From positions 384,001 to 448,000 of the forward strand of contig CAWKFG010000001.1 of assembly GCA_963848965.1 (NCBI GenBank): DNA of 64,000 nucleotides, given 5' to 3'. Under the pieces are notes generated by a model. That model was not told where the DNA came from. It saw only the letters and a program-made list of their open reading frames with translations, and ran no database searches. How positions within the stretch are numbered: position 1 is the stretch's first letter; every line of letters begins with the position of its first letter. Position numbers and translations under genes: made by a program. Below, piece by piece: positions 1-64,000 of this stretch. Origin of the DNA: an uncultured bacterium (lineage in GTDB: Bacteria > Babelota > Babeliae > Babelales > Babelaceae).

Positions 1-159
1 ATACATATAACTTTTGGTAATTTATGTGCTTTAGTTTTAAGTGATTACAGTAGTATAGGCAATAAAGTTAAAACCAAAGGGAACTACAAGGTCCTCTTTA
101 ACTTTTTTTAATAACGTCGGCGTAATAGTGACATTGCACTCTTGCGCGTCAAAGTCAAC

Positions 160-711
160 TTACTTTTGTGAAGTGACTTGCTCTTTAAGCTCTTGAGGAA
201 GAGACTCTAACTGCTCGTCTTTAAATTTATCTCGCTGTCTTTGAATATGGTGTATAACTTGTTCTTTAAGTGAAGCAGGATGGGGTAGAACAAGATAGCT
301 TTTGCCAGGATATATCTTAGAAGTATATGGTATTGCATAACTTGGAACTTCTGGCATATCTTCTAATGCATATCGTTTAAATGCTACCGGTAGATTTTCA
401 ATGTCTTTGTGGATGTGATTTAGCCAGTCTATCGGTAGCAATGTTGCGGTAATAGTACCTTTACGATCCGGGCATTCTAGTTCTACTTTAGGGGTAGAAT
501 AATTGGTAAATTCAGGTACGTTGTTATCAGTATAAGCTTCTGGTCTGTGATCCGGCGTTATGACTCTACATTCCTTACCATGAAGTATAAGGTTATTATC
601 ATTTATTGTAGTTATTGGGACTAGGGGAAGTAGATCGAAAGATGGTACCCCATTTAATGAGAAACTGAACGGCAAACCTAAGAAAATGAAAAACTTTTTG
701 AAGATAATCAC
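160..711 (-). CDS. exported hypothetical protein with C-terminal SOCS/BC-box-like motif
   Basis: hydrophobic N-terminus; C-terminal PASLKEQVIHHI...LESLPQELKEQV. Confidence 0.6.
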   Translation of the reverse strand: MIIFKKFFIFLGLPFSFSLNGVPSFDLLPLVPITTINDNNLILHGKECRVITPDHRPEAYTDNNVPEFTNYSTPKVELECPDRKGTITATLLPIDWLNHIHKDIENLPVAFKRYALEDMPEVPSYAIPYTSKIYPGKSYLVLPHPASLKEQVIHHIQRQRDKFKDEQLESLPQELKEQVTSQK

Positions 712-930
712 GCTGCACCTCTATTTTTATGTGTTATTGTTAATTATACTATTATAGCCTAAAATACTAAACTTATACAACCAAATTGGATTATGCGGGC
801 GCATAGAAATTTAAAATTCTATTGATTAATAATATACAATTATTTTATTATTTAAATCAAGTAAAATAGTTAAAAAATATTTTAAATAGTAAGCTTATTA
901 CACTTTATTGAGAAATAGGAGCGACTCTTA

Positions 931-1809
931 TTGAACGTAAAGAAAGCGAAACTTGAGGGAGATTCTGCTATTAATAATCTTGCACGAGATTTACAGAACA
1001 CTTTTCCTGGTACAAGAGGATTTTCAAGTCGTAATCTCCGCTACATGGCTAATTTATATGCTACTTACTCTCAGAGTCAAAAATTGCAATCAATGATTGC
1101 AAAAATTAGTTGGACACATAATATAATTATTTTAGATCGTTGTTCTGATATGCTAGAGAGGGAGTTCTATATCAAAATGGCTGCTAAATATGGGTGGACC
1201 TCTCGGATGCTTATGAATTATATAGATAATCAGACTTATGAAAAAACATTACTTAGTGAAACCAATTTTGATAAAAGTCTTCCAGAAAATATCAAAAATA
1301 GGGTAAAACTGGCTCTAAAAGATGATTATACGTTCAGTTTTTTAGAACTTGGAGAAAAGTTTACAGAGTATCAGTTAGAAAAGGCTATATTAAGTAAAGT
1401 TGAACGATTTCTTAACGAGATGGTGGAATCTTTACATTTGTTAGTAGCCAATATCGGCTTGAAGTGGGGATTAAGAGTACTTTATAGATCTACTTCTCTA
1501 TCATCGTTTTTTAAGATGCCTTGTAGCTATAGAGCTGAAAATAGGTCCTTTTATACCTGAGTATATGGGCAAGATGCAATTTTATCTTTCGGTATTAGAT
1601 GATACCGTAAGGATTGACGGAGAAAATCCTTCCATTGGCATTATCCTCTGTAAGGATAAAAATAAGACTATAATAGAATAGCCTTAAAAGATGCAAGCAA
1701 GCCAATTGGGGTAGCAACTTATCAAATGGTTAAGAAGTTACCTCAACAATTAAAAGATCAACTTCCCTCTGTTGAGCAAATTGAGCAACTCCTTGATGAG
1801 TTAGATTAA
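931..1809 (+). pseudogene. DUF1016/YhcG PD-(D/E)XK nuclease family, frameshifted and 5'-truncated
   Basis: LARDLQNTFPGTRGFSSRNLRYM, ISWTHN, REFYIKMA..GW, KDDYTFSFL; C-terminal motifs (YMGKMQFYL, ENPSIGIILCK, KPIGVATY) continue in other frames to TAA 1809. Confidence 0.85.
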
Positions 1810-2058
1810 TATTACCAGTTACTGTGAATGAAATTGCTAAACTTGGAGCTTTAGCAGCATATTGCAATAGTATTCCTTATAATCTCTTCTATCTAAATAT
1901 TGTTGTTGTTATAGCGGTAAGCATAATATTTTTCTAAAAAATAGTTTTAAGCAAACCAAGTATTGATTGAATGCTCTCAAGGCTAAAGTTGAATTCTATA
2001 ATTTCGTTCCTGAATGCGTCAACGATTGTGTTAAAAGTCAACAAGTTTAAAAATTATT

Positions 2059-3003
2059 TTAAGTAGTTTGCCATTGTTCTCCTTTTCGAACCATAACATT
2101 TAAAATACCAATAACCTTTCGCATAACAGCAATGAGAGCAACTTTAGCTTTTTTACCAACAGTGCGTAGCCGTTTATAAAAGCATTTAAGTGCAGGATTA
2201 AATCTGATAACTGCTAATGTAGCCATATAAAGGATATCACGGGTAGCTTGTCTACCACCGCTAATTGATGCAGTGCCTTTAGATCCACCACTTTGCTTAA
2301 TAAAAGGTGCTACACCTAGAATAGCGGCTATTTGCTTATTACCGACTTTGCCAAGCTCAGGCATTTCTGCAAGCAAAGAGCAGGCAGTGACTTTGCCGAT
2401 ACCAGGCATAGACTCAATAATATGGCATTTTTTATTAAGAGATTCATTGTCTTGGATCAGCTGTTCAATTTCTTGTTCAACTTCCTGTAACTGTCTTTCC
2501 ATAAAGGAGATATGAGCTTCAAGAAAATTTTTACAGTAAACTTGTTGAGGATGCTGCAATTTATTGGTTTCTTGAACAATGTTTCGGACAATGTTAGTCC
2601 TGAATTTGACGAGAGCACAGAGCTTTAGCTCGTCTTGAGAACGAATAATCTCATGATATTTAGGCCGTTTTTGAGAAGCAAAGAGAGCAATCATTTGAGC
2701 ATCAATTTTATCAGTTTTAGCCTTAATGCCTTCAGAGATGATGAAGGCTCTAATGCGTCTAGGCTGAACTTGCCAAGCATTATAATTATTAATGCTAAGT
2801 TCTTGCTTGAGAAGGAAATCGTAACCACCAGAAGACTCAAAAACGATCTGTACGACAGTATAAGCAGAAAGTACTTGAATGAGTTTATTGATTCCAGCTT
2901 GTGAGTTAGCAACTCTAAAGTCTTTAGCCACAGGATGTAAGTGAATATCTAAAAATTTTTTAGAGATATCGATGCCGACAAAAATATGTGATATAGTATT
3001 CAT
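2059..3003 (-). CDS. IS110 family DEDD recombinase/transposase
   Basis: GIDISK, FESSG, KTDKIDA, MPGIG, QSG motifs. Confidence 0.95.
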   Translation of the reverse strand: MNTISHIFVGIDISKKFLDIHLHPVAKDFRVANSQAGINKLIQVLSAYTVVQIVFESSGGYDFLLKQELSINNYNAWQVQPRRIRAFIISEGIKAKTDKIDAQMIALFASQKRPKYHEIIRSQDELKLCALVKFRTNIVRNIVQETNKLQHPQQVYCKNFLEAHISFMERQLQEVEQEIEQLIQDNESLNKKCHIIESMPGIGKVTACSLLAEMPELGKVGNKQIAAILGVAPFIKQSGGSKGTASISGGRQATRDILYMATLAVIRFNPALKCFYKRLRTVGKKAKVALIAVMRKVIGILNVMVRKGEQWQTT

Positions 3004-3165
3004 ATAGTGCCTCGGTTTTGTATACGGGATCCTTGTCCCACTCGATTGTTCGAGCTGTACTATATATGCTAGCAGGTCCTAAGTTGACACTCGGTTTTAA
3101 AAACCAGGCAGGGGAACAGGCTCCTGCTAGCTTTCCTAAACTTAACGTCTCAAATTTAGGAACAT
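3004..3165 (-). ncRNA. IS110 bridge RNA (predicted), copy 1
   Basis: 5' hairpin (3133-3162); target loop closed by GCTAGCAGG/CCTGCTAGC; donor loop; guides match the donor and target junctions. Confidence 0.85.
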
Positions 3166-3264
3166 AATTTCAATATACAAAGTAGGGGGCACCAACTTAA
3201 GTAAAGCTTATTTCCCATTTATATAGATTTTTAACTAAACATGTAATAGGTTAAGGAGCACGTA

Positions 3265-3591
3265 TTAGTTTTTCTTAAAAGTAGAGTGATTTGGTTGGTT
3301 TAATTGAGGTAAGCGTGCAAGAGGTTTATGTGATTGTTTTGCAATCCATAGATCATAGCGATATTGGAGATTAAGCCAGAATTCAGATGATGTACCAAAG
3401 ACGTCAGCAAAATCAAGCGCAATCGCTTCAGTGATTCTTCTTTTTTTGTTAACTATTTCACTTATTTTTGATTGAGTCCAAGTTCCTCCTAAATGCTTTG
3501 CTAATTGTTCTTGTGAAAGGTTAAGAGGCTTAAGAAATTCTTCTTGAAGAATTTCTCCTGGATGAGTAGGTATTCTTTTTGAGGGAATCAT
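3265..3591 (-). CDS. higA: HigA family antitoxin (XRE HTH)
   Basis: PTHPGEILQEEFL, RRIT..A, FWLNLQ. Confidence 0.92.
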   Translation of the reverse strand: MIPSKRIPTHPGEILQEEFLKPLNLSQEQLAKHLGGTWTQSKISEIVNKKRRITEAIALDFADVFGTSSEFWLNLQYRYDLWIAKQSHKPLARLPQLNQPNHSTFKKN

Positions 3592-3606
3592 CTTTATTTC
3601 CTTAAT

Positions 3607-3900
3607 TTAATGATAATCTATAATTTCAACATTTTCTGCTCCATCTGCGCTCCAGGAAAATATGATTCGATATTGATCATTAATTCGAATACTATAGTAT
3701 CCTTGTAATGTACCTTTAAGAGCCTCTAAACGGTTTGCTGGAGGCACTTTAAGATCATTAAGAGTATATGCAGCATCAATCATATCGAGTTTTCTACATG
3801 CAATAGAATGTAGTAAAGGATCAAGCTTTTTTCTTGCTTGTTTAGAATTGATACCATTAAAAATATCTTTTGTACCTTCATCAGCAAATGATCGAATCAT
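3607..3900 (-). CDS. higB: HigB/RelE-like toxin
   Basis: MIRSF, DLKVPPANRLEALKG, YSIRINDQYRI, EIIDYH; upstream of higA. Confidence 0.93.
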   Translation of the reverse strand: MIRSFADEGTKDIFNGINSKQARKKLDPLLHSIACRKLDMIDAAYTLNDLKVPPANRLEALKGTLQGYYSIRINDQYRIIFSWSADGAENVEIIDYH

Positions 3901-3981
3901 TACTCTGCCTCTGTAATTTTATATCATTATATAATATATCAATATATAAATCAAGTTTAGGATCAACAATAAGTTTTTTGG

Positions 3982-4015
3982 TTCTGAATGTGTCAACGAT
4001 TGTGTTAAAAGTCAA
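3982..4015 (-). mobile_element. orphan IS110 right-end/target junction
   Basis: TTCTGAATGTGTC-AA-CGATTGTGTTAAAAGTCAA matches 2008-2041 apart from two flank substitutions. Confidence 0.8.
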
Positions 4016-4028
4016 AGAATTTTACTTT

Positions 4029-4466
4029 TTATAAAAGAGTAAGTTCTGAATGTGTAATGCCTTGAGAAATATATCCAATAGCTTGCCTGTGACCAGACAT
4101 AAGCGAGGAAGGTAGTTGATCAGAGAAAAACCAATCAAGCCTTGGATGCTTGGTAATCTCTTTATTGATAGGATCTCCTTGCCAAGAAGTGATAACAAAA
4201 AAGAAGGCTATACAATCTTGGGGCAAGCGTCTTATATGCATAACATGAGCAAAGGTAATATGTTGAGGGTCAACTACAATATTGATCTCTTCTTCTAACT
4301 CTCGCCTTATCGCATTCTGAAGCGATTCATGTTCTTGAGGCTTACCTCCAGGTAGACAGTAAGTATTATCCATAAAGCCTGTACTTTTTCGTTCAAGTAA
4401 CAGAATTTGATTACTTTTACTATCAGGTTTCTTCTTTATAACGAGAGCATCAACATAGACAATCAT
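4029..4466 (-). CDS. NUDIX hydrolase
   Basis: Nudix box PGGKPQEHESLQNAIRRELEEE. Confidence 0.9.
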   Translation of the reverse strand: MIVYVDALVIKKKPDSKSNQILLLERKSTGFMDNTYCLPGGKPQEHESLQNAIRRELEEEINIVVDPQHITFAHVMHIRRLPQDCIAFFFVITSWQGDPINKEITKHPRLDWFFSDQLPSSLMSGHRQAIGYISQGITHSELTLL

Positions 4467-4554
4467 ATTTGATAAGCCTCATTTTTCTCTTAACCCACTG
4501 CAAGAAGCCTACTTCAATATTACTATAGAAAGGGAGTTTATAAAAGGAATGGTT

Positions 4555-4773
4555 ATGGTTAAAAAACAAAAACCATCAAAAAACGCTCCTATTGGGACTT
4601 TGGCCAAAGATCTTCCAAATGAGTTTCCGGGTATAGAGGGATTGTCAAGTCATAATATTTTAGAATAAGAGCTTTTTATAGGGCTTATTAAAGAGTGCCA
4701 CAGCCTGTGGCACAATTAGAAGAGCTCCCAGTTTTTAGGACTCCGTGAGGCCATAATGCATTATTATGGATAA
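4555..4773 (+). pseudogene. DUF1016/YhcG N-terminal relic
   Basis: LAKDLPNEFPGIEGLSSHNI.RIRAFYRAY*RVPQPVAQL..LPVFRTP*GHN with stops and a frameshift. Confidence 0.75.
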
Positions 4774-4896
4774 TATAGCGGGAACTAGAGCTTCTACAGC
4801 TGCTGACCCCTCATTCATTTAATCAGTACTTGTTGGCTTTCTGGTGTTTTCTCTCGTAAATACTGAGGATTTTTTTAACACCAAGATCTAGTAGAT

Positions 4897-5541
4897 ATGC
4901 CAATTTACAATTTTGAAACTGTGAAGTATTATCAAATAAAACGCTCTTTGTTGCTTTGGGAAAGGGATCATATGATTTTAACTGGTTTTAAAATTGCCAT
5001 TTTAATAACTAGTGGATTTCAGCAAATTGAGATGACAAGCCCACGAAAAGTTTTAAAAGATGCTGGTGCTATTGTTCACATTGTGTCTCCTGAAAAAGAT
5101 ACAGTTCAAGGTTGGGATTGTGATGTTCCAAAAGCATTAGAGAAATTTCCTGTAGATGTTAATTTGAATGACGCATCACCTGATAATTACGATGCTTTAT
5201 TGGTTCCAGGAGGTTATGGAAGTCCAGAAGAGCTACGGCTTAATAAGAAAGCTATAGCGTTTGTTAAAGCATTTGCACATAAGCCAATTGCAGCTATTTG
5301 TCATGGTCCTAGCTTACTTATTAATGCGCATCTGACAAAGAATAAAACGCTTACTTCCTATCCAGCAATTGAGCAAGATTTAATAAATGCTGGCGCTCAT
5401 TGGATTAATAAAGCTGTGGTCATCGATGATAATTTAATAACAAGCCGTTCACCAGAAGATATAGAAGTGTTTAATAAAGCTATTCTTGACGTATTTAGCA
5501 AAGTCAAAACGAGAAAAGTTAATAAGAGGCCTAAAGTGTAA
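4897..5541 (+). CDS. DJ-1/PfpI family type 1 glutamine amidotransferase-like protein (true start possibly later, at MILTG)
   Basis: GFQQIE, YDALLVPGG, AAICHGP, LITSRSP. Confidence 0.9.
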   Translation: MPIYNFETVKYYQIKRSLLLWERDHMILTGFKIAILITSGFQQIEMTSPRKVLKDAGAIVHIVSPEKDTVQGWDCDVPKALEKFPVDVNLNDASPDNYDALLVPGGYGSPEELRLNKKAIAFVKAFAHKPIAAICHGPSLLINAHLTKNKTLTSYPAIEQDLINAGAHWINKAVVIDDNLITSRSPEDIEVFNKAILDVFSKVKTRKVNKRPKV

Positions 5542-5652
5542 AGTGGATAAAGACTCTATGAAACGAGAGAACTTTGCTACTAACACAAAGTAGGAGCCAA
5601 TTGTAGGTTATTCTAGGACTGTAAAATTGATAGCGTTTCTCTAGTACAGATT

Positions 5653-6030
5653 TTAAGGAACAAAGAGTTTGGGCTCTCCTGTCTCTTCTAAATCGTCTCC
5701 TATATCTATATCGGCTAGACATATATGTTGTGTATCCTGACTTGCTGGAATTTTAGATTTTATAGCTAAAAGTTGTTGCTTTCCCAGAGCGATTTCTTTT
5801 GCATAATAAGATGCCACTTCCTCTAGTAAAGATTGAGGACGAGATAATGACTTGTACTTTACATCCGGTAAATCAAAATCCAAAGGCTTTTTAGGAAATG
5901 ATAGATTAATAGAAGCAATAATAGTGCTTTGGTCGGTTATTACTTTTGAAGATTCTAGGGCCTGTTCCATGCTATAGAGTTTTGCGTTTACTATTATAGC
6001 TAAGACTATAAAACCAATATTTTTATACAT
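5653..6030 (-). CDS. exported hypothetical protein (signal + ME; BC-box-like PQSLLEE)
   Basis: signal peptide ending LYS-MEQ. Confidence 0.55.
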   Translation of the reverse strand: MYKNIGFIVLAIIVNAKLYSMEQALESSKVITDQSTIIASINLSFPKKPLDFDLPDVKYKSLSRPQSLLEEVASYYAKEIALGKQQLLAIKSKIPASQDTQHICLADIDIGDDLEETGEPKLFVP

Positions 6031-6263
6031 ATTCTAGCACCTTTAAGAAGTATTAGATTAACTTTATAAATTATATACTAATAGAAACTCGTAATAGGTC
6101 AAGCTCAAAGTTTTTATAGGAGATGCCCGATTAATACGGCTTTATAGAAAAATGAAGCTTCAAACAATGGTTTATTGACAAAGTGTATTTTGTGGGTTAA
6201 TTTAGTGGAGGTACTTATGAATTCGTAAGATTTATAACATTAGTTAGACTGGGGATCCTTGCT

Positions 6264-8438
6264 ATGAATTATTTATGTATGATATATGCTTTAACTGCCC
6301 TCATAAGCTTTTCCTTAAATGGGATGCAGCAAGAAGTAAAAACACATCCAAATGAAACTTATAAGAAAAATTTGGAGTTACAGCAACAATTAATAAGAAG
6401 CTCTTTAAAGAGAGCCATTGATTCTTTTGCTCATAGCCAAGTAACTTCAGTACCTCAAGTATCTCTCTACACAACTCAACCAACACAATGGTTATTAGCT
6501 CCGATGCAGAAGGCTATAGTTGATGCTCAAATGGATATGCTAAAAAATATAGCTCCGGATAAAAACGAATTAACTGTTGTCTGTGCAGGAAATAGTAACT
6601 CTTGTACAAGTGCTATTTATGAAAAACTTGCAGTTAAAAAGCGTGTTATCAGCACAACAACAGAGAAAGCTTCTCCAGAATCAGTAGATATTATACTAGC
6701 ACCGTATACACTGTATAGTGAAATGGAATCTCTATTTAAAGCTTCCGAAGATCTTCTGTCTTCAGAAGATCCTTTACCCTTAGAAAGTCATCCGCTATTT
6801 AATTATTTTAGTAAGTTAAGCAAAGATGGGGTCTTTATTGTCACATTGCATAGCGGACCTAACGTGCAGGATTTTACTAACTTACTACTTAATAAGCATG
6901 AGCTTGATCTTACGCAGGTGCATCAAGCTGTACAGCCAAAGTTAAAAATATTTAATTCAATAGAGACATTTCTTCGTTGTTTAGACATATTTAAAAAATA
7001 TTATACACAAAAGACTGGTAAAGTTATTACCTGTGACTTATCATTCTCTTTGCCTCATATACCTCTCGATGTATTTTGTAACGAATATGTAAAACAATAT
7101 CCAGAACTTGGACATATGAATAATGAGCAGCTTGAGAAGTTTATACGTCTTCTTTCAGTTTTTGCTGTTGGCAATGATATCGTAGACCTTGCTATTACTT
7201 TAAAAATGTCGATAAAAGAATCAAGTGATCAGTCACAGCGTTCTTTCAAGCCTATACCAGGTATAATGAGTCTGCTTAAGAGTGAACCTATTGTGTCTCA
7301 AGGTAAGTCTAATGAGATTTCGCTAGGGCAACAGAATCTTGATAAACAGATTCAGAATTTAGAGGGTAGTGAACTATCTATGGTCCATATTAAGGGTGCA
7401 GACGGGGCAGCACAATTAGAAGCCATAAAGTCCGTTATTGGTCGTCCAAATCTTAACGTTGTTGATTTAGGAGGGGGACGTGGTGAAACTAATGCTCTTA
7501 TGAAAGCGCTTAAGGACTCTGGCTCAAACGTTCATCTATTAAATATTGAGCCGCATAAACCCTTTAAACCATTATATCTTGATGCACAAAATGCTGTTGG
7601 TATAACAGATGTAGAGGTATGGGAGCAAACTGCTCAACAACTATCAGCGCCTGAGGTAGTAAAACACTTTAAAGATAATAAGTAGATATACTCTATGCTT
7701 CGCATTCATTTTACTTTCTGTTAGGCGATTTATACAAAGCATCATTAGAGTATGCTCATGGATCTTCTACAACGCCATTAGCACAATCCATTATGGAAAT
7801 ATTTTGACATGCTTCATGAAAAGGGAATATTAGTCATTACTATGCAAAGTGGTGCTGGTGCCCGTCTATTTAGAAATGCGTTACTTGGCAATCACGGACT
7901 TAACCAACCAGCGCCAAATGTTGCTGACGAAACAGTTCCACTTTTAAGTAGTTTTGGTAATATGGCAACCTTATTACGTTCCTTTGAACTTTTTGCAGAT
8001 CATTACCAAAAAGAAACTGGTAAAGTAATTACTATTAAAATGCACTACTCTGTTGCTAATGTGCCACTTGGTAGCTATACCATAGGACAAAATCCAGAAA
8101 CCAAAGGTTATATTCTTCATGATGAGAGTAAGGAGCAAAATATGCTTGCATTAAGGATGCTTGATTTCTACGGTAACTGGCGTGAGTTACAAACACTTGC
8201 AAATGTAACTCCGGAAAAGGTTGCTGCTATGGATGTTGAAATGCAGAGGAAATTAGGGCTGGAAAACGCTACGCAGGAAGCAATTATAGCTAAACGAGAA
8301 AATGCTCGTAAAATGCAAGAAACATTCCTTCATATTTTGAGAGTATTTGCTCTAGCAAGAAAGAATATGCAGCACCCTAATATTACTCTAGAATTTAGTA
8401 TTGAACCACAACAAAAGAATACTGTTTTATCTAAGTAA
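6264..8438 (+). pseudogene. exported tandem class I SAM methyltransferase-like protein split by two frameshifts
   Basis: ORFs 6264-7685 and 7809-8438; VVDLGGGRG; intervening frame VDILYASHSFY; the two halves share HPL..YF/GV..VT..SG/TGKVIT motifs. Confidence 0.7.
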
Positions 8439-8611
8439 AATGGAAGTTCCTTAAAAGAATGAGTTAAACTGCCGCTCAAGATGAACCTAGAGAGTTTGAG
8501 AGAGCTGAATTTCTAGGTTCAAAAAAAAGTTATGCGGGTGTAAGCAGTAATTAGTTTTGATAGAAAAGTAAAGCTTGTTGTATATCTTTAAGGTCAACTT
8601 CAAACAAGATA

Positions 8612-8712
8612 CTTTTGTTCCTAAAATAGTGCTACTTGATAGCACCATAAGTCAAGCAGGGGGCGCCACCCTTCGCTAAAGCTTCGACTGGCAGGCCAGT
8701 TCTTTAAAGCAT
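8612..8712 (+). repeat. unoccupied IS110 target-type repeat with hairpin GTGCTA-N5-TAGCAC and a 30-bp palindromic insert
   Basis: TTTTGTTCC...GTC-AA-GCAGGGGGCGCCA resembles the joined IS flanks; partial copy at 23815-23857. Confidence 0.7.
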
Positions 8713-8874
8713 GATATAAATATTTGGTCATCAGAAACAAAATACTGCTCTATCTCATTACCTAAGACTTTCTTATAATTACTTATTAAATAATAATTTA
8801 TAATATATTAAATTATAGTTAATTATATAAATATGATATAAATACTTAAAAATATAATTAAAGGAATTATTCTT

Positions 8875-9637
8875 ATGAGACTATATATAGCTAGTATATT
8901 TTTAATATTAAGTGGTTCTTGCTTTGGAATGGCGTTAGAGTCTACGAAAGAGGAAAGTGGAAATGTAAATGCTCTTTTACGAGTTTTCCCAAGCGAGCTT
9001 CTTGAAGGACTAGAACCGTATAGAAGATATGCTCAATTTGCCGCTGTTCCTATCGATATTATACAATCAGCAAGTACACTTGAAGAGGCAATTGAAAGCT
9101 TAAAAAAACTTGAAAATATCTCGACCGGAGTACGCAAAATATTTTAGTGACCCAAGAATTATTGATATACTTATTAATACTTTAACTATTAAATTTAAAA
9201 AACGACAAAAAGACTTAATTGATAAACTTTATGAAAAAGAATTTAATCAAGAAGGGTTAGACAGTTGGCTGAATAAAATATTACCCATACAGCAGGAGCT
9301 GCTTGAGGCAGCTTCAGCAGGGAATTTAGAAAAGGTAAAGCAACTTCTTGCAAAAGATAAATATAATATTAATGCTTTAGATTTGGCTAACTATACTCCC
9401 CTTTTCAATGCCGTTGAGCAGGAGCATATTCCTATAGTTCAATATTTACTTGAACACGGAGCTGATATTCATGCTCAAGCTGTAACAGGTAATACGCCTT
9501 TACATCGTGCAATTATTAGAGATAATCCTCAACTAGTAAGATTATTACTTGAGTATGGTGCTGATCCTTGGATTGAGGATATGTTTGGTGCAACAGCCTT
9601 GGATAAAGCTCTACAAAAAAGAATCCAGAAATTTTGA
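8875..9637 (+). pseudogene. exported ankyrin repeat protein with F-box-like N-terminal motif, frameshifted near 9110
   Basis: two overlapping ORFs; TPLFNAV, TPLHRA; paralogous to 52089 and 56609. Confidence 0.8.
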
Positions 9638-9761
9638 AGCTTTTTAAAGAAGTTACCGTTGAATCTAAAGTGCACAAAAGGTCGAGGTACTACTCTTTTT
9701 ATTAATCTATATCCATTGTATTAAGAAGATAAAAATGGGATGTATCTAAAAAATTAAAATC

Positions 9762-9788
9762 AACTAGGAAGTTAAATACTTCCTAGTT
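9762..9788. terminator. hairpin between convergent genes
   Basis: AACTAGGAAGT-N5-ACTTCCTAGTT. Confidence 0.6.
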
Positions 9789-9834
9789 CTTTCACGTTAA
9801 ATGTGGTTAATGCAATGTAACCTTTAATTCTTTC

Positions 9835-10087
9835 CTAATTATTGGTCACACGGCTAAGAGTTATTGAGGTTATAGAATAATTGTTTGGATCAAGTAATCG
9901 CTTAAGAGCGCTTCTACTAGTACCTAGATGCTTAGCCATCTCTGTTTGGCTTATACGATTTACCATCTCTTGTTGTAGTTCATAGGTTATTATTTGCTTT
10001 ATAGCTGCAGCTTCAGCTTTTTCTAGGATACCTTCTTTTTTAAGAAAGAGTATCGAAATCGGATTCTATATGCTTATTATTTTCCAT
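9835..10087 (-). pseudogene. XRE/HTH antitoxin-like, frameshifted
   Basis: MENNKHIESDFD..FLKKEGILEKAEAAAIKQII...SQTEMAKHLGTSRSALKRLLDP. Confidence 0.7.
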
Positions 10088-10117
10088 TGCTCTCTCTTAT
10101 CTAAATGTATAGGGAAG

Positions 10118-10435
10118 TTAGCGGTTATTCTTGGTGGTCAAGGGTATAACTTCTCCATCTTTTTGAGCTTGTAAGGTATAACCTAAGCCATTAAATATTT
10201 TAATAAGACTAGCAGCGCTTATTCTTCTATTTCCAGAACGAATTCCTTGAATGATAGTAGGAGATACTCCAGCTTCTTCAGCTAACCTTCTTACTGTAAT
10301 TCCATCTCTATGCATAGCCGCTAAGATGAGCTCTGATATTAAGAGATTTTCGTAATCTCGTTCAAATTCCTTTAACTCGCGTGGGCTTAATTTTTCAATA
10401 AGCTCATCGTAGGTAGATTTCATTTTTTTAGTCAT
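10118..10435 (-). CDS. XRE family HTH protein (antitoxin-like)
   Basis: TVRRLAEEAGVSPTIIQGIRSG. Confidence 0.8.
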   Translation of the reverse strand: MTKKMKSTYDELIEKLSPRELKEFERDYENLLISELILAAMHRDGITVRRLAEEAGVSPTIIQGIRSGNRRISAASLIKIFNGLGYTLQAQKDGEVIPLTTKNNR

Positions 10436-10459
10436 TGTAATATCCTTTATTATATCTTT

Positions 10460-10831
10460 TTACATAATCATCGGAATATTAAAAATAGGCAGGTCATATA
10501 ATTGTCGCACAGCCTGTGCGAATTTTTCATAAGCTAGATAAAACGCCTGCATTCTAAACATATTGGCTCTAGAGAACCCTGCAACCCCAGGGAATTCAGC
10601 TTGTAAATCCTTGCCTAGACTTTCTATAACACTTTCTCCCCAACTGTTTTTTGCCTGTTTTTCAGTTAATATCTTTCCAATATACCAATAGAGCTTAAGT
10701 AACTCTTTGTTTGCAGAAAGAATTGCTTTGATTTGAGCTTCTCTTACTTGCTTTTTAAGATCAGCTAATACTTCAGCATATTCTCTTAACTCTATGCCCT
10801 TTGTGTCTTTTAGATTGACTTTTTTTATCAT
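10460..10831 (-). pseudogene. DUF1016/YhcG N-terminal fragment
   Basis: ANKELLKLYWYIG, WG..VIE.L..DLQ.EFPG..GFS..N; ends at FNIP. Confidence 0.85.
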
Positions 10832-10834
10832 GGG

Positions 10835-11038
10835 CTAGCCTTTATTCGTTTGTGTCGCGGCATGGATAAGTTTTGCTAGAGTTTTAATTGTAGGATTCGA
10901 TTTATCAGACATAGCAAGGTAGATAGTTTGCCTATGTAGTCCAGTTTGTTTTGATAATAATGTTTTGTTTTTAGACTTTATGTAGTTACTTAATATATCT
11001 ATTACTTCTCTTGGATTGTTATTTTCTAGCGCATTCAA
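10835..11038 (-). CDS. addiction-module antidote-like HTH protein (possibly truncated)
   Basis: LSKQTGLHRQTIY.AMS.KSNPTIKTL; palindrome TGTATATT-AA-AATATACA at 11112-11129 upstream. Confidence 0.7.
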   Translation of the reverse strand: MNALENNNPREVIDILSNYIKSKNKTLLSKQTGLHRQTIYLAMSDKSNPTIKTLAKLIHAATQTNKG

Positions 11039-11543
11039 GATTGCAAGCCGTAATCTGATTTTTCTTTTCTTTCCATAAGCTTCTCCGATTCATTAAAAGG
11101 TACATAAATAGTGTATATTAAAATATACAAAGGTGCAAGCACTTTATTTAGAGAAGACCTCAATGGCTTATTTGTAAGACCCGTACTACTCAGATCATGA
11201 GCTAAAACTAGAGTTTAGTTAGTTTTAGTGATTTAAACTTTGTTATATGTTTGCGTAGTGTGTTAAAAGGGCTTTGGTTTAAGGGTAACTTTATTTTATT
11301 TAGATCAGCTATGAGGCGATACAAGCCCCCTTTATTAGAATGTGCAAACATAGTTCTCAGTTCCCATATGGTTACTACCTCAAGCGCTTATTTTAAACCA
11401 TATTAAGATGTGCTTTGGATTAAGATCAAGGTTGTTTAAGGAAGTTTTCTAGCCGGTGAAAAAGCGTAAGCTTTTGTAAATCTCAGATTTCTTTGTTAAA
11501 GTTTAGTTGAAAGCTGTTCGACAAGTTTACAAAGGAGTAAGCT

Positions 11544-12066
11544 ATGTATAGAAGTTTTTGTTCTACTCTAATGAGTATTGCATTATTTTTCTCTCTAGTA
11601 AATGCGCATGATGTGGAGCAAAGTACCTGCCATCATGACGAAGGAAACATCTTTATTATTCTTAATAAACCGTTGCACCGCTATCTTCAAGCACACTACA
11701 GCCATAAGTATGAAACAGCTAAAGAATTGTTAAAGCATATCCATACACTAGAGCTTATTATTCAAGAAAATACCTGCTTTTATTCTTTGTTTATTAAAGA
11801 TCTCTCTTCAAAATCTAAGATTATTATAAAAGGCAGAGAGCGATTGTTAGAATCTATTATCGGCCAAGGCATGATTGATAATACTATTATTAAGCTCTTC
11901 TTTTGTATATAAAGAGCGGTCATTGCAGTGTCACTTTAATAAACAGAAAAGAGTCGGTATTATTAAGCTTGATGAAAGGCAAGCTCAGAAGTTCTGTTAT
12001 CGTCTGTTAGCTCTTGCAGAAAGAACGGATAATCAACTTTATAAAAAGCTTTATCCTAACTTATAA
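11544..12066 (+). pseudogene. exported hypothetical protein, probably frameshifted
   Basis: signal peptide; overlapping ORFs 11544-11912 and 11875-12066. Confidence 0.45.
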
Positions 12067-12304
12067 GAGTATACATGTTTGTAAGCTAGTTTGCAGTTAA
12101 GTAGAGTCTCTGGATAATAAACCTGAGTTTAGAGTTGCTGTAGTGACTATATGTATTTAAAGTTATATAATGTTAGTATGTTGTGCACTAGAAAGTGCTC
12201 TTTCTGGCTTTTAGATTATATCTTTACGCATTGATGTGAGTGCGTTATAGTGAAAAGTTAAGCTCTGTAAATCAGGTAAATCCCAAATGATACGGAAGTT
12301 TTCG

Positions 12305-12540
12305 TTATAATTCATTATTATTTTCAGAAGAATTTTTTGCTGAATATAGATCTTTATATTTGTGTTTAGAAAGAAGCTCTATCATTTCTGTATAATCTTC
12401 ATTTAAAGCAATATCAAGAGGATTGAATTGCCATTTGTTGGTTCGAATAGTACCATCTGCACCATGCTCAAGTAGGAGCTGTGCTATTTTTATAGTGTTT
12501 TTTTCTGTGGCTAAATGCAAAGGAGTAACACCATAACTTC
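12305..12540 (-). pseudogene. ankyrin repeat 3' fragment
   Basis: GVTPLHLA..IAQLLLEHGAD..NPLDIA. Confidence 0.7.
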
Positions 12541-12708
12541 TTTAGGAATCTCCAGCAAAAAAAAGAAGCTACTCTTTAATGTTTCTCTAAAAATTATTAA
12601 GTAAATAAAATATTGATTGAATGCTATCAAGGCTAAAATTTAGCTCTATAATTTTGTTCCTGAATGCGTCAACGATTGTGTTAAAAGTCAACAAGTTTAA
12701 AAATTATT

Positions 12709-13653
12709 TTAAGTAGTTTGCCATTGTTCTCCTTTTCGAACCATAACATTTAAAATACCAATAACCTTTCGCATAACAGCAATGAGAGCAACTTTAGCTT
12801 TTTTACCAACAGTGCGTAGCCGTTTATAAAAGCATTTAAGTGCAGGATTAAATCTGATAACTGCTAATGTAGCCATATAAAGGATATCACGGGTAGCTTG
12901 TCTACCACCGCTAATTGATGCAGTGCCTTTAGATCCACCACTTTGCTTAATAAAAGGTGCTACACCTAGAATAGCGGCTATTTGCTTATTACCGACTTTG
13001 CCAAGCTCAGGCATTTCTGCAAGCAAAGAGCAGGCAGTGACTTTGCCGATACCAGGCATAGACTCAATAATATGGCATTTTTTATTAAGAGATTCATTGT
13101 CTTGGATCAGCTGTTCAATTTCTTGTTCAACTTCCTGTAACTGTCTTTCCATAAAGGAGATATGAGCTTCAAGAAAATTTTTACAGTAAACTTGTTGAGG
13201 ATGCTGCAATTTATTGGTTTCTTGAACAATGTTTCGGACAATGTTAGTCCTGAATTTGACGAGAGCACAGAGCTTTAGCTCGTCTTGAGAACGAATAATC
13301 TCATGATATTTAGGCCGTTTTTGAGAAGCAAAGAGAGCAATCATTTGAGCATCAATTTTATCAGTTTTAGCCTTAATGCCTTCAGAGATGATGAAGGCTC
13401 TAATGCGTCTAGGCTGAACTTGCCAAGCATTATAATTATTAATGCTAAGTTCTTGCTTGAGAAGGAAATCGTAACCACCAGAAGACTCAAAAACGATCTG
13501 TACGACAGTATAAGCAGAAAGTACTTGAATGAGTTTATTGATTCCAGCTTGTGAGTTAGCAACTCTAAAGTCTTTAGCCACAGGATGTAAGTGAATATCT
13601 AAAAATTTTTTAGAGATATCGATGCCGACAAAAATATGTGATATAGTATTCAT
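12709..13653 (-). CDS. IS110 family DEDD recombinase/transposase
   Basis: protein identical to 2059-3003. Confidence 0.95.
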   Translation of the reverse strand: MNTISHIFVGIDISKKFLDIHLHPVAKDFRVANSQAGINKLIQVLSAYTVVQIVFESSGGYDFLLKQELSINNYNAWQVQPRRIRAFIISEGIKAKTDKIDAQMIALFASQKRPKYHEIIRSQDELKLCALVKFRTNIVRNIVQETNKLQHPQQVYCKNFLEAHISFMERQLQEVEQEIEQLIQDNESLNKKCHIIESMPGIGKVTACSLLAEMPELGKVGNKQIAAILGVAPFIKQSGGSKGTASISGGRQATRDILYMATLAVIRFNPALKCFYKRLRTVGKKAKVALIAVMRKVIGILNVMVRKGEQWQTT

Positions 13654-13815
13654 ATAGTGCCTCGGTTTTGTATACGGGATCCTTGTCCCACTCGATTGTT
13701 CGAGCTGTACTATATATGCTAGCAGGTCCTAAGTTGACACTCGGTTTTAAAAACCAGGCAGGGGAACAGGCTCCTGCTAGCTTTCCTAAACTTAACGTCT
13801 CAAATTTAGGAACAT
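13654..13815 (-). ncRNA. IS110 bridge RNA (predicted), copy 2
   Basis: same as 3004-3165. Confidence 0.85.
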
Positions 13816-13940
13816 AATTTCAATATACAAAGTAGGGGGTGCCACGTTCTTAAAGTGCTTGTTTTGCCTATTCGTAAGTTTTTTTTGTTAAATCGTAAAA
13901 CATAACGCTGCCGTAAAAGAAGTCCAACTACTCTTAGTTT

Positions 13941-14909
13941 TTACTTTAGCTCTATAAGTTGAAGAAGCTTGTAAGCGGGATCTTGAATGTTGGGCAAAAT
14001 GCTTGTATGAGCCAATGAGCAGATCAGTTCTTTCTTTTGTGCTATATATAGTCTGTCTTCTTTAAACTCTTGTGCTATAAAGAGTAAACAATACAAAGCT
14101 TTATTTCTATCGGCATGGGAAGGATAGAAAAGCTGGCACAATAGGCTATTAATAAGCTTTTGTCGTAAAGAGGCAGATTGTATACTTTTTATAACATATA
14201 TAATAAAGCGAGAAAGATTGTTTCTTACCTCCAGAGCAGGATCGTCAAGAAAGAGATAGATTCTGCTTACTGTATCTTCGTAGTCTTTTCCTATCCAATT
14301 AAGTAAATTAGCTGCAGTGCTTCGTTTTTTGCTATCGCTATCATATTTGAGTATATCAATAAGATGTTCTTTATAAGCAGGTACTATATGGCTTAGCTCT
14401 AGAGCAATCTGATGTAGCTGAGAATCTGAAAAGTCAAGGTAACCGTTATCCCAATTTTCTTTTATCGCAATGCCCTGTTTAAAAGATGTAAAGAATTGCT
14501 GATAGAGTGAATCATGAAGTTCTATAAGTTGGGAATTCTGCCACTGTATCGTATGATAAGGCTGAGCTCTAAAGCAGGGTCTTTCAATTATATTGATTAC
14601 AAGATAGGCGTCCCCTTGATCATAGAGCACAAAGTCGCATAATATCTCTTGAAATGCGTATATTTTTTTTAGAGTCAAAGCCCACTCTTTTAAATGCTCT
14701 TGACTAAAGTCATTAGAATCACAGGGTTTGCCAATAGTAAGGGGAATAAAGGGTACAAATTTGGCTTTATCTACTTTTGTTCCTATAAGCTCAATGCCTT
14801 TAAATATCCAAGCTTGAAGGTTTGCTCCTAAATTCAGGAATACTAGGCATATCCATAGGTTATTGAAATTTTTATTATTTTTCATTTTAAACTTTTTGTT
14901 TGAATACAC
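13941..14909 (-). CDS. exported protein with HEAT-like repeats
   Basis: signal peptide; LKYDSDSKKRSTAA, LDDPALEVRNN, PSHADRNKA. Confidence 0.65.
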   Translation of the reverse strand: MYSNKKFKMKNNKNFNNLWICLVFLNLGANLQAWIFKGIELIGTKVDKAKFVPFIPLTIGKPCDSNDFSQEHLKEWALTLKKIYAFQEILCDFVLYDQGDAYLVINIIERPCFRAQPYHTIQWQNSQLIELHDSLYQQFFTSFKQGIAIKENWDNGYLDFSDSQLHQIALELSHIVPAYKEHLIDILKYDSDSKKRSTAANLLNWIGKDYEDTVSRIYLFLDDPALEVRNNLSRFIIYVIKSIQSASLRQKLINSLLCQLFYPSHADRNKALYCLLFIAQEFKEDRLYIAQKKELICSLAHTSILPNIQDPAYKLLQLIELK

Positions 14910-14927
14910 TTTTTTCTACATACTCAA

Positions 14928-14955
14928 AAATTGTCCCACAGCTGTGGGACAATTT
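14928..14955. repeat. perfect 28-bp palindrome (DUF1016 relic)
   Basis: AAATTGTCCCACAG CTGTGGGACAATTT. Confidence 0.9.
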
Positions 14956-15082
14956 AAGGACCTTTCCTATGCTTATTGGAGACATAGTAAAGCTTACGAT
15001 AAAACTTAAGGTCTTAGCTTTTCTATCTCTTCTTGTAGAGAATCATTCTTTTAAACATATTAATTATTTACTTTTAATCAAT

Positions 15083-15457
15083 CTAAACAGACCATGTGCT
15101 TTTCTTAATCTCTTCTAGTGGTTCATTTGTTACTATAAGCTCATTAATCTTAGCTTCTGTAATGTTAATTTTAGGACCACTTGTATATTTCGTAACGGTT
15201 AAAGTATTTTCGCTATTAAAATCAATTGAAATTTCGTTAAAAGTTAGTTGTTTATTAAAGATTAGTGACAGTATTTTTTTTCCGCCTAAAAATTTTTTCA
15301 TAGCTGGATCAGAAGATAAAATTTCCATTTCACGGGGTTCTAATTGAATTACCTTTTTGACTTTTTCTTCCATTGCCATAAGATTAAATGAAAGAGTTAC
15401 CAGCTTTATAGCAATTAGTAAAGAAAACAGTCCCATAAATAGTTTTATTTGTTGCAT
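15083..15457 (-). CDS. exported hypothetical protein (signal + ME)
   Basis: LMA-MEE after hydrophobic leader. Confidence 0.6.
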   Translation of the reverse strand: MQQIKLFMGLFSLLIAIKLVTLSFNLMAMEEKVKKVIQLEPREMEILSSDPAMKKFLGGKKILSLIFNKQLTFNEISIDFNSENTLTVTKYTSGPKINITEAKINELIVTNEPLEEIKKSTWSV

Positions 15458-15854
15458 ATAAAGCCTTTCTTGAGTTTATGTTTACTAAAGAATCCTTATC
15501 TCATTAACTGTAGAGCCTACTTATGAAATTGTCTGAACTTCAGTAATGTTTGAAGTGTCAAACTAAAATTATTGCTTAGCGCCTTTACTTAAAAAAAGTC
15601 TACTATACCTTTATCTTTATGTCCACTCACATGGAAGGAATTGTGTCGATGAAAAATAAAAGATTTTTTTTGATAAGTAGTAGTGTTTCCATACTCTTGC
15701 TTAAAAGTAATGGAAATGCAATGTATGAAGGTGGGGTAGATCAACGTATCTCTAGCAATCAAGCAAAGATTGACTCATTAAAAAGAGCTTTCTCCTAAAA
15801 AGCGCTGCAACCATAGAGTTTTTAACCAGAATTTTTTCTAAAAAAATTTAATTA

Positions 15855-15883
15855 TTGACCGACAGTCGGTCATATGGTATAAT
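15855..15883 (+). promoter_or_regulatory. sigma70 promoter with overlapping TetR operator
   Basis: TTGACC-17bp-TATAAT; inverted repeat TGACCGAC-A-GTCGGTCA 15856-15872. Confidence 0.85.
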
Positions 15884-15924
15884 TGTTATGATTTAAGTTA
15901 GAAACTTTAAAACGAAGGGCAATT

Positions 15925-16560
15925 ATGGTCAGAACTGTAAAAAAACCTACCGAACGTAAGCTTGATATTATAGTAGCTGCTAAACATTTATTTCAAACTA
16001 AGGACTATGAAAAAACTACAATGCAAGATGTGATGGAGAGCTTGGGTATTGCCAAAGGGACTATCTATCATTATTTCTCGTCTAAACAGGCACTTCTTGA
16101 AGCAGTAGTTGAACATATTGTTGATAGTAATATTGAGCTTATGCAAGTACATGTTCAGAAAGCAAAAGGTAATGCCCTAAAAAAGCTGCAAGTTCTCATT
16201 GAAACAGGTAATATAGCTGCTGCTCATGCAAATATTTTGGAAAGCATTCATCGACCTGGCAATGAGGCAATGCATGTCCGCCTTTTGGCTACAACATTAA
16301 TTAAACAGGCGCCCTTATATGCGCAAGTAATCAAACAGGGGTGCGATGAAGGAATTTTTAAGACAAGTGCTCCCTTGGAGTGTGTAGAATTTATTCTTTG
16401 TGCTGTTCAATTTTTGACCGATAGTGGAATTTATCCTTGGAAAAATGAAGATGTTTTACGCAGAATACAGGCATTTCCTACTATAATTGAATCACTTCTT
16501 AAGGCCCCTAAAGGATCATTCACATTTTTATTAAATATATTTTTAAACAATAGAGGATAA
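15925..16560 (+). CDS. TetR/AcrR family regulator
   Basis: TTMQDVMESLGIAKGTIYHYFSSK. Confidence 0.93.
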   Translation: MVRTVKKPTERKLDIIVAAKHLFQTKDYEKTTMQDVMESLGIAKGTIYHYFSSKQALLEAVVEHIVDSNIELMQVHVQKAKGNALKKLQVLIETGNIAAAHANILESIHRPGNEAMHVRLLATTLIKQAPLYAQVIKQGCDEGIFKTSAPLECVEFILCAVQFLTDSGIYPWKNEDVLRRIQAFPTIIESLLKAPKGSFTFLLNIFLNNRG

Positions 16561-17454
16561 ATGAATACGATAAAACAATTACATGTCTATCAACCGATGC
16601 TATTTTTTCTAAGCGCTTTATTTATTGGAAGTATAGCTTGGTTTAGTGCTGCTTATAGTAGTTATCAACCATCTTTAAATTATTTGTTATTTCCTTTAAT
16701 CCTTGCAGGCATGAGCAGTCCAACCATCGCAGCATTAATGATGTTTGCTAAATCAAGAGATAAAGATTTATGGGGTGATTTTTGCCAAAAATTGCGATTT
16801 GATAGAATTAAAATACGTTTTCTTCCCCTTCTTTTGCTTATACCTTGTTTAATTTTACTATCAATTGCCATTTCCTTATTATTTGGGTTTTCTTCAGATC
16901 AATTTTCACTAGCCTCTATTCCAGATCCCGCTTTGAAAGGGAAAAATATTTTAGCAATTGTTTTGATAGTTCTTCTATCCTGTAGTTTAGAAGAAATTGG
17001 TTGGAGAGGATACGGTATTGATAGTTTAAAGAGTAAATACAACTTGTGGAAAACATCTTTGATCTTCGCCTCCATTTGGGCTTTGTGGCATGTTCCTGCA
17101 TTCTTTATTAAGAATGGCTATTTTCAACAAGAGGTTTGGAATTTAGGTATTATACATACAGCTAATTATTTTATAGGCTATTTTCCAATTACTATTTTGA
17201 TAAATTGGCTCTACATTAAAAATAATCGCAGCATACTAATTGCTCTAGTATGTCATGCAAGTATGAATCTTTTCTATGGTCTTTTGCAAATCCAACCATT
17301 TACCAAAATTATTATCACGCTTCTATTATTGCTAACTGCAAGCATAATTGTTATCAGAAACAAAAAAATGTTTTTTATTAAAAACTCAGATAGCAGCATC
17401 AAGAGCAGCGCCATTCTCTACGAGTATTTCTATCACCTTTTTACGACCATTTAA
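16561..17454 (+). CDS. CPBP/CAAX (Abi) intramembrane protease
   Basis: EEIGWRGY, WALWH, HASMN. Confidence 0.92.
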   Translation: MNTIKQLHVYQPMLFFLSALFIGSIAWFSAAYSSYQPSLNYLLFPLILAGMSSPTIAALMMFAKSRDKDLWGDFCQKLRFDRIKIRFLPLLLLIPCLILLSIAISLLFGFSSDQFSLASIPDPALKGKNILAIVLIVLLSCSLEEIGWRGYGIDSLKSKYNLWKTSLIFASIWALWHVPAFFIKNGYFQQEVWNLGIIHTANYFIGYFPITILINWLYIKNNRSILIALVCHASMNLFYGLLQIQPFTKIIITLLLLLTASIIVIRNKKMFFIKNSDSSIKSSAILYEYFYHLFTTI

Positions 17455-17500
17455 CCTAGCAATTATTAGCGCAGTTCGATCACCACAACTTTTACTATTA

Positions 17501-18429
17501 GAGCCTATCCGTAAATTCATAATTTGTTAAAAATAATGATAGCTACGGCAAAATAAACCATAGCCATATAGTTTAAAGCGTATTTTTCATAACGAACAAA
17601 CAAGCGCCTAAACCGATTGAGCCATGAATGCGTAGGTTCAATGAACCAGCGTTGATAACCTTCTGGTACACCATAAACTTTATTTTTAGCTTTTCTTTTA
17701 TTTTTCATTATTTTAGGTACATAGCTGTAATGCAGCAAGTAGGCTCTTATTTGCGCTGAATCATAAGCTGCATCTAAACTTATAATTTTGCTATAAGGCA
17801 TGGATATATGCTTAGGAATGGATAATAAGGTATCCAAAAATAGCTGAGAATCGTGCTGATTAGCGCTACCTAACGCACAACCGATAACTATACCGTTTTT
17901 ATCAGTTAATATGCTTCGTTTTGTTCCTAATTTTCTCCTATCTACTGGGCTCTTGCCTGTTTTCTCTGAACCCAAGGGCGCTTTAATATAAACACAATCA
18001 GCAGCTTGAGTTTCTAGACTAAGTCCGTGAATTTTATCATATTGGTCAAGTTCAGCATACCATAAATATTTAAAGAACTCGACAGACCTTAATTTTTGAA
18101 ACAGTTTATGGACAGCAGAGTACGATCCAAAGCATCTAGGCAATGCATTCCATTGTATACCTGTCCTTAACAGATAATAGATACCATTTATTGCTCTTTT
18201 CATATCCATTGAGGGTCTTCCCCGCTTTGATTTTTCGCTTATTTTTGGTATTATTTTTTCTATATCTTTCCATAAATTTGGAGTTATAAGAAACTTCTTG
18301 TTTATGCATACTTCATAACAATTTTTTGTATGACACATGTGTAAATCTCCTTCTTGATCGTTGATCGCGATTCTTTAGAAGGAGATTTTATTATATTTTC
18401 AACCTTTTTTCCATTTTAGAGATAGGCTC
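17501..18429 (-). mobile_element. IS5 family element (IS1031-like) with TTA target duplication
   Basis: terminal IRs GAGCCTATC / GATAGGCTC; TTA at 17498-17500 and 18430-18432. Confidence 0.9.
17517..18338 (-). CDS. IS5 family transposase
   Basis: GRP, LRTGIQWNALP, GKSPVDRRKLGTKRS, NQHD, DAAYDS, RWFIE..HSWLNRFRRL.VRYEK. Confidence 0.93.
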   Translation of the reverse strand: MCHTKNCYEVCINKKFLITPNLWKDIEKIIPKISEKSKRGRPSMDMKRAINGIYYLLRTGIQWNALPRCFGSYSAVHKLFQKLRSVEFFKYLWYAELDQYDKIHGLSLETQAADCVYIKAPLGSEKTGKSPVDRRKLGTKRSILTDKNGIVIGCALGSANQHDSQLFLDTLLSIPKHISMPYSKIISLDAAYDSAQIRAYLLHYSYVPKIMKNKRKAKNKVYGVPEGYQRWFIEPTHSWLNRFRRLFVRYEKYALNYMAMVYFAVAIIIFNKL

Positions 18430-18790
18430 TTAATATTAACTTTATGTAAGAGGAGCTCTAGTTGTGTAATATTGTCTGTTTCAGCTGCTGTGAAAAGTTG
18501 CTTTGTGTCTGCTTATTTAGGAACTGTTGCATTGCATTAGTGCTAATAAACAATCCAATAAAAGAAATAAAAATAATTCTTTTCATAGGGTCCTTCTGGG
18601 CTTTTTGGGAAATTTTATACAAACAAATGATTGAGATGCTCTTTTACGTTTAAGTCTTTTCTTCTTGATTGAATATTCATTAGTAGTATACTACATTGCT
18701 CCCTTTACTATGCGCTCAGTAGAGGCATTTGTTCCTGTCTTTGCTATAATAGTTAATAAAGGCATTGCTTTCGCCTCTCCTTTTTAGTAT

Positions 18791-18910
18791 AACTTAAGAG
18801 CGCTCTTGCAACTGCCTTGCGCTTGGAAGGTGCTTGCCTTGCCTGTCTGCCGTAACTTTAGTGAAGGCTGGATATCTTCCCTATAAATAAGGGAGGCCTA
18901 CGGCGATTTT
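18791..18910 (+). repeat. structured intergenic repeat, copy A
   Basis: homologous to 20062-20172 (AACTTAAGA..ACTGCCTTGCGC..GGCTGGATATC..GGAGG..TACGGC). Confidence 0.7.
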
Positions 18911-18935
18911 TACTAAAAGCTTTTATGAGGATAGT

Positions 18936-19898
18936 ATGTGTTACAGTTTATTGCTTTCTCTCTTCATCGTAGTAGTATTACCTGCTTTAGGTATGGAACC
19001 TGATTGTTCAATCCGTATAACTGCCAAAGGAGATAAGAATGTACGTATTCCACTAGTCTGTCTTACACAAGAAGTAGCTCAGCTATTACAGAACAAGGAC
19101 ATTTGCCAATGGTTTAAAAATATTTCTCCTGAGCTCATTCAAACTCTTGTTCGGTTTTGTAACTTTATCCGAATGGAATCTAAAGTTGATACTCAATCTG
19201 GTATGAAAAAATTTGTTATACTCAATATCAGTTTTGAAGATATGCCAGAGTTTTTAAGGGTGCTCGTAATCCTTTCTTTACATCAGAAAGTTATTACCGA
19301 AGCTATACGTTACTATGTTGAAAAGGCAGAAAAACGTAAGATATACCTTAACAATTACCAGTTTCATACTGACGCTGAAAAAGATAGCTCTATAAAGTTA
19401 GAGATAGCTAAATGGTATTTTTTAAAATATGGTTCACACTTAGATATACCTCAAGGTTCCTTTCCATCGATATCGATACATGATCTTTTAGAGGCAGAAA
19501 AGAAGATAACAGCAACTACAGTGAGCAAGATGGTAGGAAAACTTGCACAAATTGATACTTATTGTCAACTAGATGATATAGTTATTATGTTAAATAATTT
19601 TCGTTTAACTTCTCTTGATGGAATGAACGAGTTGCTTATACAGCTTAAGGTGTCTAAAGAGAAAATAGGGGCTATAGATTTGAGGGGACATTATACTAAT
19701 AAAAATCTGATTAAACTATCCATCAACAGTCTTGATTCTGCTGATTATAAAGCTCTTAAGGTCCTTTACTTAGATAATGAATCAGTTTTTCTTCCTGGTA
19801 AAGTGTCTGCTCCTATTGTAAGTAGTGCATGGCAGCCTGTAGTAGATAAAGAGCCTGTGATTATTAAAATGCAGCCTGCACATAGCGTAATAAATTAA
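18936..19898 (+). CDS. exported protein, possible BTB/Skp1-like N-terminus and degenerate LRR
   Basis: ALG-MEP; IRITAKGD..IP, NISPELIQTLV; LNNFRLTSLDG, IDLRGH, LKVLYLDN. Confidence 0.55.
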   Translation: MCYSLLLSLFIVVVLPALGMEPDCSIRITAKGDKNVRIPLVCLTQEVAQLLQNKDICQWFKNISPELIQTLVRFCNFIRMESKVDTQSGMKKFVILNISFEDMPEFLRVLVILSLHQKVITEAIRYYVEKAEKRKIYLNNYQFHTDAEKDSSIKLEIAKWYFLKYGSHLDIPQGSFPSISIHDLLEAEKKITATTVSKMVGKLAQIDTYCQLDDIVIMLNNFRLTSLDGMNELLIQLKVSKEKIGAIDLRGHYTNKNLIKLSINSLDSADYKALKVLYLDNESVFLPGKVSAPIVSSAWQPVVDKEPVIIKMQPAHSVIN

Positions 19899-20061
19899 AG
19901 GCTAACGAAAGAGCATTGTTGATAATGAATTAAGGAGCATCTTCATTGATGCAGCTGAGATTCGTAGATCGTATGCATATTAAGGTTAAAAAACGGGGAG
20001 AGCAAGACTCCCTAGCCATGTACCCACTACCCTCATTATCAAGAGATACATACTTCTTCAT

Positions 20062-20172
20062 AACTTAAGATAGAGACTTCATAACTGCCTTGCGCCTGAC
20101 TGTGTCCGCCAAAGCCTTTAGGCGAAGGCTGGATATCTCCCATATTAATAAAGGAGGATTACGGCAAATTTT
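20062..20172 (+). repeat. structured intergenic repeat, copy B
   Basis: homologous to 18791-18910. Confidence 0.7.
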
Positions 20173-20294
20173 CTCTAAATAAATTGACATCTAAATAATA
20201 AGTACATAGGCTGTGGGATTAACAAGGTTAGTTAGGATATAATGTCTCAATTTTTCTTAAGCTAAAAAATTGTATGTGAGCGGGAGTTGGAGCC

Positions 20295-23200
20295 ATGGTA
20301 AAAAACTATATATTACTTTTTCTTTTTATTAATCAATCTTTACAAGCTATGGAGTCTAAACATAAGCTTGAAGACTGTGAAAATAGTAGTCGTAACTATA
20401 AAAAACCATGTTTTTCCCTTTCTGATGCAGTTGTATATCAACCTGATCTGATGGTTGCTTCTCCATTTGTATATAAAGCTTTAGAAGCTATGAAGCCTAA
20501 ACATAAGCTTGAGGACGGTGAAAATAGTAGTCGTGACTGTAAAAAACCACGTTTTTCCCTTCCTGCTCATCTGGTGGCCGCTTCTCCATTTGCATATCAA
20601 GTTGTTCGAGCCGCAAGCAAATTTATCAGAGGTAATAGACCACCAAGAAATAACTCTATTTTACTTGATAAAATTACCACCGTTACTATAAAGGCAAAAG
20701 AGTCACAGAGTAATGGTATTCCATTATTCAGAAATTGCTTTGAACTGTCTTTTCTTAGAGAGTTGGCTGCAAATAACAAAGATCGAGAAGTATGGCTAGA
20801 GCTTGTCAATGAAGAAGAGTGTGTCATGCATACTCCATTTTCTATGCCTATACTTAAGGTTATAGCAGAGCTTTTGGCAAATTATGAGGCTGTAAAAAGT
20901 TTGGGTTTTGATATAACTCAAACATATGTAGGTTTACATGAAGTACTTGCAAGATACTCTATAGACACAGAAAGTAAGAAAGCTGAACTGATACAAGCAA
21001 TCCGTTTTTTTAAACTACCTTTTTTTCAAGCAATAGAGACACATACTTTTGGAAAAGCTCTTCAGCTTTTAGAGCAAGCAAAATCAACAGATACTTTATA
21101 CAGCACAGTAGAAAGAGAGAATCTTAAGACTTTGATTGAAGCAGATAGCCAGCATGCGCAAAAAATGAAAGTGCAAGGAACCTCCTATGTGGATTCCATA
21201 TCAGAGAATCAGCTTAATATGACTCCAAGCAAGAAGCGACGTATCGCGTTTACGTTAGCAAAAACGTATGAAGCACAGAAGTATATGCTTGGCTTCAATG
21301 ATGTTTTAGATGATCGTTCATGGCAAGATCTTGAAATAGTAGCGGGATCTCAATCAAGTCCTAAATCTTTTTTTGCTTTTTGTATTGATCAAACGGTAAC
21401 CGAATTAGGGAAAGCGCTTCTTTACAAAAGAATAGTGTATCCTACTAGTAACGTTACGTTTCTCAGGCAACAGCAAGAGATACTTAAAGCCCTTATCTCT
21501 CATCATAACTTTAATCAAATAGATAGATGCCTTAAAGAGCTTGGCGAGATTGAAAAAGAAAATAATATGCTATCATTTTGGGATAATGACGAACTTAACT
21601 TATGCGTCAAAAGTACTGAAATTAATGTTCCTCGTTGGCAACAGTTTTCTAAATGGTTAAATGAATGTTCATTGACAGTTGAAATACTAAGAGAAGGTCC
21701 GCAGCTTTATTTGGTAATTATAGTAGCAGAGGTTAACAAGCTTAAAAATAAGATTGTTCTTAACCTAAAAAATTTTCAATCATATCTTAATTTAGATAAA
21801 AATAAGGTTATAGAAATTATTAAAGATGTGTCTAGCTTTGAAATGTTTGTAGTTAAAGAAGTTGTTTTCAATCCTTTTATAGCATCAATCCTTATGGCAA
21901 AAATTAGTGGAGCTGTAGGTGGAGCTGCAGGTGGGTACGCAGGTTATGGATTTCAATTTTTATCAATGATAAGTAATGCAGATGCTATGAAGGACATGAT
22001 TGTGCTACATTTTGCTTTACAAAAGAAGCTCATGCTCGTAGCTCAGTATATTGCTAAAATTAAAGAGCTTTACACTTTGCTTAAAACAGATGTTCAAGAT
22101 CTTGAAAGTACGTTGCCTTTTTTAAAAGCATTAAATATAGAAAGATTGCAACAGGATGCTCAAACTGCTCGAATGTATGGTGCAAACAATATATTTAGTC
22201 AATTTTGGGCAAAAGTAAGTTCAGCATCTGATATTGATAATTTATTAAACAGCCTTGAAACAGCTACATTCCAAGGAGAGCCTAGCAAATACTCTTTTAC
22301 TGGTCGTATAGTTTCAGCCTATCGCATTATGCATGATTGTAAGGATAAATTAATCCAACCGCTTGGTGCTGTTGGAGAACTTGATATGTATATGTCTATA
22401 GCCCGTCTTTATAAAAAGTACAAAGAACAGAATCTGGAATTTTGCTTACCTACCTATAATGTCTCGCCGTCTCCTTTTATAAGGATGAATCAGTTCTGGA
22501 ATCCTATGGTAGGGAACACAGCTGTTCCTAATTCGCTTACAATTGGAGGGAATCTGCCGCAAAATGTGGTAATTACTGGGCCTAACGGAGGGGGAAAATC
22601 TACTGTTATGAAAAGTGTTGTTCTTGCAGTTATTATGGCTCAAACGCTAGGAATTTGTCCAGCGCAAAGCATGGAGTTTACACCATTTGTAAAAATTCGC
22701 AGTTACTTAAATATGACTGATGACATTACTAAAGGACAATCACTTTTTCAGGCTATAGCTCAAAGAGCTGTCGATATTCATAAGGACGTTGCAGGAGTTT
22801 CTCAAGGTGAATGTTCTCTTACGCTTTTTGATGAATTATTCGATGGAACAGAAGCTCAAGCAGGAGAAGCATTGGCATGTGCTTTTATTCAAGACCTTAA
22901 TAAAATGAAGCATAATATTTGTTTACTTATAACGCACTTTCAACAATTGCCTCGTATAATTGATAACATGTCAGTGTCTAGGAATTTTCAAGTAGCAGTT
23001 GATCCCAGCCAAGCTAAGCTTATCTATCCTTACAAGCTTGAATCTGGGGTATCTAAAGAATCAGTTGCATTTAAAGTATTGGCAGAAAGGGGTTTTGATA
23101 AGGAGCTTCTAGGTAAAGCAGAAAAAGTCCGACAAACTTTGAGATTTAAGCATGCTTTTGAAGAATTGCAAGAGCTTATGATGCAGGGACAAGAACTACC

Positions 23201-23330
23201 AGAGGAATTGCAGCGTGATCCAGAACTTATTACGGCTATAAGAAATCTTATAAATCTAAGACATTACCATGCTTTTAGGAGTCTAGCTAAAAAAAAAGAT
23301 AGCCCAAAGTCCCTTGGTAGAGACCTCTAG
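20295..23330 (+). CDS. exported MutS-like ATPase (domains III/V) with long N-terminal extension
   Basis: signal LQA-MES; DQTVTELGK..L...P; GPNGGGKS, SLFQA, LFDELFDGT, ITHF, YKLESG. Confidence 0.85.
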   Translation: MVKNYILLFLFINQSLQAMESKHKLEDCENSSRNYKKPCFSLSDAVVYQPDLMVASPFVYKALEAMKPKHKLEDGENSSRDCKKPRFSLPAHLVAASPFAYQVVRAASKFIRGNRPPRNNSILLDKITTVTIKAKESQSNGIPLFRNCFELSFLRELAANNKDREVWLELVNEEECVMHTPFSMPILKVIAELLANYEAVKSLGFDITQTYVGLHEVLARYSIDTESKKAELIQAIRFFKLPFFQAIETHTFGKALQLLEQAKSTDTLYSTVERENLKTLIEADSQHAQKMKVQGTSYVDSISENQLNMTPSKKRRIAFTLAKTYEAQKYMLGFNDVLDDRSWQDLEIVAGSQSSPKSFFAFCIDQTVTELGKALLYKRIVYPTSNVTFLRQQQEILKALISHHNFNQIDRCLKELGEIEKENNMLSFWDNDELNLCVKSTEINVPRWQQFSKWLNECSLTVEILREGPQLYLVIIVAEVNKLKNKIVLNLKNFQSYLNLDKNKVIEIIKDVSSFEMFVVKEVVFNPFIASILMAKISGAVGGAAGGYAGYGFQFLSMISNADAMKDMIVLHFALQKKLMLVAQYIAKIKELYTLLKTDVQDLESTLPFLKALNIERLQQDAQTARMYGANNIFSQFWAKVSSASDIDNLLNSLETATFQGEPSKYSFTGRIVSAYRIMHDCKDKLIQPLGAVGELDMYMSIARLYKKYKEQNLEFCLPTYNVSPSPFIRMNQFWNPMVGNTAVPNSLTIGGNLPQNVVITGPNGGGKSTVMKSVVLAVIMAQTLGICPAQSMEFTPFVKIRSYLNMTDDITKGQSLFQAIAQRAVDIHKDVAGVSQGECSLTLFDELFDGTEAQAGEALACAFIQDLNKMKHNICLLITHFQQLPRIIDNMSVSRNFQVAVDPSQAKLIYPYKLESGVSKESVAFKVLAERGFDKELLGKAEKVRQTLRFKHAFEELQELMMQGQELPEELQRDPELITAIRNLINLRHYHAFRSLAKKKDSPKSLGRDL

Positions 23331-23469
23331 ATGCAGAGCCAATGGACCTAGAGGTTTTGTCTGAAATTGAATTGTACAGCACTTTAAAAAATAAGTTTTT
23401 GGTTGACAACAGGAGTTTTTTCGTACTATAGTCGAGCTCAAGTATCAACCTATAAAAAAGGGATCTCTT

Positions 23470-23781
23470 ATGAACGATATACGTATAGCTACTAAAGCTT
23501 CTTCAGCTTTAGCTAAAAAACGAGAAAGAGTCAAAGAGCTTGTAAAAGCGTCAATGATTACCCAAGGCTATTACTATAATGGAATGGAAGGGCCGCCTTT
23601 GAGAGTAGGATATGGCGCGAGGAAGAACGTTAAAGCTTAATCAAACTTTATGTATGCTTAAGCTACTTTAGATGCTGTACACAAAATTAATGGAAGATTT
23701 AAGAGCTCATTATGCTAATCTTGATGCAATGCAAGAAAGGCATAAGAATGAAAATGAAGATAATCCTAGAGCAGCAAAGTA
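23470..23781 (+). pseudogene. possible Panacea (DUF4065)-like antitoxin relic
   Basis: fragments QGYYY, GP, LDAVHKI.GRF in shifting frames; weak. Confidence 0.3.
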
Positions 23782-23814
23782 GCTAAGCATACTCCTACTA
23801 TTCCATATCAAGCT

Positions 23815-23857
23815 TTTTGTTCAGAAAATAGTGCTACTTCATAGCACCATGCGTCCA
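23815..23857 (+). repeat. partial IS110 target-type repeat
   Basis: TTTTGTTCAGAAAATAGTGCTACTTCATAGCACCATGCGTC vs 8613-8653 and the IS flank ATGCGTC. Confidence 0.7.
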
Positions 23858-24175
23858 AGAAGATTTAAATTTATTCTAAGCAGATAGCCATTGTTCATCT
23901 TTGCGAATCATAACATTTAAAACACTAGGATGTGCTAATACTAAGCTAATCAATAATATTAACGCCAATTCGAGCTAAGGACTAGATAAAAAAGGCCCAC
24001 TACAGTATTCTTTACTTTAGATGAAGATTGATGTGTCTTAATAGGCTAGTTTTCGCGCTTACTGGGGTTTTATGAAACGAGAGAACTTTGCTATTAATAC
24101 AAAATGGGAACCAATTTTTTTGCTAATTTAACGTAATTATTTTGGGTTGGGTCAATATAACCAAAGAGGGAACGG

Positions 24176-24622
24176 ATGTTGATTAGCACATATACCATAG
24201 AGACCAAAGCTTCTCAAGAATCGGTTTGGAATATTTGGCAAGATATAAAAAATTGGAATACCTGGGACCTTGCAACTGAATATAGTTCTATCAATGGACC
24301 ATTTAAGGAGGGGGCCGAAGGCAGCTGGAAAGCTAAAGGGGGGCCGCTTTTGTCGATTAAGGTAACTCGAGTCGAGCCTTTGAAAATGTCGGTTATAGAG
24401 TTTAAGCTCTTTTTAGCTCGAATCATCGTTTCACATCACATTTTTGAATCAGCTGGAAAAACATATGTTACTGAGCACATTGAAATCAAGGGGCCTTTAG
24501 GCTTTTTGTTTGCTTATCATAGCGGTCATATAATAAAGAAAAATCTCCTCCAGGGGCTAGAAGCGTTAGTAAAAAAAGCAGAATCTTTAAGCAAAACACA
24601 GAAGCGTTCACGAGAAAAGTGA
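24176..24622 (+). CDS. SRPBCC/polyketide cyclase-like protein
   Basis: ASQESVWNIWQDIKNWNTWD, GPF..G, IKGPLGF. Confidence 0.85.
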   Translation: MLISTYTIETKASQESVWNIWQDIKNWNTWDLATEYSSINGPFKEGAEGSWKAKGGPLLSIKVTRVEPLKMSVIEFKLFLARIIVSHHIFESAGKTYVTEHIEIKGPLGFLFAYHSGHIIKKNLLQGLEALVKKAESLSKTQKRSREK

Positions 24623-24775
24623 CGTATAGTATGTTTATCTAAATATCATTAAAATTTCTTAGGGTTTTCAGCCTTATAGAGAATTGTATAGTTCAAAACT
24701 CTCGATTGAATTGACAATGCTGGCATTTTCTATATAATTATTCTATTAGAAAAGTCTTGAGGGGGGGGTTTTTCC

Positions 24776-27373
24776 ATGAGTTTCACTTGTAGTTTTTGTA
24801 AAGACGCCATATCTGTTAGTCGTAAATCAGATAGTATCATTGTTCATGGCGCAAAAGAGCATAACTTAAAAAATATTTGTTTTGAGATTCCTAAGGGAAA
24901 ATTAGTCGCATTAACCGGACCTTCGGGATCAGGTAAGTCCTCTATTGCAACCGATATTTTGCAAAAAGAATGCGTAAGGCAATTTTTAGAGTCACTTGGC
25001 ATGGTTACTGATCATATAGAAAAAGCAAAAGCACATATGATTATGGGATTATCCCCTTCAATTGGTGTTACACAACGTGTAACTGATTTTAATCCCCGCT
25101 CTACTGTAGGTACTCGATCAGGTATTCTTACTATTTTACGGAATCTATTTTCAGTTTTAGGATGTCAACTTTGTAACAGCTGTAGAAAAAAGGTCAAGCA
25201 ACCCTTGCAAGATAAGCATAAACTAACAGTAGTTGAAATTGACGAAGATGAAACAAATTCTTCTTCAAAGAAAAGGAAGATAAGCTACTTTGGTTGTCCG
25301 CAGTGTGGTCAGCAGCTAGAAAAATTGAAAATGGCACACTTTTCTTTTAATGCACTAGCAGGAGCTTGTGCAAGTTGTAAAGGAGTTGGTGAAATTATAA
25401 GCGTCGACCTCTCGCATTTACTTAATGAAGAAAAAACAATAAGGAACGGGGGAGTTGATCTTTGGAGTGAGGCACTGGCAAAGCATTACGAAAATGTTAT
25501 CCTTGCTGCTAGCAGACATTATAGTTTTTCATTTGATCCTGCTTTGCCTATAAAGGATTATACGAAAGAACAAAGAAATTTCCTCCTTTATGGCATTACT
25601 TTTTCAGATTTTATAAAAGCCCACAAGGATATTCAAGCGCCTAAGAAAGTTAGTGAAGGAAATTTTGAAGGTATTATTACTTATTTATTAAACCTCTATA
25701 AAAAGAATCCTGCAAAGGCACCACATGACGTTAAGAAATATATCGTGCATCAGCCATGTACTGAGTGTAAAAATACACGGTTAGGTAGACTTGGCAGAGA
25801 AGTAACTGTAGGTGAAAAAACTATTATTGATGTGAGTGGCCTTAGTTTAAATGAATTACTCAAATGGATATATGACTTGGATCAGCATGTTGCAGAGGAT
25901 GAATTGCAAGTAATTGTAGCTTTTTCAGATGCATTAAAAGAACGGACATCACATTTAATAGACGTAGGTTTAGAGTATCTTACTTTGGATCGTACGCTTC
26001 CTTCGCTATCTGCCGGTGAATCTCAAAGAGTAAGGCTTGCGAGCTTGCTTGGCAGCGGGCTTACGGGTGTCTTATATGTATTAGATGAACCAACGACAGG
26101 CTTGCATCCTCATGATAATCAAAAATTATTAAAAACAATGAGGATGATACAAGAAATGGGTAATACTGTTTTAATAATTGAACATGATATGGATATTGTT
26201 AAAAATGTGGATTATATAATAGATATAGGGCCTGGTGGAGGAAGCAAAGGCGGTGAAATTGTAGCTACCGGGACTCCTTTGGATGTTATGGCTTGTGAAA
26301 AATCTATTACTGGAAAATATTTAGCCAAAAAAGCAACTATTAACCTGAATCCTTCTATTTGTAAGGCTGAGGCACTTACTATACGTGGTGCTCGTGAACA
26401 TAACTTAAAAAATATTGATGTCAGTATCCCAATAAACCAATTTGTTGTGTTGACTGGTGTCTCTGGTTCAGGAAAATCAACATTCCTCTTTGATATCGTA
26501 GATAAAGCAGCGAGAAAGCATTTTTATCAAGCAAGTGAAGTTCCTGGAAAATATGATTCTATAGATGGTTTAGATTACTTTAATCGAGTCATAACCGTTG
26601 ACCAAGTTACCATAGGTAATTCAAAGTCATCGCGTTCTAACATAGCAACTTATACAAAGCTTTTTGATTTGATTCGCGATTTATTTGCTTCTTTACCAGA
26701 GGCAAAATCGCAAGGATTTAGTGCTGATAAGTTTTCTTTCAATACATCAGATGAGCGTTGTGAAAACTGTAATGGGGCAGGTAGCGTTGCCGTCGACATG
26801 ACCTTTATGCCAGATATTGAAACAGTATGTCCTGTATGTAACGGCATGCGATTTAATGAAGAGTTATTAACAGTACAGTTTCAAGGGCATAACATTGCAA
26901 ACATTCTAGATATGACGGTAAGCGAAGCTATTCACTTATTTGAGCAAGAAAAGAAGATTCTTACGCTCTTGGATTTAATAAAACAAGTTGGTTTGGGATA
27001 TTTAAAGTTGGGACAATCAACTTCGACATTATCTGGAGGAGAAGCTCAACGAATCAAATTAGCAACTGAATTGTCGAAACCTGAGACTGGAAACACGTTA
27101 TACTTATTAGATGAACCAACAACAGGTTTGAATCCGCAAGAAGTTGAAAGGCTACTTGATATCTTGAGAAAATTAGTATCTAAAGGAAATACGGTAATAA
27201 CAATTGAGCATAATTTAGATGTTATTTGTAATGCAGATACAATTATTGATTTTGGGCCAGGCGGTGGAAGTGCAGGCGGTAAAATTGTTGTGGCAGGTAC
27301 ACCTCAAGAAATTGTTGCCAATAAAGATTCATTAACAGGACAAAGCCTAAAGGCTTATTTAGCAAAGTCTTAA
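24776..27373 (+). CDS. uvrA: UvrA-family ABC ATPase (accessory UvrA2/DrrC-like)
   Basis: GAKEHNLKN, two Walker A (GPSGSGKS, GVSGSGKS), LSAGE/LSGGE, LDEPTTGL, CxxC zinc motifs. Confidence 0.92.
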   Translation: MSFTCSFCKDAISVSRKSDSIIVHGAKEHNLKNICFEIPKGKLVALTGPSGSGKSSIATDILQKECVRQFLESLGMVTDHIEKAKAHMIMGLSPSIGVTQRVTDFNPRSTVGTRSGILTILRNLFSVLGCQLCNSCRKKVKQPLQDKHKLTVVEIDEDETNSSSKKRKISYFGCPQCGQQLEKLKMAHFSFNALAGACASCKGVGEIISVDLSHLLNEEKTIRNGGVDLWSEALAKHYENVILAASRHYSFSFDPALPIKDYTKEQRNFLLYGITFSDFIKAHKDIQAPKKVSEGNFEGIITYLLNLYKKNPAKAPHDVKKYIVHQPCTECKNTRLGRLGREVTVGEKTIIDVSGLSLNELLKWIYDLDQHVAEDELQVIVAFSDALKERTSHLIDVGLEYLTLDRTLPSLSAGESQRVRLASLLGSGLTGVLYVLDEPTTGLHPHDNQKLLKTMRMIQEMGNTVLIIEHDMDIVKNVDYIIDIGPGGGSKGGEIVATGTPLDVMACEKSITGKYLAKKATINLNPSICKAEALTIRGAREHNLKNIDVSIPINQFVVLTGVSGSGKSTFLFDIVDKAARKHFYQASEVPGKYDSIDGLDYFNRVITVDQVTIGNSKSSRSNIATYTKLFDLIRDLFASLPEAKSQGFSADKFSFNTSDERCENCNGAGSVAVDMTFMPDIETVCPVCNGMRFNEELLTVQFQGHNIANILDMTVSEAIHLFEQEKKILTLLDLIKQVGLGYLKLGQSTSTLSGGEAQRIKLATELSKPETGNTLYLLDEPTTGLNPQEVERLLDILRKLVSKGNTVITIEHNLDVICNADTIIDFGPGGGSAGGKIVVAGTPQEIVANKDSLTGQSLKAYLAKS

Positions 27374-27374
27374 T

Positions 27375-27495
27375 ACAGAGGAATAGTTTGGTTACTTGAG
27401 GCTAAAGCCACTATTAATGCTCAAGGTTTTGCCAATTAGACTACTTTACATCGTATAGCACATAAGCATAAGAAGTGGTTAAGTTACTTTTGATT
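27375..27495 (+). pseudogene. ankyrin relic
   Basis: WLLEAKATINAQGFAN*TTLH...EVVKLLL. Confidence 0.5.
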
Positions 27496-27546
27496 AGGAA
27501 ATAGTAGAGTGTTTCTCATTGTGCTTATGCTCTAGAATATCTGGAG

Positions 27547-29013
27547 CTAGTTCGCCATTGATTTTTCAATCATATCTGCTACTAAATTACCCGATTGACA
27601 AGCTGCTTCCATTGTTCCTGGTACATCAAGTAATGTTGAAGTATGCTCGCCAGCAAAGTAGACTTGCTGATTAATGGGGGCAAAGAGAGCCTTAACTGTT
27701 ATATTGTTATTTTTTTGCAGAGTAGTAAAGAGTGCCTCTTGCCCTGGGGCACTATATGCGTAGGTACCTTTAGCAAATGGGTCATTGGGCCAGCTATATC
27801 CAACTGGACCAGAATATCTGACAAATAATTTATCAAGAGCGTGAATAGGCGCCTGTTTAGGTAAAGAACTTTTTTCAAATCCACTTGCAAAAAGCGATTG
27901 AGCTTGAGCGTACGTTTGAGTAATATCGTGTGGTGAAAATAAACTCGATTCTCTAGTAAAATAGACGGTAACCATTGTTTCAACAAATGTGAAGATACCA
28001 AGATTATCGTTAAGAAAGATAGTTGATGTAGGAAAAGTTCCAGAAAGAGGGACTATAATTTTTGCATTGTTGCCGTTATGAATAGTTCTGATAGCTCTAA
28101 GCCTATCTTCTGGAATAACATTTTCATCAAATGCAATATCGTTATAGACGGGACAGGGTATTGCAAGAACCAAAATATCTGCTGTTGTGCTAGATCCATT
28201 CTTAAATGTTAGGGTATAACCATCTTGTTTATTTTTTGTAACTGATATCAGTGGCATTCCCAAATGGACTCTATCGCCAAGCTTTTTGGCGAGTGCTTCA
28301 GGTAATTTACTATTACCATCATGAATACGTGCAAAGGAAGTACTAGTATCTTGATGTGCTGAGGAAATTCCGCCCTTTATCATGTAGTATAAAGTTTCAA
28401 CATATGAAGAAGACAATTGCTCAATTGATGCTCCTTCGTATCCAGCAAGCATGGTACTTAAACATGCCTTTAACGGCTCATTTGGTTTAAAAAGTTGGTT
28501 AAATACGTCAAGCATGGATTTTGAAGTTTGCTTAAGAACATCTAGCTGTTCTTTAAGCGTCTCTAAATTAAAGTTATGCTTTCTGATCATCTCTTTAACT
28601 GACATTAGTACACCATTGTGGTGAAAAACATAATTAAAGGTTACTGTTTTATGTAACACTTTCAATTCAAGCTCTTGTATCAATTGGTTGATATTGTCAG
28701 CACTACCTCCGTCGGCAATGTTTTCTGCACCCAACTCTGCAATGTTATCATTAATAAAAGCAGATAATATTCTGCCTCCAACACGATTTCTTGCTTCATA
28801 TACATGAACGTCAAAACCTTTTTTATGCATGCGATACCCTGCAGTCAGACCTGCAAGTCCTGCTCCAATGATAACAATTTTTTTGTCAGACAATTTTTTA
28901 GCAGTATTTTCAGAACAAAGATTTGAATTGGTACATAGCGTTGCTATAATCATAAAAGATATGCTCTTTTTCACTGTATTTTGTTTTCCAACTAAGCTTA
29001 AGTTAAATGCCAT
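27547..29013 (-). CDS. flavin monoamine oxidase family protein
   Basis: IIGAGLAGL, YEARNRVGGR, ELGAE, YFAGEHT, GTMEAA..SG. Confidence 0.92.
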   Translation of the reverse strand: MAFNLSLVGKQNTVKKSISFMIIATLCTNSNLCSENTAKKLSDKKIVIIGAGLAGLTAGYRMHKKGFDVHVYEARNRVGGRILSAFINDNIAELGAENIADGGSADNINQLIQELELKVLHKTVTFNYVFHHNGVLMSVKEMIRKHNFNLETLKEQLDVLKQTSKSMLDVFNQLFKPNEPLKACLSTMLAGYEGASIEQLSSSYVETLYYMIKGGISSAHQDTSTSFARIHDGNSKLPEALAKKLGDRVHLGMPLISVTKNKQDGYTLTFKNGSSTTADILVLAIPCPVYNDIAFDENVIPEDRLRAIRTIHNGNNAKIIVPLSGTFPTSTIFLNDNLGIFTFVETMVTVYFTRESSLFSPHDITQTYAQAQSLFASGFEKSSLPKQAPIHALDKLFVRYSGPVGYSWPNDPFAKGTYAYSAPGQEALFTTLQKNNNITVKALFAPINQQVYFAGEHTSTLLDVPGTMEAACQSGNLVADMIEKSMAN

Positions 29014-29103
29014 ACTTTATGCAAATCTAATACATAGTGTTAGACATTCTAATACATAATGTTAAATTTACTAGGCTTCAATTTTTTGGCAAGAAGTTCT
29101 TAC

Positions 29104-29460
29104 TTAAAGATCAAGAAAGCCAGTGGCTTTAGCCAGTTGGATGAATTGATTCCTTATGCTATACTTTATACGAGAAGCTTAAGGAGAAAAATATGCTTTT
29201 GACCTATAAAATAAAGCATTATAGAGATTTAGACCAAGAGCTTATAAAAGCTATGTAGGCGTAGATCTTAATACTTTTGGTCATTGTGCTGTTATGGCTG
29301 ATCCTCAGGCATGTTCATTTGAGTATAGACAGAGTTATACGTGCGTGCTCACTGAAAGTCTTACGGAGCTCTGCTGATAATGCCAGTAACTCCCGCACCT
29401 CCTGCCTTCGCTCTCTGAGCTTCGGCGGACACGGCAGGGCTTTAGCCCGGCGTTATTCAG
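29104..29460 (+). mobile_element. internally deleted IS200/IS605 (tnpB) element, copy A
   Basis: TTAC|LE with AAAG + hairpin; tnpB pieces MLLTYKIKH and YVGVDLNTFGHCAV; omega-RNA region; RE hairpin ending TTCAG. Confidence 0.85.
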
Positions 29461-29504
29461 TTCAGTTAACCAGTAATAGAGTCTTCTCTTAAGCTGTGAA
29501 GATA

Positions 29505-30536
29505 TTACCTTGTAAGAAAAAGCTTAAAAAAATCTTCTAATTCTTTAGAAGGTATAGGTTGCTTTTCAAATCCTTCAAAGAAAGAACCTCTTAAGAAAAA
29601 GCCTAAAGGTGGTTGGGCAATAGGAGTATAACCCAACTCTAGAAGCATTTTATTAACAACTTTAATATGCTCTGCTCCAGCATAAACAAGTGTTTTATTA
29701 ACTCGTTTTTGGCTTTCGATTATATCTCTAATCAGACCTATTTCTGTTAAATTAAGAGCTGGGTCTATATAAGTTTTAAAAACGTACGAGATATCAGCAT
29801 CTTTTAAATCTCCTTTTTGTAGAGCTTCTATAAAGGCAGCTGCAACCGATCCAGGTTTTAATGTTATTTCAAAGCCCGAAGGTGCTTTTAAAGTAACTTC
29901 ATGAGTATGCTTTAGAAATAATAGTTTAAGGCGAGCATCATAAATTTTTATTGATCCTTCTAACTGGGCAAGCAAAGCTTTACCTCCTGGGTTTGTTATA
30001 GTTTGTTTTAGCTCTTTGACAAGATCTAACACTACCTTTATAGTGTCTAATAGTTCTTTTGTACTAACATTTTCTCTTACTACTGATTTAAAGTCCTCAT
30101 CTGTATACTTGTTAATAAGAAATGATAAAACAAAGTTAAATACATACTTGAGGAATTTCCTTAAGGCAGGCAATTTAACTTGAAAATTAGAAAGGATGAA
30201 AGATAGGTTGCCATGTTTTAAACCATGCTGATAGGCATATCTTGAAAAGAGATCAAGACAGATATCCTTTTCTGAAGTTGGCTCCAGATCCTCTTCAAAA
30301 ATGTGTTCCAGAACGATTTCACTTTCTTGGTCTGATTTTGCTAGTTGCTCGAGGAAAGGAGAAAAAAGATTTTTATGGCATATGTCTTTCTTTCCTTCTT
30401 TATGGTAATCTCCTATAGTCCCAACTATTTTATTGCCTTTAACCCAAAGAGCAAGAGATATAGCATAGGATAGGGTTACTGAAGACCACATACTAAAGAA
30501 TAAGAAAAATAAAGAGATTGCGAACATTTTTTTCAT
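29505..30536 (-). CDS. exported TIKI/TraB/EreA-like putative metallohydrolase
   Basis: signal; IGDYH, IVLE, LVYAGAEH; paralog of 46970. Confidence 0.55.
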   Translation of the reverse strand: MKKMFAISLFFLFFSMWSSVTLSYAISLALWVKGNKIVGTIGDYHKEGKKDICHKNLFSPFLEQLAKSDQESEIVLEHIFEEDLEPTSEKDICLDLFSRYAYQHGLKHGNLSFILSNFQVKLPALRKFLKYVFNFVLSFLINKYTDEDFKSVVRENVSTKELLDTIKVVLDLVKELKQTITNPGGKALLAQLEGSIKIYDARLKLLFLKHTHEVTLKAPSGFEITLKPGSVAAAFIEALQKGDLKDADISYVFKTYIDPALNLTEIGLIRDIIESQKRVNKTLVYAGAEHIKVVNKMLLELGYTPIAQPPLGFFLRGSFFEGFEKQPIPSKELEDFFKLFLTR

Positions 30537-30858
30537 TTTTTACCTAAGTTTTAATATTTTATATTTTATATTATAAAATTAGTATATAGGATATTTTGGG
30601 GTTTTTTCAATCTTTTTTAAGTTCCTCAATGTAAAGGCTCTATAGATTCAAGAATGATAATTTGCTCTACCTTAGTTGTCTCTATGATAATGAACAGGGC
30701 TGTGCCAGTTTACAATTTTAATTATTTCAAAATTCCATAAATTCTATTTCTTGTATTATCTTTCCTTAATAGAATCTTGAACATTCTTCTATAGCTCATT
30801 CCTTGCGATTTTTAGCTTGAGAGGTAGAACTATATAAAATTAGACATACTAGTGCATC

Positions 30859-31164
30859 TTAGGTCGTGTGAACTTTACTTTGGTAGTGTTTTAGCAGCTC
30901 TTGTATCTCCTCATGCCCTCTCATTCTAGCTGTGCTTAAAGCCGTTTCACCTTTGTTATTTTTAGCACTAACATTAGCTCCTGCGGCTAATAGCAGCTTC
31001 ACTACCTCTGTATGGCCATTTCTTGCAGCACTCATTAAAGCAGTAAAGCCACTCCAATCTTGGCCATTTACACCAACAGTTGAATTTGTTAAGTAGGTCT
31101 TTGTACGAATATAATTTATTGGGCGCAATAGAGAACTAGATTTTTTTGTTAGTTTGTTTTGCAA
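30859..31164 (-). pseudogene. ankyrin repeat fragment
   Basis: GFTALMSAARNGHTEVVKLLLAAGA, GETAL; no signal peptide. Confidence 0.75.
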
Positions 31165-31211
31165 TAAAATCTATATTCAAAAGATGCTTATTGTAAGCTG
31201 AATATGGTGTA

Positions 31212-31613
31212 CTGAATAACGCCGGGCTAAAGCCCAGCGGTTCGAGAGTTACTGGCATTATCAGCAGAGCTCCGTAAGACTTTCAGTGAGCACGCATGTA
31301 TAACTCTGTCTATACTCAAATGAACATGCTTAATGACGCAATGCTATATTGAATGCAGCATTGACATCAGCATGGTCAACGTGTCCACACTCTCGACACT
31401 TAAATACCTTCTTATGCCGGTTACTTCTTTGCTGACATTTACTACAATCCTTGGAGGTATAACGAGGATCTATATACATAACCGGTACTCCTAGCAGCTT
31501 GGACTTATACTCAATATAGCTATCAAGCTTATAGTATGCCCAACTGTTCAAGAAGTGCTTAAAGGAATCAATTCATCCAACTGGCTAAAGCCACTGGCTT
31601 TCTTGATCTTTAA
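31212..31613 (-). mobile_element. internally deleted IS200/IS605 (tnpB) element, copy B
   Basis: same LE, omega-RNA region and RE as copy A, inverted. Confidence 0.87.
31330..31551 (-). pseudogene. tnpB: TnpB C-terminal fragment (zinc finger + RuvC-III)
   Basis: IEYK, IDPRYTSKDCSKC, FKCRECG, HADVNAAFNI. Confidence 0.9.
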
Positions 31614-31660
31614 GTAAAAAAGGCAGCTTTAACAGCTGCCCCTATACAGAACTATTTACT

Positions 31661-32689
31661 TTAAGAAGATTTTTGTGAATCAAGAAATTTTATAACTGCT
31701 TTCATATCCGTGCAGAACAAAGCATTATGTATATACTGTAGAGAACTGGTTTTTGCATTTCTCATTGCTTCATTAAGATTTTTAATGGCTTTTAGTTCCT
31801 CTACATTTTGAGTAGTTAGATCAACATATGTTAAGGTGTTTGCAAAACAAGTATCAATATTGAGTCTTACTAAAGCATCATAATATCCTTGATAAGCAGA
31901 TTTCCAGAGCTCATAAACCGTTGTAGGATCACTCGTCTGCAAAAGCTCTGTAATGGTCTTATTTAATGCATGTCTTTTTGTTACATGCAGTTGGCTTAAT
32001 TCAAACCATTTAGGATGCTGCTGTATACAGAGCCCATAGCTTTTTAAAAAATTACATTCAAGATTCCCAATATTTTTACCTTCTTGGTAGAATGCTTCTT
32101 GCTCCTCAGTTGCTTTTTTAATTGAAGGGAGAGCTTGTACTATTTCTTCCATATTACCAAGTTTGAACAGCGTGGTTTGTACATAGTTAACAGCTTTTTC
32201 GTAGTCATTTTTTAAAATAAGTTTAAGCACTAAAGGATAACTCTTACTACTATTAACAAGTCTTAAAAAATCTAAAAATGATAATACAAGCTCTTGATTC
32301 ATTCCATTGTACAGTGCTTTGTATTTAGTAGAAACAATGTTGGCTGGTTCTAATGAATTTTGATAATCGTTTAATAGCTTGGCTATTGCTTCATTTCTAT
32401 AATCATAATAAGGCATTTTTTGTGGAGCTTTTACTAGCGAGGTATCATCGCAAGTTACAACCTTACCGAGTGGACCATAAATATCCGCATACTTGTCTAA
32501 GAGGTACGCTTTAAAGTTGGCTGCTATTTCTCTTCCTATTTTGTCGTATAAAGGGTCGTTATCCCTCACTACTGTACAAAGAGCAGAGGATTCTTCTAAT
32601 TTTAATGATGATGTGTCTTCTTCCATGCAATAAATAATTGTTGGCAGTGAGAGTAAACTGAATAAGGTAAGTTTTTGTAGATAGCTCAT
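31661..32689 (-). CDS. exported hypothetical protein (signal + ME)
   Basis: IYC-MEE; 342 aa ORF. Confidence 0.7.
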   Translation of the reverse strand: MSYLQKLTLFSLLSLPTIIYCMEEDTSSLKLEESSALCTVVRDNDPLYDKIGREIAANFKAYLLDKYADIYGPLGKVVTCDDTSLVKAPQKMPYYDYRNEAIAKLLNDYQNSLEPANIVSTKYKALYNGMNQELVLSFLDFLRLVNSSKSYPLVLKLILKNDYEKAVNYVQTTLFKLGNMEEIVQALPSIKKATEEQEAFYQEGKNIGNLECNFLKSYGLCIQQHPKWFELSQLHVTKRHALNKTITELLQTSDPTTVYELWKSAYQGYYDALVRLNIDTCFANTLTYVDLTTQNVEELKAIKNLNEAMRNAKTSSLQYIHNALFCTDMKAVIKFLDSQKSS

Positions 32690-32817
32690 AAAATTCCTTA
32701 AATTTTAAAGGTTCTTTGTTTTTGAGATTGTGATGATATAAGGTGAGTTAGTCCCTTTCATTCTTTAAGACACATAAATATTTTTATAAAATTTAATTTT
32801 GAGAATAGCATATTAAT

Positions 32818-33282
32818 GTGTTAAATGCAAAGGAGCAATTTAAATCAATCGAGGATGGTATCATTACTTTCGCTCTAGCGGATTTAGCATACCTTGAAGT
32901 AGCACTGCACCTCTTCTTTAGTGATGGCGCTGTTCCAGAAATAAGCGCACTTATGTTAGGTAAAATGGAAGTAACTGCTGCTGAAGGTTTCCAAGAATGT
33001 GTAAACTGTAACTTACAGAGATTACCTTCTTCAAGTAAAGAAGATTTAGATGAAGAATGTCCTTTCATTCTACAGCCTAAAATTGCATCATTGAACCTAC
33101 AAAATAGCCTTCAAGTTCCTGCTATCTCCGACTCTCGTTGCTACAATACAGGATGCCAGCAAGCGGCAAAGAATACTTGTACTCGTTGTAGAAAAGCTCG
33201 TTATTGCAGCAAAGAATGCCAAATAAAGATTGGACAGCAAAACATAAAGCAGAATGTAAATCAGCTCATACGTAAGTCTTGA
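32818..33282 (+). pseudogene. 3' fragment of a zf-MYND protein paralogous to 46970
   Basis: ADLAYLE.AL.LFFS.G..P; C.NTGC...CTRCRKARYCSKECQ, then frameshift to DW..KHKAEC. Confidence 0.8.
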
Positions 33283-33311
33283 TTGCTCTACGACAATCTG
33301 TCTACCTTTAC

Positions 33312-33413
33312 CCAACCTTTGGATCTTACGTATCCACAGTTTATCGTACTTGTAACGACCGCTTGGCTTACAAGAAAAGGAGATCTAGCTAATCAAATTG
33401 ATGTTAGTCAATT
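33312..33413 (+). pseudogene. MarR-family relic
   Basis: PLDLTYPQFIVLVTTAWLTRKG...NQIDVSQF. Confidence 0.5.
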
Positions 33414-33458
33414 CCCATCTGCACAGGTCGGGAGAGTTTCTTGCTAAGCTTGATTAAG

Positions 33459-34763
33459 CTAACTTCTTGCAGGAGCACTAGCGTTGTTTAGAAAAATGAG
33501 AAGTTCTACAAAAAGATCTTGAGGCAATAAACCAAGGTAATTAGCAGCTAGTGAATTTTGCGTAATTCCACAATCAGCAACTGCTCCGCTACCTAAGAGT
33601 GCTGCAACCATAGCACTGTCTTTGTCTTTTAATGCTTCTTTTAAGAGAGCTTGCATCTCATTTTTTATTCTATGTATCTTAGTACCAAAGAGATTGATAA
33701 GAGTGATAGCGCTTTTTCTATTAAATTGCAGGGCATAGTCAAAAGCTGTGTGCCCATCACTGGCAGCTGCATTCAGATAATCTTGGGAACAATTATTATC
33801 TTTTAAAAGTGATATAACTTCTCTATGTCCTAGCATACAAGCAAGCATAAGAGTTGTTATAGTATTGGTAATATAGAGCTTAGTTTTAGCGTACTCTTTA
33901 GGATTTTTAAGATACTCTTCCACTTGGGGAAGATGACATAAGGTAAGCAAGTGAGTAATCGCTTGATGTTGTTCGTTTTGAGCAACTGTTAAAGCATCGA
34001 GATCATATGTGTCTTTAGCAGTAATATCAGCGCCTGCAGTTATAAGTAAAGCTACTGTTTCTGTAAGCCCTTCTTCAGCCGCAATTATGAGGGCTGTACG
34101 GTTATTATGGGCTTTAATAGTAACATCAGCACCCAATTCTATGAGCTTATGTGCTAGAAGCGTATCTCGTTGCTCTATGGCTCTCATTAAGATAGTTCTG
34201 CCGCGTCTATCTTGATGATTGATAGTACGAGTACCTGCACTAAGTAAGAGAGGTATTATATCTTTTTTCTCTAGCAGAAGTGCTGTGTTTAGAAGTGTTT
34301 CGCCCCGAGCATTTATACTATTAACATCAGCTCCTAGGCTAATAAGAAGTTCTACCATCTTCTTATTACCTGTTGACACTGCGTATTTCAATGCTGTATC
34401 TCCAAGCGAGTCTTCGTAATTAATGAGAGCGCCATGTCTTTTAAGTACTGTAACTATTTCGGTGTATCCTTTAGAAGCTGCTAAAGATAGAGGAGTAATA
34501 CAAGCTTTATAGTGAGCATTAATGTCTTTTATCATTTTGCAAAGAAACGTAACCATTCTTATATTGTTTTGCTCTACCGATGCCAATAAAGAACTAGCTT
34601 TATCTTCTTCTGGTACTTGGGACCACTGTGCTTTTTCTTCCTCAGATAAAGACTCTAAAATATTGTCGATAGTCCTACTTTTATCAAGTGCATTCATTAT
34701 AAGAAATGAGCCCTGTAAGTGAAAAGGAATTAATAAAAATAGAAGAGTGTAAAGCAAGTACAT
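33459..34763 (-). CDS. exported ankyrin repeat protein with C-terminal F-box-like motif
   Basis: multiple TPL/TAL ankyrin repeats; C-terminal YLGLLPQDLFVELL. Confidence 0.9.
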   Translation of the reverse strand: MYLLYTLLFLLIPFHLQGSFLIMNALDKSRTIDNILESLSEEEKAQWSQVPEEDKASSLLASVEQNNIRMVTFLCKMIKDINAHYKACITPLSLAASKGYTEIVTVLKRHGALINYEDSLGDTALKYAVSTGNKKMVELLISLGADVNSINARGETLLNTALLLEKKDIIPLLLSAGTRTINHQDRRGRTILMRAIEQRDTLLAHKLIELGADVTIKAHNNRTALIIAAEEGLTETVALLITAGADITAKDTYDLDALTVAQNEQHQAITHLLTLCHLPQVEEYLKNPKEYAKTKLYITNTITTLMLACMLGHREVISLLKDNNCSQDYLNAAASDGHTAFDYALQFNRKSAITLINLFGTKIHRIKNEMQALLKEALKDKDSAMVAALLGSGAVADCGITQNSLAANYLGLLPQDLFVELLIFLNNASAPARS

Positions 34764-35225
34764 CAGAAGCTCCTTATGGATTTTTAAATTAAACTATAAA
34801 TCTACTATAATATAAATTAAATTTCTGTCAAGACCGATGCTGGTTGGATCTTTGGTTACACCCATAGTATCTTCTTGTTTAAAGATAGCTCTGCTAGATT
34901 TATAAATACTCAAGATAGTTATGGTTATTCAACCTCTGACTATGCTCAAGTGAAGGTTAGTGATTATTTTGTTCAAGGTAATGAAATACTAATACAGACG
35001 TTATTTATAAAACGCGGTATATTTATAATAAATTTCAAGCTTCATATTATTCATTTATGGATAGTATGAAAAAAATTTTATTCTATAAGGAATCTAATTT
35101 TTATAGCTATAAGAATTAGATACATTAGGAGGTAAATGTGAAGGTTCTTTACCAGATAATAGAGACGATATGCCTGTTAAATATTCTCATAAATCTAGAC
35201 TAGCCGATTTTCTTAATTTCTTAAA

Positions 35226-37424
35226 TTATTTTTTGCAAAGATAAAGTACATCATCTAGTAATAAAGGCATATAGTAAGAGCTTCTATCTTTATAATAAAT
35301 CAATAAAGAGCGATCGTTATCAGTAAAAGTAGCATAATCAATATCATTAACAGAATAATGAGGCTTTAGTTCTCTTAAATCTTTATAAAATACTGCTCGA
35401 GGAATTTGATTGTGGGACAACTGCCAAAGATACAACGTAGCGGTTTTTTTTGAAAAAGTAATAAAATATTGGCTATTGGAGGTAAATGGCCCTAATAGAG
35501 GTAGGTTTGATAGATTATCGAGAGATCTTAGTGAATTGAAAGAATAGTGACTGCTACCAAGTCTGTAGGCAGCTTTATTTTCATCATAAAGAAAGCATCC
35601 AGAAACAGCGCCTAACCATTTTTCTTGTTGTTTATCCCATAGCAAGGTACTATCATAATGAGCAGAAGCACATGCAAGCAGAGCTGTATTAGGGCTAAAG
35701 CAAAGTGCGTCAATAGAATAAGGAGCAATAGGTATAGAATAACCACGAAATTGTTGATTTATAAGAGTTGCTACTACAATACACTGATATGCTGGTAGAT
35801 ATGCTGCACCAGAAGAGAAGAGAGCTGTATAGATGTCAAAGGGTATATTATAAGCTCTCATATGTTTTAAAAGATCTTCTGAGATAATCTTTGTATCATC
35901 GCTATTTCTTGCTAGTGTATGAGTTTTTACCTGTACGTCTTCAAAACAAACTGGCTGAGTTTTATCAAAAACATTTTTATTAAAAGTGTTTATTATAGTA
36001 ACATCCTTTAAATCTTCATAGGTTAAAAGAAATGAGTTAAGCTCTTCATTAGTAAAAGAGGGATTATTGTGCAATTTAAAAATTCTATCGTCATGTGTTG
36101 ATTTGTTAAGAAGCCTTAAGAGATGGAATACTCCTTTTAAATTTAAATTGTTATTCCTTAAATCAAGATAGGTCAATTTCGGAGGTAGCGTGGTTAATGC
36201 AGAAAGAGAGCTATCGGTAAGGTTAAGTCCTTGAAAGATAAGAGAACGTATAGAAGAAAAGTGATGTATAAAGGGAGCTTTTAAGGCACATTGTGTTACG
36301 CTAAAGTCCTGGCTTTCAGCTCGCTCAAGATATAAGCCATCTCTTAAGCGAAATGTCACAGTACCCGCATTTGTCGTGTTGTATAAAGGATAGCGTGTAA
36401 TTGCACTCCGAAAGCCGTTTTTAAGAAAGGGTATAATAATCTTAAAATTTTCATTTTCTATATTTAAAGGATATGCAGATAGTGGTCCATTGCTATAGAA
36501 CGTTATGGTATGGGGTAATACAAGCGGCTGTGGAACATCCTGGAAATATTTTATGATTCGTGCTAGTGTTTCATACGCTGGATGATGATGCTTTTTATGC
36601 ATTCCAGCACTTACGATAATATAGCGAGGTCTCACTTTATAAAGAAAGTTTAAGCTTGTACAATTATCTGTTGTAGCTCCATGATGACTAGGCAAAAAAA
36701 TTACTGATTCAATAGGCTCTGTAAGCGTATCTGTTATTCTTCCTGTTGCATCTCCTGTAAGTAACGCAGAAAAGGCTCCATGCTGTATCTTTAGTACAAT
36801 GCTGGTATCATTTTTATTTCTTGCTTCTGATAGTGCAGCTAAAATATGTGCATAGGTAGGGAGATAAGCAGCTGTTTTGTCATATGATAAGTGACAAAGA
36901 TAGGCATAATAAAATGTATCTGGAAAGCTTTGCTTTAAAATATCAAGAAGATAAGCAAAAGACTGTGGTTCTTGTTTTAATTTTGGACTCTTTCTTAGAG
37001 GGAGCCAACCAGTTGAAAAGGTTGTTTTGTAATGCTCTGGCTTGCCTCCTAAAAGTATTTTTACTACTAAACCTTTGGATAGTACTTTATGAGCAATGAA
37101 GGGAATCCAGCCGTAGTGGTCCTCATCTCCATGACTTACTACTATATAAATTTCACGCTGCGATGTACTATTAATAAGATAGTTGGCAATGGTATTAAGC
37201 TGTAAATTTCTTAAGTCACTTTGCGTGTAGGGATCTCGTGGATGCTTGCTTGAACCACCATCTACTAAAAGAGTAGGGCTATTTTCACAAGTAATAGCTA
37301 TGCAGTTACCCTGTCCTACGTTGAATATCTTGAGTTCCATCCCATGTAAAAATGGTACCAAAAAGAAAAGTAAAAAGATATAGATACGCATTTCTCTATG
37401 AAGCCCGGCAAAAGTTACTAGCAT
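35226..37424 (-). CDS. exported ComEC/Rec2-type MBL-fold hydrolase with LRR and beta-propeller-like tail
   Basis: FNVGQG, LVDGG, SHGDEDHYG, NDTS, LTGD, HHG; LTYLDLRNNNL; LLWD/LYLW. Confidence 0.85.
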   Translation of the reverse strand: MLVTFAGLHREMRIYIFLLFFLVPFLHGMELKIFNVGQGNCIAITCENSPTLLVDGGSSKHPRDPYTQSDLRNLQLNTIANYLINSTSQREIYIVVSHGDEDHYGWIPFIAHKVLSKGLVVKILLGGKPEHYKTTFSTGWLPLRKSPKLKQEPQSFAYLLDILKQSFPDTFYYAYLCHLSYDKTAAYLPTYAHILAALSEARNKNDTSIVLKIQHGAFSALLTGDATGRITDTLTEPIESVIFLPSHHGATTDNCTSLNFLYKVRPRYIIVSAGMHKKHHHPAYETLARIIKYFQDVPQPLVLPHTITFYSNGPLSAYPLNIENENFKIIIPFLKNGFRSAITRYPLYNTTNAGTVTFRLRDGLYLERAESQDFSVTQCALKAPFIHHFSSIRSLIFQGLNLTDSSLSALTTLPPKLTYLDLRNNNLNLKGVFHLLRLLNKSTHDDRIFKLHNNPSFTNEELNSFLLTYEDLKDVTIINTFNKNVFDKTQPVCFEDVQVKTHTLARNSDDTKIISEDLLKHMRAYNIPFDIYTALFSSGAAYLPAYQCIVVATLINQQFRGYSIPIAPYSIDALCFSPNTALLACASAHYDSTLLWDKQQEKWLGAVSGCFLYDENKAAYRLGSSHYSFNSLRSLDNLSNLPLLGPFTSNSQYFITFSKKTATLYLWQLSHNQIPRAVFYKDLRELKPHYSVNDIDYATFTDNDRSLLIYYKDRSSYYMPLLLDDVLYLCKK

Positions 37425-37713
37425 ACTCTTAAAATTTTAACAGTTCTGTCGACAAAATCAAGAAAGTATATTTTAGAGCAGATCTATTATAAGGTATAAC
37501 TACACTAGATCAAGCGTAAAGTATGAGTAACACGAGGAATATTGAGCTTTTGCAAAAGCTCAATAAACAAGCTCAACTTAATAGATAATAGTATCTCTTT
37601 ATGAATGCTGTTATTTATAGTTTTTCTCTTCCTTGATCGTAGATGGTAACCAAAGTTACAAGGTAGATACTCTTGCTTCCTCGTATGGTTGTCCTTGGGT
37701 ATAAGGACGTGTT

Positions 37714-38004
37714 CTAAAGACAATTATGTCTCGTGGAGTGGTTACCGTGCGAAACAATTAAGGAATCATGTTCAGCCAAATCTCTAATATTAACCTCTCT
37801 TCCCATAATTGTTAATTTTACGCTGCTTGACTGTAGTCTTTGAGAAACTCCATACCTAAGAGGGATAGGATTTTGTAAGTATGGTTCAGCACGCGGTGTA
37901 GTTATAAGAACTTCTCTATTTGATTGATTTATAACATATACTGCCTGAACTGCTATAACGCTAAAAATAGTCATAGCAAGTAGCTGTGCAACTCTTTTAA
38001 TCAT
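37714..38004 (-). CDS. small exported hypothetical protein (may continue in 37505-37723 by frameshift)
   Basis: signal peptide VQA-V; RBS AAGGA. Confidence 0.5.
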   Translation of the reverse strand: MIKRVAQLLAMTIFSVIAVQAVYVINQSNREVLITTPRAEPYLQNPIPLRYGVSQRLQSSSVKLTIMGREVNIRDLAEHDSLIVSHGNHSTRHNCL

Positions 38005-38298
38005 AAATTATCCTTTTATACCTAAATTGTCCTATTATGATGTATTTTACTTATTTCATGAAAAGATTTTCCTAGTCTAAAAGGGTATGTTGCTCGTCGT
38101 AGTTATAAAATGACAAGACCTTGGGGCTAAAGTGTTGAGCGTGCTTTGCAATTGAGTTATATACATACTATGGAAAGCAGAAACCCATATATAGAGTTTG
38201 GTCTAATCATGAAAAATGGGCTTATAATGCCAGGGAACACCAATTTTTAGCTGAGATGGTACACTATTTCTTGAACATAGAACAGATGTTAATAGATG

Positions 38299-39051
38299 TT
38301 AATACATGAAATACATATAGTAAGGCTGCTTGAGTTTTAACGGCTTTTTCATTTTGTGAGCTTGTTTTTTGTTTTTACTAAAATGAAAAGTACCTTTATT
38401 GTAATATATCCGTGGGCTTTTTGGCTTATTAGAATGAAATAGGACAATTCTATCTACAGTAAAGTTTTTGTTAATCTTGCTTTTAAACTTATGTTTCATA
38501 GAAGAGAGTGTATGCTGATGGCCAGAAGTGCTTTTTCTGTTCGTTAACTTGCCAATTGTTATATGTGCTCCATAAGGGAAATCTATGCGGCTATCAAGAT
38601 GCTTGATAAGTTTTTTTCTTTTTGCCACATGAAGTGCTTGATAAATCTTATATGCAAGATGAGTGAGCTCTTTATGAGGAGCTAGGTATAAAAGTACTAA
38701 GCCATCTTTGGTAAAATTAATATGTGATCCTTTAAACGCACTTTTGATATTAAACGGTCTTTGTTGTGCTGCAACTGCTTTTAAAATCTTCTTAACTTTT
38801 GGGAATTCTTTTTTACTTAGTGGAGCTATTGTTTTAAGCGTAATATGCAAATTCTTGCCTGGTGTAGGCTGAAGCTTCATGCCACGGGATAGCTTATTGC
38901 TTATATACGTTTGTACGTTTTTAATCTCATCCTGCATAAAGTGGGGAAGCCCTATAGCCGCAAATTCTATTCCAGTGCAAATCCAGGAAAAAGATAAAAG
39001 GACTATTAAGAAGGTGCTCACTTGCAATAGAGAGCGTATAGTGGTAAACAT
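38299..39051 (-). CDS. exported 2H phosphoesterase (LigT/ThpR-like)
   Basis: two HxT motifs (NLHITL, AHITIG); hydrophobic N-terminus; Lys-rich. Confidence 0.85.
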   Translation of the reverse strand: MFTTIRSLLQVSTFLIVLLSFSWICTGIEFAAIGLPHFMQDEIKNVQTYISNKLSRGMKLQPTPGKNLHITLKTIAPLSKKEFPKVKKILKAVAAQQRPFNIKSAFKGSHINFTKDGLVLLYLAPHKELTHLAYKIYQALHVAKRKKLIKHLDSRIDFPYGAHITIGKLTNRKSTSGHQHTLSSMKHKFKSKINKNFTVDRIVLFHSNKPKSPRIYYNKGTFHFSKNKKQAHKMKKPLKLKQPYYMYFMY

Positions 39052-39080
39052 AGTTCCTCTGGAAAATTAGTTTTATTTAT

Positions 39081-40163
39081 TTAACTTACTTTAGTAGCAT
39101 GCAAGAAATAGAGCTGAAGCAATTGTACTATTTCAAGTGGAAGTTGTATATAGCGCTTTTGAGGGTTTCGAGAAAGCTCATCAATGAACTTTTCAACTTC
39201 TTGCCTATGTTGCTGAGCAGCTGTTACTAACAGCTCTTTAATCTTATGGAGCTTTATACCATGTCCTTTATTTCGTCGAGGAGTGTATATCTGATTAAAC
39301 CGTTCTAATGCTTCATATGGTAAGGCTCCAAAAGGGAGCAATAGCTCTTTTGATATTTTTAGCTCGCCTTGTGCTATTGCAATCAAGAGTGCACGAGATA
39401 GCCGTTGTCGCTCTTCTAATGTACAATGCAATGATGAGTTAGGAGAATCTACCAGAGCTCGTAGTGCTACAGGAATTATATATCTGCTCCATCGTGCTAT
39501 AGTGGATTCTTGCGATCTATCTTTTGCTGCTTCGTATAAGCGTGCAATAGCAATCTGTAATGCTACGTAAAATCCTGTCGCTGCATAGTGTTCAAGCGGA
39601 TCAGGAAAGCATTCTGAAAACATTGCATCATGATGATCTGTAAGATGTGGGTCATCATAAGCATTTGTTCCATATTCAAGCAGTAGTTTTGTCATCGGTA
39701 TATCATGATTTTTCACAAAGGTCTTCATGAGTGCTGACTGCTTTCTATCATTCATTAAGCAGCATGTTAATGCACCAGCACGTAAGAGTTCTAAGGCACA
39801 TGCCAAATGGCCATGTGCTGCAGCAGCATACAAAGGGCTTTTTTTAGCTCCTTTTCTTGCCCAATCAATATCTGCGCCGCAATCAATAAGAAGCTTTACA
39901 ACTTCTACATGCCCATTAGAAGCAGCCACATAAAGTGGGCTGTATATGAAGGGATCGCCATTAGGATCTGCTCCTTGTGCAAGCGCTTTCTTCGCGCTAT
40001 CTAAGTTTCCTTCAGCTGCAGCACTGAGCAGAAGAACGGTATCATTTTCATCGAGTTCCATGGCAAGGCTAGAGGAGAAATGAATGAAAAATAAAGCAGT
40101 AATACTAAGCACAATGCGCATTGCTGTCCTTGTTAGGTTTCTATAATCTATTAGTAAATACAT
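39081..40163 (-). CDS. exported ankyrin protein with C-terminal F-box-like motif
   Basis: SLA-MEL; SPLYVAA, SPLYAAA; YIQLPLEIVQLL. Confidence 0.88.
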   Translation of the reverse strand: MYLLIDYRNLTRTAMRIVLSITALFFIHFSSSLAMELDENDTVLLLSAAAEGNLDSAKKALAQGADPNGDPFIYSPLYVAASNGHVEVVKLLIDCGADIDWARKGAKKSPLYAAAAHGHLACALELLRAGALTCCLMNDRKQSALMKTFVKNHDIPMTKLLLEYGTNAYDDPHLTDHHDAMFSECFPDPLEHYAATGFYVALQIAIARLYEAAKDRSQESTIARWSRYIIPVALRALVDSPNSSLHCTLEERQRLSRALLIAIAQGELKISKELLLPFGALPYEALERFNQIYTPRRNKGHGIKLHKIKELLVTAAQQHRQEVEKFIDELSRNPQKRYIQLPLEIVQLLQLYFLHATKVS

Positions 40164-40337
40164 TTATAGTATAGGCTATATAATCGTAAAAAGATACTTG
40201 TCAGGTACGAATTTTATGCTTAAAAATATTTATAGCTAGAAAATAGTAGCCATAATCACGTAAGAACCACTTGTTTTAGAATCTCTATTATAGTACTTTA
40301 GAAATAAATCTAAAATCCTCTATCAAGGAGAAAAACT

Positions 40338-40829
40338 ATGAATAGAGTATACGTAGTTAGCATATTTACTCTGATAGCTCTGTTTAGTATTCAGTCTACA
40401 CAAACAAAGCTTACCAAAGAGGCCGTTAGTTATATAGAATATCTTCAACGTGATATACAGCATCTGTTAAATGAGCGCTCTCGCATAGAAAAAAGACTTG
40501 AAGATGCTATGCAAAAGTATTATCAAACTTTAAATATAGTATTTCAAACAACGGAATCGAAAGAACAGATAACTAGTCAGAATCTTGTTACTAAATGGAT
40601 AACTGTAGGAGTACCTTATGATGCAGGAGATAGCTCGGAAAAGCTTGAAAGCAAAATAAGAAATATAACTTTAGATCACCTTAAGTGGGGAAAAAGCACT
40701 GTTGTTCCTCGGGAATGGGGCGCATTTGATCTGCAGATTATGGTAACTCTTCCTTCTAACGCATTGCCTTTACTTAGAGGCATATTAGAGACAATGCTTA
40801 CAGGATATTATATAACATATATTAATTGA
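40338..40829 (+). CDS. exported hypothetical protein, coiled coil
   Basis: RBS AGGAG; signal peptide. Confidence 0.6.
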   Translation: MNRVYVVSIFTLIALFSIQSTQTKLTKEAVSYIEYLQRDIQHLLNERSRIEKRLEDAMQKYYQTLNIVFQTTESKEQITSQNLVTKWITVGVPYDAGDSSEKLESKIRNITLDHLKWGKSTVVPREWGAFDLQIMVTLPSNALPLLRGILETMLTGYYITYIN

Positions 40830-40831
40830 AC

Positions 40832-40863
40832 AAATAAGGGATATTATATAATATCCCTTATTT
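40832..40863. terminator. perfect 32-bp palindrome, probable bidirectional terminator
   Basis: AAATAAGGGATATTAT ATAATATCCCTTATTT immediately after the stop codon. Confidence 0.7.
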
Positions 40864-41057
40864 TTAAAGCTCATTCTGAGCCATCGTGCCTTCTCTGCTG
40901 CGATGCAAGGACGATTAGCTATGCTTTGAAAAATAGAGATCTTGCAGCGTGTAAACTATCATCTTACCAGACTCACCACCTCTATTATACATAACTAATG
41001 GGTATCGTTATAGTGAGTAAAAGCGAGATTCCTACTATGCGATACATGTTCTGCTCC

Positions 41058-41483
41058 TTATTTATCTTTAAGGTAAAGATGAGAAAAAAGCTTTATTAAT
41101 GTTCCTCCCAAAAGAGCGAGTGCCAAGAAAGGGTCAAGCAACATTTGGCCTGTTAATGCGCTTTGTACTACTTGATAAAGGAGTGCTAAGGCTAAGAACA
41201 AAGTTATAAACAAGGTAGCATTACGCTCTGCTAGTGCTTCATGAAGCAGTTCTCGTTCATCTCTTTTTATTCTGATCATGATATCTATGGTTTCAATCAA
41301 AATAAATAGTAGCCAAATGGCAGTGAAAGAAAGGCGTATTTTGCTCTCTATAGTGGGGATTAATTGGAGCATTATAAGAGGAGTTGCCAATATACAAATG
41401 TACAACCATCCTTGCCATGTTCGTGGTTTTAATCCCCAACCGCTATATTTTCGCGTCTCAAACCAATTAGGATTCCCAATCAT
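41058..41483 (-). CDS. membrane protein (DER-motif, DUF2178-like)
   Basis: WF..RKYSGWG..P.TWQGW, RDERE; four TM segments. Confidence 0.75.
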
Positions 41484-41680
41484 GATTCCTCCTCAAATAT
41501 AAATAACTCTTGAATTGACGTTTCTAGTTTCTTAGCTATTAAGTAAGCTAATTTAAGCGAAGGATTATATTTGCCCTGTTCTAAATAAAGGATTGTTTCT
41601 CTTCTCACATCTACAGCATTTGCTAACTCTTCTTGTGTCATATTAAGTTTGACACGAAATTCCTTTATCCGATTCTTCAC
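41480..41680 (-). CDS. XRE/Cro HTH regulator
   Basis: [24 protein letters not shown]. Confidence 0.92.
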
Positions 41681-41846
41681 ACATAACCTTTTTTTTAAGT
41701 AGTCATGTTAGAATTATATAACATCATGTGAGGGCTGTCAACTTATAATGAGTAAAAAAGTTAAACTCCTTAATGGATTATTGACTTATAGTATTCCTTA
41801 TTAGTACTCTAATCTTGAATAGTTATTTAAAATAAAGGAAATAGAA

Positions 41847-42239
41847 ATGAAGAGATTAATGCTTTTTGTGATTTTATGTTTTTCTGCGTCTGTTGCTTTT
41901 GCAGCTGGAACGCAGACATATACCTTCTCTAAATCTACGTTAACCCTTGGTGTTCAAAATCCAGCTACAGCACATCCAACAGTTATAAAGCTTTCTTCTC
42001 AAGGAGGCAACAAGTATGGTCTTACTCTTACAAACAATGAAGGAATTGCTTTAGGAGTTGCGAGTCAACAATATCCTACTATTCTTCCTACAGCTCCTAC
42101 AGATGATAAGATAACAATTGCTCTTTATGTAAATGATGCAAATCGTGCAAGTTTAAATTTAGTTGGTATGAGTCAAACGAGGTCACTTGCTCTTACAAGC
42201 ACTGATGGTAATACTTATAGCGGTACTATTAGTCTATAA
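41847..42239 (+). CDS. exported beta-rich hypothetical protein
   Basis: signal AFA-A; Thr/Ser-rich. Confidence 0.65.
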   Translation: MKRLMLFVILCFSASVAFAAGTQTYTFSKSTLTLGVQNPATAHPTVIKLSSQGGNKYGLTLTNNEGIALGVASQQYPTILPTAPTDDKITIALYVNDANRASLNLVGMSQTRSLALTSTDGNTYSGTISL

Positions 42240-42261
42240 ACTGACTGTTAAGATATTTCTG

Positions 42262-42921
42262 TTATTTGATAGGTAATTGTTTCATCAGTTGGATACGCTC
42301 GTAGGGAGCCAGTATTAATTGAATACTCTCCCATATTAGTATGAATTTATCTGGTACTGCATCTTTAATATCTGTTAAAAATACCAGCCGATCACTAGGA
42401 TTCATGTGAGGTAATAATACTTGCAGCATATCAGTCAACTCATCAACAGACATGCTTTGATAAGTGGGAAACTCTACTCTGCGTAAAGTTTCATCGTCAT
42501 ATAATCTTTGTAGCTCTAGTAAAATAATTGTTTCTTCTTCATGAAGATGAAGAAGATTATCGCCTACAAATTTTCTATACCAAAGATAAAACTGATATCC
42601 TAACTCTATCAATTCTTCTTCTTGAGTTGCTGCACGTATAGTTTTAAGCATTGTTTGAAGATGAGCAATGGATTCATCCATATGTTCATGCTCTTTTTCA
42701 ATATCCTTATAAACAGAAGAGCCTTTATCGTATAACAGTTTATGGAACGTTTTATCTTCGTACTCAGCATGACCTTTAAGCATGCCAATAAGAAGATTAA
42801 ACTCCTTTTCTACATTCTCAACTTCAGTATGGTGCCTAAAGTCTGTTTTTGCAATCAACCGTTCTAAATCATTGAGTGCAGCACTTACATATTTATGTTC
42901 ACGATAAAATTTGTAACGCAT
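42262..42921 (-). CDS. hemerythrin-domain protein
   Basis: EH, HAEYED, EHEH, HLHEEE. Confidence 0.85.
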   Translation of the reverse strand: MRYKFYREHKYVSAALNDLERLIAKTDFRHHTEVENVEKEFNLLIGMLKGHAEYEDKTFHKLLYDKGSSVYKDIEKEHEHMDESIAHLQTMLKTIRAATQEEELIELGYQFYLWYRKFVGDNLLHLHEEETIILLELQRLYDDETLRRVEFPTYQSMSVDELTDMLQVLLPHMNPSDRLVFLTDIKDAVPDKFILIWESIQLILAPYERIQLMKQLPIK

Positions 42922-43026
42922 ACCGTCTTTCTAGGATAACCTTAACCTATAGTATCTACTAGTATAGCTCTTTATAAAGGGGTCTTCAAGAAAGGTTTCA
43001 ATAGAAGAAGGATTTTATGAAATTAT

Positions 43027-43055
43027 TTGACTGACCGCCGGTCAATTAGTATGCT
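43027..43055 (+). promoter_or_regulatory. sigma70 promoter with degenerate TetR operator
   Basis: TTGACT-17bp-TATGCT; TTGACTGAC-C-GCCGGTCAA. Confidence 0.75.
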
Positions 43056-43133
43056 AGTAAGTAAACTATGTAGAATCAGTTTTCTCCTAGCATAAGAAAA
43101 ATAAGGAGGAATTGCTTAGATAAGGGATGAGAA

Positions 43134-43510
43134 GTGGCCAGAACTGTAAAAAAACTGGCTGTACGTAGATAAGAAATACTAAAAGCTGCACGATATCTTT
43201 ATTAAAAGCTCTTTATCAGCCTGGCAATGTTGGTATGCATACTCGTCTTTTGGCTCTTACTCTTATAAAAGAGGCGTCTCTCTATGCAGAACTAATTCTG
43301 CAAGGTTGTAAAAAGGGCTCTTTAAGACAAATGCTCCTTTAGAATGTGCCGAATTTATGCTTTCTGGGATACAATTTTTGACTGATGTAGGAATTTATCC
43401 TTGATCAAACGAGGAGCTTGTGCGGCGAGCTCTCGCATTTCCTGAAATTGTTGAGGCGCTTCTTAAAGTTCCAGCAGGCTCTTTTAGATTTTTAGTCAAT
43501 AAGCTTAGTA
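43134..43510 (+). pseudogene. TetR paralog with internal deletion and stops
   Basis: VARTVKK..VRR*EILKAA; PGNVGMHTRLL; FKTNAPLECAEF; LTDVGIYP*. Confidence 0.85.
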
Positions 43511-43529
43511 ACTTAATAAAGGAGTAACT

Positions 43530-44363
43530 ATGCAAACATATAAATATAGCCCGACGCAATTTTTTTTGCTTACGTTTCTAGGAACATGGATTTTTGGGTT
43601 GTTGGCTGCTTATTTTAGTTATCAGAGCGGGATAGAAAAACTGCAGTTGCTTTTGATACTGCTTGGATTATGTATGCCTTTTATTGCAGCTTTGATTATG
43701 ATCTATGGTTCAAAAAACAAGGAGCTTATTAAAGATTTTTGGAATAGATTAAGTCCGTATAGAATCAAGTTAAGTTTCCTTATAGTGATAATAATGTTTA
43801 TGCCTTCTGTGTTAGTTTTAGCGACAGCGATTTCATTGTTGTTTGGTCAATCAATAGATCAATTTGCGCTTTCTAGTGAGTATGAAGTTATGAAAAGGTG
43901 GAACATATTTAGCTTATTAATTTCACTTTTTCTAGCACCTACGTTAGAAGAGCTAGGATGGCGAGGGTATGGTGTAGATAGTCTAAGAGCTTACCTTACT
44001 CTATTTACTACCTCACTACTATTTGCTTTTCTTTGGGGAATATGGCATATACCATTGTTTTTCATTAAGGGTTATTATCAACATGAACTTTGGAAGGTAA
44101 GTATTATTTATGTTATCAATTTTTTTATGAGTATTTTTCCTGCTGTTATTTTGATGAACTGGGTATACTACAAAAATCGCCGCAGCATTACTGCAGTTAT
44201 CTTGTTTCATGCTATGATGAATCTTTCAGCTGTTCTTTTAAAGACTTCACAATGTACTAAAGGTATTATCACGCTACTTTTGCTTATAATTTCAGCAATT
44301 GTCGTTATAAACAATAAGCGGTTTTTCTTTAGTAATACTACAGATAAACAGATAGATTCATGA
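43530..44363 (+). CDS. CPBP/CAAX (Abi) intramembrane protease
   Basis: EELGWRGY, WGIWH, HAMMN. Confidence 0.92.
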   Translation: MQTYKYSPTQFFLLTFLGTWIFGLLAAYFSYQSGIEKLQLLLILLGLCMPFIAALIMIYGSKNKELIKDFWNRLSPYRIKLSFLIVIIMFMPSVLVLATAISLLFGQSIDQFALSSEYEVMKRWNIFSLLISLFLAPTLEELGWRGYGVDSLRAYLTLFTTSLLFAFLWGIWHIPLFFIKGYYQHELWKVSIIYVINFFMSIFPAVILMNWVYYKNRRSITAVILFHAMMNLSAVLLKTSQCTKGIITLLLLIISAIVVINNKRFFFSNTTDKQIDS

Positions 44364-44375
44364 GGAAGGATTTTT

Positions 44376-45020
44376 ATGTGGGAATTTGGTTTCTTAGTAA
44401 CAATTATTGGTATAATAAGCTTACTTGTAATTATCTCAGTTATATGGCGTTTATATTCTAGACGTTATTCGCTTCCGTGTCCATCATGGTTAGCATGGCT
44501 AGTTGAATTAGATAACCCCTTTACTACAGTTAATCGTGCTGAAACTATTGTTCAGCATTTGGATCTCAAACCGGGTATGACTGTGGTGGATATTGGATGT
44601 GGTCCTGGTAGAGTAACTCTACCAGTTGCACGTAAAGTTAGTCCAAGTGGTGAAGTAGTAGCGATGGATATACAAGCAGATATGATTCGTCGGGTTCAGG
44701 AAAAAGCACGAACAGCGTATCTTACAAACATTACATTTCTTCATGCTGGCATTGGTGAGAAAAAATTAGAGCATAATAAGTTTGATCGAGCGTTATTGGT
44801 GACTGTTTTGGGCGAGATACCACATCGTGGAGTTGCGTTAAAAGAAATTTTTGATGGGTTAAAGCCAGGCGGTATACTTTCAGTTACTGAAATAATTTTT
44901 GATCCTCATTTTCAATCTCGTAGTGCTGTGCTTCGACTTGCAAAAGCAGTTGGGTTTAAAGAGAAAAATATGTTTGGAAATCGAATTGCATTTACCATAC
45001 ATCTAGAGAAACCTCGGTAG
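44376..45020 (+). CDS. class I SAM methyltransferase with N-terminal TM
   Basis: VVDIGCGPG, LKPGG. Confidence 0.9.
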   Translation: MWEFGFLVTIIGIISLLVIISVIWRLYSRRYSLPCPSWLAWLVELDNPFTTVNRAETIVQHLDLKPGMTVVDIGCGPGRVTLPVARKVSPSGEVVAMDIQADMIRRVQEKARTAYLTNITFLHAGIGEKKLEHNKFDRALLVTVLGEIPHRGVALKEIFDGLKPGGILSVTEIIFDPHFQSRSAVLRLAKAVGFKEKNMFGNRIAFTIHLEKPR

Positions 45021-45189
45021 TTATGTTCGTTAAATTATTGAACTGAAACTCAACGTAATCATTCTTACATAGAGTAACTAGAAAGCACAATGCGTTAGGG
45101 CTGTACTTTGACATTTGAATGCATAAGCATTATTCTGTAAAAGATTGAACGTACGTTGCTACTAATTATCTTACAAAAATTATTATGAT

Positions 45190-45849
45190 ATGAGAAAAGT
45201 TTTTTGGGATAATCCCTATCAGAATAAGTTAACCACTAAAGTTGCATCAGTTGAAAACAATCAGCTTTTATTTGATGAAACAATTATCTTTTCTTTTTGT
45301 GGTGGCCAAGAAAGTGATAAAGCCTATATTAATGAGCTTTCTATACTAAGTTCAAGAATGGAAGGTACTCTTATTTATTATATGTTGCCAGATGATCATG
45401 GCCTTTCAAAGAACGATGAAGTTACTATGGCTATTGATTGGCCTCGTAGATATAGGCTTATGCGGTTACATTTTGCTGCAGAACTGGTACTTGAGATTGT
45501 TACACAAAAGTATAATCTTGAAAAAGTTGGTGCCTATATTGCAGAAACTAAGGCTCGAATAGATTTCAAATCTGATAAAAATGTTTCAACGTTTTTTGAT
45601 GATATACTGGCTCACTATAATGAGATAATACAAAGTAATAAGCTGATCCAAACCGGTTTTTCTCATGTTGAAAGTCAAAGGCGTTTTTGGAAGATTGATG
45701 ACTTTGCTCAAGTACCTTGTGGAGGAACTCATGTTAAATCAACAGCTGAGGTAGGATTTGTGAATCTCAAAAGAGATCGTCCAGGTAAATCGATAGAAAG
45801 AATCGAAATAAGGCTTGTTGATGACTTTGTTCCTCAAAGTCTCTATTAA
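45190..45849 (+). CDS. alaX: AlaX-type tRNA editing protein
   Basis: GGQESD, IDWPRRYRLMRLH, PCGGTHV. Confidence 0.88.
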   Translation: MRKVFWDNPYQNKLTTKVASVENNQLLFDETIIFSFCGGQESDKAYINELSILSSRMEGTLIYYMLPDDHGLSKNDEVTMAIDWPRRYRLMRLHFAAELVLEIVTQKYNLEKVGAYIAETKARIDFKSDKNVSTFFDDILAHYNEIIQSNKLIQTGFSHVESQRRFWKIDDFAQVPCGGTHVKSTAEVGFVNLKRDRPGKSIERIEIRLVDDFVPQSLY

Positions 45850-45908
45850 TATTATCTTAACTGTAGGTCAACTGCTCTCTAATAGCTATATATTAGAAGA
45901 AGTACTAG

Positions 45909-46772
45909 TTATTTCAATATTTTGACTTCATCTACAACCATATCCCAAGAACTATTTTTTGGCTTTTCTGGATCATCTTTTTTCTGAGCATTTAGTGTTA
46001 TATAGCCATTCTTTTCATAGAGATTTTTTATCCACTGTGGCTTTTCTATAATACACTGTAAAGATTTATAGCTTTTTGGATCTATTAACTCGATAAGAAA
46101 GTTGCTATCTGGTCTTACTGTAATATTCCAATAGCGCGATATTTCTGGATGTTTAAGAGCTTCTTCTACAGCTGCACAATCGCCATCGATTGTTTTACAT
46201 CTTCCAGTATTTGTAGGATCGGGCCAGTTACACCATTTTTCTTTTTGTTTTTCTATCTCATGTGGAGGAAGCTCTTTTTTCTTTAACTCTTCTGGTAATA
46301 TGTTGCAATTTCCGCAAAGATAGAAGAGCCCTTGTGGCTTGTCTGCAGGAACTTTCTCTGGAAAAACCCATCCATACTCATCACCGCCGTTATAACATTT
46401 ATCTTCATGGAAATAATATGCAAATTGATTTGCCATAGAATTAGTAGCATAGTTTTTCTTTATAAGACCTTTAAAAGATATACCAGAAATTTTATCATGC
46501 TTGTCACTGAGCCACCGATTACTTGTTGTTCTATAGGGATTGTTAGGGCATCCTTCTTCTTTTGCTGTAGCATACCACTGCTGCTTTGTAACAGGAAAGG
46601 ATACTGAATAGTGAGATGTTTTTGTAAGTGAAAAGGGCGTTTGGCTTGGATAGGTATAGTTATACGGCAAAGTAATGGCAGTCCAATGCTTTTTTGGACC
46701 TTCTTTGGGTATTTCCATACCATAAGTAACGAGGAAAAAAGAATTAATTATAACAATGAAAAAGTACTTCAT
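45909..46772 (-). CDS. exported Cys-containing hypothetical protein
   Basis: TYG-MEI; 287 aa. Confidence 0.65.
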   Translation of the reverse strand: MKYFFIVIINSFFLVTYGMEIPKEGPKKHWTAITLPYNYTYPSQTPFSLTKTSHYSVSFPVTKQQWYATAKEEGCPNNPYRTTSNRWLSDKHDKISGISFKGLIKKNYATNSMANQFAYYFHEDKCYNGGDEYGWVFPEKVPADKPQGLFYLCGNCNILPEELKKKELPPHEIEKQKEKWCNWPDPTNTGRCKTIDGDCAAVEEALKHPEISRYWNITVRPDSNFLIELIDPKSYKSLQCIIEKPQWIKNLYEKNGYITLNAQKKDDPEKPKNSSWDMVVDEVKILK

Positions 46773-46969
46773 AGACTATTCCTTATCTTTACTGTTTTTA
46801 TTCTTAATAGTATATATTTATGGTTGGTTGTAGTTCAATAGTTTTTGTGTTGTAACGAGGACTTGTTTTGAGGGAAGTTTAGTCTTTGCGGTAATAATAA
46901 CTTAACGACAAAGAATAGCCTTTTTGATAAAAAATCATAAAAATACTATACTATACAACATATTTATTA

Positions 46970-48397
46970 ATGATCTTTAAGTTTGAAAGTAATCCTATGA
47001 GCAAAATTAATCTTTTACTAAAAACATTTCTGATAAACATTGTTACACTTTTATCATACAGTACTTATTCTTTTGTTTCGTTCTATCTTCTTAAAAATGA
47101 TAAAGGAGAAGTTATTCTTATTTTGGGTGATTATCACTATGAAGAATCTTTAGCACAGAAAAATAAAGAGCATATAGATCTTTTTATTAAAAAGGCATTA
47201 GAGTCCAGCAATGCTACTATTCCTTGTGTTGTTGAATTAGATAAAAATTTTGAGCCTGCTTTTAGAGGAGAAACTCTTCCTGCTGGTCTTGAAATGGCAG
47301 ATACTATAGCTCATTTAGCTTCTTATGCTTCAAAAGGAATAGCGCATGAAAAGCTTCAGTTTGTTCCTTATGATTCACGAAACTTTGATTCCATCCTTCT
47401 TGTAGCGGCAATGAGATGGTTGAGCCAATTGTTACCTCATGCGCAAGCGCAAAAATCTTTATTTTCTCGTGAACACTGGAACTCAAAAGTTAAGCCCAAT
47501 TTTCTTCATACACCAGAAGCTCAAAATTATACGGTAAAAGATTATTTTACCCAGCTTGATCAAAATGCTTTCTATATTAAGAGCCTTGCAGAAAAGTATA
47601 GCACGCATTCTTTTTACGCTTCAGTATTTAAAGAATTATATGACAAGTTTTTACAAGCGATAGAGCAAGCAAAAAACTATTTTACAAGGTCCTCCGCTGA
47701 TAGGTCGATGATTTTGGCAGTACTAGACTCGTTTGATGATTATTTAGAACCATCTAAATTTTTACAGAAGTATGAAGAGTTTAATAATACCCTTTTAATG
47801 TCGCTTGATTACTTATATTTTGATATTTGTTGCCTTGATAAAGTGTTGTCCTTATGCCCACAAACTTCAAATAAACTAGTAGTAATGGCAGGAATAGCTC
47901 ATGCAGCAGCTCTTTGTAATCAGCTTAAAAAAGTTGGGTATAAAAGTATCTTACAAGAGGTTCATGAAGCTCATATAGAAGGCACCGCAGGCTTCTTTTC
48001 AGCAGATCTAGCCTATCTTGAATTAGCCTTAATGCTCTTTTTTTCTCAAGGACATATACCAAATACAATATTACCAAAACTAGAAGAATCAACTCGCTTT
48101 GCAGCAGAGGCTTTTAAAGAAAGAGTGACCAGAGGCATTGAAAAATATGCTCAGCTAGGACTACTGCAAAAGCCAGTTAAACAAGCTACATCTGAAACTC
48201 TACCATCAGATTTTAAAGCACTTAAAGTTGAAGAACAGCCTTCAGTTTCGGTACCTGATTCTCGTTGTCATAACAATGGATGTCAAAAAAAAGCAACAAG
48301 TACTTGTACGCGCTGTAAAAAAGCTCGTTATTGTAGTAAAGAATGTCAACTAACAGATTGGTCTAAACAGCATAAATTAGTATGTAAACCAACATAA
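46970..48397 (+). CDS. exported TIKI/TraB/EreA-like domain + C-terminal zf-MYND
   Basis: LGDYH, VVE, DSR, MAGIAH; CHNNGC..CTRCKKARYCSKECQ..DW..HKLVC. Confidence 0.8.
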   Translation: MIFKFESNPMSKINLLLKTFLINIVTLLSYSTYSFVSFYLLKNDKGEVILILGDYHYEESLAQKNKEHIDLFIKKALESSNATIPCVVELDKNFEPAFRGETLPAGLEMADTIAHLASYASKGIAHEKLQFVPYDSRNFDSILLVAAMRWLSQLLPHAQAQKSLFSREHWNSKVKPNFLHTPEAQNYTVKDYFTQLDQNAFYIKSLAEKYSTHSFYASVFKELYDKFLQAIEQAKNYFTRSSADRSMILAVLDSFDDYLEPSKFLQKYEEFNNTLLMSLDYLYFDICCLDKVLSLCPQTSNKLVVMAGIAHAAALCNQLKKVGYKSILQEVHEAHIEGTAGFFSADLAYLELALMLFFSQGHIPNTILPKLEESTRFAAEAFKERVTRGIEKYAQLGLLQKPVKQATSETLPSDFKALKVEEQPSVSVPDSRCHNNGCQKKATSTCTRCKKARYCSKECQLTDWSKQHKLVCKPT

Positions 48398-48423
48398 AAG
48401 TTTACGCAAAATGATGTAAGTCT

Positions 48424-48458
48424 TATAGAGGAGCTCTGCTATCTAGAGCTCCTCTATA
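48424..48458. terminator. 14-bp stem hairpin after the MYND gene
   Basis: TATAGAGGAGCTCT-N7-AGAGCTCCTCTATA. Confidence 0.7.
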
Positions 48459-48989
48459 TTTTGACATTATTATAGAGAGCGTTATGATAAAAATTGACAA
48501 GATACTTTCGCCATACGTTAAAAGGAGCTGTATGATAAGCAAAAAAAGCTGTAGTGCTAAAATTACGCATAAAAAAGTATGTCAAGAACTAGGTAAAGCA
48601 GCTGTTCTTACCTTAGGACAATGGGATCGATCATTTTCAGAACTTGCTCGTCCAAATGCTTGGCCAGAATGGGCTAAACGTAAATAAATAACAATTCTTT
48701 TTTATTTATAGGTACTGCTATCACTATAAAATGTAAAATGAGACCGTACTTGCATACTAGATGTCTATTGGCTGCTCGTTATGATTTTAATATTTTTGTT
48801 TGACGTTATAGTTTCTTTGTGCTACTATTTTCAATTAATAAACAAAATGTAAGCCTAAACTTCAGAGCTTACTCCCTATATGTCACTACCCTTACGTTGA
48901 GGTTGTATCATGAAATTCCAAGCTTTTTTAATACAAAGATAAGAGATTAATAAAAAGCTTTTCTATTCTTAATTTATTTAAGGAATTTC

Positions 48990-49928
48990 ATGGATATTCT
49001 TAAAGTAAAGGGCTTATCTAAAGTCTATACTTCTGGCTTTTGGCCATTCAGGGTACAACAACAGCACACTGTCGTTAATACTATTTCTTTCACTATTAAA
49101 AAAGGTGAGATTCTTGGCCTTCTTGGTCCAAATGGGGCTGGCAAAACTACAGTTATTCAAATGCTTCTGGGTACCTTATTGCCTAGTAAAGGAGCAATTA
49201 CCTATTTTGGTGTTGATTTTAAACAGCATAGAATAGCCGTTCTTAAGAGAATTGGTTATGCAAGTGGGTACGATAAATTAGCTTCTCAGTTAACTATAGC
49301 TGAGAATCTTGATATTGTTGGGCGAATTTATGGTATTGCACAACCCTTAAGGCAAGAGCGTATTAAAGAACTCTTAACCTTTTTTGGTATATGGCATATG
49401 AAGGATTATAAAACAGGAGTACTTTCAGCTGGTCAAAGTACAAGAGTTTTGCTTGCAAAGGCTTTTATTGCAGATCCTGAAATTGTTTTACTTGATGAAC
49501 CAACAGCAGCTTTAGATCCTGATATTGCTCATGAAGTACGTCAGTTTATTTTACGACAATGTGAAGAAAAGGCTATTTCTGTTTTGATTACCTCACATAA
49601 TATGGATGAGGTTACAGAGCTATGTGACAGGGTGCTTGTTCTTAAAAAAGGAATAATTATTGCAGATAATACGCCTGAAGAGCTTGCTCAGTCAACTTCA
49701 AAGGTCAAACTTCACCTTACTATTTTAAATAAGCTTGATCTTCTCCTTGCGTACCTGCAAGAGGGTGGATTGAGGTATACTATTCAAGGAATGAATGTAA
49801 CAATTGAGTTAGATGAATTGGCAGTTTCGCAGTTTCTTTCAGTAGTGAGTGAAATGAAAGTTAGCTATTCTCATATTTTTATTGATAAGCCAACGCTTGA
49901 AGATTATTTCTTAAGTATTTCTAAATAA
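48990..49928 (+). CDS. ABC-2 exporter ATP-binding protein
   Basis: GPNGAGKT, LSAGQ, LLDEPT, SHNM. Confidence 0.93.
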   Translation: MDILKVKGLSKVYTSGFWPFRVQQQHTVVNTISFTIKKGEILGLLGPNGAGKTTVIQMLLGTLLPSKGAITYFGVDFKQHRIAVLKRIGYASGYDKLASQLTIAENLDIVGRIYGIAQPLRQERIKELLTFFGIWHMKDYKTGVLSAGQSTRVLLAKAFIADPEIVLLDEPTAALDPDIAHEVRQFILRQCEEKAISVLITSHNMDEVTELCDRVLVLKKGIIIADNTPEELAQSTSKVKLHLTILNKLDLLLAYLQEGGLRYTIQGMNVTIELDELAVSQFLSVVSEMKVSYSHIFIDKPTLEDYFLSISK

Positions 49929-49940
49929 AAAAGGAAACAT

Positions 49941-50735
49941 ATGATTTCATTTACTTCTGTTTGGGCAGTAGTGCTCCGTCATGTTCGTATGTGGAAGCGA
50001 GATCCTAATTATATACTGGGCGGATTTTACTGGCCTTTTCTGGATATATTAATTTGGGGCTTCGTAGGTGCCTGGATTCAAAGGTCACAGATAGGCCACT
50101 TTAGCAATTATGAAAGTGTGGCATTGCTCGCAATTCTTTTATGGCAGGTAATAGGACGAGGATGTAATATTATTTCTATCTCATTGTGTGAAGAACTATG
50201 GTCTCGTAACATAGTGAATGTATTTTCATTGCCATTAAGAATATCTGAGTGGATGCTAGGAATAATACTATTTAATGCGTTAATGATGTTTATTCTCTTT
50301 TTATTCTGCACAGGAGTTATATATTTCTTCTATAATGTGTCACTATGGTATATTGTTTCAACATTCTTTATGTTTATGCCACCACTTTTTCTTTCAAGTA
50401 TCTGGATAGGCTTTACGTGCCTACAGATTATAATTACCTTGGGACGAAGAGGTGCAGAGTTTGGTTTTATCATTGGGTGGTTCTTTATGCCTTTTAGTGG
50501 AGCTTTTTATCCACTAGAAGTATTACCCTCTTGGGCACAGACATTCAGTAAACTTTTACCTATGAGTTACGTCTTTCAAGGAATGCGAGCATATTTAATG
50601 CATCAGCAAGATCCAACTCCTTATTTAATTAAGGGATATGCTTTAAGTTTGGTTTTTGCAACTTATTCAGCGTTATTATTTATCTACTGCTTTAATAAAA
50701 GTAGGCAAAAAGGTCTTGCTCGGTTATCTGATTAA
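49941..50735 (+). CDS. ABC-2 exporter permease
   Basis: six TM segments; FSGAFYPL..LP.W. Confidence 0.9.
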   Translation: MISFTSVWAVVLRHVRMWKRDPNYILGGFYWPFLDILIWGFVGAWIQRSQIGHFSNYESVALLAILLWQVIGRGCNIISISLCEELWSRNIVNVFSLPLRISEWMLGIILFNALMMFILFLFCTGVIYFFYNVSLWYIVSTFFMFMPPLFLSSIWIGFTCLQIIITLGRRGAEFGFIIGWFFMPFSGAFYPLEVLPSWAQTFSKLLPMSYVFQGMRAYLMHQQDPTPYLIKGYALSLVFATYSALLFIYCFNKSRQKGLARLSD

Positions 50736-50808
50736 AAATGCTGGCAGACAACTCAAGCTTCTAAAGTACTATGTAAGCTCGAGCTGTTTCTGTCAGTTTT
50801 ATAAAACA

Positions 50809-51864
50809 CTATTCTTTAAGAAGCTCACAGGCGTCCTTTAATGGATCAGGATTATTTTCTTTAAGTTTGTGACCAAGAGCAGTGAGATAATTTTTTGTTC
50901 CAATGAGGTATATCCACGTGTATTCTAGTACTTTGCCGTATAGAATAATATAAGGAGAATAATCTTGTAATGCTGTTAGCCCAGGAATAAAAAGGCCGCG
51001 AAAATTTTGTTTAAGATGTACTTGATTCTTTAGAAGCCTTTTTTCGTCGTTCTCTGTAGGATCATAATACACTGGTTGTACGCCAAGCATAAGAGCGATT
51101 TCATTTAATTGTTGCGGCCAAGAAACCTGTTTTTTTTCCCATACTCGCTCTATCCATGCTTGTACGTCGTTTTTCTCATGAATACCTGTTTGCGGTACAA
51201 TAAATGTGCTTACAAATTGAGGAGAAAGCTGAATTTCTTTTTCGTAACATTTGTATATAAATGGTAAAGGTAGCAATGGGTCAGTAGTTCCTAGCCAAGC
51301 ATAGGAGGATGAGGAATCACTCGCATTTTTTCGTATAATATAAAAGAGTTCATTGGAATAACGCTTATAAATTTCCTTATAGGGAGTATAGTTCTCAAAA
51401 TCTATACATGTTTGTTCTTGGTGGTATACATTAAAAGTTGTAGGCTTTATCCCTAGTAAGGTATAAAGAAATGGTACATCATTAAACTCGAAAAAGTTAG
51501 AGCATTCTGCGTTATATCGTACACGGATGTTACCACTTTTTATCGTTATTTCCTTTTTCAGTTGCTCAATGAAGGGCTTTACCAGTTGTAGCTTATTCTT
51601 AAACTTCTCAAATCGCTTATTCCATTGAAAGATATGTATCTTCAGGTCTTGAGGTAAGCTGCTTACGTAGAAGTCTATATCTTTTTCTAGCGCAGTAAGA
51701 AAGTTTTTCTCAAAATCAGCAGTGAGTTGCGCTGCTTGGTTTTGCCATAATAGGCATGCTGCTTTATGAAGATAGTCATTACTTGTAAGTAGTTCTACCT
51801 CCATAGAATAAAGATTAATCCCTAAAACCAGAGATGTTATAAAAGCTATTGTTTTTTTAAACAT
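50809..51864 (-). CDS. exported hypothetical protein (signal + ME; F-box-like SSLPQDLKIHI)
   Basis: LYS-MEV. Confidence 0.65.
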   Translation of the reverse strand: MFKKTIAFITSLVLGINLYSMEVELLTSNDYLHKAACLLWQNQAAQLTADFEKNFLTALEKDIDFYVSSLPQDLKIHIFQWNKRFEKFKNKLQLVKPFIEQLKKEITIKSGNIRVRYNAECSNFFEFNDVPFLYTLLGIKPTTFNVYHQEQTCIDFENYTPYKEIYKRYSNELFYIIRKNASDSSSSYAWLGTTDPLLPLPFIYKCYEKEIQLSPQFVSTFIVPQTGIHEKNDVQAWIERVWEKKQVSWPQQLNEIALMLGVQPVYYDPTENDEKRLLKNQVHLKQNFRGLFIPGLTALQDYSPYIILYGKVLEYTWIYLIGTKNYLTALGHKLKENNPDPLKDACELLKE

Positions 51865-52088
51865 ATTTATCCTTTTATTGATAGCAGCTTGTTGTTATTG
51901 CTAGTCTGAAATTAATTATAATATATCATATGTAACTCGTAACCGCAACTTGTAAGGCTGAGCTTATAGGGCAATTTTTGGGCTTACTGCTGCAGTCTTG
52001 ACCCGCGGCTAATAAGCATTATTGACTTTTATGGGGTATGCTATAAAATTATTATAAATACAAGTAAGAAATATTAATGGGATAATCT

Positions 52089-52805
52089 ATGAAAAAAGTA
52101 CTTTATTTATTGCTATGTGGATCCTGTATAGGTGCTAGTGCTATGGAACGGCAAATATACGAACAAACTTGGTTAGGGCTATTACCAAATGATTTACGAG
52201 TGGAATTGAGCTATTATAATATTAAGAACCAAGCTGAAGAAGTTAAAATGGCTGTAGAAGCTGCTAAAACTTATGATGAAGCACTTTATAAAGCAAAAGA
52301 ATTGTCACAGCAGGAGTGTTATGCTCTTGCATTCAATAACCTATCTTTTACACAGAACCTTATTACTTTGTTAATGAAGAAATATAATAAACCATTTGAT
52401 CCTGCAGTTGGATATGTAGATCCTGAAAAAGCTATAGCAGAAGCACTTGGGACTTTAGGAGCACAACAATGGCTCGAACTTAAATCGCTTGAATCAGCAT
52501 ATTTCGATGCGATATTTAAAGGGAACTGCGAAGTTGTAGAGTCTATCCTGAGCCAAGGAATAATAAATATCAATGCTAAAGATAAGTTGGGGTATACCGC
52601 TTTAATGTTTGCAGTAGATTACGGCCATAAGGATCTAATACTATTGCTGCTGCAGAAGGGTATTGATGTTAATGCTGAAAGTACTCTTAATTGGACTGCC
52701 CTTAAAAGAGCACAATTATATAATAGTAATGATATAGTTGAACTCCTCAAAATACATGGAGCAATTGATAATCGCGGCATAGAAGCTAGCTTTTCTAAAA
52801 GCTAG
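52089..52805 (+). CDS. exported ankyrin protein with N-terminal F-box-like motif
   Basis: ASA-MER; WLGLLPNDLRVEL; GYTALMFA. Confidence 0.88.
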   Translation: MKKVLYLLLCGSCIGASAMERQIYEQTWLGLLPNDLRVELSYYNIKNQAEEVKMAVEAAKTYDEALYKAKELSQQECYALAFNNLSFTQNLITLLMKKYNKPFDPAVGYVDPEKAIAEALGTLGAQQWLELKSLESAYFDAIFKGNCEVVESILSQGIININAKDKLGYTALMFAVDYGHKDLILLLLQKGIDVNAESTLNWTALKRAQLYNSNDIVELLKIHGAIDNRGIEASFSKS

Positions 52806-53354
52806 TAGATTTTTTCTGTCCATTTATTTTATTGATAAAGTCTACCACTTTTTTAAATGTGTGACCGCATTCTCTCTTATGGCCTAGAATTCCTAAAGCC
52901 AGATAGAGTATTTTCCTGCTTGCAGATGAGATTTAAAGTAAGTATACTAAAAAAGAGAATAAATCATTTTTTGTCTTTGGATCTTAAAGACATTTGCGCA
53001 TAAGGGCTAAGCATGAATTTAAAATACTCATTTCTTCTTCTCTCATTGCTGCTTTCGGCATGGCCTCTTTTCTAAGGTACTGAGTTTCTTCAGCACCAGA
53101 CCCTCATTTTATCGTTTTATGTGCCCAATTACTGTTCTTTGGGTTTAGATATTCTTTTGCTTTTAGAAGTTCTACGTTAAATATATAGTCATTGATTTTA
53201 CGTGGGTTACTGCATTGTGCTCAATACCTTCTTCCTTAGCAAATAAGAAATCATAGTTATCATTAATTAGGGGTAGCTGAAGAAATATTAGATAGTTAGG
53301 TATATTATGCCTGAAATTCATAGAGCAATTCACTTAGATTATTGAGGAAAATAA

Positions 53355-53825
53355 ATGAAAAATCTTAATTTACCTAGTATTCATTATTTAGATAGTAAAC
53401 AGATAAAATACAAAGTTCTCCATCTTACTTCGGTAGCGCGTAGTGCACACGATGTGCAAAGGCTTTATGGCTGTTCTCTTGAGCAAATTTTAAAAACTCT
53501 TGTACTCATAAGCAATGAAGGACCTCTTATTGCTGTAATTCAAGGTAGTGAAGAGTTATCATTTGAAAAGGTTAAAGCCTTCTTTAATCTTACTGCTTTA
53601 AGATTTGCAACAGCAAAAGAAGTTCTGGCTATTACTGGCTATGTTGTAGGTGGTGTTTCTCCTTTTGGGTTACCAGAAAATATAAGAAAGATAGTTGATA
53701 AGAAAGCTTTCGACCAGCAAACTTTAAATATGGGAGGAGGAACTCCTTTTATTGGTCTAGAACTTTCTGCTGCTGACTTTAAAAGCGTATGGGATGGATA
53801 CATAGATAGTATTTTAGCCGCATAA
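53355..53825 (+). CDS. YbaK/EbsC aminoacyl-tRNA deacylase
   Basis: ILKTLV, TGYVVGGVSPFG, GGG. Confidence 0.88.
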   Translation: MKNLNLPSIHYLDSKQIKYKVLHLTSVARSAHDVQRLYGCSLEQILKTLVLISNEGPLIAVIQGSEELSFEKVKAFFNLTALRFATAKEVLAITGYVVGGVSPFGLPENIRKIVDKKAFDQQTLNMGGGTPFIGLELSAADFKSVWDGYIDSILAA

Positions 53826-53967
53826 CAAATAAGGTAGCTACAAAACATACATTGACGTGTAAATCTGCTTGAAGTTTTAACAAAGAGCAGCTCACAATTG
53901 ACAGTTAAGTCACTCTTGCTATTCTAATGCAAAATACTTTTATTCGTAAAGTAGGGGCTTCTTTAGC

Positions 53968-56508
53968 ATGAAAAAGTTGTGTTTTTATATAATAAGAGTA
54001 ATGGTTATTAGCTGCCATTTTCTTTCATTGTTGGCTATGGAGAAAGAGAAAGCAGGCTATAAAAAGGGTATAGAGCATTATAAACACAATGAATTTGAAC
54101 AATCAGTAAAGCAATTAAAACAGGCAGTTAATAGCACTGATGAATTTATAAAAGCACATGCTTTACATGCAATTGGTACTATCTATTTAAAGCAAAAAGA
54201 TTATGAGAAAGCAGAGATATATCTCTTGCGATCTTTGGCATGTAAAGAAAGACCAAATGCGCTTTTTAATAATTTAGGAATAGTATATTGGAAAACGTGG
54301 CGAATAGAAAAAGCTATAGAGTGTTTTAAACAAGCCTTAGCTGTAAAAGATGAGTGTGTTCAGCAGAACATTGCTATTTTATTAAAGGACCACCTTGCAC
54401 ACTCTTTTGCACCAGAAGCTTTACAATCGCTTGCTTTTGACAATAGAGAAGATATACAAGGTAAAGAGGAACAAGTGTCTCAAGAAAAGGCAGGTGAGCC
54501 TGTTACCTATAAAGAGCCTGAAACAAATAATATAGTAGCAATTGAACCTGTTGTGCCTAAAAAGCCAGAGCCTCGCCGTAAACACCGCAAAAAACCAAAG
54601 CGCACAAGTGTAAAACAAGAAGATCCAAAGGAAAAAAAAGAAACAGAGGAATCACCAAAGAAAGAAAATAACAATACATTGTATGAATGGCGCTGTGAGC
54701 ATATTTTTTCTCATAAACTACTGCAAGGGCATAAAGATCCTTGTGGCACTGCACTTGCTCTTTATTGTAATAAAGATGGCACAGAGCTTGCTATTCTTAC
54801 CTATAACTATTTATATCTTTGGGATACTCAAACAGGGATCTGTAAAGCTATTAAAGAGCTGGCAGATAAGGTAACCATTGCTCTTGCAAAAGATCATCCT
54901 CTAGTTTCTTGGAATGAAGATACACGAGAGCTTTATGTAGTGACAGCTACAGGAATTATAAAAGTACATGCTTTAGATGAATCACCCTTTCACCTTGTAC
55001 TTAAAAAAGAGGGAACCCTGTGGCCTCAAGGGCAATCGCATGGAACATTTAATAAAAATACTACTTTGTTTGCAGCTCTTATAGAACATGCAGGACAAAA
55101 GCTGTTAGTATATTGGGATTTAGAAAGTGGTCGTATGAAGATTCTTGATAAAGGTCCCTTTCTAACAACTCTTATTGGTTTACACTTTACCCATGATAAC
55201 AAGTTATGTGGGGTAATGAAAAATGGTCTTATGAAGGTATGGGATCTAGCTGGTAATTGTTCTACGTCTCAACTACAGGTCAATGGTACAAAAATGATTA
55301 GTGCGAGCGTAAGTCCTGATGGGCGTCTTATCTCTATGAGGGCTGCTGACGGTACAAAGCTATTTTCCTCTGCTACTCTTAAAGAGTTGCCTATACTCCA
55401 AGAGTCTAATTCTGCAGGCTATTTTGCTCGTGACGGTAGTTGTATAGTCGTAGCATATGCGAGCGGAAATATTACAGTATTTTCTGGTGAAGGAAAGGTA
55501 CTTTCTACTTTACAAGCAGGTCGAGAGCGCTTTTTACAAGTATGCTTAAATAACAGTAATGATATGTTTTTTGCTCGTACTGAATCAGACAAAATACAAA
55601 TCTGGAAGCGTTTTGAAGTACCTGAAGTTCGGGTAAACCAAGAGCAGTTACCTCTAGTAAAAGAGCAGCCAGTTCCTGCTTTATTTATACGAATATATTG
55701 CCCTAATATACAGTTTGAAGGTGATTTAGCTAGTGTAGAGGGAGATATTGTGCAGGAAAATGTGACTACTGTATTATGTGATAGTTCAAAACATTACATA
55801 TCTATCTATATGGCACATGGTTCTACTATTATAGTACGTCCGGCAAGGCAAGACCAGTTTGAACTACCAGTACAGCATAAGGGCTATATTTGGGTTTTAC
55901 GAACAATTAAACATCGAGGTGTGCTTGCTTCTGCAGGAGAAGATTGTTTAATCCATCTGTGGAATTTAAAGGAAAGAGATTGCTGTGGGCTTTTAAAAGG
56001 ACATAAGGCACCGATATGGTCTTTAGCATATGATGAAGAAACTGAAACTTTATTTTCGGGAGCTCAAGATGGAGTTATTCATAAGTGGAATCCTAAATAC
56101 AGTGAGTTGATAGGATCATTCATTGGGCACACTAAGAGAGTAAATGATGTAAAATCTTTTGCTGTTTTACAAGATGCGCAAATTCCTTCCAAAATACTCC
56201 TTTCGGCTTCAGATGACTGTACTGTGCGATTGTGGAATAGAGAAACTGGTACCTGTATTAAGATATTTACAGGGCATACAAAGCCAGTAAGACAGGTTAC
56301 TTATTGTAATAAACATGATCTTGTTGTTTCAACAAGCGAAGATTATACTCTGAGGTTATGGGATATACGTTCTGGAGAATGCCAAAAAGTAGAGGGGCTT
56401 TTAAATTTTCGGGTAAAAAAAGTTACTGTAAACGAACAAGAAGATTTTATCAGCGTTGTATATAGTGATGGTACAACTAGTACCTATCCAATTGTAAAGA
56501 AAGTATGA
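53968..56508 (+). CDS. exported TPR + WD40 repeat protein
   Basis: LLA-MEK; NNLGIVY TPR; GH...WD/WN repeats; basic linker. Confidence 0.9.
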   Translation: MKKLCFYIIRVMVISCHFLSLLAMEKEKAGYKKGIEHYKHNEFEQSVKQLKQAVNSTDEFIKAHALHAIGTIYLKQKDYEKAEIYLLRSLACKERPNALFNNLGIVYWKTWRIEKAIECFKQALAVKDECVQQNIAILLKDHLAHSFAPEALQSLAFDNREDIQGKEEQVSQEKAGEPVTYKEPETNNIVAIEPVVPKKPEPRRKHRKKPKRTSVKQEDPKEKKETEESPKKENNNTLYEWRCEHIFSHKLLQGHKDPCGTALALYCNKDGTELAILTYNYLYLWDTQTGICKAIKELADKVTIALAKDHPLVSWNEDTRELYVVTATGIIKVHALDESPFHLVLKKEGTLWPQGQSHGTFNKNTTLFAALIEHAGQKLLVYWDLESGRMKILDKGPFLTTLIGLHFTHDNKLCGVMKNGLMKVWDLAGNCSTSQLQVNGTKMISASVSPDGRLISMRAADGTKLFSSATLKELPILQESNSAGYFARDGSCIVVAYASGNITVFSGEGKVLSTLQAGRERFLQVCLNNSNDMFFARTESDKIQIWKRFEVPEVRVNQEQLPLVKEQPVPALFIRIYCPNIQFEGDLASVEGDIVQENVTTVLCDSSKHYISIYMAHGSTIIVRPARQDQFELPVQHKGYIWVLRTIKHRGVLASAGEDCLIHLWNLKERDCCGLLKGHKAPIWSLAYDEETETLFSGAQDGVIHKWNPKYSELIGSFIGHTKRVNDVKSFAVLQDAQIPSKILLSASDDCTVRLWNRETGTCIKIFTGHTKPVRQVTYCNKHDLVVSTSEDYTLRLWDIRSGECQKVEGLLNFRVKKVTVNEQEDFISVVYSDGTTSTYPIVKKV

Positions 56509-56608
56509 TAATTTCAAAAGTCTAGCAACGGAAGATTCTGTGCTAAATAATTGATCAGAGTTTCGTATAATGAGCCTACGTTTGCAGTTGCCAATATATT
56601 AACTCTGC

Positions 56609-57541
56609 TTATTGCTTGGCTCTTTTACTTAAAAGCAAGTTTACTATATCTTTATGACCAAATTGAATAGCATACTTTAAGGCAGTTTTACCATCTTCAG
56701 CTTGTGCATTAATATCAGCCCCTTGTTGTAATAAAAATTCTACGATATCTTTGTAACCGTTTCTTGCAGGATTTAATAAGGCGGTTTTGCCAAAATCATC
56801 TCGAGCGTTAACATCAGCTCCTGCTTCTATAAGAAGTTCTACTACATCTTTATGTCCACTCATAGTAGCAAACATTAAAGCGGTATAACCATTATTATCT
56901 TTTGCATCAATATCTACGTTTTTATTTAACAATAGCTCAACTATTTCTTTGTGTCCGTATTTTGCGGCCCACATGAGTGGTGTCCAGCCATAGTCATCTC
57001 TTGCATTAGCATTAACTCCTTGGTCTAAAAGAGCTCTTACTGTTGAAAAGTTTTTTTCTACAGCGTCTAAAAGTTGTAATTCATGCGGGTGCCTTTGCAA
57101 CCATTCTTTTGTCCCTGTAACTGTAAGAGAGTGCGCTATATCTTCTTGTTTGCGAGGAGCTCTTTCTTTTTTATGTAAAACATGAATAAGAAAGTAGGTA
57201 AAGGAAAGACTATTGAAGATAGGGCTCAATTGATTATCTTTTAATACTTTTTTTATAATTGCTAGTGCTTCATTGTATATTGTAGGAGATTTGAGAATGG
57301 TTTCGATTATCTTGTAACATAGATATAAATCCAATTCTCGTTTAAGTTCTAATGGTAAAAGTGCAAAATGGCCTTCTTTATAAATATTTTCCAAAGCCAG
57401 ACTTGCTATAGGCAGTGCTGTGGTAATAATTTCCTTACTAGTAGGACCTGGATTGGGACTTTTTTGATCATGCGATATAGAGTGCATAGCTAAGGCACTA
57501 ATGAAGGAGGTACCGATAACAGCATAGAGTAGCTTTTGCAT
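56609..57541 (-). CDS. exported ankyrin protein with F-box-like motif
   Basis: FALLPLELKREL; about five ankyrin repeats. Confidence 0.9.
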   Translation of the reverse strand: MQKLLYAVIGTSFISALAMHSISHDQKSPNPGPTSKEIITTALPIASLALENIYKEGHFALLPLELKRELDLYLCYKIIETILKSPTIYNEALAIIKKVLKDNQLSPIFNSLSFTYFLIHVLHKKERAPRKQEDIAHSLTVTGTKEWLQRHPHELQLLDAVEKNFSTVRALLDQGVNANARDDYGWTPLMWAAKYGHKEIVELLLNKNVDIDAKDNNGYTALMFATMSGHKDVVELLIEAGADVNARDDFGKTALLNPARNGYKDIVEFLLQQGADINAQAEDGKTALKYAIQFGHKDIVNLLLSKRAKQ

Positions 57542-57683
57542 TTATTTTTCCTTTTATAACTTTATTATATATGTTTCATTGTAAATAATATATGTTTAAA
57601 TGTAAATAACGAATTGGAGCAACAATTTTGTGTGCGTCCTAATGCATAGCCAAAATGGGCTAAACGTCAAAAAAATGAACTTT

Positions 57684-58769
57684 TTATTTTTTAGCAAACT
57701 GCCTATACTCCTCAAAGCTTGGCAATTGAGGAAAATGCTTTAATAGATCCGGAATTTTTAGTACAGGTAACGTCTGGTATTGTGACAAGATTTTGTCATA
57801 ATCTATAGAGTAAAGTTTTTGGATCTGCTCTGCCTCTTCAAGTGCTTTTTTTGTAAGAGCTGCTATACAGTTATTATAGGCATTCTTTTTAGCTGGTGTA
57901 TTTGCAAGGCTTTGTAGTGCCATAATACCTCTATAGATAGTAAAAATAGTGCGAGCCAAAATTCTTGCCTTCCTTCGTGCTTGAGCATCTGTAGCGTCCA
58001 TAAGTTTATAGGCGATAATGAGCTCGTAAAGAGGAGGAATGCCAAGACTATAAAAATCATAATTTGGTTTAGCCATGAACAAGCGAGATATAGGTTCAGT
58101 ATCCCAAATGACAGCAAAACCATTAGAGTCAAAAACTATATTTTCTGACCGGACATCTGCAAAGTATGTTTGTCTAATAACCTCACATAAATCATGAAAC
58201 TGTTCGTCAGTCATTGATTCTAAGCGTTTTGTAAGGTCCGGTTTTATTTTTTCAGCTAGAACTGCAAAATTTCTGTCAAGCATCTTTCTATTAGCGCCAG
58301 GAAGTGGATAGGCATATTTTTTAGGAGCGCGAACTTTAGCTTTGAGTTTATTTGCTACATCGTTTATACGATCAGCTTCAACAATACGACTTAAATTATT
58401 TTGCGAAGTTAAAAGTTCTTTGACCGCTTGAAGTTTGATTACATAATCAGGAACGGTATCGGTTTCAAATACTATATAACGAACATATGAATAAAGTGGG
58501 CCTAATCGTTTGGGAACCTTAAAGAAATTGAATTCGTCTGGTGAATCTTCAAATTTTTTTAATAAGACTTCCATAGTATCCATATCATGAGCTGTAATAT
58601 CTGCTCTTTTAAAGAGATTGTCAAGCGATTCTCGTACAGAAGCAGGTGGCAAATGCTCTTGTACCCACTGCTGACTAAAAGGTGAAGCTGCATAACAACT
58701 AAGTGATACTACTATACTACTTAGTATGCCAATGAATTGAGAATAATATATAAATGAAGACATGGCCAC
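57684..58769 (-). CDS. exported atypical kinase-like protein
   Basis: YVIK, VLAEKI, ADVRSENI, IWDTE. Confidence 0.6.
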   Translation of the reverse strand: MAMSSFIYYSQFIGILSSIVVSLSCYAASPFSQQWVQEHLPPASVRESLDNLFKRADITAHDMDTMEVLLKKFEDSPDEFNFFKVPKRLGPLYSYVRYIVFETDTVPDYVIKLQAVKELLTSQNNLSRIVEADRINDVANKLKAKVRAPKKYAYPLPGANRKMLDRNFAVLAEKIKPDLTKRLESMTDEQFHDLCEVIRQTYFADVRSENIVFDSNGFAVIWDTEPISRLFMAKPNYDFYSLGIPPLYELIIAYKLMDATDAQARRKARILARTIFTIYRGIMALQSLANTPAKKNAYNNCIAALTKKALEEAEQIQKLYSIDYDKILSQYQTLPVLKIPDLLKHFPQLPSFEEYRQFAKK

Positions 58770-58962
58770 CTCGGTATTTATTTTTATAATTATAAAAGGC
58801 TAAATTAATCATAGTATAATTATATTTTATTCAATTTGAATATTTTAAGTCAATGGTGAGAGATTCAAGGTGTCAAGTGTCTTAGATTCGTTGTCAAAAA
58901 TATTCTGCATCTAAAAGGGTAATTCTTGTAACAGTTGATTGATATGAGATCTTGCAAATACT

Positions 58963-60138
58963 TTATAAGTTTTTTATGACCTGGTCTGTATTTTTCCATG
59001 ATACTATTTTACCGTTTGTTCGTATTTGGTCTTGACTGCCACCATAAATGACTATCGAAGTTTCGTTGCTATGTATTTCTTTTTTGAACCAAGCTAATGT
59101 TTTGAAAAAGTTATTTTGTATGGTTTCAAAAGACTTGATTTCTACGGGTATTGTACGACCACCAGCTTCTATAATAAGATCGATTTCGTTTTGATTGCTA
59201 TCTCTAAAAAAAGATAGACGGCATTGCATATTGAAGGCATAGCAGTTTTTTAGAAAGTCAGCGATAACCATATTTTCAAACAGAGCTCCATAAATAGTTC
59301 GATTCTTTGTTATGACTTCTCGGTTAACTCCCATAAGATGTGTGGCAAGACCGACGTCATAAAAGTAGAGCTTAGGAGATTTTGTAATCCTTTTACCGAG
59401 GTTATCTTGGTACGAAGGTAGTAGAAAAAGAATAAAACTAGACTCTAGGAGTGACAACCAGCTACGTGCTGTATTAATTGAGATACTACAATAAGTAGCT
59501 AACTGAGTAATATTTAAGGTCATTCCAATGCGTAATGCACATAGTTGAATAAATTTTTTAAAGCTTAGAACATTTTCAATATTTCTTACCGTACGTATAT
59601 CCCGTTCAACATATGTTGAGATGTAGTTTTCATAAAAATCTTTCTCGTTAACGTAAGGTTGGTATACACGAGGATAGAACCCTTTAAATAGTTGATCTTG
59701 AGGAGATTTACACAGTAACTGTGAATTCTGTAGTTCTTGTATTGAAAGCGGTAACAGAGTATAGAAATAAGCCCTGCCTGTTAAGGATTCGCTTATTTTT
59801 TCATGTAATAAAAAATTTTGAGATCCTGATAGAATATAATATCCTGGTTGTGGTTCTTTATCTGCTTCTACTTTTATTTGAGGAAATAGTTTTGGCGCAT
59901 ATTGTGCTTCGTCAATTATGATTCCATGCTCATTTTTATAATTGTTTAAAAATCCTTTAGGGTCTTGATTGGCAAACTCAAAAAGTTCAGTATCTTGCAT
60001 ATCTAAATAGGTATAATGGGGAAATAGCTCTTTGGCTAATGTGCTTTTTCCAGATTGTCGTGGGCCTATAATGGCTAAAATAGGTACTTGCTTTATACCA
60101 GATTTAATTGTCGGAGTTATAGATCTTTTAATAAACAT
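58963..60138 (-). CDS. AAA+ ATPase (AAA_14 + DUF4143)
   Basis: GPRQSGKS, IIDEAQ, SGSQ, ESLTGR, KLYFYDVG, EIDL..EIK. Confidence 0.92.
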   Translation of the reverse strand: MFIKRSITPTIKSGIKQVPILAIIGPRQSGKSTLAKELFPHYTYLDMQDTELFEFANQDPKGFLNNYKNEHGIIIDEAQYAPKLFPQIKVEADKEPQPGYYILSGSQNFLLHEKISESLTGRAYFYTLLPLSIQELQNSQLLCKSPQDQLFKGFYPRVYQPYVNEKDFYENYISTYVERDIRTVRNIENVLSFKKFIQLCALRIGMTLNITQLATYCSISINTARSWLSLLESSFILFLLPSYQDNLGKRITKSPKLYFYDVGLATHLMGVNREVITKNRTIYGALFENMVIADFLKNCYAFNMQCRLSFFRDSNQNEIDLIIEAGGRTIPVEIKSFETIQNNFFKTLAWFKKEIHSNETSIVIYGGSQDQIRTNGKIVSWKNTDQVIKNL

Positions 60139-60297
60139 TTTGCACCTTTCACTATATGAATATCATAACATATAGTGATCGATTTTCATAGATTTTTCTG
60201 TGTTTTAAGCACATTGGACAAAGTATTCCATGAAGGAGGTTATCAGGGCAATAAGGATCAGTGTATGAAGAAAGGCTTGCTGCTCATCTTTGCCTGT

Positions 60298-60993
60298 TTA
60301 ACTTTTTTGATGCATGGCACATTCAAGTATCTTTTCTGTAGTTATATTGTTTCTTAAGCGAGCAAAGCTTAGAGCTGTGTCACCATGAGGATTTTGAATG
60401 CTTGGATTTGCACCATACTCTAATAGTAGTTTAACATGAGCATCATAACCATTGAATGCTGCCAGCATTAACGGGGTCAAGCCTTCGCGGTTTTGAGCAT
60501 TAACCTTGGCTCCTGCTTTTAATAATAGTTCTGCTATAGATGTACTTCCAAGAGCCCTAAATAAAGCAGTTTCATTAAGTCTATCTTGAGCATTACTATG
60601 AGCACCAGCCTTAAGAAGGCGCTCTACTATGTCTTTATGGTTACCTGCTGCAGCGGACATTAATGGAGTGTTACCAGATTCACCTTGAGTATTAATGTTG
60701 GCACATGCATTAAGAAGAAGCTCTACTATTTCTTTGGATCCTCGTCTTGCAGCGTATATTAAAGCAGTGTCGCCATACTGGTTTTTTGCATTAACATCAG
60801 CACCTTTATTAATAAGCTCTTTTACGGTATCTACTTTACCTGTTTGTGCTGCCATCATTAAAGGAGTTTGGTCGCCGCTCCATAGTATGAAGTGTTGGTT
60901 ATCATCAAGACTTATAACTCTAATTTCTTCCATTCCAAGAGCATTGATAGTGAATCCAATTATTCCTGTGAGTACTATAATTTTCATAAACAC
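60298..60993 (-). CDS. exported ankyrin repeat protein
   Basis: ALG-MEE; five to six ankyrin repeats. Confidence 0.92.
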   Translation of the reverse strand: MFMKIIVLTGIIGFTINALGMEEIRVISLDDNQHFILWSGDQTPLMMAAQTGKVDTVKELINKGADVNAKNQYGDTALIYAARRGSKEIVELLLNACANINTQGESGNTPLMSAAAGNHKDIVERLLKAGAHSNAQDRLNETALFRALGSTSIAELLLKAGAKVNAQNREGLTPLMLAAFNGYDAHVKLLLEYGANPSIQNPHGDTALSFARLRNNITTEKILECAMHQKS

Positions 60994-61113
60994 CTCATTG
61001 TAATTATTTATATTTTTATAATAGTATAATAAGTTTGTGCAATTTTCAACAACTTTAGGTTCTTTTCATAGAATTTCTCTATTGCTTGTAATATGGTATA
61101 ACTTTAGTGTGAG

Positions 61114-61308
61114 ATGGGAAGCTTATTATTTGAACGACTTAACGAACTTAAAATACAAACGCAGACGTATGATCACATCTCTTTATATACGGTAGAAGAA
61201 GCTCTTAGAGTAGCGAACTCTATTTCTGCAACACAAGGCTTGCAGCTTTCTGCCTTCACTCTCTGGACTTCTGGTGTTAGTCAGTATAATGATTACTACA
61301 AATTCTAA
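61114..61308 (+). pseudogene. ProX/YbaK-like editing protein 5' fragment
   Basis: L.EL.I....YDH..LYTVEEA, then unrelated sequence. Confidence 0.5.
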
Positions 61309-64000
61309 TCTTTCTTAGAAAAATCTAATTTGTTAAGATGATCTATTTGTTGTGTCGATAATCCCCATTCCTGCCATTGTTCTGAGTTTTTTAAAATAAA
61401 CGACCAGTGGTCTCCTGCTAAAGTAAAAACTTCGTTAGGATGACCAAAGTAGTATAGTGTCTTTTTTACTAACAGTCGGAATACAAGGAAATCATAAGGT
61501 GTTTGTATATGACGTAATTTTAAAACACATGTTTTATTTTCTGCATCCCTATATAATAATATTTTTGGGTTTTCTTCAACTATGCGTCCAATAGTATCTA
61601 TAGCCATTTTACTATTAGGAAACTCATTAAAATGCTCTAAAACAGTAAACAGTATTTGTTTATCTTGCCATAGAGCATGTCGATGTTGAAAAACAATTTC
61701 AGATCTATCGAAAAGCCATTGCCACCATGCTTTATATTCATCTTTTTGCATTTGCGATAAATTAAACGATGATATAAAGTATTCTAAAATAACGTATAAA
61801 GTTGTGCATAGCCTATCATTGAACCAAATTTTTGCTCTTTCGTCGAACCAAAGGTCTAAGTTTCGCTGCAAAATTGGATAACTATGACTAGCCTTTTGAG
61901 CTAAGTCAAGCAAGTAGCAATGCATTATAGTATTAAAATAAAACTTTTGCCATAGAGTAAGTTTGTTATAAAACTCTTCATTAAAGTATAAAAGATTTGG
62001 TTCAGTAAAACTTCTTTTGAAGTCTGGCCATGTTTGCAACCACTGCCTTTGATCTGAATTAAGAATAGAAACTATGAATTTTTGGTAGAAAGCAGGCCAG
62101 CGCTTTACCAAATTTTCTGAGATGCCATTTTTAGCATCCTCATGCAATTTTTCATTAAATCTTTCATAAGACCCCTCTTGGCTACAGGTAGTCTGTTCTT
62201 TTTGAAAGTTGGCTGCATAGCAATTAGCCTCATTAATAATATTTGCGGGTAAACCCTGCTCCTCTGCAATTTCAATACCAGAAAAATCACTCGATATACC
62301 TTTTTGCATCTTGAATTTATTTATGTCATTCCGTTTTGGCATCATATAGTAGCCAAAATTAGATACTTCTTTTTGTACTTGTTTAAGCTCATTGATAAAA
62401 TGTGTAGAAGTAATAGAGACATTATTTTTATAATTACTCAATACCTTTAATGTAGCCATTGCTAACGCAGCTCCATCTATTTTATTAGTACCGTTAAACA
62501 TTTCATCAAAAGCAATGAGAGAAAAATGAGAATCAGATGATTTTCTTGCATATTCTTCTAATCCTTTAACTCGTTTTGCATGAGCTTGATGTAAAGATAG
62601 TCCTTGAGCCTGACTATCAGTTACATTGAAGCATGTTGCTATAGAGCTAAAGGGATGTAATGTTAATCTATTAGCAGTCGCTATACCAAATGTTTGAGCT
62701 AAAATAATGTTAAAAAGAAGCGCTCTCATGAGTGTTGATTTACCTCCTGCATTTGCTCCTGTAATTACAAGCCCATTCTTATTTTCAGAATGATTGCCAA
62801 TTTCTACAGAGTTAGGTATCGGCTTTGCAATAAGAGGGTTATAAAAATCATTCAATACGATGAGGGGAGATTCGAAAATTGGCTGAGGAGGATACTCAGC
62901 ATAACAGATAGGTAATTTTTCTTTTACTGAGTTATTTATAAAGAGAGCTATCGACATATATGCTTCAAGTTCTGCTAAAGCAACCATTGCTTGTAATAAC
63001 GAATCTCTATGCTCAATGAGTTGATTATAAATGATTATAAGAGACGGCAAGTCAAATGCATCGCTTGTACTTTTAAACTCTCTGATTTTATTAATTAAAT
63101 TGCCGGTATTTAAAAAGGATAAGTTGTTAAGTTTTGGTAATAAGGGAAGGAGAGAATTAGCATACTGCTCAATTTTTTCCTTTATAGTGTACATATGCTC
63201 TAAATAGCTACATAACTTCTTTGTTTTCTTGCATAATGCGCTACTTAAATCGATATAGGGAGCAAATGCTCTTTCATCAGAGATGTTCTTTAGAACGGCA
63301 AATTTCTGCAGCAGTTGGATTTTACGGTTATCCTGAAAAACCATTGGTATATCACTTGTACTAGGTAAAAGTTTAAGATAACTTATTAGTTGATCCGGTA
63401 TACTTGTTATCTTAGCTGCTGCACTCGATGCAATAAGCAATGCTTTTGGTATATCATTTCCTAGCTGGCACAGCTTCTCCATATTCATATCTATCTTAAG
63501 ACCAAAAAGACTATTCAATTTTTTGAAAACGTTGTGGATAAGAAAACTTACTGTAGGAGGAACACACTCTGTTTCCCAAAAATTTTTCAGTGGTATCACT
63601 ATTCTTCTCACCCCTTGGTTAACCTTTTGCCCGATAGTCAATCGTATAGTCTGCTCCGCAGTACATATGTTAGCTACAACTGTATTATTATTATACCAGT
63701 CAGAGGCTTTCTTTAGAGCCTCTGATTCAAATTGTGTATCAACCAATTTTAGCCCCCTGATAGTTGATGCAAAAGAATCTTCATCAAAGAGTGTAAAAAA
63801 AATAGCTTCATGATTTGCTAAATTATCAAAATCTTTCTTTAATTCATATAACAAAGGACTTGTTTGAAGCTTATGAATACTAGTTTGTCTTGTCCTTAAA
63901 ACATTAGTATCTGCGGATGGGGTGGCGAGAATGCTATAAAGATAGGCTTTTCCTAATTCAGTACTTGTATAATCAATAGTTGCAGCATAGTTTAAATGGG
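61305..64000 (-). CDS. MutS-like ATPase with long C-terminal extension (start lies beyond the window)
   Basis: frame open to the window edge (IDYTSTELGKAYLY..P..D..L..RQ); GANAGGKS, SLHQA, FDEMFNGT, STHF. Confidence 0.85.
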   Translation of the reverse strand, partial: HLNYAATIDYTSTELGKAYLYSILATPSADTNVLRTRQTSIHKLQTSPLLYELKKDFDNLANHEAIFFTLFDEDSFASTIRGLKLVDTQFESEALKKASDWYNNNTVVANICTAEQTIRLTIGQKVNQGVRRIVIPLKNFWETECVPPTVSFLIHNVFKKLNSLFGLKIDMNMEKLCQLGNDIPKALLIASSAAAKITSIPDQLISYLKLLPSTSDIPMVFQDNRKIQLLQKFAVLKNISDERAFAPYIDLSSALCKKTKKLCSYLEHMYTIKEKIEQYANSLLPLLPKLNNLSFLNTGNLINKIREFKSTSDAFDLPSLIIIYNQLIEHRDSLLQAMVALAELEAYMSIALFINNSVKEKLPICYAEYPPQPIFESPLIVLNDFYNPLIAKPIPNSVEIGNHSENKNGLVITGANAGGKSTLMRALLFNIILAQTFGIATANRLTLHPFSSIATCFNVTDSQAQGLSLHQAHAKRVKGLEEYARKSSDSHFSLIAFDEMFNGTNKIDGAALAMATLKVLSNYKNNVSITSTHFINELKQVQKEVSNFGYYMMPKRNDINKFKMQKGISSDFSGIEIAEEQGLPANIINEANCYAANFQKEQTTCSQEGSYERFNEKLHEDAKNGISENLVKRWPAFYQKFIVSILNSDQRQWLQTWPDFKRSFTEPNLLYFNEEFYNKLTLWQKFYFNTIMHCYLLDLAQKASHSYPILQRNLDLWFDERAKIWFNDRLCTTLYVILEYFISSFNLSQMQKDEYKAWWQWLFDRSEIVFQHRHALWQDKQILFTVLEHFNEFPNSKMAIDTIGRIVEENPKILLYRDAENKTCVLKLRHIQTPYDFLVFRLLVKKTLYYFGHPNEVFTLAGDHWSFILKNSEQWQEWGLSTQQIDHLNKLDFSKKD

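Follow-up and report, generated by a model that had tools for sequence, protein, structure and literature searches.

An IS110-group insertion sequence with a predicted bridge RNA and a TT donor core in the genome of an uncultured member of the Babelaceae

Introduction

How is the insertion site of an IS110-group element selected, and can the instruction be read from the DNA of the element itself? The question is raised by a recombinase gene and its upstream leader in a stretch of 64,000 nucleotides (the window) from an uncultured bacterium of the family Babelaceae, whose genome comprises 1.73 Mb on 5 contigs with a G+C content of 37% and a completeness of 88.7%. The original prediction for this locus described an IS110 bridge RNA with four guides, a TT core and a promoter formed at the joined element ends. 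The present analysis indicates that the locus is, with high probability, an insertion sequence of the IS110 group whose transposition proceeds by recombination guided by a bridge RNA. The direct basis for this reading comprises the element limits, the copies, the RNA structure, the complementarity of guides and DNA together with its co-variation, and the catalytic residues.

Materials and methods

Relatives of the recombinase were collected from 41 genomes of the family, 6 of which had a match (the present genome included), from species-representative genomes (21 loci, best-segment identity 33-44%) and from metagenome contigs (the best 80 loci). The seed set for the RNA comparison comprised 21 of the 92 loci with a located start codon, selected by an identity of 43% or more and an upstream stretch of no less than 150 nt; it omits L039, L045 and L049, which have odd or truncated left ends, and the minus-strand loci L033 and L034 were examined separately. 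For the survey of cores, the covariance model was run over 100 loci and yielded 80 matches. Left junctions of relatives were located by a motif at the expected distance. The probability of chance matches was estimated with 20,000 dinucleotide shuffles of the 162-nt leader.

Results and discussion

The recombinase and the limits of the element

The element and its gene are located as follows.

2021..3181, minus strand: IS110-group element, copy 1; 1159 bp plus the core TT at both junctions
2059..3003, minus strand: recombinase gene (314 aa) with a DEDD RuvC-like domain, a coiled coil and a Tnp domain

The recombinase matched the Pfam families PF01548 (DEDD_Tnp_IS110, E 3.1e-19) and PF02371 (Transposase_20, E 2.5e-19). 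Over residues 8-308 it also matched the solved recombinases of IS621 (E 4.3e-31; 111.9 bits with phmmer) and ISCro4 (E 3e-34). Residues D12, E56, D98 and D101 align to D11, E60, D102 and D105 of IS621 (PDB chain offset +2), and S238-G239 aligns to S241-G242; residue names and numbering follow passages of the IS621 structure paper (PMC11208158). In an alignment with 29 homologues (47-61% identity), D12, E56, D98 and S238 were invariant and D101 nearly so. The features by which the IS110 group is recognized, a DEDD domain with four acidic residues and a Tnp domain with a catalytic serine, are thus both present, and the recombinase shares its five catalytic residues and its DEDD and Tnp(Ser) domains with IS621 of Escherichia coli, itself an IS110-group element (PMC11208160; PMC11208158; PDB 8wt6). 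The reading frame, the catalytic residues and the RNA of the element are all intact.

The left end of copy 1 is 176 nt long (3179-3004) and the right end 36 nt (2058-2023). On inspection the termini were not inverted repeats of each other, and the short core alone was common to both junctions; IS621 likewise has no terminal inverted repeats and shares only a core dinucleotide. The recombinase family and the RNA-guided choice of sites are also common to the IS1111 group with its seekRNA elements. In passages of PMC11208160, IS1111 elements are described with the guide RNA in a long right end and with long subterminal inverted repeats, in contrast to the 36-nt right end and the RNA in the 176-nt left end found here.

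The genome contains three full copies, identical throughout the 1159 bp inside the element limits and surrounded by different flanks. The second copy lies within the window, the third on a different contig (C4) with flanks that differ from those of the other two.

12671..13831, minus strand: copy 2, in the same orientation as copy 1; junctions CCCCTAC-TT and TT-GACGC
Contig C4, about 450985-452144: copy 3; junctions TCCCCTG-CT-TGTATA and ACAATCG-TT-TACATG
3990..4015, minus strand: relic of a right end; the last 21 nt of the right end, then TT, then GACAC

Contigs from the public runs X1-X3 carry an element of 93% identity with flanks of the copy-3 type, and the match ends exactly at 2021 and 3180. 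The limits of the element are therefore empirical, being given by the block shared by three copies and by the end of similarity in these runs.

Could the three copies be fossils, or products of segmental duplication or gene conversion of an element that no longer transposes? Copies 1 and 2 do reside in paralogous repeats; their left flanks resemble each other over approximately 35 nt and their right flanks over 97 nt (83.5%). Moreover, the assembled contigs of four public runs contain no circle junction, no RNA run was listed among those with the element, and broken copies occur among the relatives, namely L034, with a frameshift, and L032, with a stop inside the frame. Yet 1159 bp are identical in all three copies, against a likeness of 83.5% where copies 1 and 2 meet their surroundings, copy 3 is placed on a separate contig between different flanks, and frame, catalytic residues and RNA are intact. 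We consider an element that no longer transposes, with copies of such origin, decidedly unlikely; the three identical copies together with the intact catalytic set argue for recent activity of the element.

Several further observations concern the neighbourhood of the copies. A higB-higA toxin-antitoxin pair (3265-3900, minus strand) is located between the relic at 4015-3990 and copy 1. A second relic, at about 23856-23922 (minus strand), derives from a related IS110 element, of which it retains the C-terminal end and the right end; it is 81-82% alike over 67-70 nt and is followed by TT-GGACGCATGG. Contig C3 (9474 nt) repeats, at 99.5% identity, the 9.5-kb segment that separates copies 1 and 2 (window 3180-12639), and one of its ends terminates exactly at the left boundary of the IS110 element. 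Either strain variation within the assembly or a true duplication bordered by the IS110 element could account for this contig.

Structure of the predicted bridge RNA

The left end upstream of the recombinase gene encodes a predicted RNA with three stem-loops.

3133..3162, minus strand: 5' stem-loop of the bridge RNA, from the fold; similar hairpins occur in relatives
3068..3131, minus strand: target-binding stem-loop, with the outer stem GCUAGCAGG/CCUGCUAGC
3115-3106 and 3090-3084, minus strand: left guide and right guide (GUGUCAA) of the target loop
3010..3055, minus strand: donor-binding stem-loop, with the left guide ACAAUCG (3049-3043) and the right guide UAUACAAA (3024-3017)
3040-3036/3029-3025, minus strand: inner stem of the donor loop

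The leaders of the 21 relatives could be aligned well with that of this element, and 17 of the 22 consensus pairs displayed compensatory changes, among them eight of the ten pairs of the target outer stem, all four of the donor outer stem and four of the five of the donor inner stem. The proportion of paired cells was 95.2%, compared with 83.5% in shuffles (0 of 500 as high) and at most 48% in slid controls. A covariance model built from the 21 relatives, with this element left out, assigned the element 106.9 bits (E 2.5e-23). In the genome the model obtained exactly three matches, one per copy, so that the bridge RNA is present in each of them; within the element it matched only the left end. 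Rfam 15, searched at E up to 1, returned two chance-level hits and no bridge-RNA family, and hence a search of that library leaves the RNA unnamed.

Folding of the leader placed a 5' hairpin (3162-3133) ahead of the two loops. For the donor loop, the minimum-energy fold of the single sequence did not leave ACAAUCG in an open loop but closed it within a small hairpin, and in the minimum-energy fold of the full left end the right donor arm of the element (see below) paired with its own guide. The minimum-energy fold with ACAAUCG closed was set aside in favour of the structure backed by co-variation, and it is on this comparative structure that the probable open donor loop around ACAAUCG is based. 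The donor stem had also been thought to overlap the start codon. Instead, its 3' strand (3014-3010) covers the GAGG ribosome-binding site (3013-3010), and a gap of 6 nt separates the end of the stem from the ATG (3003-3001).

The order of 5' hairpin, target loop and donor loop corresponds to the bridge-RNA layout in passages of PMC11208160, and IS621, according to the same passages, similarly encodes these three parts in a long left end. An unusual arrangement was observed in L039 (1-1639) and L045 (380-1900), two metagenome relatives with 52-56% protein identity. In both, a weak single-loop RNA without a donor loop precedes the gene, and downstream of the gene lie a degenerate joint of two ends, a complete RNA with both loops and approximately 25 codons of a second gene start. 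This layout may be the remnant of a tandem dimer, or a hint of how the guide RNA could be transferred to an IS1111-like right end.

Guides and junctions

The DNA that the four guides would read is distributed over the two junctions of copy 1.

3182..3188, minus strand: left target flank, CCCCTAC; six of seven positions pair with the guide at 3114-3108, plus one G:T wobble
3180..3181, minus strand: core TT of the left junction
3179-3174, minus strand: right donor arm, TGTATA; TT plus TGTATA is the exact complement of UAUACAAA (3024-3017)
2021..2029, minus strand: left donor arm ACAATCG and core TT; the arm is an exact copy of the guide at 3049-3043
2014..2020, minus strand: right target flank, GACGC...; pairs with GUGUC, with a single U:G wobble

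The minus-strand junctions are CCCCTAC-TT-TGTATA and ACAATCG-TT-GACGC, as originally predicted, and the four guides were found where they had been placed (ACAAUCG at 3049-3043, UAUACAAA at 3024-3017, CCCCUGC at 3114-3108 and GUGUCAA at 3090-3084). The donor loop is complementary to both element ends through an exact 7-mer and an exact 8-mer. Toward the target, copies 1 and 2 match at six of seven positions plus one wobble on each side, with a guide G opposite a bottom-strand T and a guide U opposite a top-strand G, whereas the right target flank of the relic (GACAC) matches the right target guide exactly (7/7). The predicted donor ACAATCG-TT-TGTATA and the copy-1 target CCCCTAC-TT-GACGC consequently hold, with exact donor guides and one wobble in each target guide, and are backed by the comparative evidence below. 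Similar to IS621, for which passages of PMC11208160 describe the same arrangement, the left guides read the bottom strand, and the right guides, whose pairings include the core, read the top strand. Compared with the values in that source, the right target guide is longer (7 nt including the core, against 4 nt in IS621), and the right donor guide is contiguous here, whereas a passage of the paper reports that IS621 pairs 9 RNA bases with 7 DNA bases.

These matches would be coincidental if the leader were a mere 5' untranslated regulatory region and the protein alone selected the site. The sequestration of the ribosome-binding site by the donor stem would make translational control by such a leader plausible. 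Against coincidence stand the chance estimates. In the 20,000 shuffles, the 7-mer of the left donor arm was matched in 58, the 8-mer of core and right donor arm in 88, and with at most one wobble the left target flank in 1824 and core plus right target flank in 501. Neither both donor guides jointly nor all four guides jointly were matched in a single shuffle. Among the relatives, the 7-mer of the left donor guide was found exactly after the gene in all 19 with more than 150 nt downstream, involving eight different 7-mers, compared with 4 of 262 mismatched pairings of guide and element. The mean match of the right target flank was 3.58 of 6 positions against 2.32 in mismatched pairings, and that of the left target flank 5.57 of 7 against 3.38, control values that are inflated since many relatives share a similar target; in either case none of 5000 permutations reached the observed mean. 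The core, too, co-varies with the guides (see below). A purely regulatory role of the leader is scarcely credible in view of these results. Pfam domains, catalytic residues, the score of the covariance model and the co-variation of guides and ends concur in identifying an IS110 element with a bridge RNA, as originally proposed.

A predicted promoter split between the element ends

A promoter formed at the circle junction had been proposed as TTGACT-17-TATATT, and at the sequence level this holds.

2036..2041, minus strand: -35 half, TTGACT, in the 36-nt right end
3177-3172, minus strand: -10 half, TATATT, overlapping the right donor arm; arm and -10 region together span 3172..3179

Across the joined ends the spacer amounts to 17 nt, made up of 15 nt down to 2021 and the T and G at 3179-3178. 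The motif TTGAC is located 6 nt from the left donor arm, a distance conserved in 16 of the 21 elements. The left end of the integrated copy contained no consensus-like promoter. A promoter split across joined ends is also described for IS621 in passages of PMC11208160.

From IS621 we infer how the parts may cooperate. If the ends were joined in a circle or in a tandem, TTGACT and TATATT would form a sigma-70 promoter at the predicted joint ...ACAATCG-TT-TGTATATT.... [quoted passage not shown] The target loop, through (U)CCCCUGC and GUGUCAA, would pair with a site CCCCTRC-(C/T)T-GACRC, and the DEDD/Ser recombinase of 314 aa would exchange strands at the core dinucleotide. By the same analogy the element may be active at present, and it may be reprogrammable.

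The TT core and the register of the left target guide

The core differs from that of IS621, which is CT, and the proteins are distant. The left side differs as well, given that the left core guides mismatch the core. Here CC or CU forms the end of the left target guide, AG follows the left donor guide, and at most one core base is paired on this side. The right guides, on the other hand, end in AA and read TT.

In the core survey, 66 of the 80 matches combined a CT behind the left donor arm with right guides that both carry AG at their core end. Nine more had AG in both guides and an end that was not located, two had a gap in one guide and a CT end, and two aligned poorly. The remaining one, L034, carries AA in both guides and a TT end, the same as the present element; it is the frameshifted copy and belongs to a different genus of the same family. 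The right end was CT in 68 of 69 relatives with a located right end, all from one clade. Hence, among the elements surveyed, TT with AA in the right guides is confined to the present element and the broken L034. CT-core IS110 elements (L031, L040, L046, L052 and others), whose proteins are 46-61% identical to the present recombinase, have a near-identical RNA scaffold, the donor arm ACAATCG ... TGTAT and the same split promoter, and differ in having CT with AG in both right guides instead of TT with AA. Two guides and the DNA have changed in a matching way, which identifies the TT core, at the level of sequence comparison, as a real and rare variant. The present element and L034 probably derive from one ancestor, so that the co-variation of TT and AA may represent a single evolutionary event.

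TT is found in the donor and as the target core of copies 1 and 2; copy 3, in contrast, has CT at its left junction. According to passages of PMC11208158 the top strand of IS621 is cut 3' of the core, whereby the left junction keeps the target core and the right junction the donor core. By analogy, copy 3 has the appearance of an insertion in which the donor brought TT and the target CT, and the same pattern is seen in L034 (GCCCTTT-CT-TGTATA and ACAATCG-TT) and in the runs X1-X3. The alternative of an element end lacking one T was dropped for the simpler reading of an intact end with a CT target core, which is preferred on account of the position-aligned guides and the cleavage position of IS621.

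The register of the left target guide is ambiguous by one base. In 17 of 21 family elements one spacer base separates the left core guide from the inner stem; the remaining four, copy 1 among them, fit best without it. The register first proposed (CCCCUGC+CU) lies one base off this usual family register and matches 7 of 9 positions in copies 1 and 2. The usual register (UCCCCUG+CC) fits copy 3 at 8 of 9. It may be that the element uses the usual register with its one spacer base and prefers CT as target core, that TT is the core of the donor only, and that copies 1 and 2 inserted off register, mainly under the direction of the right target guide. The prevalence of the spacer among the family members, the good fit of copy 3, the junctions of L034 and of the runs X1-X3, which are of the same type, and the cut position of IS621, which in the cited passages puts the target core on the left and the donor core on the right, all point in this direction. 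On the opposite side, the right target guide itself ends in AA and reads TT. Copies 1 and 2, in separate repeat copies, have TT on both sides and match the right guide at six of seven positions plus one wobble, and the TT-GACAC of the relic matches that guide exactly. In addition, one base may have been lost at the left junction of copy 3. We regard this target rule, with CT as the preferred target core, as a real possibility, albeit a doubtful one, and retain TT as a core of both donor and target for copies 1 and 2.

The fit of copies 1 and 2 (7 of 9 on the left, with a strong match to the right guide) and the exact match of the relic on the right indicate that the guides tolerate a weak half. 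Such a tolerance would recall the 'half-match' recombination reported in a 2026 preprint (10.64898/2026.08.31.748434).

The target is a gene-bounding repeat

All insertions are located at one fixed position of a repeat of approximately 115 nt, which bounds genes in two regions rich in mobile and defence genes. A search with nhmmer yielded 12 hits at E < 0.01. Ten of them lie on the same strand within one 18-kb stretch of contig C4 (435201-453625) and represent nine repeat copies, two of the hits being halves split by copy 3. Between the repeats lie genes, singly or in pairs and on either strand, among them fragments of YhcG nucleases, DUF4143 ATPases, AbiEi/AbiEii, an ankyrin protein, Fic, a histidine phosphatase and HigBA. 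A group II intron reverse transcriptase/maturase gene was observed to split yhcG (DUF1016) at L119 9431-12609, corresponding to C4 443931-447109.

Most unoccupied repeat copies have TA at the core position. The one closest to the guides lies between copies 1 and 2.

8558..8687, minus strand: unoccupied repeat copy, CCCCTGC-TT-GACTT

Five sites in the genome have at most 2 mismatches from the guide-ideal 14-mer, and the copy at 8558-8687 is the only one of them recognized within a repeat copy.

The layout of the repeats resembles a cassette array, and a short open frame (MFRN...) can be read in the right half of the repeat. An interpretation of the repeat as an attC site of an integron was rejected for want of a single-strand fold and of a nearby integrase. 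The z-scores of the repeat fold (0.50, 0.07, 1.25 and -0.08) are about 0 and indicate no structure. The genome encodes only two tyrosine recombinases, on contig C1 at 311 kb and 501 kb, and no integron-type integrase was found nearby; the two genes are 75-100 kb distant from the nearest repeat copies of C1 (386-397 kb) and do not share a contig with the C4 array. A promoter-like sequence, TTGACG-18-TAGAAT (2022-1993, minus strand), begins at the core TT and points outward into the flank; it is part of the target repeat and not made by the insertion.

Insertion at a fixed position of a repeated intergenic sequence is also described for IS110 elements of the ISPpu10 type in passages of PMC11208160 and of a preprint (10.64898/2026.03.19.712850). 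The target of ISPpu10-type members is a palindromic REP element, in contrast to the unstructured direct repeat of approximately 115 nt used here.

Implications

The element is a further member of the IS110 elements with a bridge RNA, a kind that is well understood, and its TT variant is rarer than the usual CT. Its bridge RNA could be read correctly from the raw sequence, and the reading can be confirmed by comparative data alone. The system is compact, with a recombinase of 314 aa, a natural non-CT (TT) core and a right target guide of 7 nt. For IS621, passages of PMC11208160 report that lengthening the right target guide to 7 bp improved the performance of engineered non-CT cores. The combination of a natural TT core and a 7-nt right target guide could hence widen the range of addressable sites.

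A more speculative and rather unlikely reading is that of a natural 'mixed-core' system, which would land at CT and TT versions of one repeat position because the right guides (AA) read the donor TT and the left target guide reads C at the first core position. If so, pairs of direct copies such as copies 1 and 2, at a distance of 9.5 kb, could bring about the excision, duplication or shuffling of gene blocks. These blocks would be the repeat-bounded genes in the defence, toxin-antitoxin and mobile-element islands of a protist-associated bacterium, and contig C3 might be a product of such bridge recombination.

The preferred reading, an IS110-group element moving by bridge-RNA-guided recombination, presents an RNA-guided element that would home to a gene-bounding repeat in a small, host-dependent genome, a host unlike the E. 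coli of IS621. Its three copies and the one relic at 3990-4015 provide a small natural data set on the tolerance of guides to mismatches and to slippage of the register.

Follow-up and report, generated by a model that had tools for sequence, protein, structure and literature searches.

In the window, i.e., the whole stretch of 64,000 nucleotides analysed here, a series of hydrophobic leaders runs directly into a methionine. This raises the question of whether the methionine marks proteins that are sent to a host, or whether it reflects the origin, translation, processing or annotation of the genes.

Leader-methionine junctions in the window

All 16 leader-Met strings listed in the original prediction were found in frame, each after a hydrophobic N-terminal stretch, with the Met at residue 19-35 as numbered from the first in-frame start. 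Fourteen of these sites belong to ORFs of 124-1011 aa, and the two short ones (8875-9147, 90 aa, and 18458-18622, 54 aa) look like remnants. The passengers had been described as unrelated, which agrees with their distribution among ankyrin (5), TPR plus WD40 (1), MutS domain V (1), and no Pfam family (9). A strict rule asked for Met right after a small residue, with hydrophobicity in an 8-residue window upstream and a hydrophilic stretch downstream; 15 of the 54 window ORFs passed it, and one of these (10118-10435, an HTH protein) is a false positive. Two of the 16 quoted sites lie outside the thresholds of this rule.

No Pfam family was assigned to the ORFs at 5653-6030 (minus strand; 125 aa; leader 5971-6030; Met codon 5968-5970; ...AKLYS/MEQ, the slash denoting the predicted cleavage site), 6264-7685 (plus; 473 aa; leader 6264-6323; Met codon 6324-6326; ...FSLNG/MQQ), 15083-15457 (minus; 124 aa; leader 15374-15457; Met codon 15371-15373; ...FNLMA/MEE), 18936-19898 (plus; 320 aa; leader 18936-18992; Met codon 18993-18995; ...LPALG/MEP), 31661-32689 (minus; 342 aa; leader 32627-32689; Met codon 32624-32626; ...TIIYC/MEE), 45909-46772 (minus; 287 aa; leader 46719-46772; Met codon 46716-46718; ...LVTYG/MEI), and 50809-51864 (minus; 351 aa; leader 51805-51864; Met codon 51802-51804; ...INLYS/MEV). 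The same holds for the 732-aa ORF at 35226-37424 (minus; Met codon 37338-37340; MRIYIFLLFFLVPFLHG/MEL), for which the second in-frame ATG, 17 codons upstream of the Met, is the likelier start.

Ankyrin proteins are encoded at 39081-40163 (minus; 360 aa; Met codon 40059-40061; MRIVLSITALFFIHFSSSLA/MEL; an ATG 20 codons upstream of the Met is the likelier start), 52089-52805 (plus; 238 aa; leader 52089-52142; Met codon 52143-52145; ...IGASA/MER), and 60298-60993 (minus; 231 aa; leader 60934-60993; Met codon 60931-60933; MKIIVLTGIIGFTINALG/MEE). In case of the 310-aa ORF at 56609-57541 (minus; leader 57488-57541; Met codon 57485-57487; ...ISALA/MHS), which is outside the strict rule, the ankyrin-repeat assignment is based on a regular expression and reading of the sequence instead of a Pfam call. 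A MutS domain V occurs in the 1011-aa ORF at 20295-23330 (plus; leader 20295-20348; Met codon 20349-20351; ...QSLQA/MES), and TPR and WD40 repeats in the 846-aa ORF at 53968-56508 (plus; leader 53968-54036; Met codon 54037-54039; ...LSLLA/MEK). The short ORF at 8875-9147 (plus; leader 8875-8928; Met codon 8929-8931; ...GSCFG/MAL) shows overlap, in another frame, with the beginning of an ankyrin-like ORF (9110-9637), and is therefore probably a frameshifted ankyrin gene. The remnant at 18458-18622 (minus; Met codon 18530-18532; MKRIIFISFIGLFISTNA/MQQ) adjoins a transposase ORF (17517-18338).

Genome-wide pattern and passenger classes

The 1.73 Mb genome yields 1481 ORFs that do not overlap and are at least 80 aa long. 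In this set, Met-Glu/Gln was counted 166 times within residues 18-24, compared to 0-8 times per position at residues 30-79. The strict rule was satisfied by 306 of the 1481 ORFs; its background rate, estimated on relatives without the signal, is 1-5%, and known false positives are ribosomal protein L10, ExbD, YmdB, and the aforementioned HTH protein. Among the 306, Met is followed by Glu in 154 and by Gln in 43 ORFs (together 197, 64%), and by any of Asp/Glu/Asn/Gln in 214. Later membrane segments are absent from 248 of them, and these Met-class ORFs compare to 250 leader-bearing ORFs without Met; about half of all export leaders have Met directly after them. The leader-then-Met pattern exceeds chance by far (proteome Met frequency 2.1%; binomial p ~1e-272 for Met after leaders).

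Both classes, as well as the predicted cleavage site, were defined by home-made rules. A Pfam scan covering 65% of the genome included 164 Met-class and 234 non-Met proteins. The former comprise ankyrin (56), C2H2 (14), and WD40 (10) proteins, further LRR, RING, IBR, MYND, UCH, PP2C, DnaJ, and AAA members, PP2C-ankyrin and MutS-like passengers of eukaryote-like type, and approximately 60 proteins without a Pfam family. It had been proposed that an equal frequency of the motif in ordinary periplasmic proteins would speak against a special role; instead, 22 out of 23 Pfam-named envelope housekeeping proteins carry a leader without Met, and the "leader" of the sole exception, ExbD, is a membrane anchor. 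Non-Met envelope proteins are SurA-like (two), HtrA-like (two), S41, Skp, FKBP, Omp85 (two), SBP (two), PBPs, LepB, MreC, TonB, M23, SppA (two), PASTA, and Cache. Glycosidases, a nucleoside hydrolase, and other hydrolases are found in the non-Met class as well. The Met form is tied to eukaryote-like or orphan proteins and not to envelope machinery or hydrolases (Fisher p = 1.3e-11); about 22 eukaryote-like proteins in the non-Met class count against this reading of the Met. Of 104 ankyrin ORFs, 84 belong to the Met class and 12 are leaderless.

Origin of the methionine at the junction

The leader is translated, since it displays codon periodicity (T at codon position 2 is 0.52-0.72 along the leader) and since SD-like sites are located upstream of 114 of 222 first starts. 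It spans about 20 residues, of which 1-2 are basic, has a hydrophobic core, ends in [Leu/Ile]-[Tyr/Phe]-[Ala/Ser/Gly], and shows a narrow length distribution (mode 18-21). Met and non-Met leaders are alike in length (20 vs 21), number of basic residues (1.34 vs 1.31), and kind of c-region, which is identical. The genome contains one Peptidase_S26 (signal peptidase I) gene. The claim that this enzyme cuts after a small residue is in good agreement with leaders that resemble its normal substrate: Ala/Ser/Gly directly precedes the Met in 222 of 378 cases (59%), although position -1 was excluded from the search rule, and the cut is predicted there. A weight matrix on positions -13 to -1 alone locates the Met site in 169 of 204 cases.

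The internal ATG has no start-site marks. SD-like sites precede only 5 of 222 internal ATGs, compared to 120 of 314 ordinary starts and 34 of 305 deep Met codons. The low-structure signature of starts is absent from the internal ATG, where folding energy averages -7.5; the corresponding means are -3.6 for first starts, -6.3 for deep ATGs, and -7.3 for cleavage sites of the non-Met class. At ordinary ATG starts, the second residue is Glu in 7.5% and Gln in 3.3%.

Translation of AT-rich upstream DNA yields strings rich in Phe, Leu, and Ile, and a real start at the internal ATG, preceded by untranslated T-rich DNA that is open by chance, would give a leader-like translation. Such an annotation artefact is hardly credible considering the codon periodicity, the ribosome-binding sites and low structure at the first and not the second ATG, the unselected small residue before the Met, the narrow leader length, and the absence of the pattern from equally AT-rich relatives (GC 0.32 in G010 and 0.30 in G008). 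If both ATGs were used, the same protein would exist in an exported and in a cytoplasmic, leaderless version. This design needs an ATG in frame precisely at the junction, as is present, and the U-rich sequence before and A-rich sequence after it could permit SD-independent initiation. Nevertheless, dual initiation is very unlikely: the scarcity of SD-like sites, a region as structured as the non-start controls, and a second residue unlike that of real starts oppose it, and cytoplasmic copies of about 250 host-directed proteins have no obvious use.

Among diverged paralogues, the Met is the best-kept column. Below 50% identity (n=270, N-terminal alignments), it is identical in 0.77 of the alignments, compared to 0.22-0.52 for neighbouring columns, and at 50-70% identity (n=67) in 0.94. 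Leader identity of homologous Met-Met pairs (0.17) is close to that of random pairs (0.14). A 69%-identical metagenomic homologue retains the Met, whereas the residues after it differ. In case of one Met-class protein, the more distant homologues carry signal peptides without the Met (four of five), and only the closest retains it; for one Met-class example, homologues occur in only 6 of 151 genomes.

The rule recurs unevenly among the sampled relatives, and Met usage roughly follows genome size and effector load. Relatives G001 and G005 show the same class split as this genome, with PLA2_B, histone deacetylase, WD40-like, and three ankyrin proteins in the Met class and SurA-like, periplasmic binding protein, LepB, and M48 in the non-Met class. 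No Met enrichment was observed in samples of three small-genome relatives, G024 (9/186; 200 kb), G010 (2/193; 200 kb), and G008 (1/84; 90 kb), and nine ankyrin-like proteins of G040 have leaders without Met. These ankyrin proteins and the three unenriched relatives weigh against a universal export code across the phylum. No export machine tracks with the signal, as secretin genes are found in genomes both with and without it.

The uneven occurrence would suit a historical footprint, in which cytosol-type genes, perhaps acquired from hosts, gained an upstream signal peptide and the Met is the old, now functionless start. The restriction of the Met form to fast-evolving, lineage-specific genes, the four more distant homologues without Met, and the wide differences in usage among relatives are consistent with such an origin. 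We consider it unlikely, because the Met is the best-conserved column in old paralogues whose leaders are at random similarity, Glu/Gln follows it in 64% of cases compared to about 11% at real N-termini, no relic ribosome-binding sites are left (5 of 222, fewer than at deep Met codons), possible leaderless ancestors are few (12 of the 104 ankyrin ORFs), and the cleavage site would have to coincide exactly with the old start across hundreds of genes. A general preference of the lineage's signal peptidase I for cutting before Met, towards which good substrates drift, would account for Met in half of all leaders, for the single peptidase gene, and for the shared c-region. This is highly improbable, as the named envelope housekeeping proteins, which should be the best-optimised substrates, lack the Met apart from the membrane anchor of ExbD, and as relatives with 53-60% identical LepB range from no to strong Met use.

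A possible mark of host-directed proteins

We tentatively favour, at somewhat less than even confidence, that a Met-Glu/Gln N-terminus, exposed by signal peptidase I, is read after the periplasm and marks host-directed proteins. About a fifth of the genes (15-16 in the window) encode an ordinary Sec-type signal peptide and then Met, and the leader is translated, with a ribosome-binding site ahead of the first ATG. The single signal peptidase I is predicted to cut after the small residue and directly before the Met, so that the exported protein would begin with Met-Glu/Gln, a putative determinant specific to proteins of the host cytosol or nucleus. Either the Met may give the protein an N-terminus that looks native in the host, retains its Met, and is not a degron (Met-Asp/Glu/Asn/Gln type), or it may be a second-step sorting mark by which host-directed proteins, and not periplasmic residents, are passed onward, comparable to the +2 rule for lipoproteins, the lipoprotein export signal of Bacteroidetes, the complex-plastid +1 residue, or the PEXEL mature N-terminus. 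Both appear about equally likely. The substrates of NatB are nascent chains, and N-termini with Ala/Ser/Gly/Thr do not count as classical Arg/N-degrons either; host mimicry alone therefore does not explain the Met requirement. The original proposal of a host-like Met-Glu N-terminus as an export or protection code is thereby partly supported: the class specificity speaks for it, and G040 and the three unenriched relatives speak against a universal code.

Compared to classical Sec/signal peptidase I substrates, there is no difference in overall architecture (a basic start, then a hydrophobic core, a small -1 residue, approximately 20 residues), with a single Peptidase_S26 and leader features that match the ordinary exported proteins of this genome. 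However, the classical +1 position is weakly constrained, whereas Met occupies it here in about half of the leaders and in one functional class only. In case of the +2 rule for lipoproteins and the lipoprotein export signal of Bacteroidetes, post-cleavage residues direct retention versus transfer to the outer membrane, surface, or vesicles, which resembles the proposed mark in that residues just after the cleavage site set the next destination. Those signals require signal peptidase II and a lipidated +1 Cys; here Met takes the +1 position, a lipobox is lacking, and any receptor is putative. In complex-plastid targeting, a +1 Phe steers import. Bipartite targeting signals of complex plastids, in the parts of PMC3774753 drawn on here, steer further import after signal-peptide removal. 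The likeness is that one signal-peptidase-exposed residue selects a secretory subset for further membrane passage; that system is eukaryotic, with an aromatic +1 and then a transit peptide, and no such transit peptide was seen here. According to the portions of PMC10653839 and bioRxiv 10.1101/2023.07.12.548774 drawn on, host-exported Plasmodium proteins are marked by a proteolytically matured N-terminus (PEXEL). Both cases involve a parasite, an N-terminus on host-directed proteins that maturation within the secretory pathway exposes (as predicted here), and an acidic or amide residue near the end. Yet the RxLxE/Q/D motif belongs to a eukaryote and is cleaved by plasmepsin V at a point downstream of the hydrophobic stretch, whereas in this bacterium cleavage is predicted at the actual signal peptidase site and Met is the residue that stays constant.

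For cultured Dependentiae, passages of PMC6561590 and PMC4378268 report signal peptides in 44% of CDS and 78% of ankyrin proteins of one organism, and in 79 of 126 ankyrin proteins of a second, in which no secretion system other than type II was detected. In the main texts of both secretome papers the word methionine is absent, and their main-text passages revealed no rule on the post-cleavage residue; a literature search for a leader-then-Met rule retrieved no description. Met after the leader may represent an undescribed sorting or host-compatibility mark in a protist-parasite bacterium.

Hydrophobic leaders followed by Met

All 16 sites that the original prediction had read as a candidate effector export or processing code, most of them Met-Glu or Met-Gln behind a hydrophobic leader, are present in the window, and at each of them an in-frame start is followed by a hydrophobic stretch, then a small residue and Met. 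The residue after Met is Glu, Gln or similar in 14 of the 16, and 14 of the 16 are ORFs of 124-1011 aa. Two short ORFs look like remnants, namely 8875-9147, whose end overlaps an ankyrin-like ORF read in a different frame, and 18458-18622, which adjoins a transposase ORF. At four sites, starting from a later ATG in the same frame would shorten the leader to a more usual 17-20 residues. The passengers are unrelated, as had been claimed: five are ankyrin proteins, one combines TPR and WD40, one carries MutS domain V, and nine belong to no Pfam family.

Identical transposase-like ORFs of 314 aa each occur at 2059-3003 and 12709-13653 of the window. The N-termini of ORFs 5653-6030, 10118-10435, and 11544-11912 have exact copies on the 9.5-kb contig C3 (locus L039). 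Thus, either a segment of the window flanked by IS elements is repeated, or C3 represents a copy that was not placed in the assembly. ORF 7809-8438 (209 aa) repeats the middle of the upstream Met-bearing ORF 6264-7685 (473 aa), with common strings, e.g., GKVIT, in similar surroundings, and resembles an incomplete tandem duplicate or a second copy that was disrupted. ORFs 32818-33282 and 46970-48397 possess near-identical Cys-rich C-terminal tails (…CTRC.KARYCSKECQ…) of MYND-finger type; elsewhere in the genome, Pfam assigned MYND fingers to other proteins.

The genome (1.73 Mb, 37% G+C) is assembled in five contigs, and the window is part of contig C1 (384001-448000). Counting from the first ATG, GTG or TTG, with a minimum of 80 aa and overlaps removed, 1481 ORFs were obtained, in which Met-Glu/Gln occurs 13, 28, 30, 33, 35, 14, and 13 times at residues 18 to 24, respectively, and 0-8 times at each position from 30 to 79. 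A strict rule was applied that requires Met at index 14-49 directly after a small residue, a window of eight residues just upstream that is strongly hydrophobic and has few charges, and a hydrophilic decapeptide downstream. It selected 306 ORFs of this Met class, 248 of them without later membrane segments. With Met as +1, the residue at +2 is Glu in 154, Gln in 43, Lys in 31, Ser in 15, Asn in 10, His in 8, Asp in 7, and Ala in 7 of the 306; Tyr (80) and Phe (50) are frequent at -2 and Leu (112) at -3. With -1 left out of the rule, Ala (86), Ser (73), and Gly (63) make up 222 of 378 residues at this position. False positives of the strict rule are ribosomal protein L10, ExbD, YmdB, and an HTH protein at 10118-10435 of the window, and the background rate, taken from relatives without the signal, is 1-5% of ORFs.

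A weight matrix derived only from positions -13 to -1 of 204 Met-class leaders locates the Met site correctly in 169 of these and recognises 250 of 369 other hydrophobic N-termini, for which the predicted +1 residues are diverse. By these counts, Met, which makes up 2.1% of the proteome, follows about every second signal-peptide-like leader. Leu, Ile, and Val occur near proteome frequency at +1 of the leader-bearing ORFs without Met (non-Met class), and hence there is no signal of a decayed former Met. Positional profiles from +2 to +21 revealed no further motif except for Glu at +2 and +4 in a stretch generally rich in Glu, Gln, Pro, Ser, and Lys. Gly-Gly is the commonest dipeptide after predicted non-Met cleavage sites (6 of 250), and three of these six proteins are WD40 proteins; examples are L029:15442-17385, L002:12003-13364, and L029:17415-18752. 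It may represent a second, minor N-terminal type.

Start sites and type of signal peptide

Codon periodicity is evident in the leader, with T at codon position 2 in a fraction of 0.52-0.72. Shine-Dalgarno-like words precede 114 of 222 first starts versus 5 of 222 internal ATGs, i.e., the codons of the junction Met; the values for comparison are 120 of 314 for starts of ORFs that lack a leader and 34 of 305 for Met codons in the gene interior. Mean folding of the 50-nt region is weak at first starts (-3.6 kcal/mol) versus -7.5 at the internal ATG; among the controls, deep ATGs average -6.3 and predicted non-Met cleavage sites -7.3. Both the word counts and the folding energies disfavour the internal ATG as a start site. 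The second residue of ordinary proteins is Lys in 17%, Glu in 7.5%, and Gln in 3.3%, and the internal Met is followed by Glu/Gln in 64%. We conclude that the upstream ATG is the start, that the leader is made, and that Met lies inside the translated protein. Gene finders might mistakenly choose the internal ATG, which calls for care in annotation; in the one case checked, the public collection has the long form.

The leaders resemble Sec signal peptides cut by signal peptidase I. They carry a basic n-region at the N-terminus (mean of 1.34 Lys/Arg in the first eight residues, median leader length 20), followed by the uncharged, hydrophobic h-region typical of such peptides (about 10-15 residues) and a small uncharged residue at -1, with mostly Leu, Ile, Thr, Ser, Val or Ala at -3. 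Leu at -3 is less usual in E. coli. A single Peptidase_S26 match was found in the genome, and homologues of signal peptidase I are present in 41 of 41 sampled genomes. Both classes are alike in leader length, charge, and the Leu-Tyr/Phe-small ending. Due to these like leaders and the single signal peptidase I gene, most likely one enzyme performs the cleavage that we infer for Met and non-Met leaders.

Other leader types do not agree with these features. A lipoprotein signal peptide for signal peptidase II is discounted, since +1 is by definition Met and not the lipobox Cys, and is followed by Glu, Gln or Lys. Type IV pilin-like leaders, the substrates of prepilin peptidase, are short, charged, and cut after Gly, with the hydrophobic segment situated after the cut; here it lies before Met, and the sequence after Met is rich in Glu, Gln, Pro, Ser, and Lys. 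A second dedicated signal peptidase is rejected for this genome due to the single Peptidase_S26 match. Tandem signal peptidase duplicates in some relatives do not track the motif, which is strong in relative G001 with one copy and missing in relative G010 with two.

Proteins with and without Met and their occurrence in relatives

Pfam families were assigned in tiles covering 65% of the genome (C1-C3 and the first 397 kb of C4). In case of the Met class, 114 ORFs of the first rule and 50 of the 59 added by the refined rule were scanned; four of the nine omitted are window ORFs that were scanned separately. Ankyrin (56), C2H2 zinc finger (14), and WD40 (10) predominate, followed by LRR, RING-only, DnaJ, and AAA (2 each) and by single cases of UCH, PP2C with ankyrin, dual-specificity phosphatase, MutS V, Peptidase_S9, sulfotransferase, and others. 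About 60 of the 164 scanned proteins have no Pfam family. The sole envelope protein is ExbD, whose “leader” is its membrane anchor.

The scan of the non-Met class comprised every such ORF in the tiles with 100 aa or more (234 in total), several of which are cytoplasmic false positives. Twenty-two are envelope housekeeping proteins: SurA-like, HtrA-like, Omp85/POTRA, solute-binding, and SppA proteins (two each), three PBPs, Peptidase_S41, Skp, FKBP, LepB, MreC, TonB, M23, PASTA, and Cache. Glycosidases (GH1, GH3, GH18), a nucleoside hydrolase, a clostripain-like peptidase, esterases, and many glycosyltransferases belong to this class as well. About 22 of its members are eukaryote-like, at least three of them truly of the Met type and missed by the strict rule. 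A two-by-two table of eukaryote-like versus envelope housekeeping proteins gives p = 1.3e-11, computed with 24 non-Met eukaryote-like proteins instead of the recounted 22, so that the error runs against the association. Equal frequency of the motif in ordinary periplasmic proteins would have spoken against the proposed code and is not observed: 22 envelope proteins lack Met and ExbD alone falls into the Met class. In a regex census of the whole genome, 84 ankyrin ORFs belong to the Met class, 8 have a leader without Met, and 12 are leaderless.

Among the Met-class proteins, at least seven exported C2H2 zinc-finger array proteins of eukaryotic type, all of the Met form, are clustered at L013:2934-11718 (C1, about 233-242 kb). 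Several ankyrin proteins (window 52089-52805 and 56609-57541; L029:7478-8461; L033:2000-2719; L032:9704-10717) share an F-box-reminiscent motif like LLPxELxxEL 15-60 residues past the leader; no F-box was called in them by Pfam at E<=1e-3. MutS domain V proteins with signal peptides are located at window 20295-23330, at 61305-63998 (running off the window; full gene L024:2346-5396), and at L045:1-3579; two have Met after the leader and one has Gln. Their nearest matches outside close relatives are eukaryotic MSH6-like proteins, and an exported MutS-like ATPase is odd.

Relatives, all inside the phylum, were sampled at ORF level with 200 kb per genome (90 kb for G008). A clear signal was observed in G001 (33 Met-class ORFs of 195, Glu after Met), G141 (23 of 169, Asp/Glu), G039 (22 of 170), and G005 (19 of 193, Asp). 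It is weaker in G040 (14 of 178), where ankyrin-like proteins have leaders without Met, and no enrichment was found in G024 (9 of 186), G010 (2 of 193), and G008 (1 of 84). In G001 and G005, 30 Met-class ORFs include PLA2_B, a histone deacetylase, a WD40-like protein, and three ankyrin proteins, and 48 non-Met ORFs include a SurA-like protein, a periplasmic binding protein, LepB, and an M48 peptidase; thus the class division repeats in two relatives. The narrow DNA pattern [Leu/Ile..]-[Tyr/Phe]-[Ala/Gly]-Met-[Glu/Gln] matched 764 times versus 281 for the reversed control in 61 genomes, 36 of which have at least 10 matches and at least twice the control; by family, the match/control ratio ranges from 5.5 to 1.4.

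Secretin (PF00263) does not track the motif: it is present in all five genomes considered, of which two show the signal and three do not. Three secretin-domain genes are grouped in less than 8 kb at C4:767163-774663, and two or three occur in four relatives. Since likely secreted hydrolases lack Met and secretins occur with and without the motif, the Met mark is not a general type II secretion tag.

Possible function of the Met-Glu/Gln N-terminus

The main rival to a functional mark is a historical footprint, in which a signal peptide was gained in front of an old start codon. This suits the accessory nature of the Met-class genes and their patchy spread, but not the conservation of Met, the Glu/Gln bias after it or its exact coincidence with the cleavage site. 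Because Met-class genes have few homologues (6 of 151 genomes for one protein), conservation was assessed in paralogues instead of orthologues. The mature parts of 498 leader proteins form 1439 homologous pairs, of which 1109 are Met-Met, 271 mixed, and 59 non-Met; leader identity is 17% in Met-Met pairs versus 14% in random pairs. In N-terminal alignments of a Met-class query with any partner, the Met column is identical in a fraction of 0.77 of 270 pairs below 50% identity, compared to 0.22-0.52 in neighbouring columns, and in 0.94 of 67 pairs at 50-70% identity. A search with the MutS-like protein returned eight proteins, the first four of which alone align over most of the query; Met is kept in a metagenomic homologue of 69% identity and the next residues differ. 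In case of another Met-class protein, four more distant homologues have signal peptides without Met.

The data agree with a determinant in the mature part behind an ordinary signal peptide, which would concern proteins working inside the host cell. By resembling a normal Met-retaining cytosolic protein, the delivered protein might stay clear of N-terminal degradation signals; alternatively, the Met-Glu/Gln end might serve as a second-step sorting mark. We consider host compatibility and second-step sorting about equally likely. The eukaryotic acetyltransferase NatB acts on Met followed by Asp, Glu, Asn or Gln, and 214 of the 306 Met-class ORFs (Glu 154, Gln 43, Asn 10, Asp 7) would present such an N-terminus after cleavage. 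Asp, Glu, and Asn lead after Met in G001, G005, and G141, and in four genomes the residues after Met are drawn from Asp, Glu, Asn, and Gln. Signal-peptide-like N-termini were also found on four of six GNAT (Acetyltransf_1) ORFs (C4:739307-739843, C4:849042-849737, C5:65882-66487, and C4:495730-496557). Periplasmic acetylation by exported GNATs was dropped nonetheless, as leaders on half of the proteome make this proportion proof of nothing.

Analogues of second-step sorting are the lipoprotein +2 rule, the plastid +1 rule, and PEXEL. The likeness to PEXEL is functional only: PEXEL consists of RxLxE/Q/D downstream of a hydrophobic stretch and is cut by an aspartic protease, whereas positions +2 to +21 are here without an Arg/Leu pattern. 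It is possible, although we would not call it probable, that Dependentiae use a two-tier Sec code, in which one translocon and one signal peptidase serve all exported proteins and a cleavage-made Met-(Glu/Gln/Asp/Asn) N-terminus is a true signal separating proteins for the host cytosol or nucleus from periplasmic residents and digestive enzymes.

According to the main texts of published reports, a very large part of the proteome of cultured Dependentiae is exported via Sec (PMC6561590, PMC4378268): signal peptides occur on 44% of the CDS and 78% of the ankyrin proteins of Chromulinavorax (PMC6561590) and on 79 of 126 ankyrin proteins of Babela, for which a type II system is the only secretion system reported as detected (PMC4378268). 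The word methionine is absent from the main texts of both papers, and searches of the open-access literature revealed no description of a Met rule. The question is how host-directed and periplasmic proteins are sorted. A one-residue mark splitting the secretome into two functional classes is a testable candidate answer, and as a predictor of effectors from sequence it flags the roughly 60 scanned Met-class proteins without a recognisable domain. If Met is a mere footprint, it still documents the birth of signal peptides across hundreds of genes; if the two-tier code is true, it would answer how effectors are chosen in a cultured organism reported with a type II system only.

What the first reader, a model, noticed from the sequence alone, without database searches (positions are those of the whole stretch)
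8612..8712. IS110 target is a dispersed repeat ending in a tRNA-3'-like motif (possible att-type junctions)
Seen: both IS copies sit in homologous but diverged flanks. The left flank (~60 bp) is TATTGATTGAATGCT.TCAAGGCTAAA...GTTCCTGAATGCGTC; the right flanks are GTAGGGGGCACCA and GTAGGGGGTGCCA. An empty homolog lies here (GTC-AA-GCAGGGGGCGCCA, an exact match to the left guide). A half copy lies at 23815-23857 with the same GTGCTA-N5-TAGCAC hairpin. All three complete sites end in NCCA in the same register, like tRNA acceptor 3' ends (e.g. GCAGGGGACACCA of tRNA-Arg CCU). Inference: these may be junctions left by repeated integration at a tRNA, delimiting cassettes, with the IS guide programmed against them, analogous to IS1111-attC targeting.
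Basis: partly seen in the sequence, partly recalled or inferred. Interest (0 to 1): 0.75.

Follow-up and report, generated by a model that had tools for sequence, protein, structure and literature searches.

The report
IS110 targets serine-integrase att junctions
The repeat this insertion sequence homes to is the junction left where small mobile islands joined the chromosome at tRNA genes, carried in by a serine integrase whose own gene is cut at the tRNA's CCA end, so one mobile element is RNA-guided to the docking site of another.

Summary
Both IS110 copies in the window, and a third on another contig, sit in diverged copies of one repeat. An unoccupied copy lies at 8574-8726.

The repeat is not REP-like or attC-like, and it is clustered rather than dispersed. 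Read on the opposite strand, it encodes the last ~33 residues of a large serine recombinase (LSR). The "NCCA" is the Trp codon at which that gene is cut on integration into a tRNA 3' end.

The genome's only LSR lies 5.4 kb left of the window and overlaps the 3' end of tRNA-Arg(TCG). Its reading frame stops inside the tRNA, three codons after that Trp. All five tail junctions in the window lie downstream of that tRNA on its strand. Similar arrays follow tRNA-Arg(TCT), tRNA-Glu and tRNA-Asp, and they separate small cargo units, many of them toxin-antitoxin modules.

The IS has a predicted bridge RNA. Its target loop matches 7 nt to the left and 5-6 of 7 nt to the right of a TT core that lies inside the recombinase's inferred half-site.

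This scan has already noted the LSR family on other DNA. The IS targeting and the cassette arrays are the new points here.

The parts
1937..2020 (-). Remnant of the LSR C-terminal tail coding sequence (P' arm of the att junction), left flank of IS copy 1
   Evidence: Alignment of flanks; nhmmer hit at window 1963-2022, E 5e-13; tail profile hit on the minus-strand ORF
2021..3180 (-). IS110-family element, copy 1, with the AA/TT core dinucleotide at both ends
   Evidence: Identical to copy 2 and to C4 450985-452144; boundaries read from the three copies
2059..3003 (-). IS110 transposase (bridge recombinase), 314 aa
   Evidence: Pfam DEDD_Tnp_IS110 E 3e-19 and Transposase_20 E 2.5e-19
3004..3178 (-). 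Long left end of the IS with the predicted bridge RNA (target loop, then donor loop)
   Evidence: Fold -57.1 kcal/mol, z -4.28, 0 of 200 shuffles as good; guide matches to target and to both IS ends; guide logic taken from passages of PMC11208160
3181..3194 (+). Core of the att junction right of IS copy 1, ending in CCA (Trp codon on the minus strand)
3951..4022 (-). Weak tail remnant (3951-3994) joined to a ~28-nt solo right-end fragment of the IS (3995-4022)
   Evidence: Repeat family D6; nhmmer only E 3.5; sequence printed
8574..8655 (-). Tail remnant of the unoccupied site. It carries a 22-nt palindromic insertion (about 8624-8646) that breaks the reading frame
8654..8655 (.). Core dinucleotide of the unused IS110 target (exact 7-nt left-guide match beside it)
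   Evidence: the exact 14-mer occurs only here and in the C3 duplicate
8656..8668 (+). Core ending in CCA. Its last 6 nt are identical to the 3' end of tRNA-Arg(TCG), which lies 15.5 kb upstream on the same strand
8666..8726 (+). Arm resembling the conserved trailer found just 3' of 11 of 34 tRNA/tmRNA genes (B-type or P-type arm, unresolved)
12613..12670 (-). Tail remnant, left flank of IS copy 2
12671..13830 (-). IS110-family element, copy 2
13832..13844 (+). Core right of IS copy 2, ending in CCA
23815..23855 (-). Tail remnant with the same palindromic insertion as 8574-8655; no core or right arm remains
   Evidence: (D11, 88%)
23856..23925 (-). Fragment of the 3' end of a diverged IS110 copy (81% identity), joined at the same point of the tail
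   Evidence: (D3)

Best explanation
The IS110 target is the far junction (attR-type, or attP-like) of small integrative islands moved by a family of large serine recombinases (LSRs) that integrate at the 3' end of tRNA genes.

In this family the attachment site lies inside the recombinase gene, around a conserved Trp codon about 33 codons before the stop. That TGG is the tRNA's CCA read on the other strand. Integration therefore fuses the gene body to the antisense tRNA, which gives a premature stop. It also carries the ~100-nt tail-coding segment, still attached to the few-nucleotide core, to the other end of the island.

Repeated integration followed by decay has left same-strand arrays of such junctions downstream of tRNA-Arg(TCG) (including this window), tRNA-Arg(TCT), tRNA-Glu and tRNA-Asp. 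The junctions separate small cargo units.

The IS110 element encodes a bridge RNA in its long left end. The target loop of that RNA pairs with the sequence on both sides of a TT dinucleotide 11-12 nt downstream of the Trp codon. This position falls inside the right arm of the inverted repeat that the recombinase is expected to bind. The IS has inserted at three such junctions, each time in the orientation of the recombinase remnant. One perfect target (8654-8655) is still empty.

Shown: all the sequence relationships. Inferred: the crossover position, recombinase and IS activity, and the order of events.
For: (1) Coding signature. Across 12 copies (3 of them joined in a script from IS flanks), pairwise differences by codon position are 678, 421 and 721. 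Arg and Leu codons vary synonymously and the ~85-nt core has almost no indels.

(2) Tail identity. A profile of 10 tail peptides (A1) hits 76 clusters at E<=1e-3 among 1.84 billion representatives. Most hits are short ORFs. The longer ones are C-terminal parts of serine recombinases that end in this tail; one also has a Resolvase N-terminus and one a zinc-ribbon recombinase domain.

(3) The resident LSR. The one LSR in the genome (486 aa, C1 377109-378569, minus strand) overlaps tRNA-Arg(TCG) (C1 377048-377123, plus strand) and stops three codons after the Trp, inside the tRNA.

(4) Family-wide pattern. Of the 120 best of 2159 homologues, 78 stop 2-3 residues after that Trp. By eye, about 27 read on into antisense-tRNA-like peptide. 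One (516 aa) carries the A1-type tail (E 5.6e-11), and a few carry a variant tail. A locus in relative G001 also reads from the LSR body straight into the tail.

(5) Independent example. In genus G006, tRNA-Arg(TCG) is overlapped by an LSR remnant, followed by AbiEi/AbiEii and then a tail ORF. The AbiE pair is 70.8% identical over 1411 nt to a cassette lying between tail junctions in this genome.

(6) Position. 19 of 21 junction copies lie 2.3-30.7 kb downstream of a same-strand tRNA. Four of five clusters begin and lie within 21 kb of one, where a random position has a 12.5% chance.

(7) Inverted repeat. The LSR's own 3' arm and the window-type tail arm form an 8-9-bp inverted repeat around a 10-nt spacer that contains the TGG.

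(8) IS guides. A 7-nt exact left target guide and a right guide complementary at 5-6 of 7 positions sit on the two strands of one internal loop. A 7-nt guide matches the right IS end and an 8-nt guide matches the left IS end.
Against: No tRNA carries any of the 13-mers; the best match is 11 of 13. The cores beside IS copies 1 and 2 each differ from tRNA-Arg(TCG) by one transition inside the 6-nt core. Either they decayed or they formed at another tRNA-Arg.

The arm on the other side of the Trp codon resembles a trailer found 3' of 11 of 34 tRNA/tmRNA genes. I cannot tell whether it is native tRNA flank (B arm) or element DNA (P arm). This leaves open how an LSR builds tandem arrays, since canonical LSRs recombine only attP with attB (recalled).

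The left target guide mismatches the first core base. Copies 1 and 2 carry one more T at the left junction than copy 3, so the core or target is ambiguous by 1 nt.

No Rfam family matched the IS non-coding end. Only one of the 120 closest LSR homologues shows the intact A1-type tail.
Confidence: 0.85

Rival explanations
1. One reading: att junctions of islands integrated by a tyrosine integrase into a tRNA, with the NCCA motif copied from that tRNA's acceptor end.
For: The junctions lie downstream of tRNA genes on the same strand. The last 6 nt of the empty site equal the end of tRNA-Arg(TCG).
Against: The genome holds only two tyrosine recombinases, of 308 and 312 aa, neither near the arrays. 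The repeat's longer part is homologous to the C-terminus of serine recombinases. The resident LSR gene physically overlaps the tRNA. No tRNA matches beyond 11 of 13.
Confidence: 0.04
2. The junctions are working recombination sites of LSR-less gene cassettes. These cassettes are captured one after another at the tRNA-proximal site and moved in trans by a full LSR, as in an integron. They are not just decayed scars of complete elements.
For: The arrays have short spacing, 1.3-4 kb here and 0.7-0.9 kb in genus G021. Cargo is one or two genes per unit, many of them toxin-antitoxin modules. Both arms of the junction are conserved. A frame-broken tail variant with the 22-nt palindrome occurs at two places, so junctions propagate after they lose coding capacity. 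A ~170-nt arm is duplicated together with the core beside tRNA-Glu.
Against: No excised or empty forms were seen. LSRs are not known to recombine such hybrid sites without a directionality factor (recalled). The arrays could equally arise by deletion of LSR genes from tandem complete elements, or by segmental duplication.
Confidence: 0.25
3. A REP-like or MITE-like extragenic repeat, or integron attC sites, unrelated to any integrase tail. The IS would target it as IS621 targets REP elements.
For: IS110-family elements are known to target REP and attC sites (passages of PMC11208160 and PMC11187229). The repeats are intergenic.
Against: The repeats have no significant single-strand fold: six folds gave z from -1.5 to +0.9. 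There is codon periodicity and homology to the LSR tail. There are only ~20 copies, clustered behind tRNAs. No integron integrase is present.
Confidence: 0.03

Closest known systems
IS1111-attC group (e.g. ISKpn4, ISPst6) and IS4321/IS5075
   Same: These are DEDD-transposase IS elements that insert at one fixed point and orientation in the recombination site or terminal repeat of another mobile system: integron attC sites or Tn21-family inverted repeats (passages and reference list of PMC11187229). The element here likewise homes to the att site of another mobile element.
   Different: The element here is of the IS110 type, with a long left end (175 nt), a short right end (36 nt) and the guide RNA upstream of the gene. 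Its target is a serine-integrase att half-site that is also coding sequence, not a folded attC or a transposon end.
IS621 / ISPpu9 (IS110 group, bridge RNA, REP targets)
   Same: The domains are the same. The core dinucleotide is duplicated at both ends. A two-loop non-coding RNA sits in the left end, with left guides in the sense of the top strand and right guides complementary to it.
   Different: The core here is TT rather than CT, and the target is not a REP element. The transposase is at most 52% identical to any relative found. None of 101 relatives' loci has the tail beside it.
SSV-type 'suicidal' integrases of archaeal viruses and plasmids
   Same: The attachment site lies inside the integrase gene, so integration into a tRNA gene splits the gene (passages of PMC8371274).
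   Different: Those are tyrosine recombinases. That review says they are found exclusively in archaea and are cut into two inactive halves. Here a bacterial serine recombinase loses only its last ~33 residues and keeps all three Pfam domains.
SCCmec composite islands (CcrAB serine recombinases at the 3' end of rlmH); recalled, not checked in a paper here
   Same: A large serine recombinase integrates at the 3' end of a conserved gene, and tandem arrays of elements are separated by short direct repeats.
   Different: The SCCmec target is a protein-coding gene, the recombinase gene is not cut, and the junction repeats are ~15-18 bp rather than ~90-280 nt.
Sedentary chromosomal integrons
   Same: Both show same-orientation arrays of one- or two-gene cassettes, rich in toxin-antitoxin modules and separated by a conserved repeat.
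   Different: There is no IntI tyrosine integrase, no attI, no hairpin-forming attC, and the array is anchored at a tRNA.

Membership tests
IS110 family, IS110 group (bridge-RNA recombinase elements) | N-terminal DEDD/RuvC-like domain (PF01548) plus C-terminal PF02371 domain | tested here: met
   E 3.1e-19 and 2.5e-19
IS110 family, IS110 group (bridge-RNA recombinase elements) | Long left end, short right end, no terminal inverted repeats, and the same short core at both junctions | tested here: met
   The left end is 175 nt and the right end 36 nt. The AA/TT core is present at both ends of all three copies. The criterion comes from passages of PMC11208160. The left junction has a 1-nt ambiguity.
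IS110 family, IS110 group (bridge-RNA recombinase elements) | Non-coding RNA with a target-binding loop and a donor-binding loop complementary to the target and to the joined IS ends | tested here: met
   The structure is stable (z -4.28). The left target guide matches 7 of 7, the right target guide 5-6 of 7, the left donor guide 7 of 7 and the right donor guide 8 of 8. No covariation test was possible, and no Rfam family matched.
IS110 family, IS110 group (bridge-RNA recombinase elements) | Circular intermediate and RNA-dependent insertion | not testable with these tools
   No sequencing run was listed.
Large serine recombinase integrative element | Resolvase, Recombinase and zinc-ribbon recombinase domains in one protein | tested here: met
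   (PF07508 E 8e-15, PF00239 E 4e-22, one 490-aa open frame); precomputed domains for the identical protein
Large serine recombinase integrative element | Island bounded by junctions that share a short identical core, and an attP that is an imperfect inverted repeat | tested here: met
   The 6-nt core is shared by the tRNA-Arg(TCG)/LSR junction and the junction at 8656-8668. Arms of 8-9 bp flank a 10-nt spacer. The attP is inferred from two separate halves; it was not observed intact in this genome.
Large serine recombinase integrative element | Recombination between attP and attB demonstrated | not testable with these tools
   This needs an assay or reads showing the excised form.
   only two PF00589 matches, at C1 311 kb and 501 kb
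   The last 6 nt are identical, and the best match over the 13-mer is 10-11 of 13.
Integron cassette array (attC) | IntI integrase and imperfect-palindrome attC that folds as single-stranded DNA | tested here: not met
REP / MITE | Palindromic extragenic unit scattered genome-wide | tested here: not met
   Fold z-scores range from -1.5 to +0.9. There are 16 nhmmer hits in five clusters.
SSV-type suicidal integrase | att site inside the integrase gene | tested here: met
SSV-type suicidal integrase | Tyrosine recombinase of the archaeal SSV/pTN3/pT26-2 clade | tested here: not met
   The protein is a serine recombinase in a bacterium. It works in a similar way but is not a member.

The most novel reading that the evidence does not exclude
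Dependentiae, and perhaps other small-genome bacteria, may run an integron-like gene-capture platform built on a serine integrase. Cassettes without an integrase, each carrying a ~90-280-nt site (trailer arm, few-nucleotide core, integrase-tail arm), would be stacked at tRNA 3' ends and moved in trans by an integrase whose own C-terminal tail is exchanged at every event. This IS110 lineage would have evolved a bridge RNA that parasitises that platform's recombination site, disabling the junction it enters.
Probability: 0.25. Interest if true: 0.85.

Novelty: new variant of a known kind. Interest (0 to 1): 0.62.

Why it matters
This finding adds a third kind of natural target for RNA-guided IS110 recombinases, after REP elements and attC sites or transposon ends: the attachment site of a serine-integrase element. 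That sequence is held constant by two constraints at once, protein coding and integrase binding. It is therefore a dependable, multi-copy and harmless landing pad that travels between hosts.

The finding also shows a serine integrase family that targets tRNA ends and clips its own gene. The review read here credits own-gene disruption only to archaeal tyrosine integrases (passages of PMC8371274). In five library searches I found no description of this family, although earlier notes of this scan report it on other DNA.

The tail-junction arrays of toxin-antitoxin and other cassettes give a concrete, testable system for asking how intracellular bacteria with tiny genomes keep a flexible gene pool.

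Tried and rejected
- Pfam and NCBIfam scans of four tail peptides: 0 families, even at E 10.
- Rfam scan of the IS with flanks: only one chance-level match, E 0.18, far below its gathering score.
- Search for a tyrosine integrase: two PF00589 matches of 308 and 312 aa far from the arrays, which I take to be XerC/D by size alone.
- attC or REP idea: six single-strand folds were no better than shuffles.
- A full-length paralogue of the tail in this genome: none; every frame carrying the tail is under 60 aa, and tblastn with the LSR finds only the one gene plus tails.
- Whether relatives of the IS also sit in tails: 0 of 101 loci at E<1 (21 from genomes, 80 from metagenomes), and the closest transposases are only 48-52% identical. 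The habit is specific to this lineage as far as these data go.
- Strain-level synteny: not possible, because all 30 relatives held are of other genera.
- Sequencing runs for excised or IS-free forms: none was listed.
- A pattern scan of relatives for the tRNA-trailer motif was not run. This leaves open whether that arm is native tRNA flank. Loci already held show, by eye, a similar arm before the Trp codon in five other genera and not in three.
- Supplementary files of the papers were not consulted.

Full report
THE OBSERVATION

The window is C1:384001-448000 of a 1.73-Mb, 37% G+C genome in five contigs. Two copies of an IS110-family element lie at 2021-3180 and 12671-13830. A third identical copy lies on contig C4.

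Their 314-aa protein has the two IS110 domains. The copies are identical to each other, whereas their ~60-nt left flanks are ~90% alike and their 13-nt right flanks differ at two positions. The flanks are therefore diverged copies of a target, not part of the IS.

The right-flank pattern occurs three times in the window against 0.04 expected. The third occurrence, at 8656-8668, belongs to an unoccupied copy. There is no tRNA gene in the window.

WHAT THE REPEAT IS

An nhmmer profile of the four sites, iterated three times, finds 16 copies at E<=1e-3. They are clustered:
- five in the window, all on the plus strand;
- nine or ten in C4 435-454 kb, all on the minus strand;
- others at C4 508-522 kb, at C4 217 kb and on C2.

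The repeats are intergenic and separate one- or two-gene units.

Read on the strand opposite to the CCA, every copy is a short open frame with a conserved peptide: Trp, then a hydrophobic stretch, Phe-Arg-Asn, then an amphipathic stretch. The variation looks like that of coding DNA:
- Codon position 2 changes least: pairwise differences are 678, 421 and 721 for positions 1, 2 and 3.
- Arg and Leu codons vary synonymously.
- The core is almost free of indels.

Pfam and NCBIfam do not know the peptide. A profile of ten copies, searched against 1.84 billion representative proteins, gives 76 clusters at E<=1e-3. Most are short ORFs that end in the motif. The longer ones are C-terminal pieces of serine recombinases; one also has a Resolvase N-terminus and one a zinc-ribbon recombinase domain.

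THE RESIDENT INTEGRASE

The genome has two tyrosine recombinases of 308 and 312 aa and exactly one large serine recombinase, at C1 377109-378569 on the minus strand, 5.4 kb left of the window. Its last 15 nt overlap the 3' end of tRNA-Arg(TCG) (C1 377048-377123, plus strand). The frame reads Trp-Arg-Ala-Arg-stop, and the Trp codon is the tRNA's CCA.

The family is large: 2159 proteins at E<=1e-20. Where sources give a name, it is Dependentiae, Babeliales or TM6. Among the 120 best homologues:
- 78 stop two or three residues after this Trp.
- About 27, by eye, continue into the peptide that an antisense tRNA encodes.
- One 516-aa protein continues into a tail that matches my profile (E 5.6e-11).
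- A few have a variant tail.

A contig-end locus of relative G001 likewise reads from the recombinase body straight into the tail.

The simplest reading is that the attachment site lies at this Trp codon. The free element then encodes the full protein, and integration at a tRNA end swaps the tail for a few tRNA-encoded residues and leaves the tail at the far end of the island.

The recombinase's own 3' arm and the window-type tail arm form an 8-9-bp inverted repeat around a 10-nt spacer that holds the TGG, as expected of a serine-integrase attP. That such sites are inverted repeats is recalled knowledge.

INDEPENDENT SUPPORT

In G006, a different genus of the same family, tRNA-Arg(TCG) is overlapped by a recombinase remnant whose frame runs into the tRNA. 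An AbiEi/AbiEii pair follows, and then a 52-aa ORF with the tail. This is a 3-kb island with both junctions. The AbiE pair is 70.8% identical over 1411 nt to a unit lying between two tail junctions in this genome's C4 array.

Tail matches occur in 12 of 31 genomes searched, counting this one. This genome has 18 and the others have 0-6. G021 has six tails within 4 kb, separating ParE, Gp49-type, PIN-like, antidote and RelB-type genes.

In this genome 19 of 21 copies lie 2.3-30.7 kb downstream of a same-strand tRNA: Arg-TCG, Arg-TCT, Glu or Asp. The C2 copies lie 32-37 kb downstream of the tmRNA gene. A random position has a 12.5% chance of lying within 21 kb of such a gene.

THE IS AND ITS GUIDE

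The IS has a 175-nt left end and a 36-nt right end, which is the IS110-group layout (passages of PMC11208160). The left end folds stably (-57.1 kcal/mol, z -4.28).

- Target loop. In the first large stem, the 5' strand of an internal loop carries 7 nt identical to the target's top strand just left of the core. This match is exact at the empty site and at the C4 copy, with one mismatch at copies 1 and 2. The 3' strand of the same loop is complementary to the core plus the next bases at 5-6 of 7 positions.
- Donor loop. Further on, 7 nt equal the right IS end and 8 nt are complementary to the left IS end.

This is the arrangement of left and right target and donor guides described for IS621.

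The core is TT in the IS orientation. The left target guide mismatches the first core base, and copies 1 and 2 have one more T at the left junction than copy 3, so one nucleotide stays ambiguous.

The insertion point is 11-12 nt downstream of the Trp codon, inside the right arm of the inferred integrase inverted repeat. All three copies point the same way as the recombinase remnant. The exact 14-mer of the empty site occurs only there and in its duplicate on C3.

None of 101 loci of IS relatives (at most 52% identical) has a tail beside it.

WHAT REMAINS OPEN

On the other side of the Trp codon, the junctions carry an arm with one or two small hairpins. The same arm lies directly 3' of 11 of 34 tRNA/tmRNA genes here. 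Beside tRNA-Glu it extends to ~170 nt and is duplicated together with the core. By eye, a similar arm precedes the tail in five other genera and not in three.

- If the arm is native tRNA flank, the junctions are attR-type, and it is unclear how arrays grow.
- If the arm is element DNA, the junctions are attP-like sites of integrase-less cassettes, and the system resembles an integron.

The frame-broken tail with a 22-nt palindromic insertion occurs both at 8574-8655 and at 23815-23855. Junctions are therefore copied or moved after they stop coding. This favours the cassette reading slightly but does not prove it.

COMPARISON AND NOVELTY

IS110/IS1111 elements that home to REP elements, attC sites or Tn21 ends are known. 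An IS110 whose bridge RNA is set to a serine-integrase attachment site is a new variant of that habit.

Integrases that split their own gene are described for archaeal tyrosine integrases, and the review read here calls them exclusive to archaea. Five library searches gave no paper on a tRNA-targeting serine integrase with its site in its own gene.

After I had reached this reading, a look-up showed that earlier notes of this scan report the same recombinase family at tRNA-Glu and tRNA-Asn ends in other genomes, also without a published description. Another note places this genome in the Dependentiae. The integrase story is therefore not new to the scan. The IS targeting, the tail-junction arrays and the shared trailer arm are what this window adds.

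VERDICT

Confidence in the best explanation is 0.85 and interest is 0.62.

Noticed in passing
contig C3 (locus L002) versus window 3180-12639: The 9.5-kb contig C3 is a 99.5%-identical copy of the segment between the two IS copies, reported in the opposite orientation (25 mismatches, 14 gaps). It could be a second haplotype, a duplication, or an assembly product of the IS repeats.
   Followed up: partly
genome-wide; e.g. C4 219860-219921, C4 523786-523965, C1 347077-347108, C1 325363-325400: 11 of 34 tRNA/tmRNA genes are followed directly by a conserved trailer with one or two short hairpins. A loose form of the motif occurs 26 times in the genome, against 1-5 in shuffles, mostly at tRNA ends and att junctions.
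   Followed up: partly
L042 (G021:C8) about 8300-12300: Another genus has six integrase-tail junctions within 4 kb. They separate ParE, Gp49-like, PIN-like (DUF5615), HI1420-type antidote and ParE/RelB genes, with a Fic gene at one edge: a toxin-antitoxin cassette array without a tRNA in the 18 kb fetched.
   Followed up: partly
L001 9931-13109 (C4 443931-447109): A YhcG/DUF1016-like gene appears to be split by a 557-aa ORF that looks like a group II intron reverse transcriptase/maturase. I recognised this by eye and did not scan it. Other DUF1016 fragments lie at window 931-1560 and 10460-10831.
   Followed up: no
window 8624-8646 and 23826-23848: The same 22-nt palindromic insertion interrupts two integrase-tail remnants 15 kb apart. 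Its origin is unknown (small mobile hairpin or footprint).
   Followed up: partly
window 33130-33226 and 48257-48353: Two ORF ends share a 97-nt stretch (76% identity) that encodes a Cys-rich motif resembling a MYND-type zinc finger, a eukaryote-like domain. Recognised by eye only.
   Followed up: no
window 5557-5602 and 24071-24116; 18863-18911 and 20124-20172: Two further short intergenic repeat pairs (89% and 84% identity) of unknown meaning.
   Followed up: no
window 17517-18338: An IS4/IS5-type DDE transposase gene (DUF4096 + DDE_Tnp_1) shows that a second IS family is present in the region.
   Followed up: no
protein P0040 (representative library): A 121-aa protein joins the first ~50 residues of the serine recombinase directly to the last ~50, including the tail. 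It is an internal-deletion form of unknown significance.
   Followed up: no
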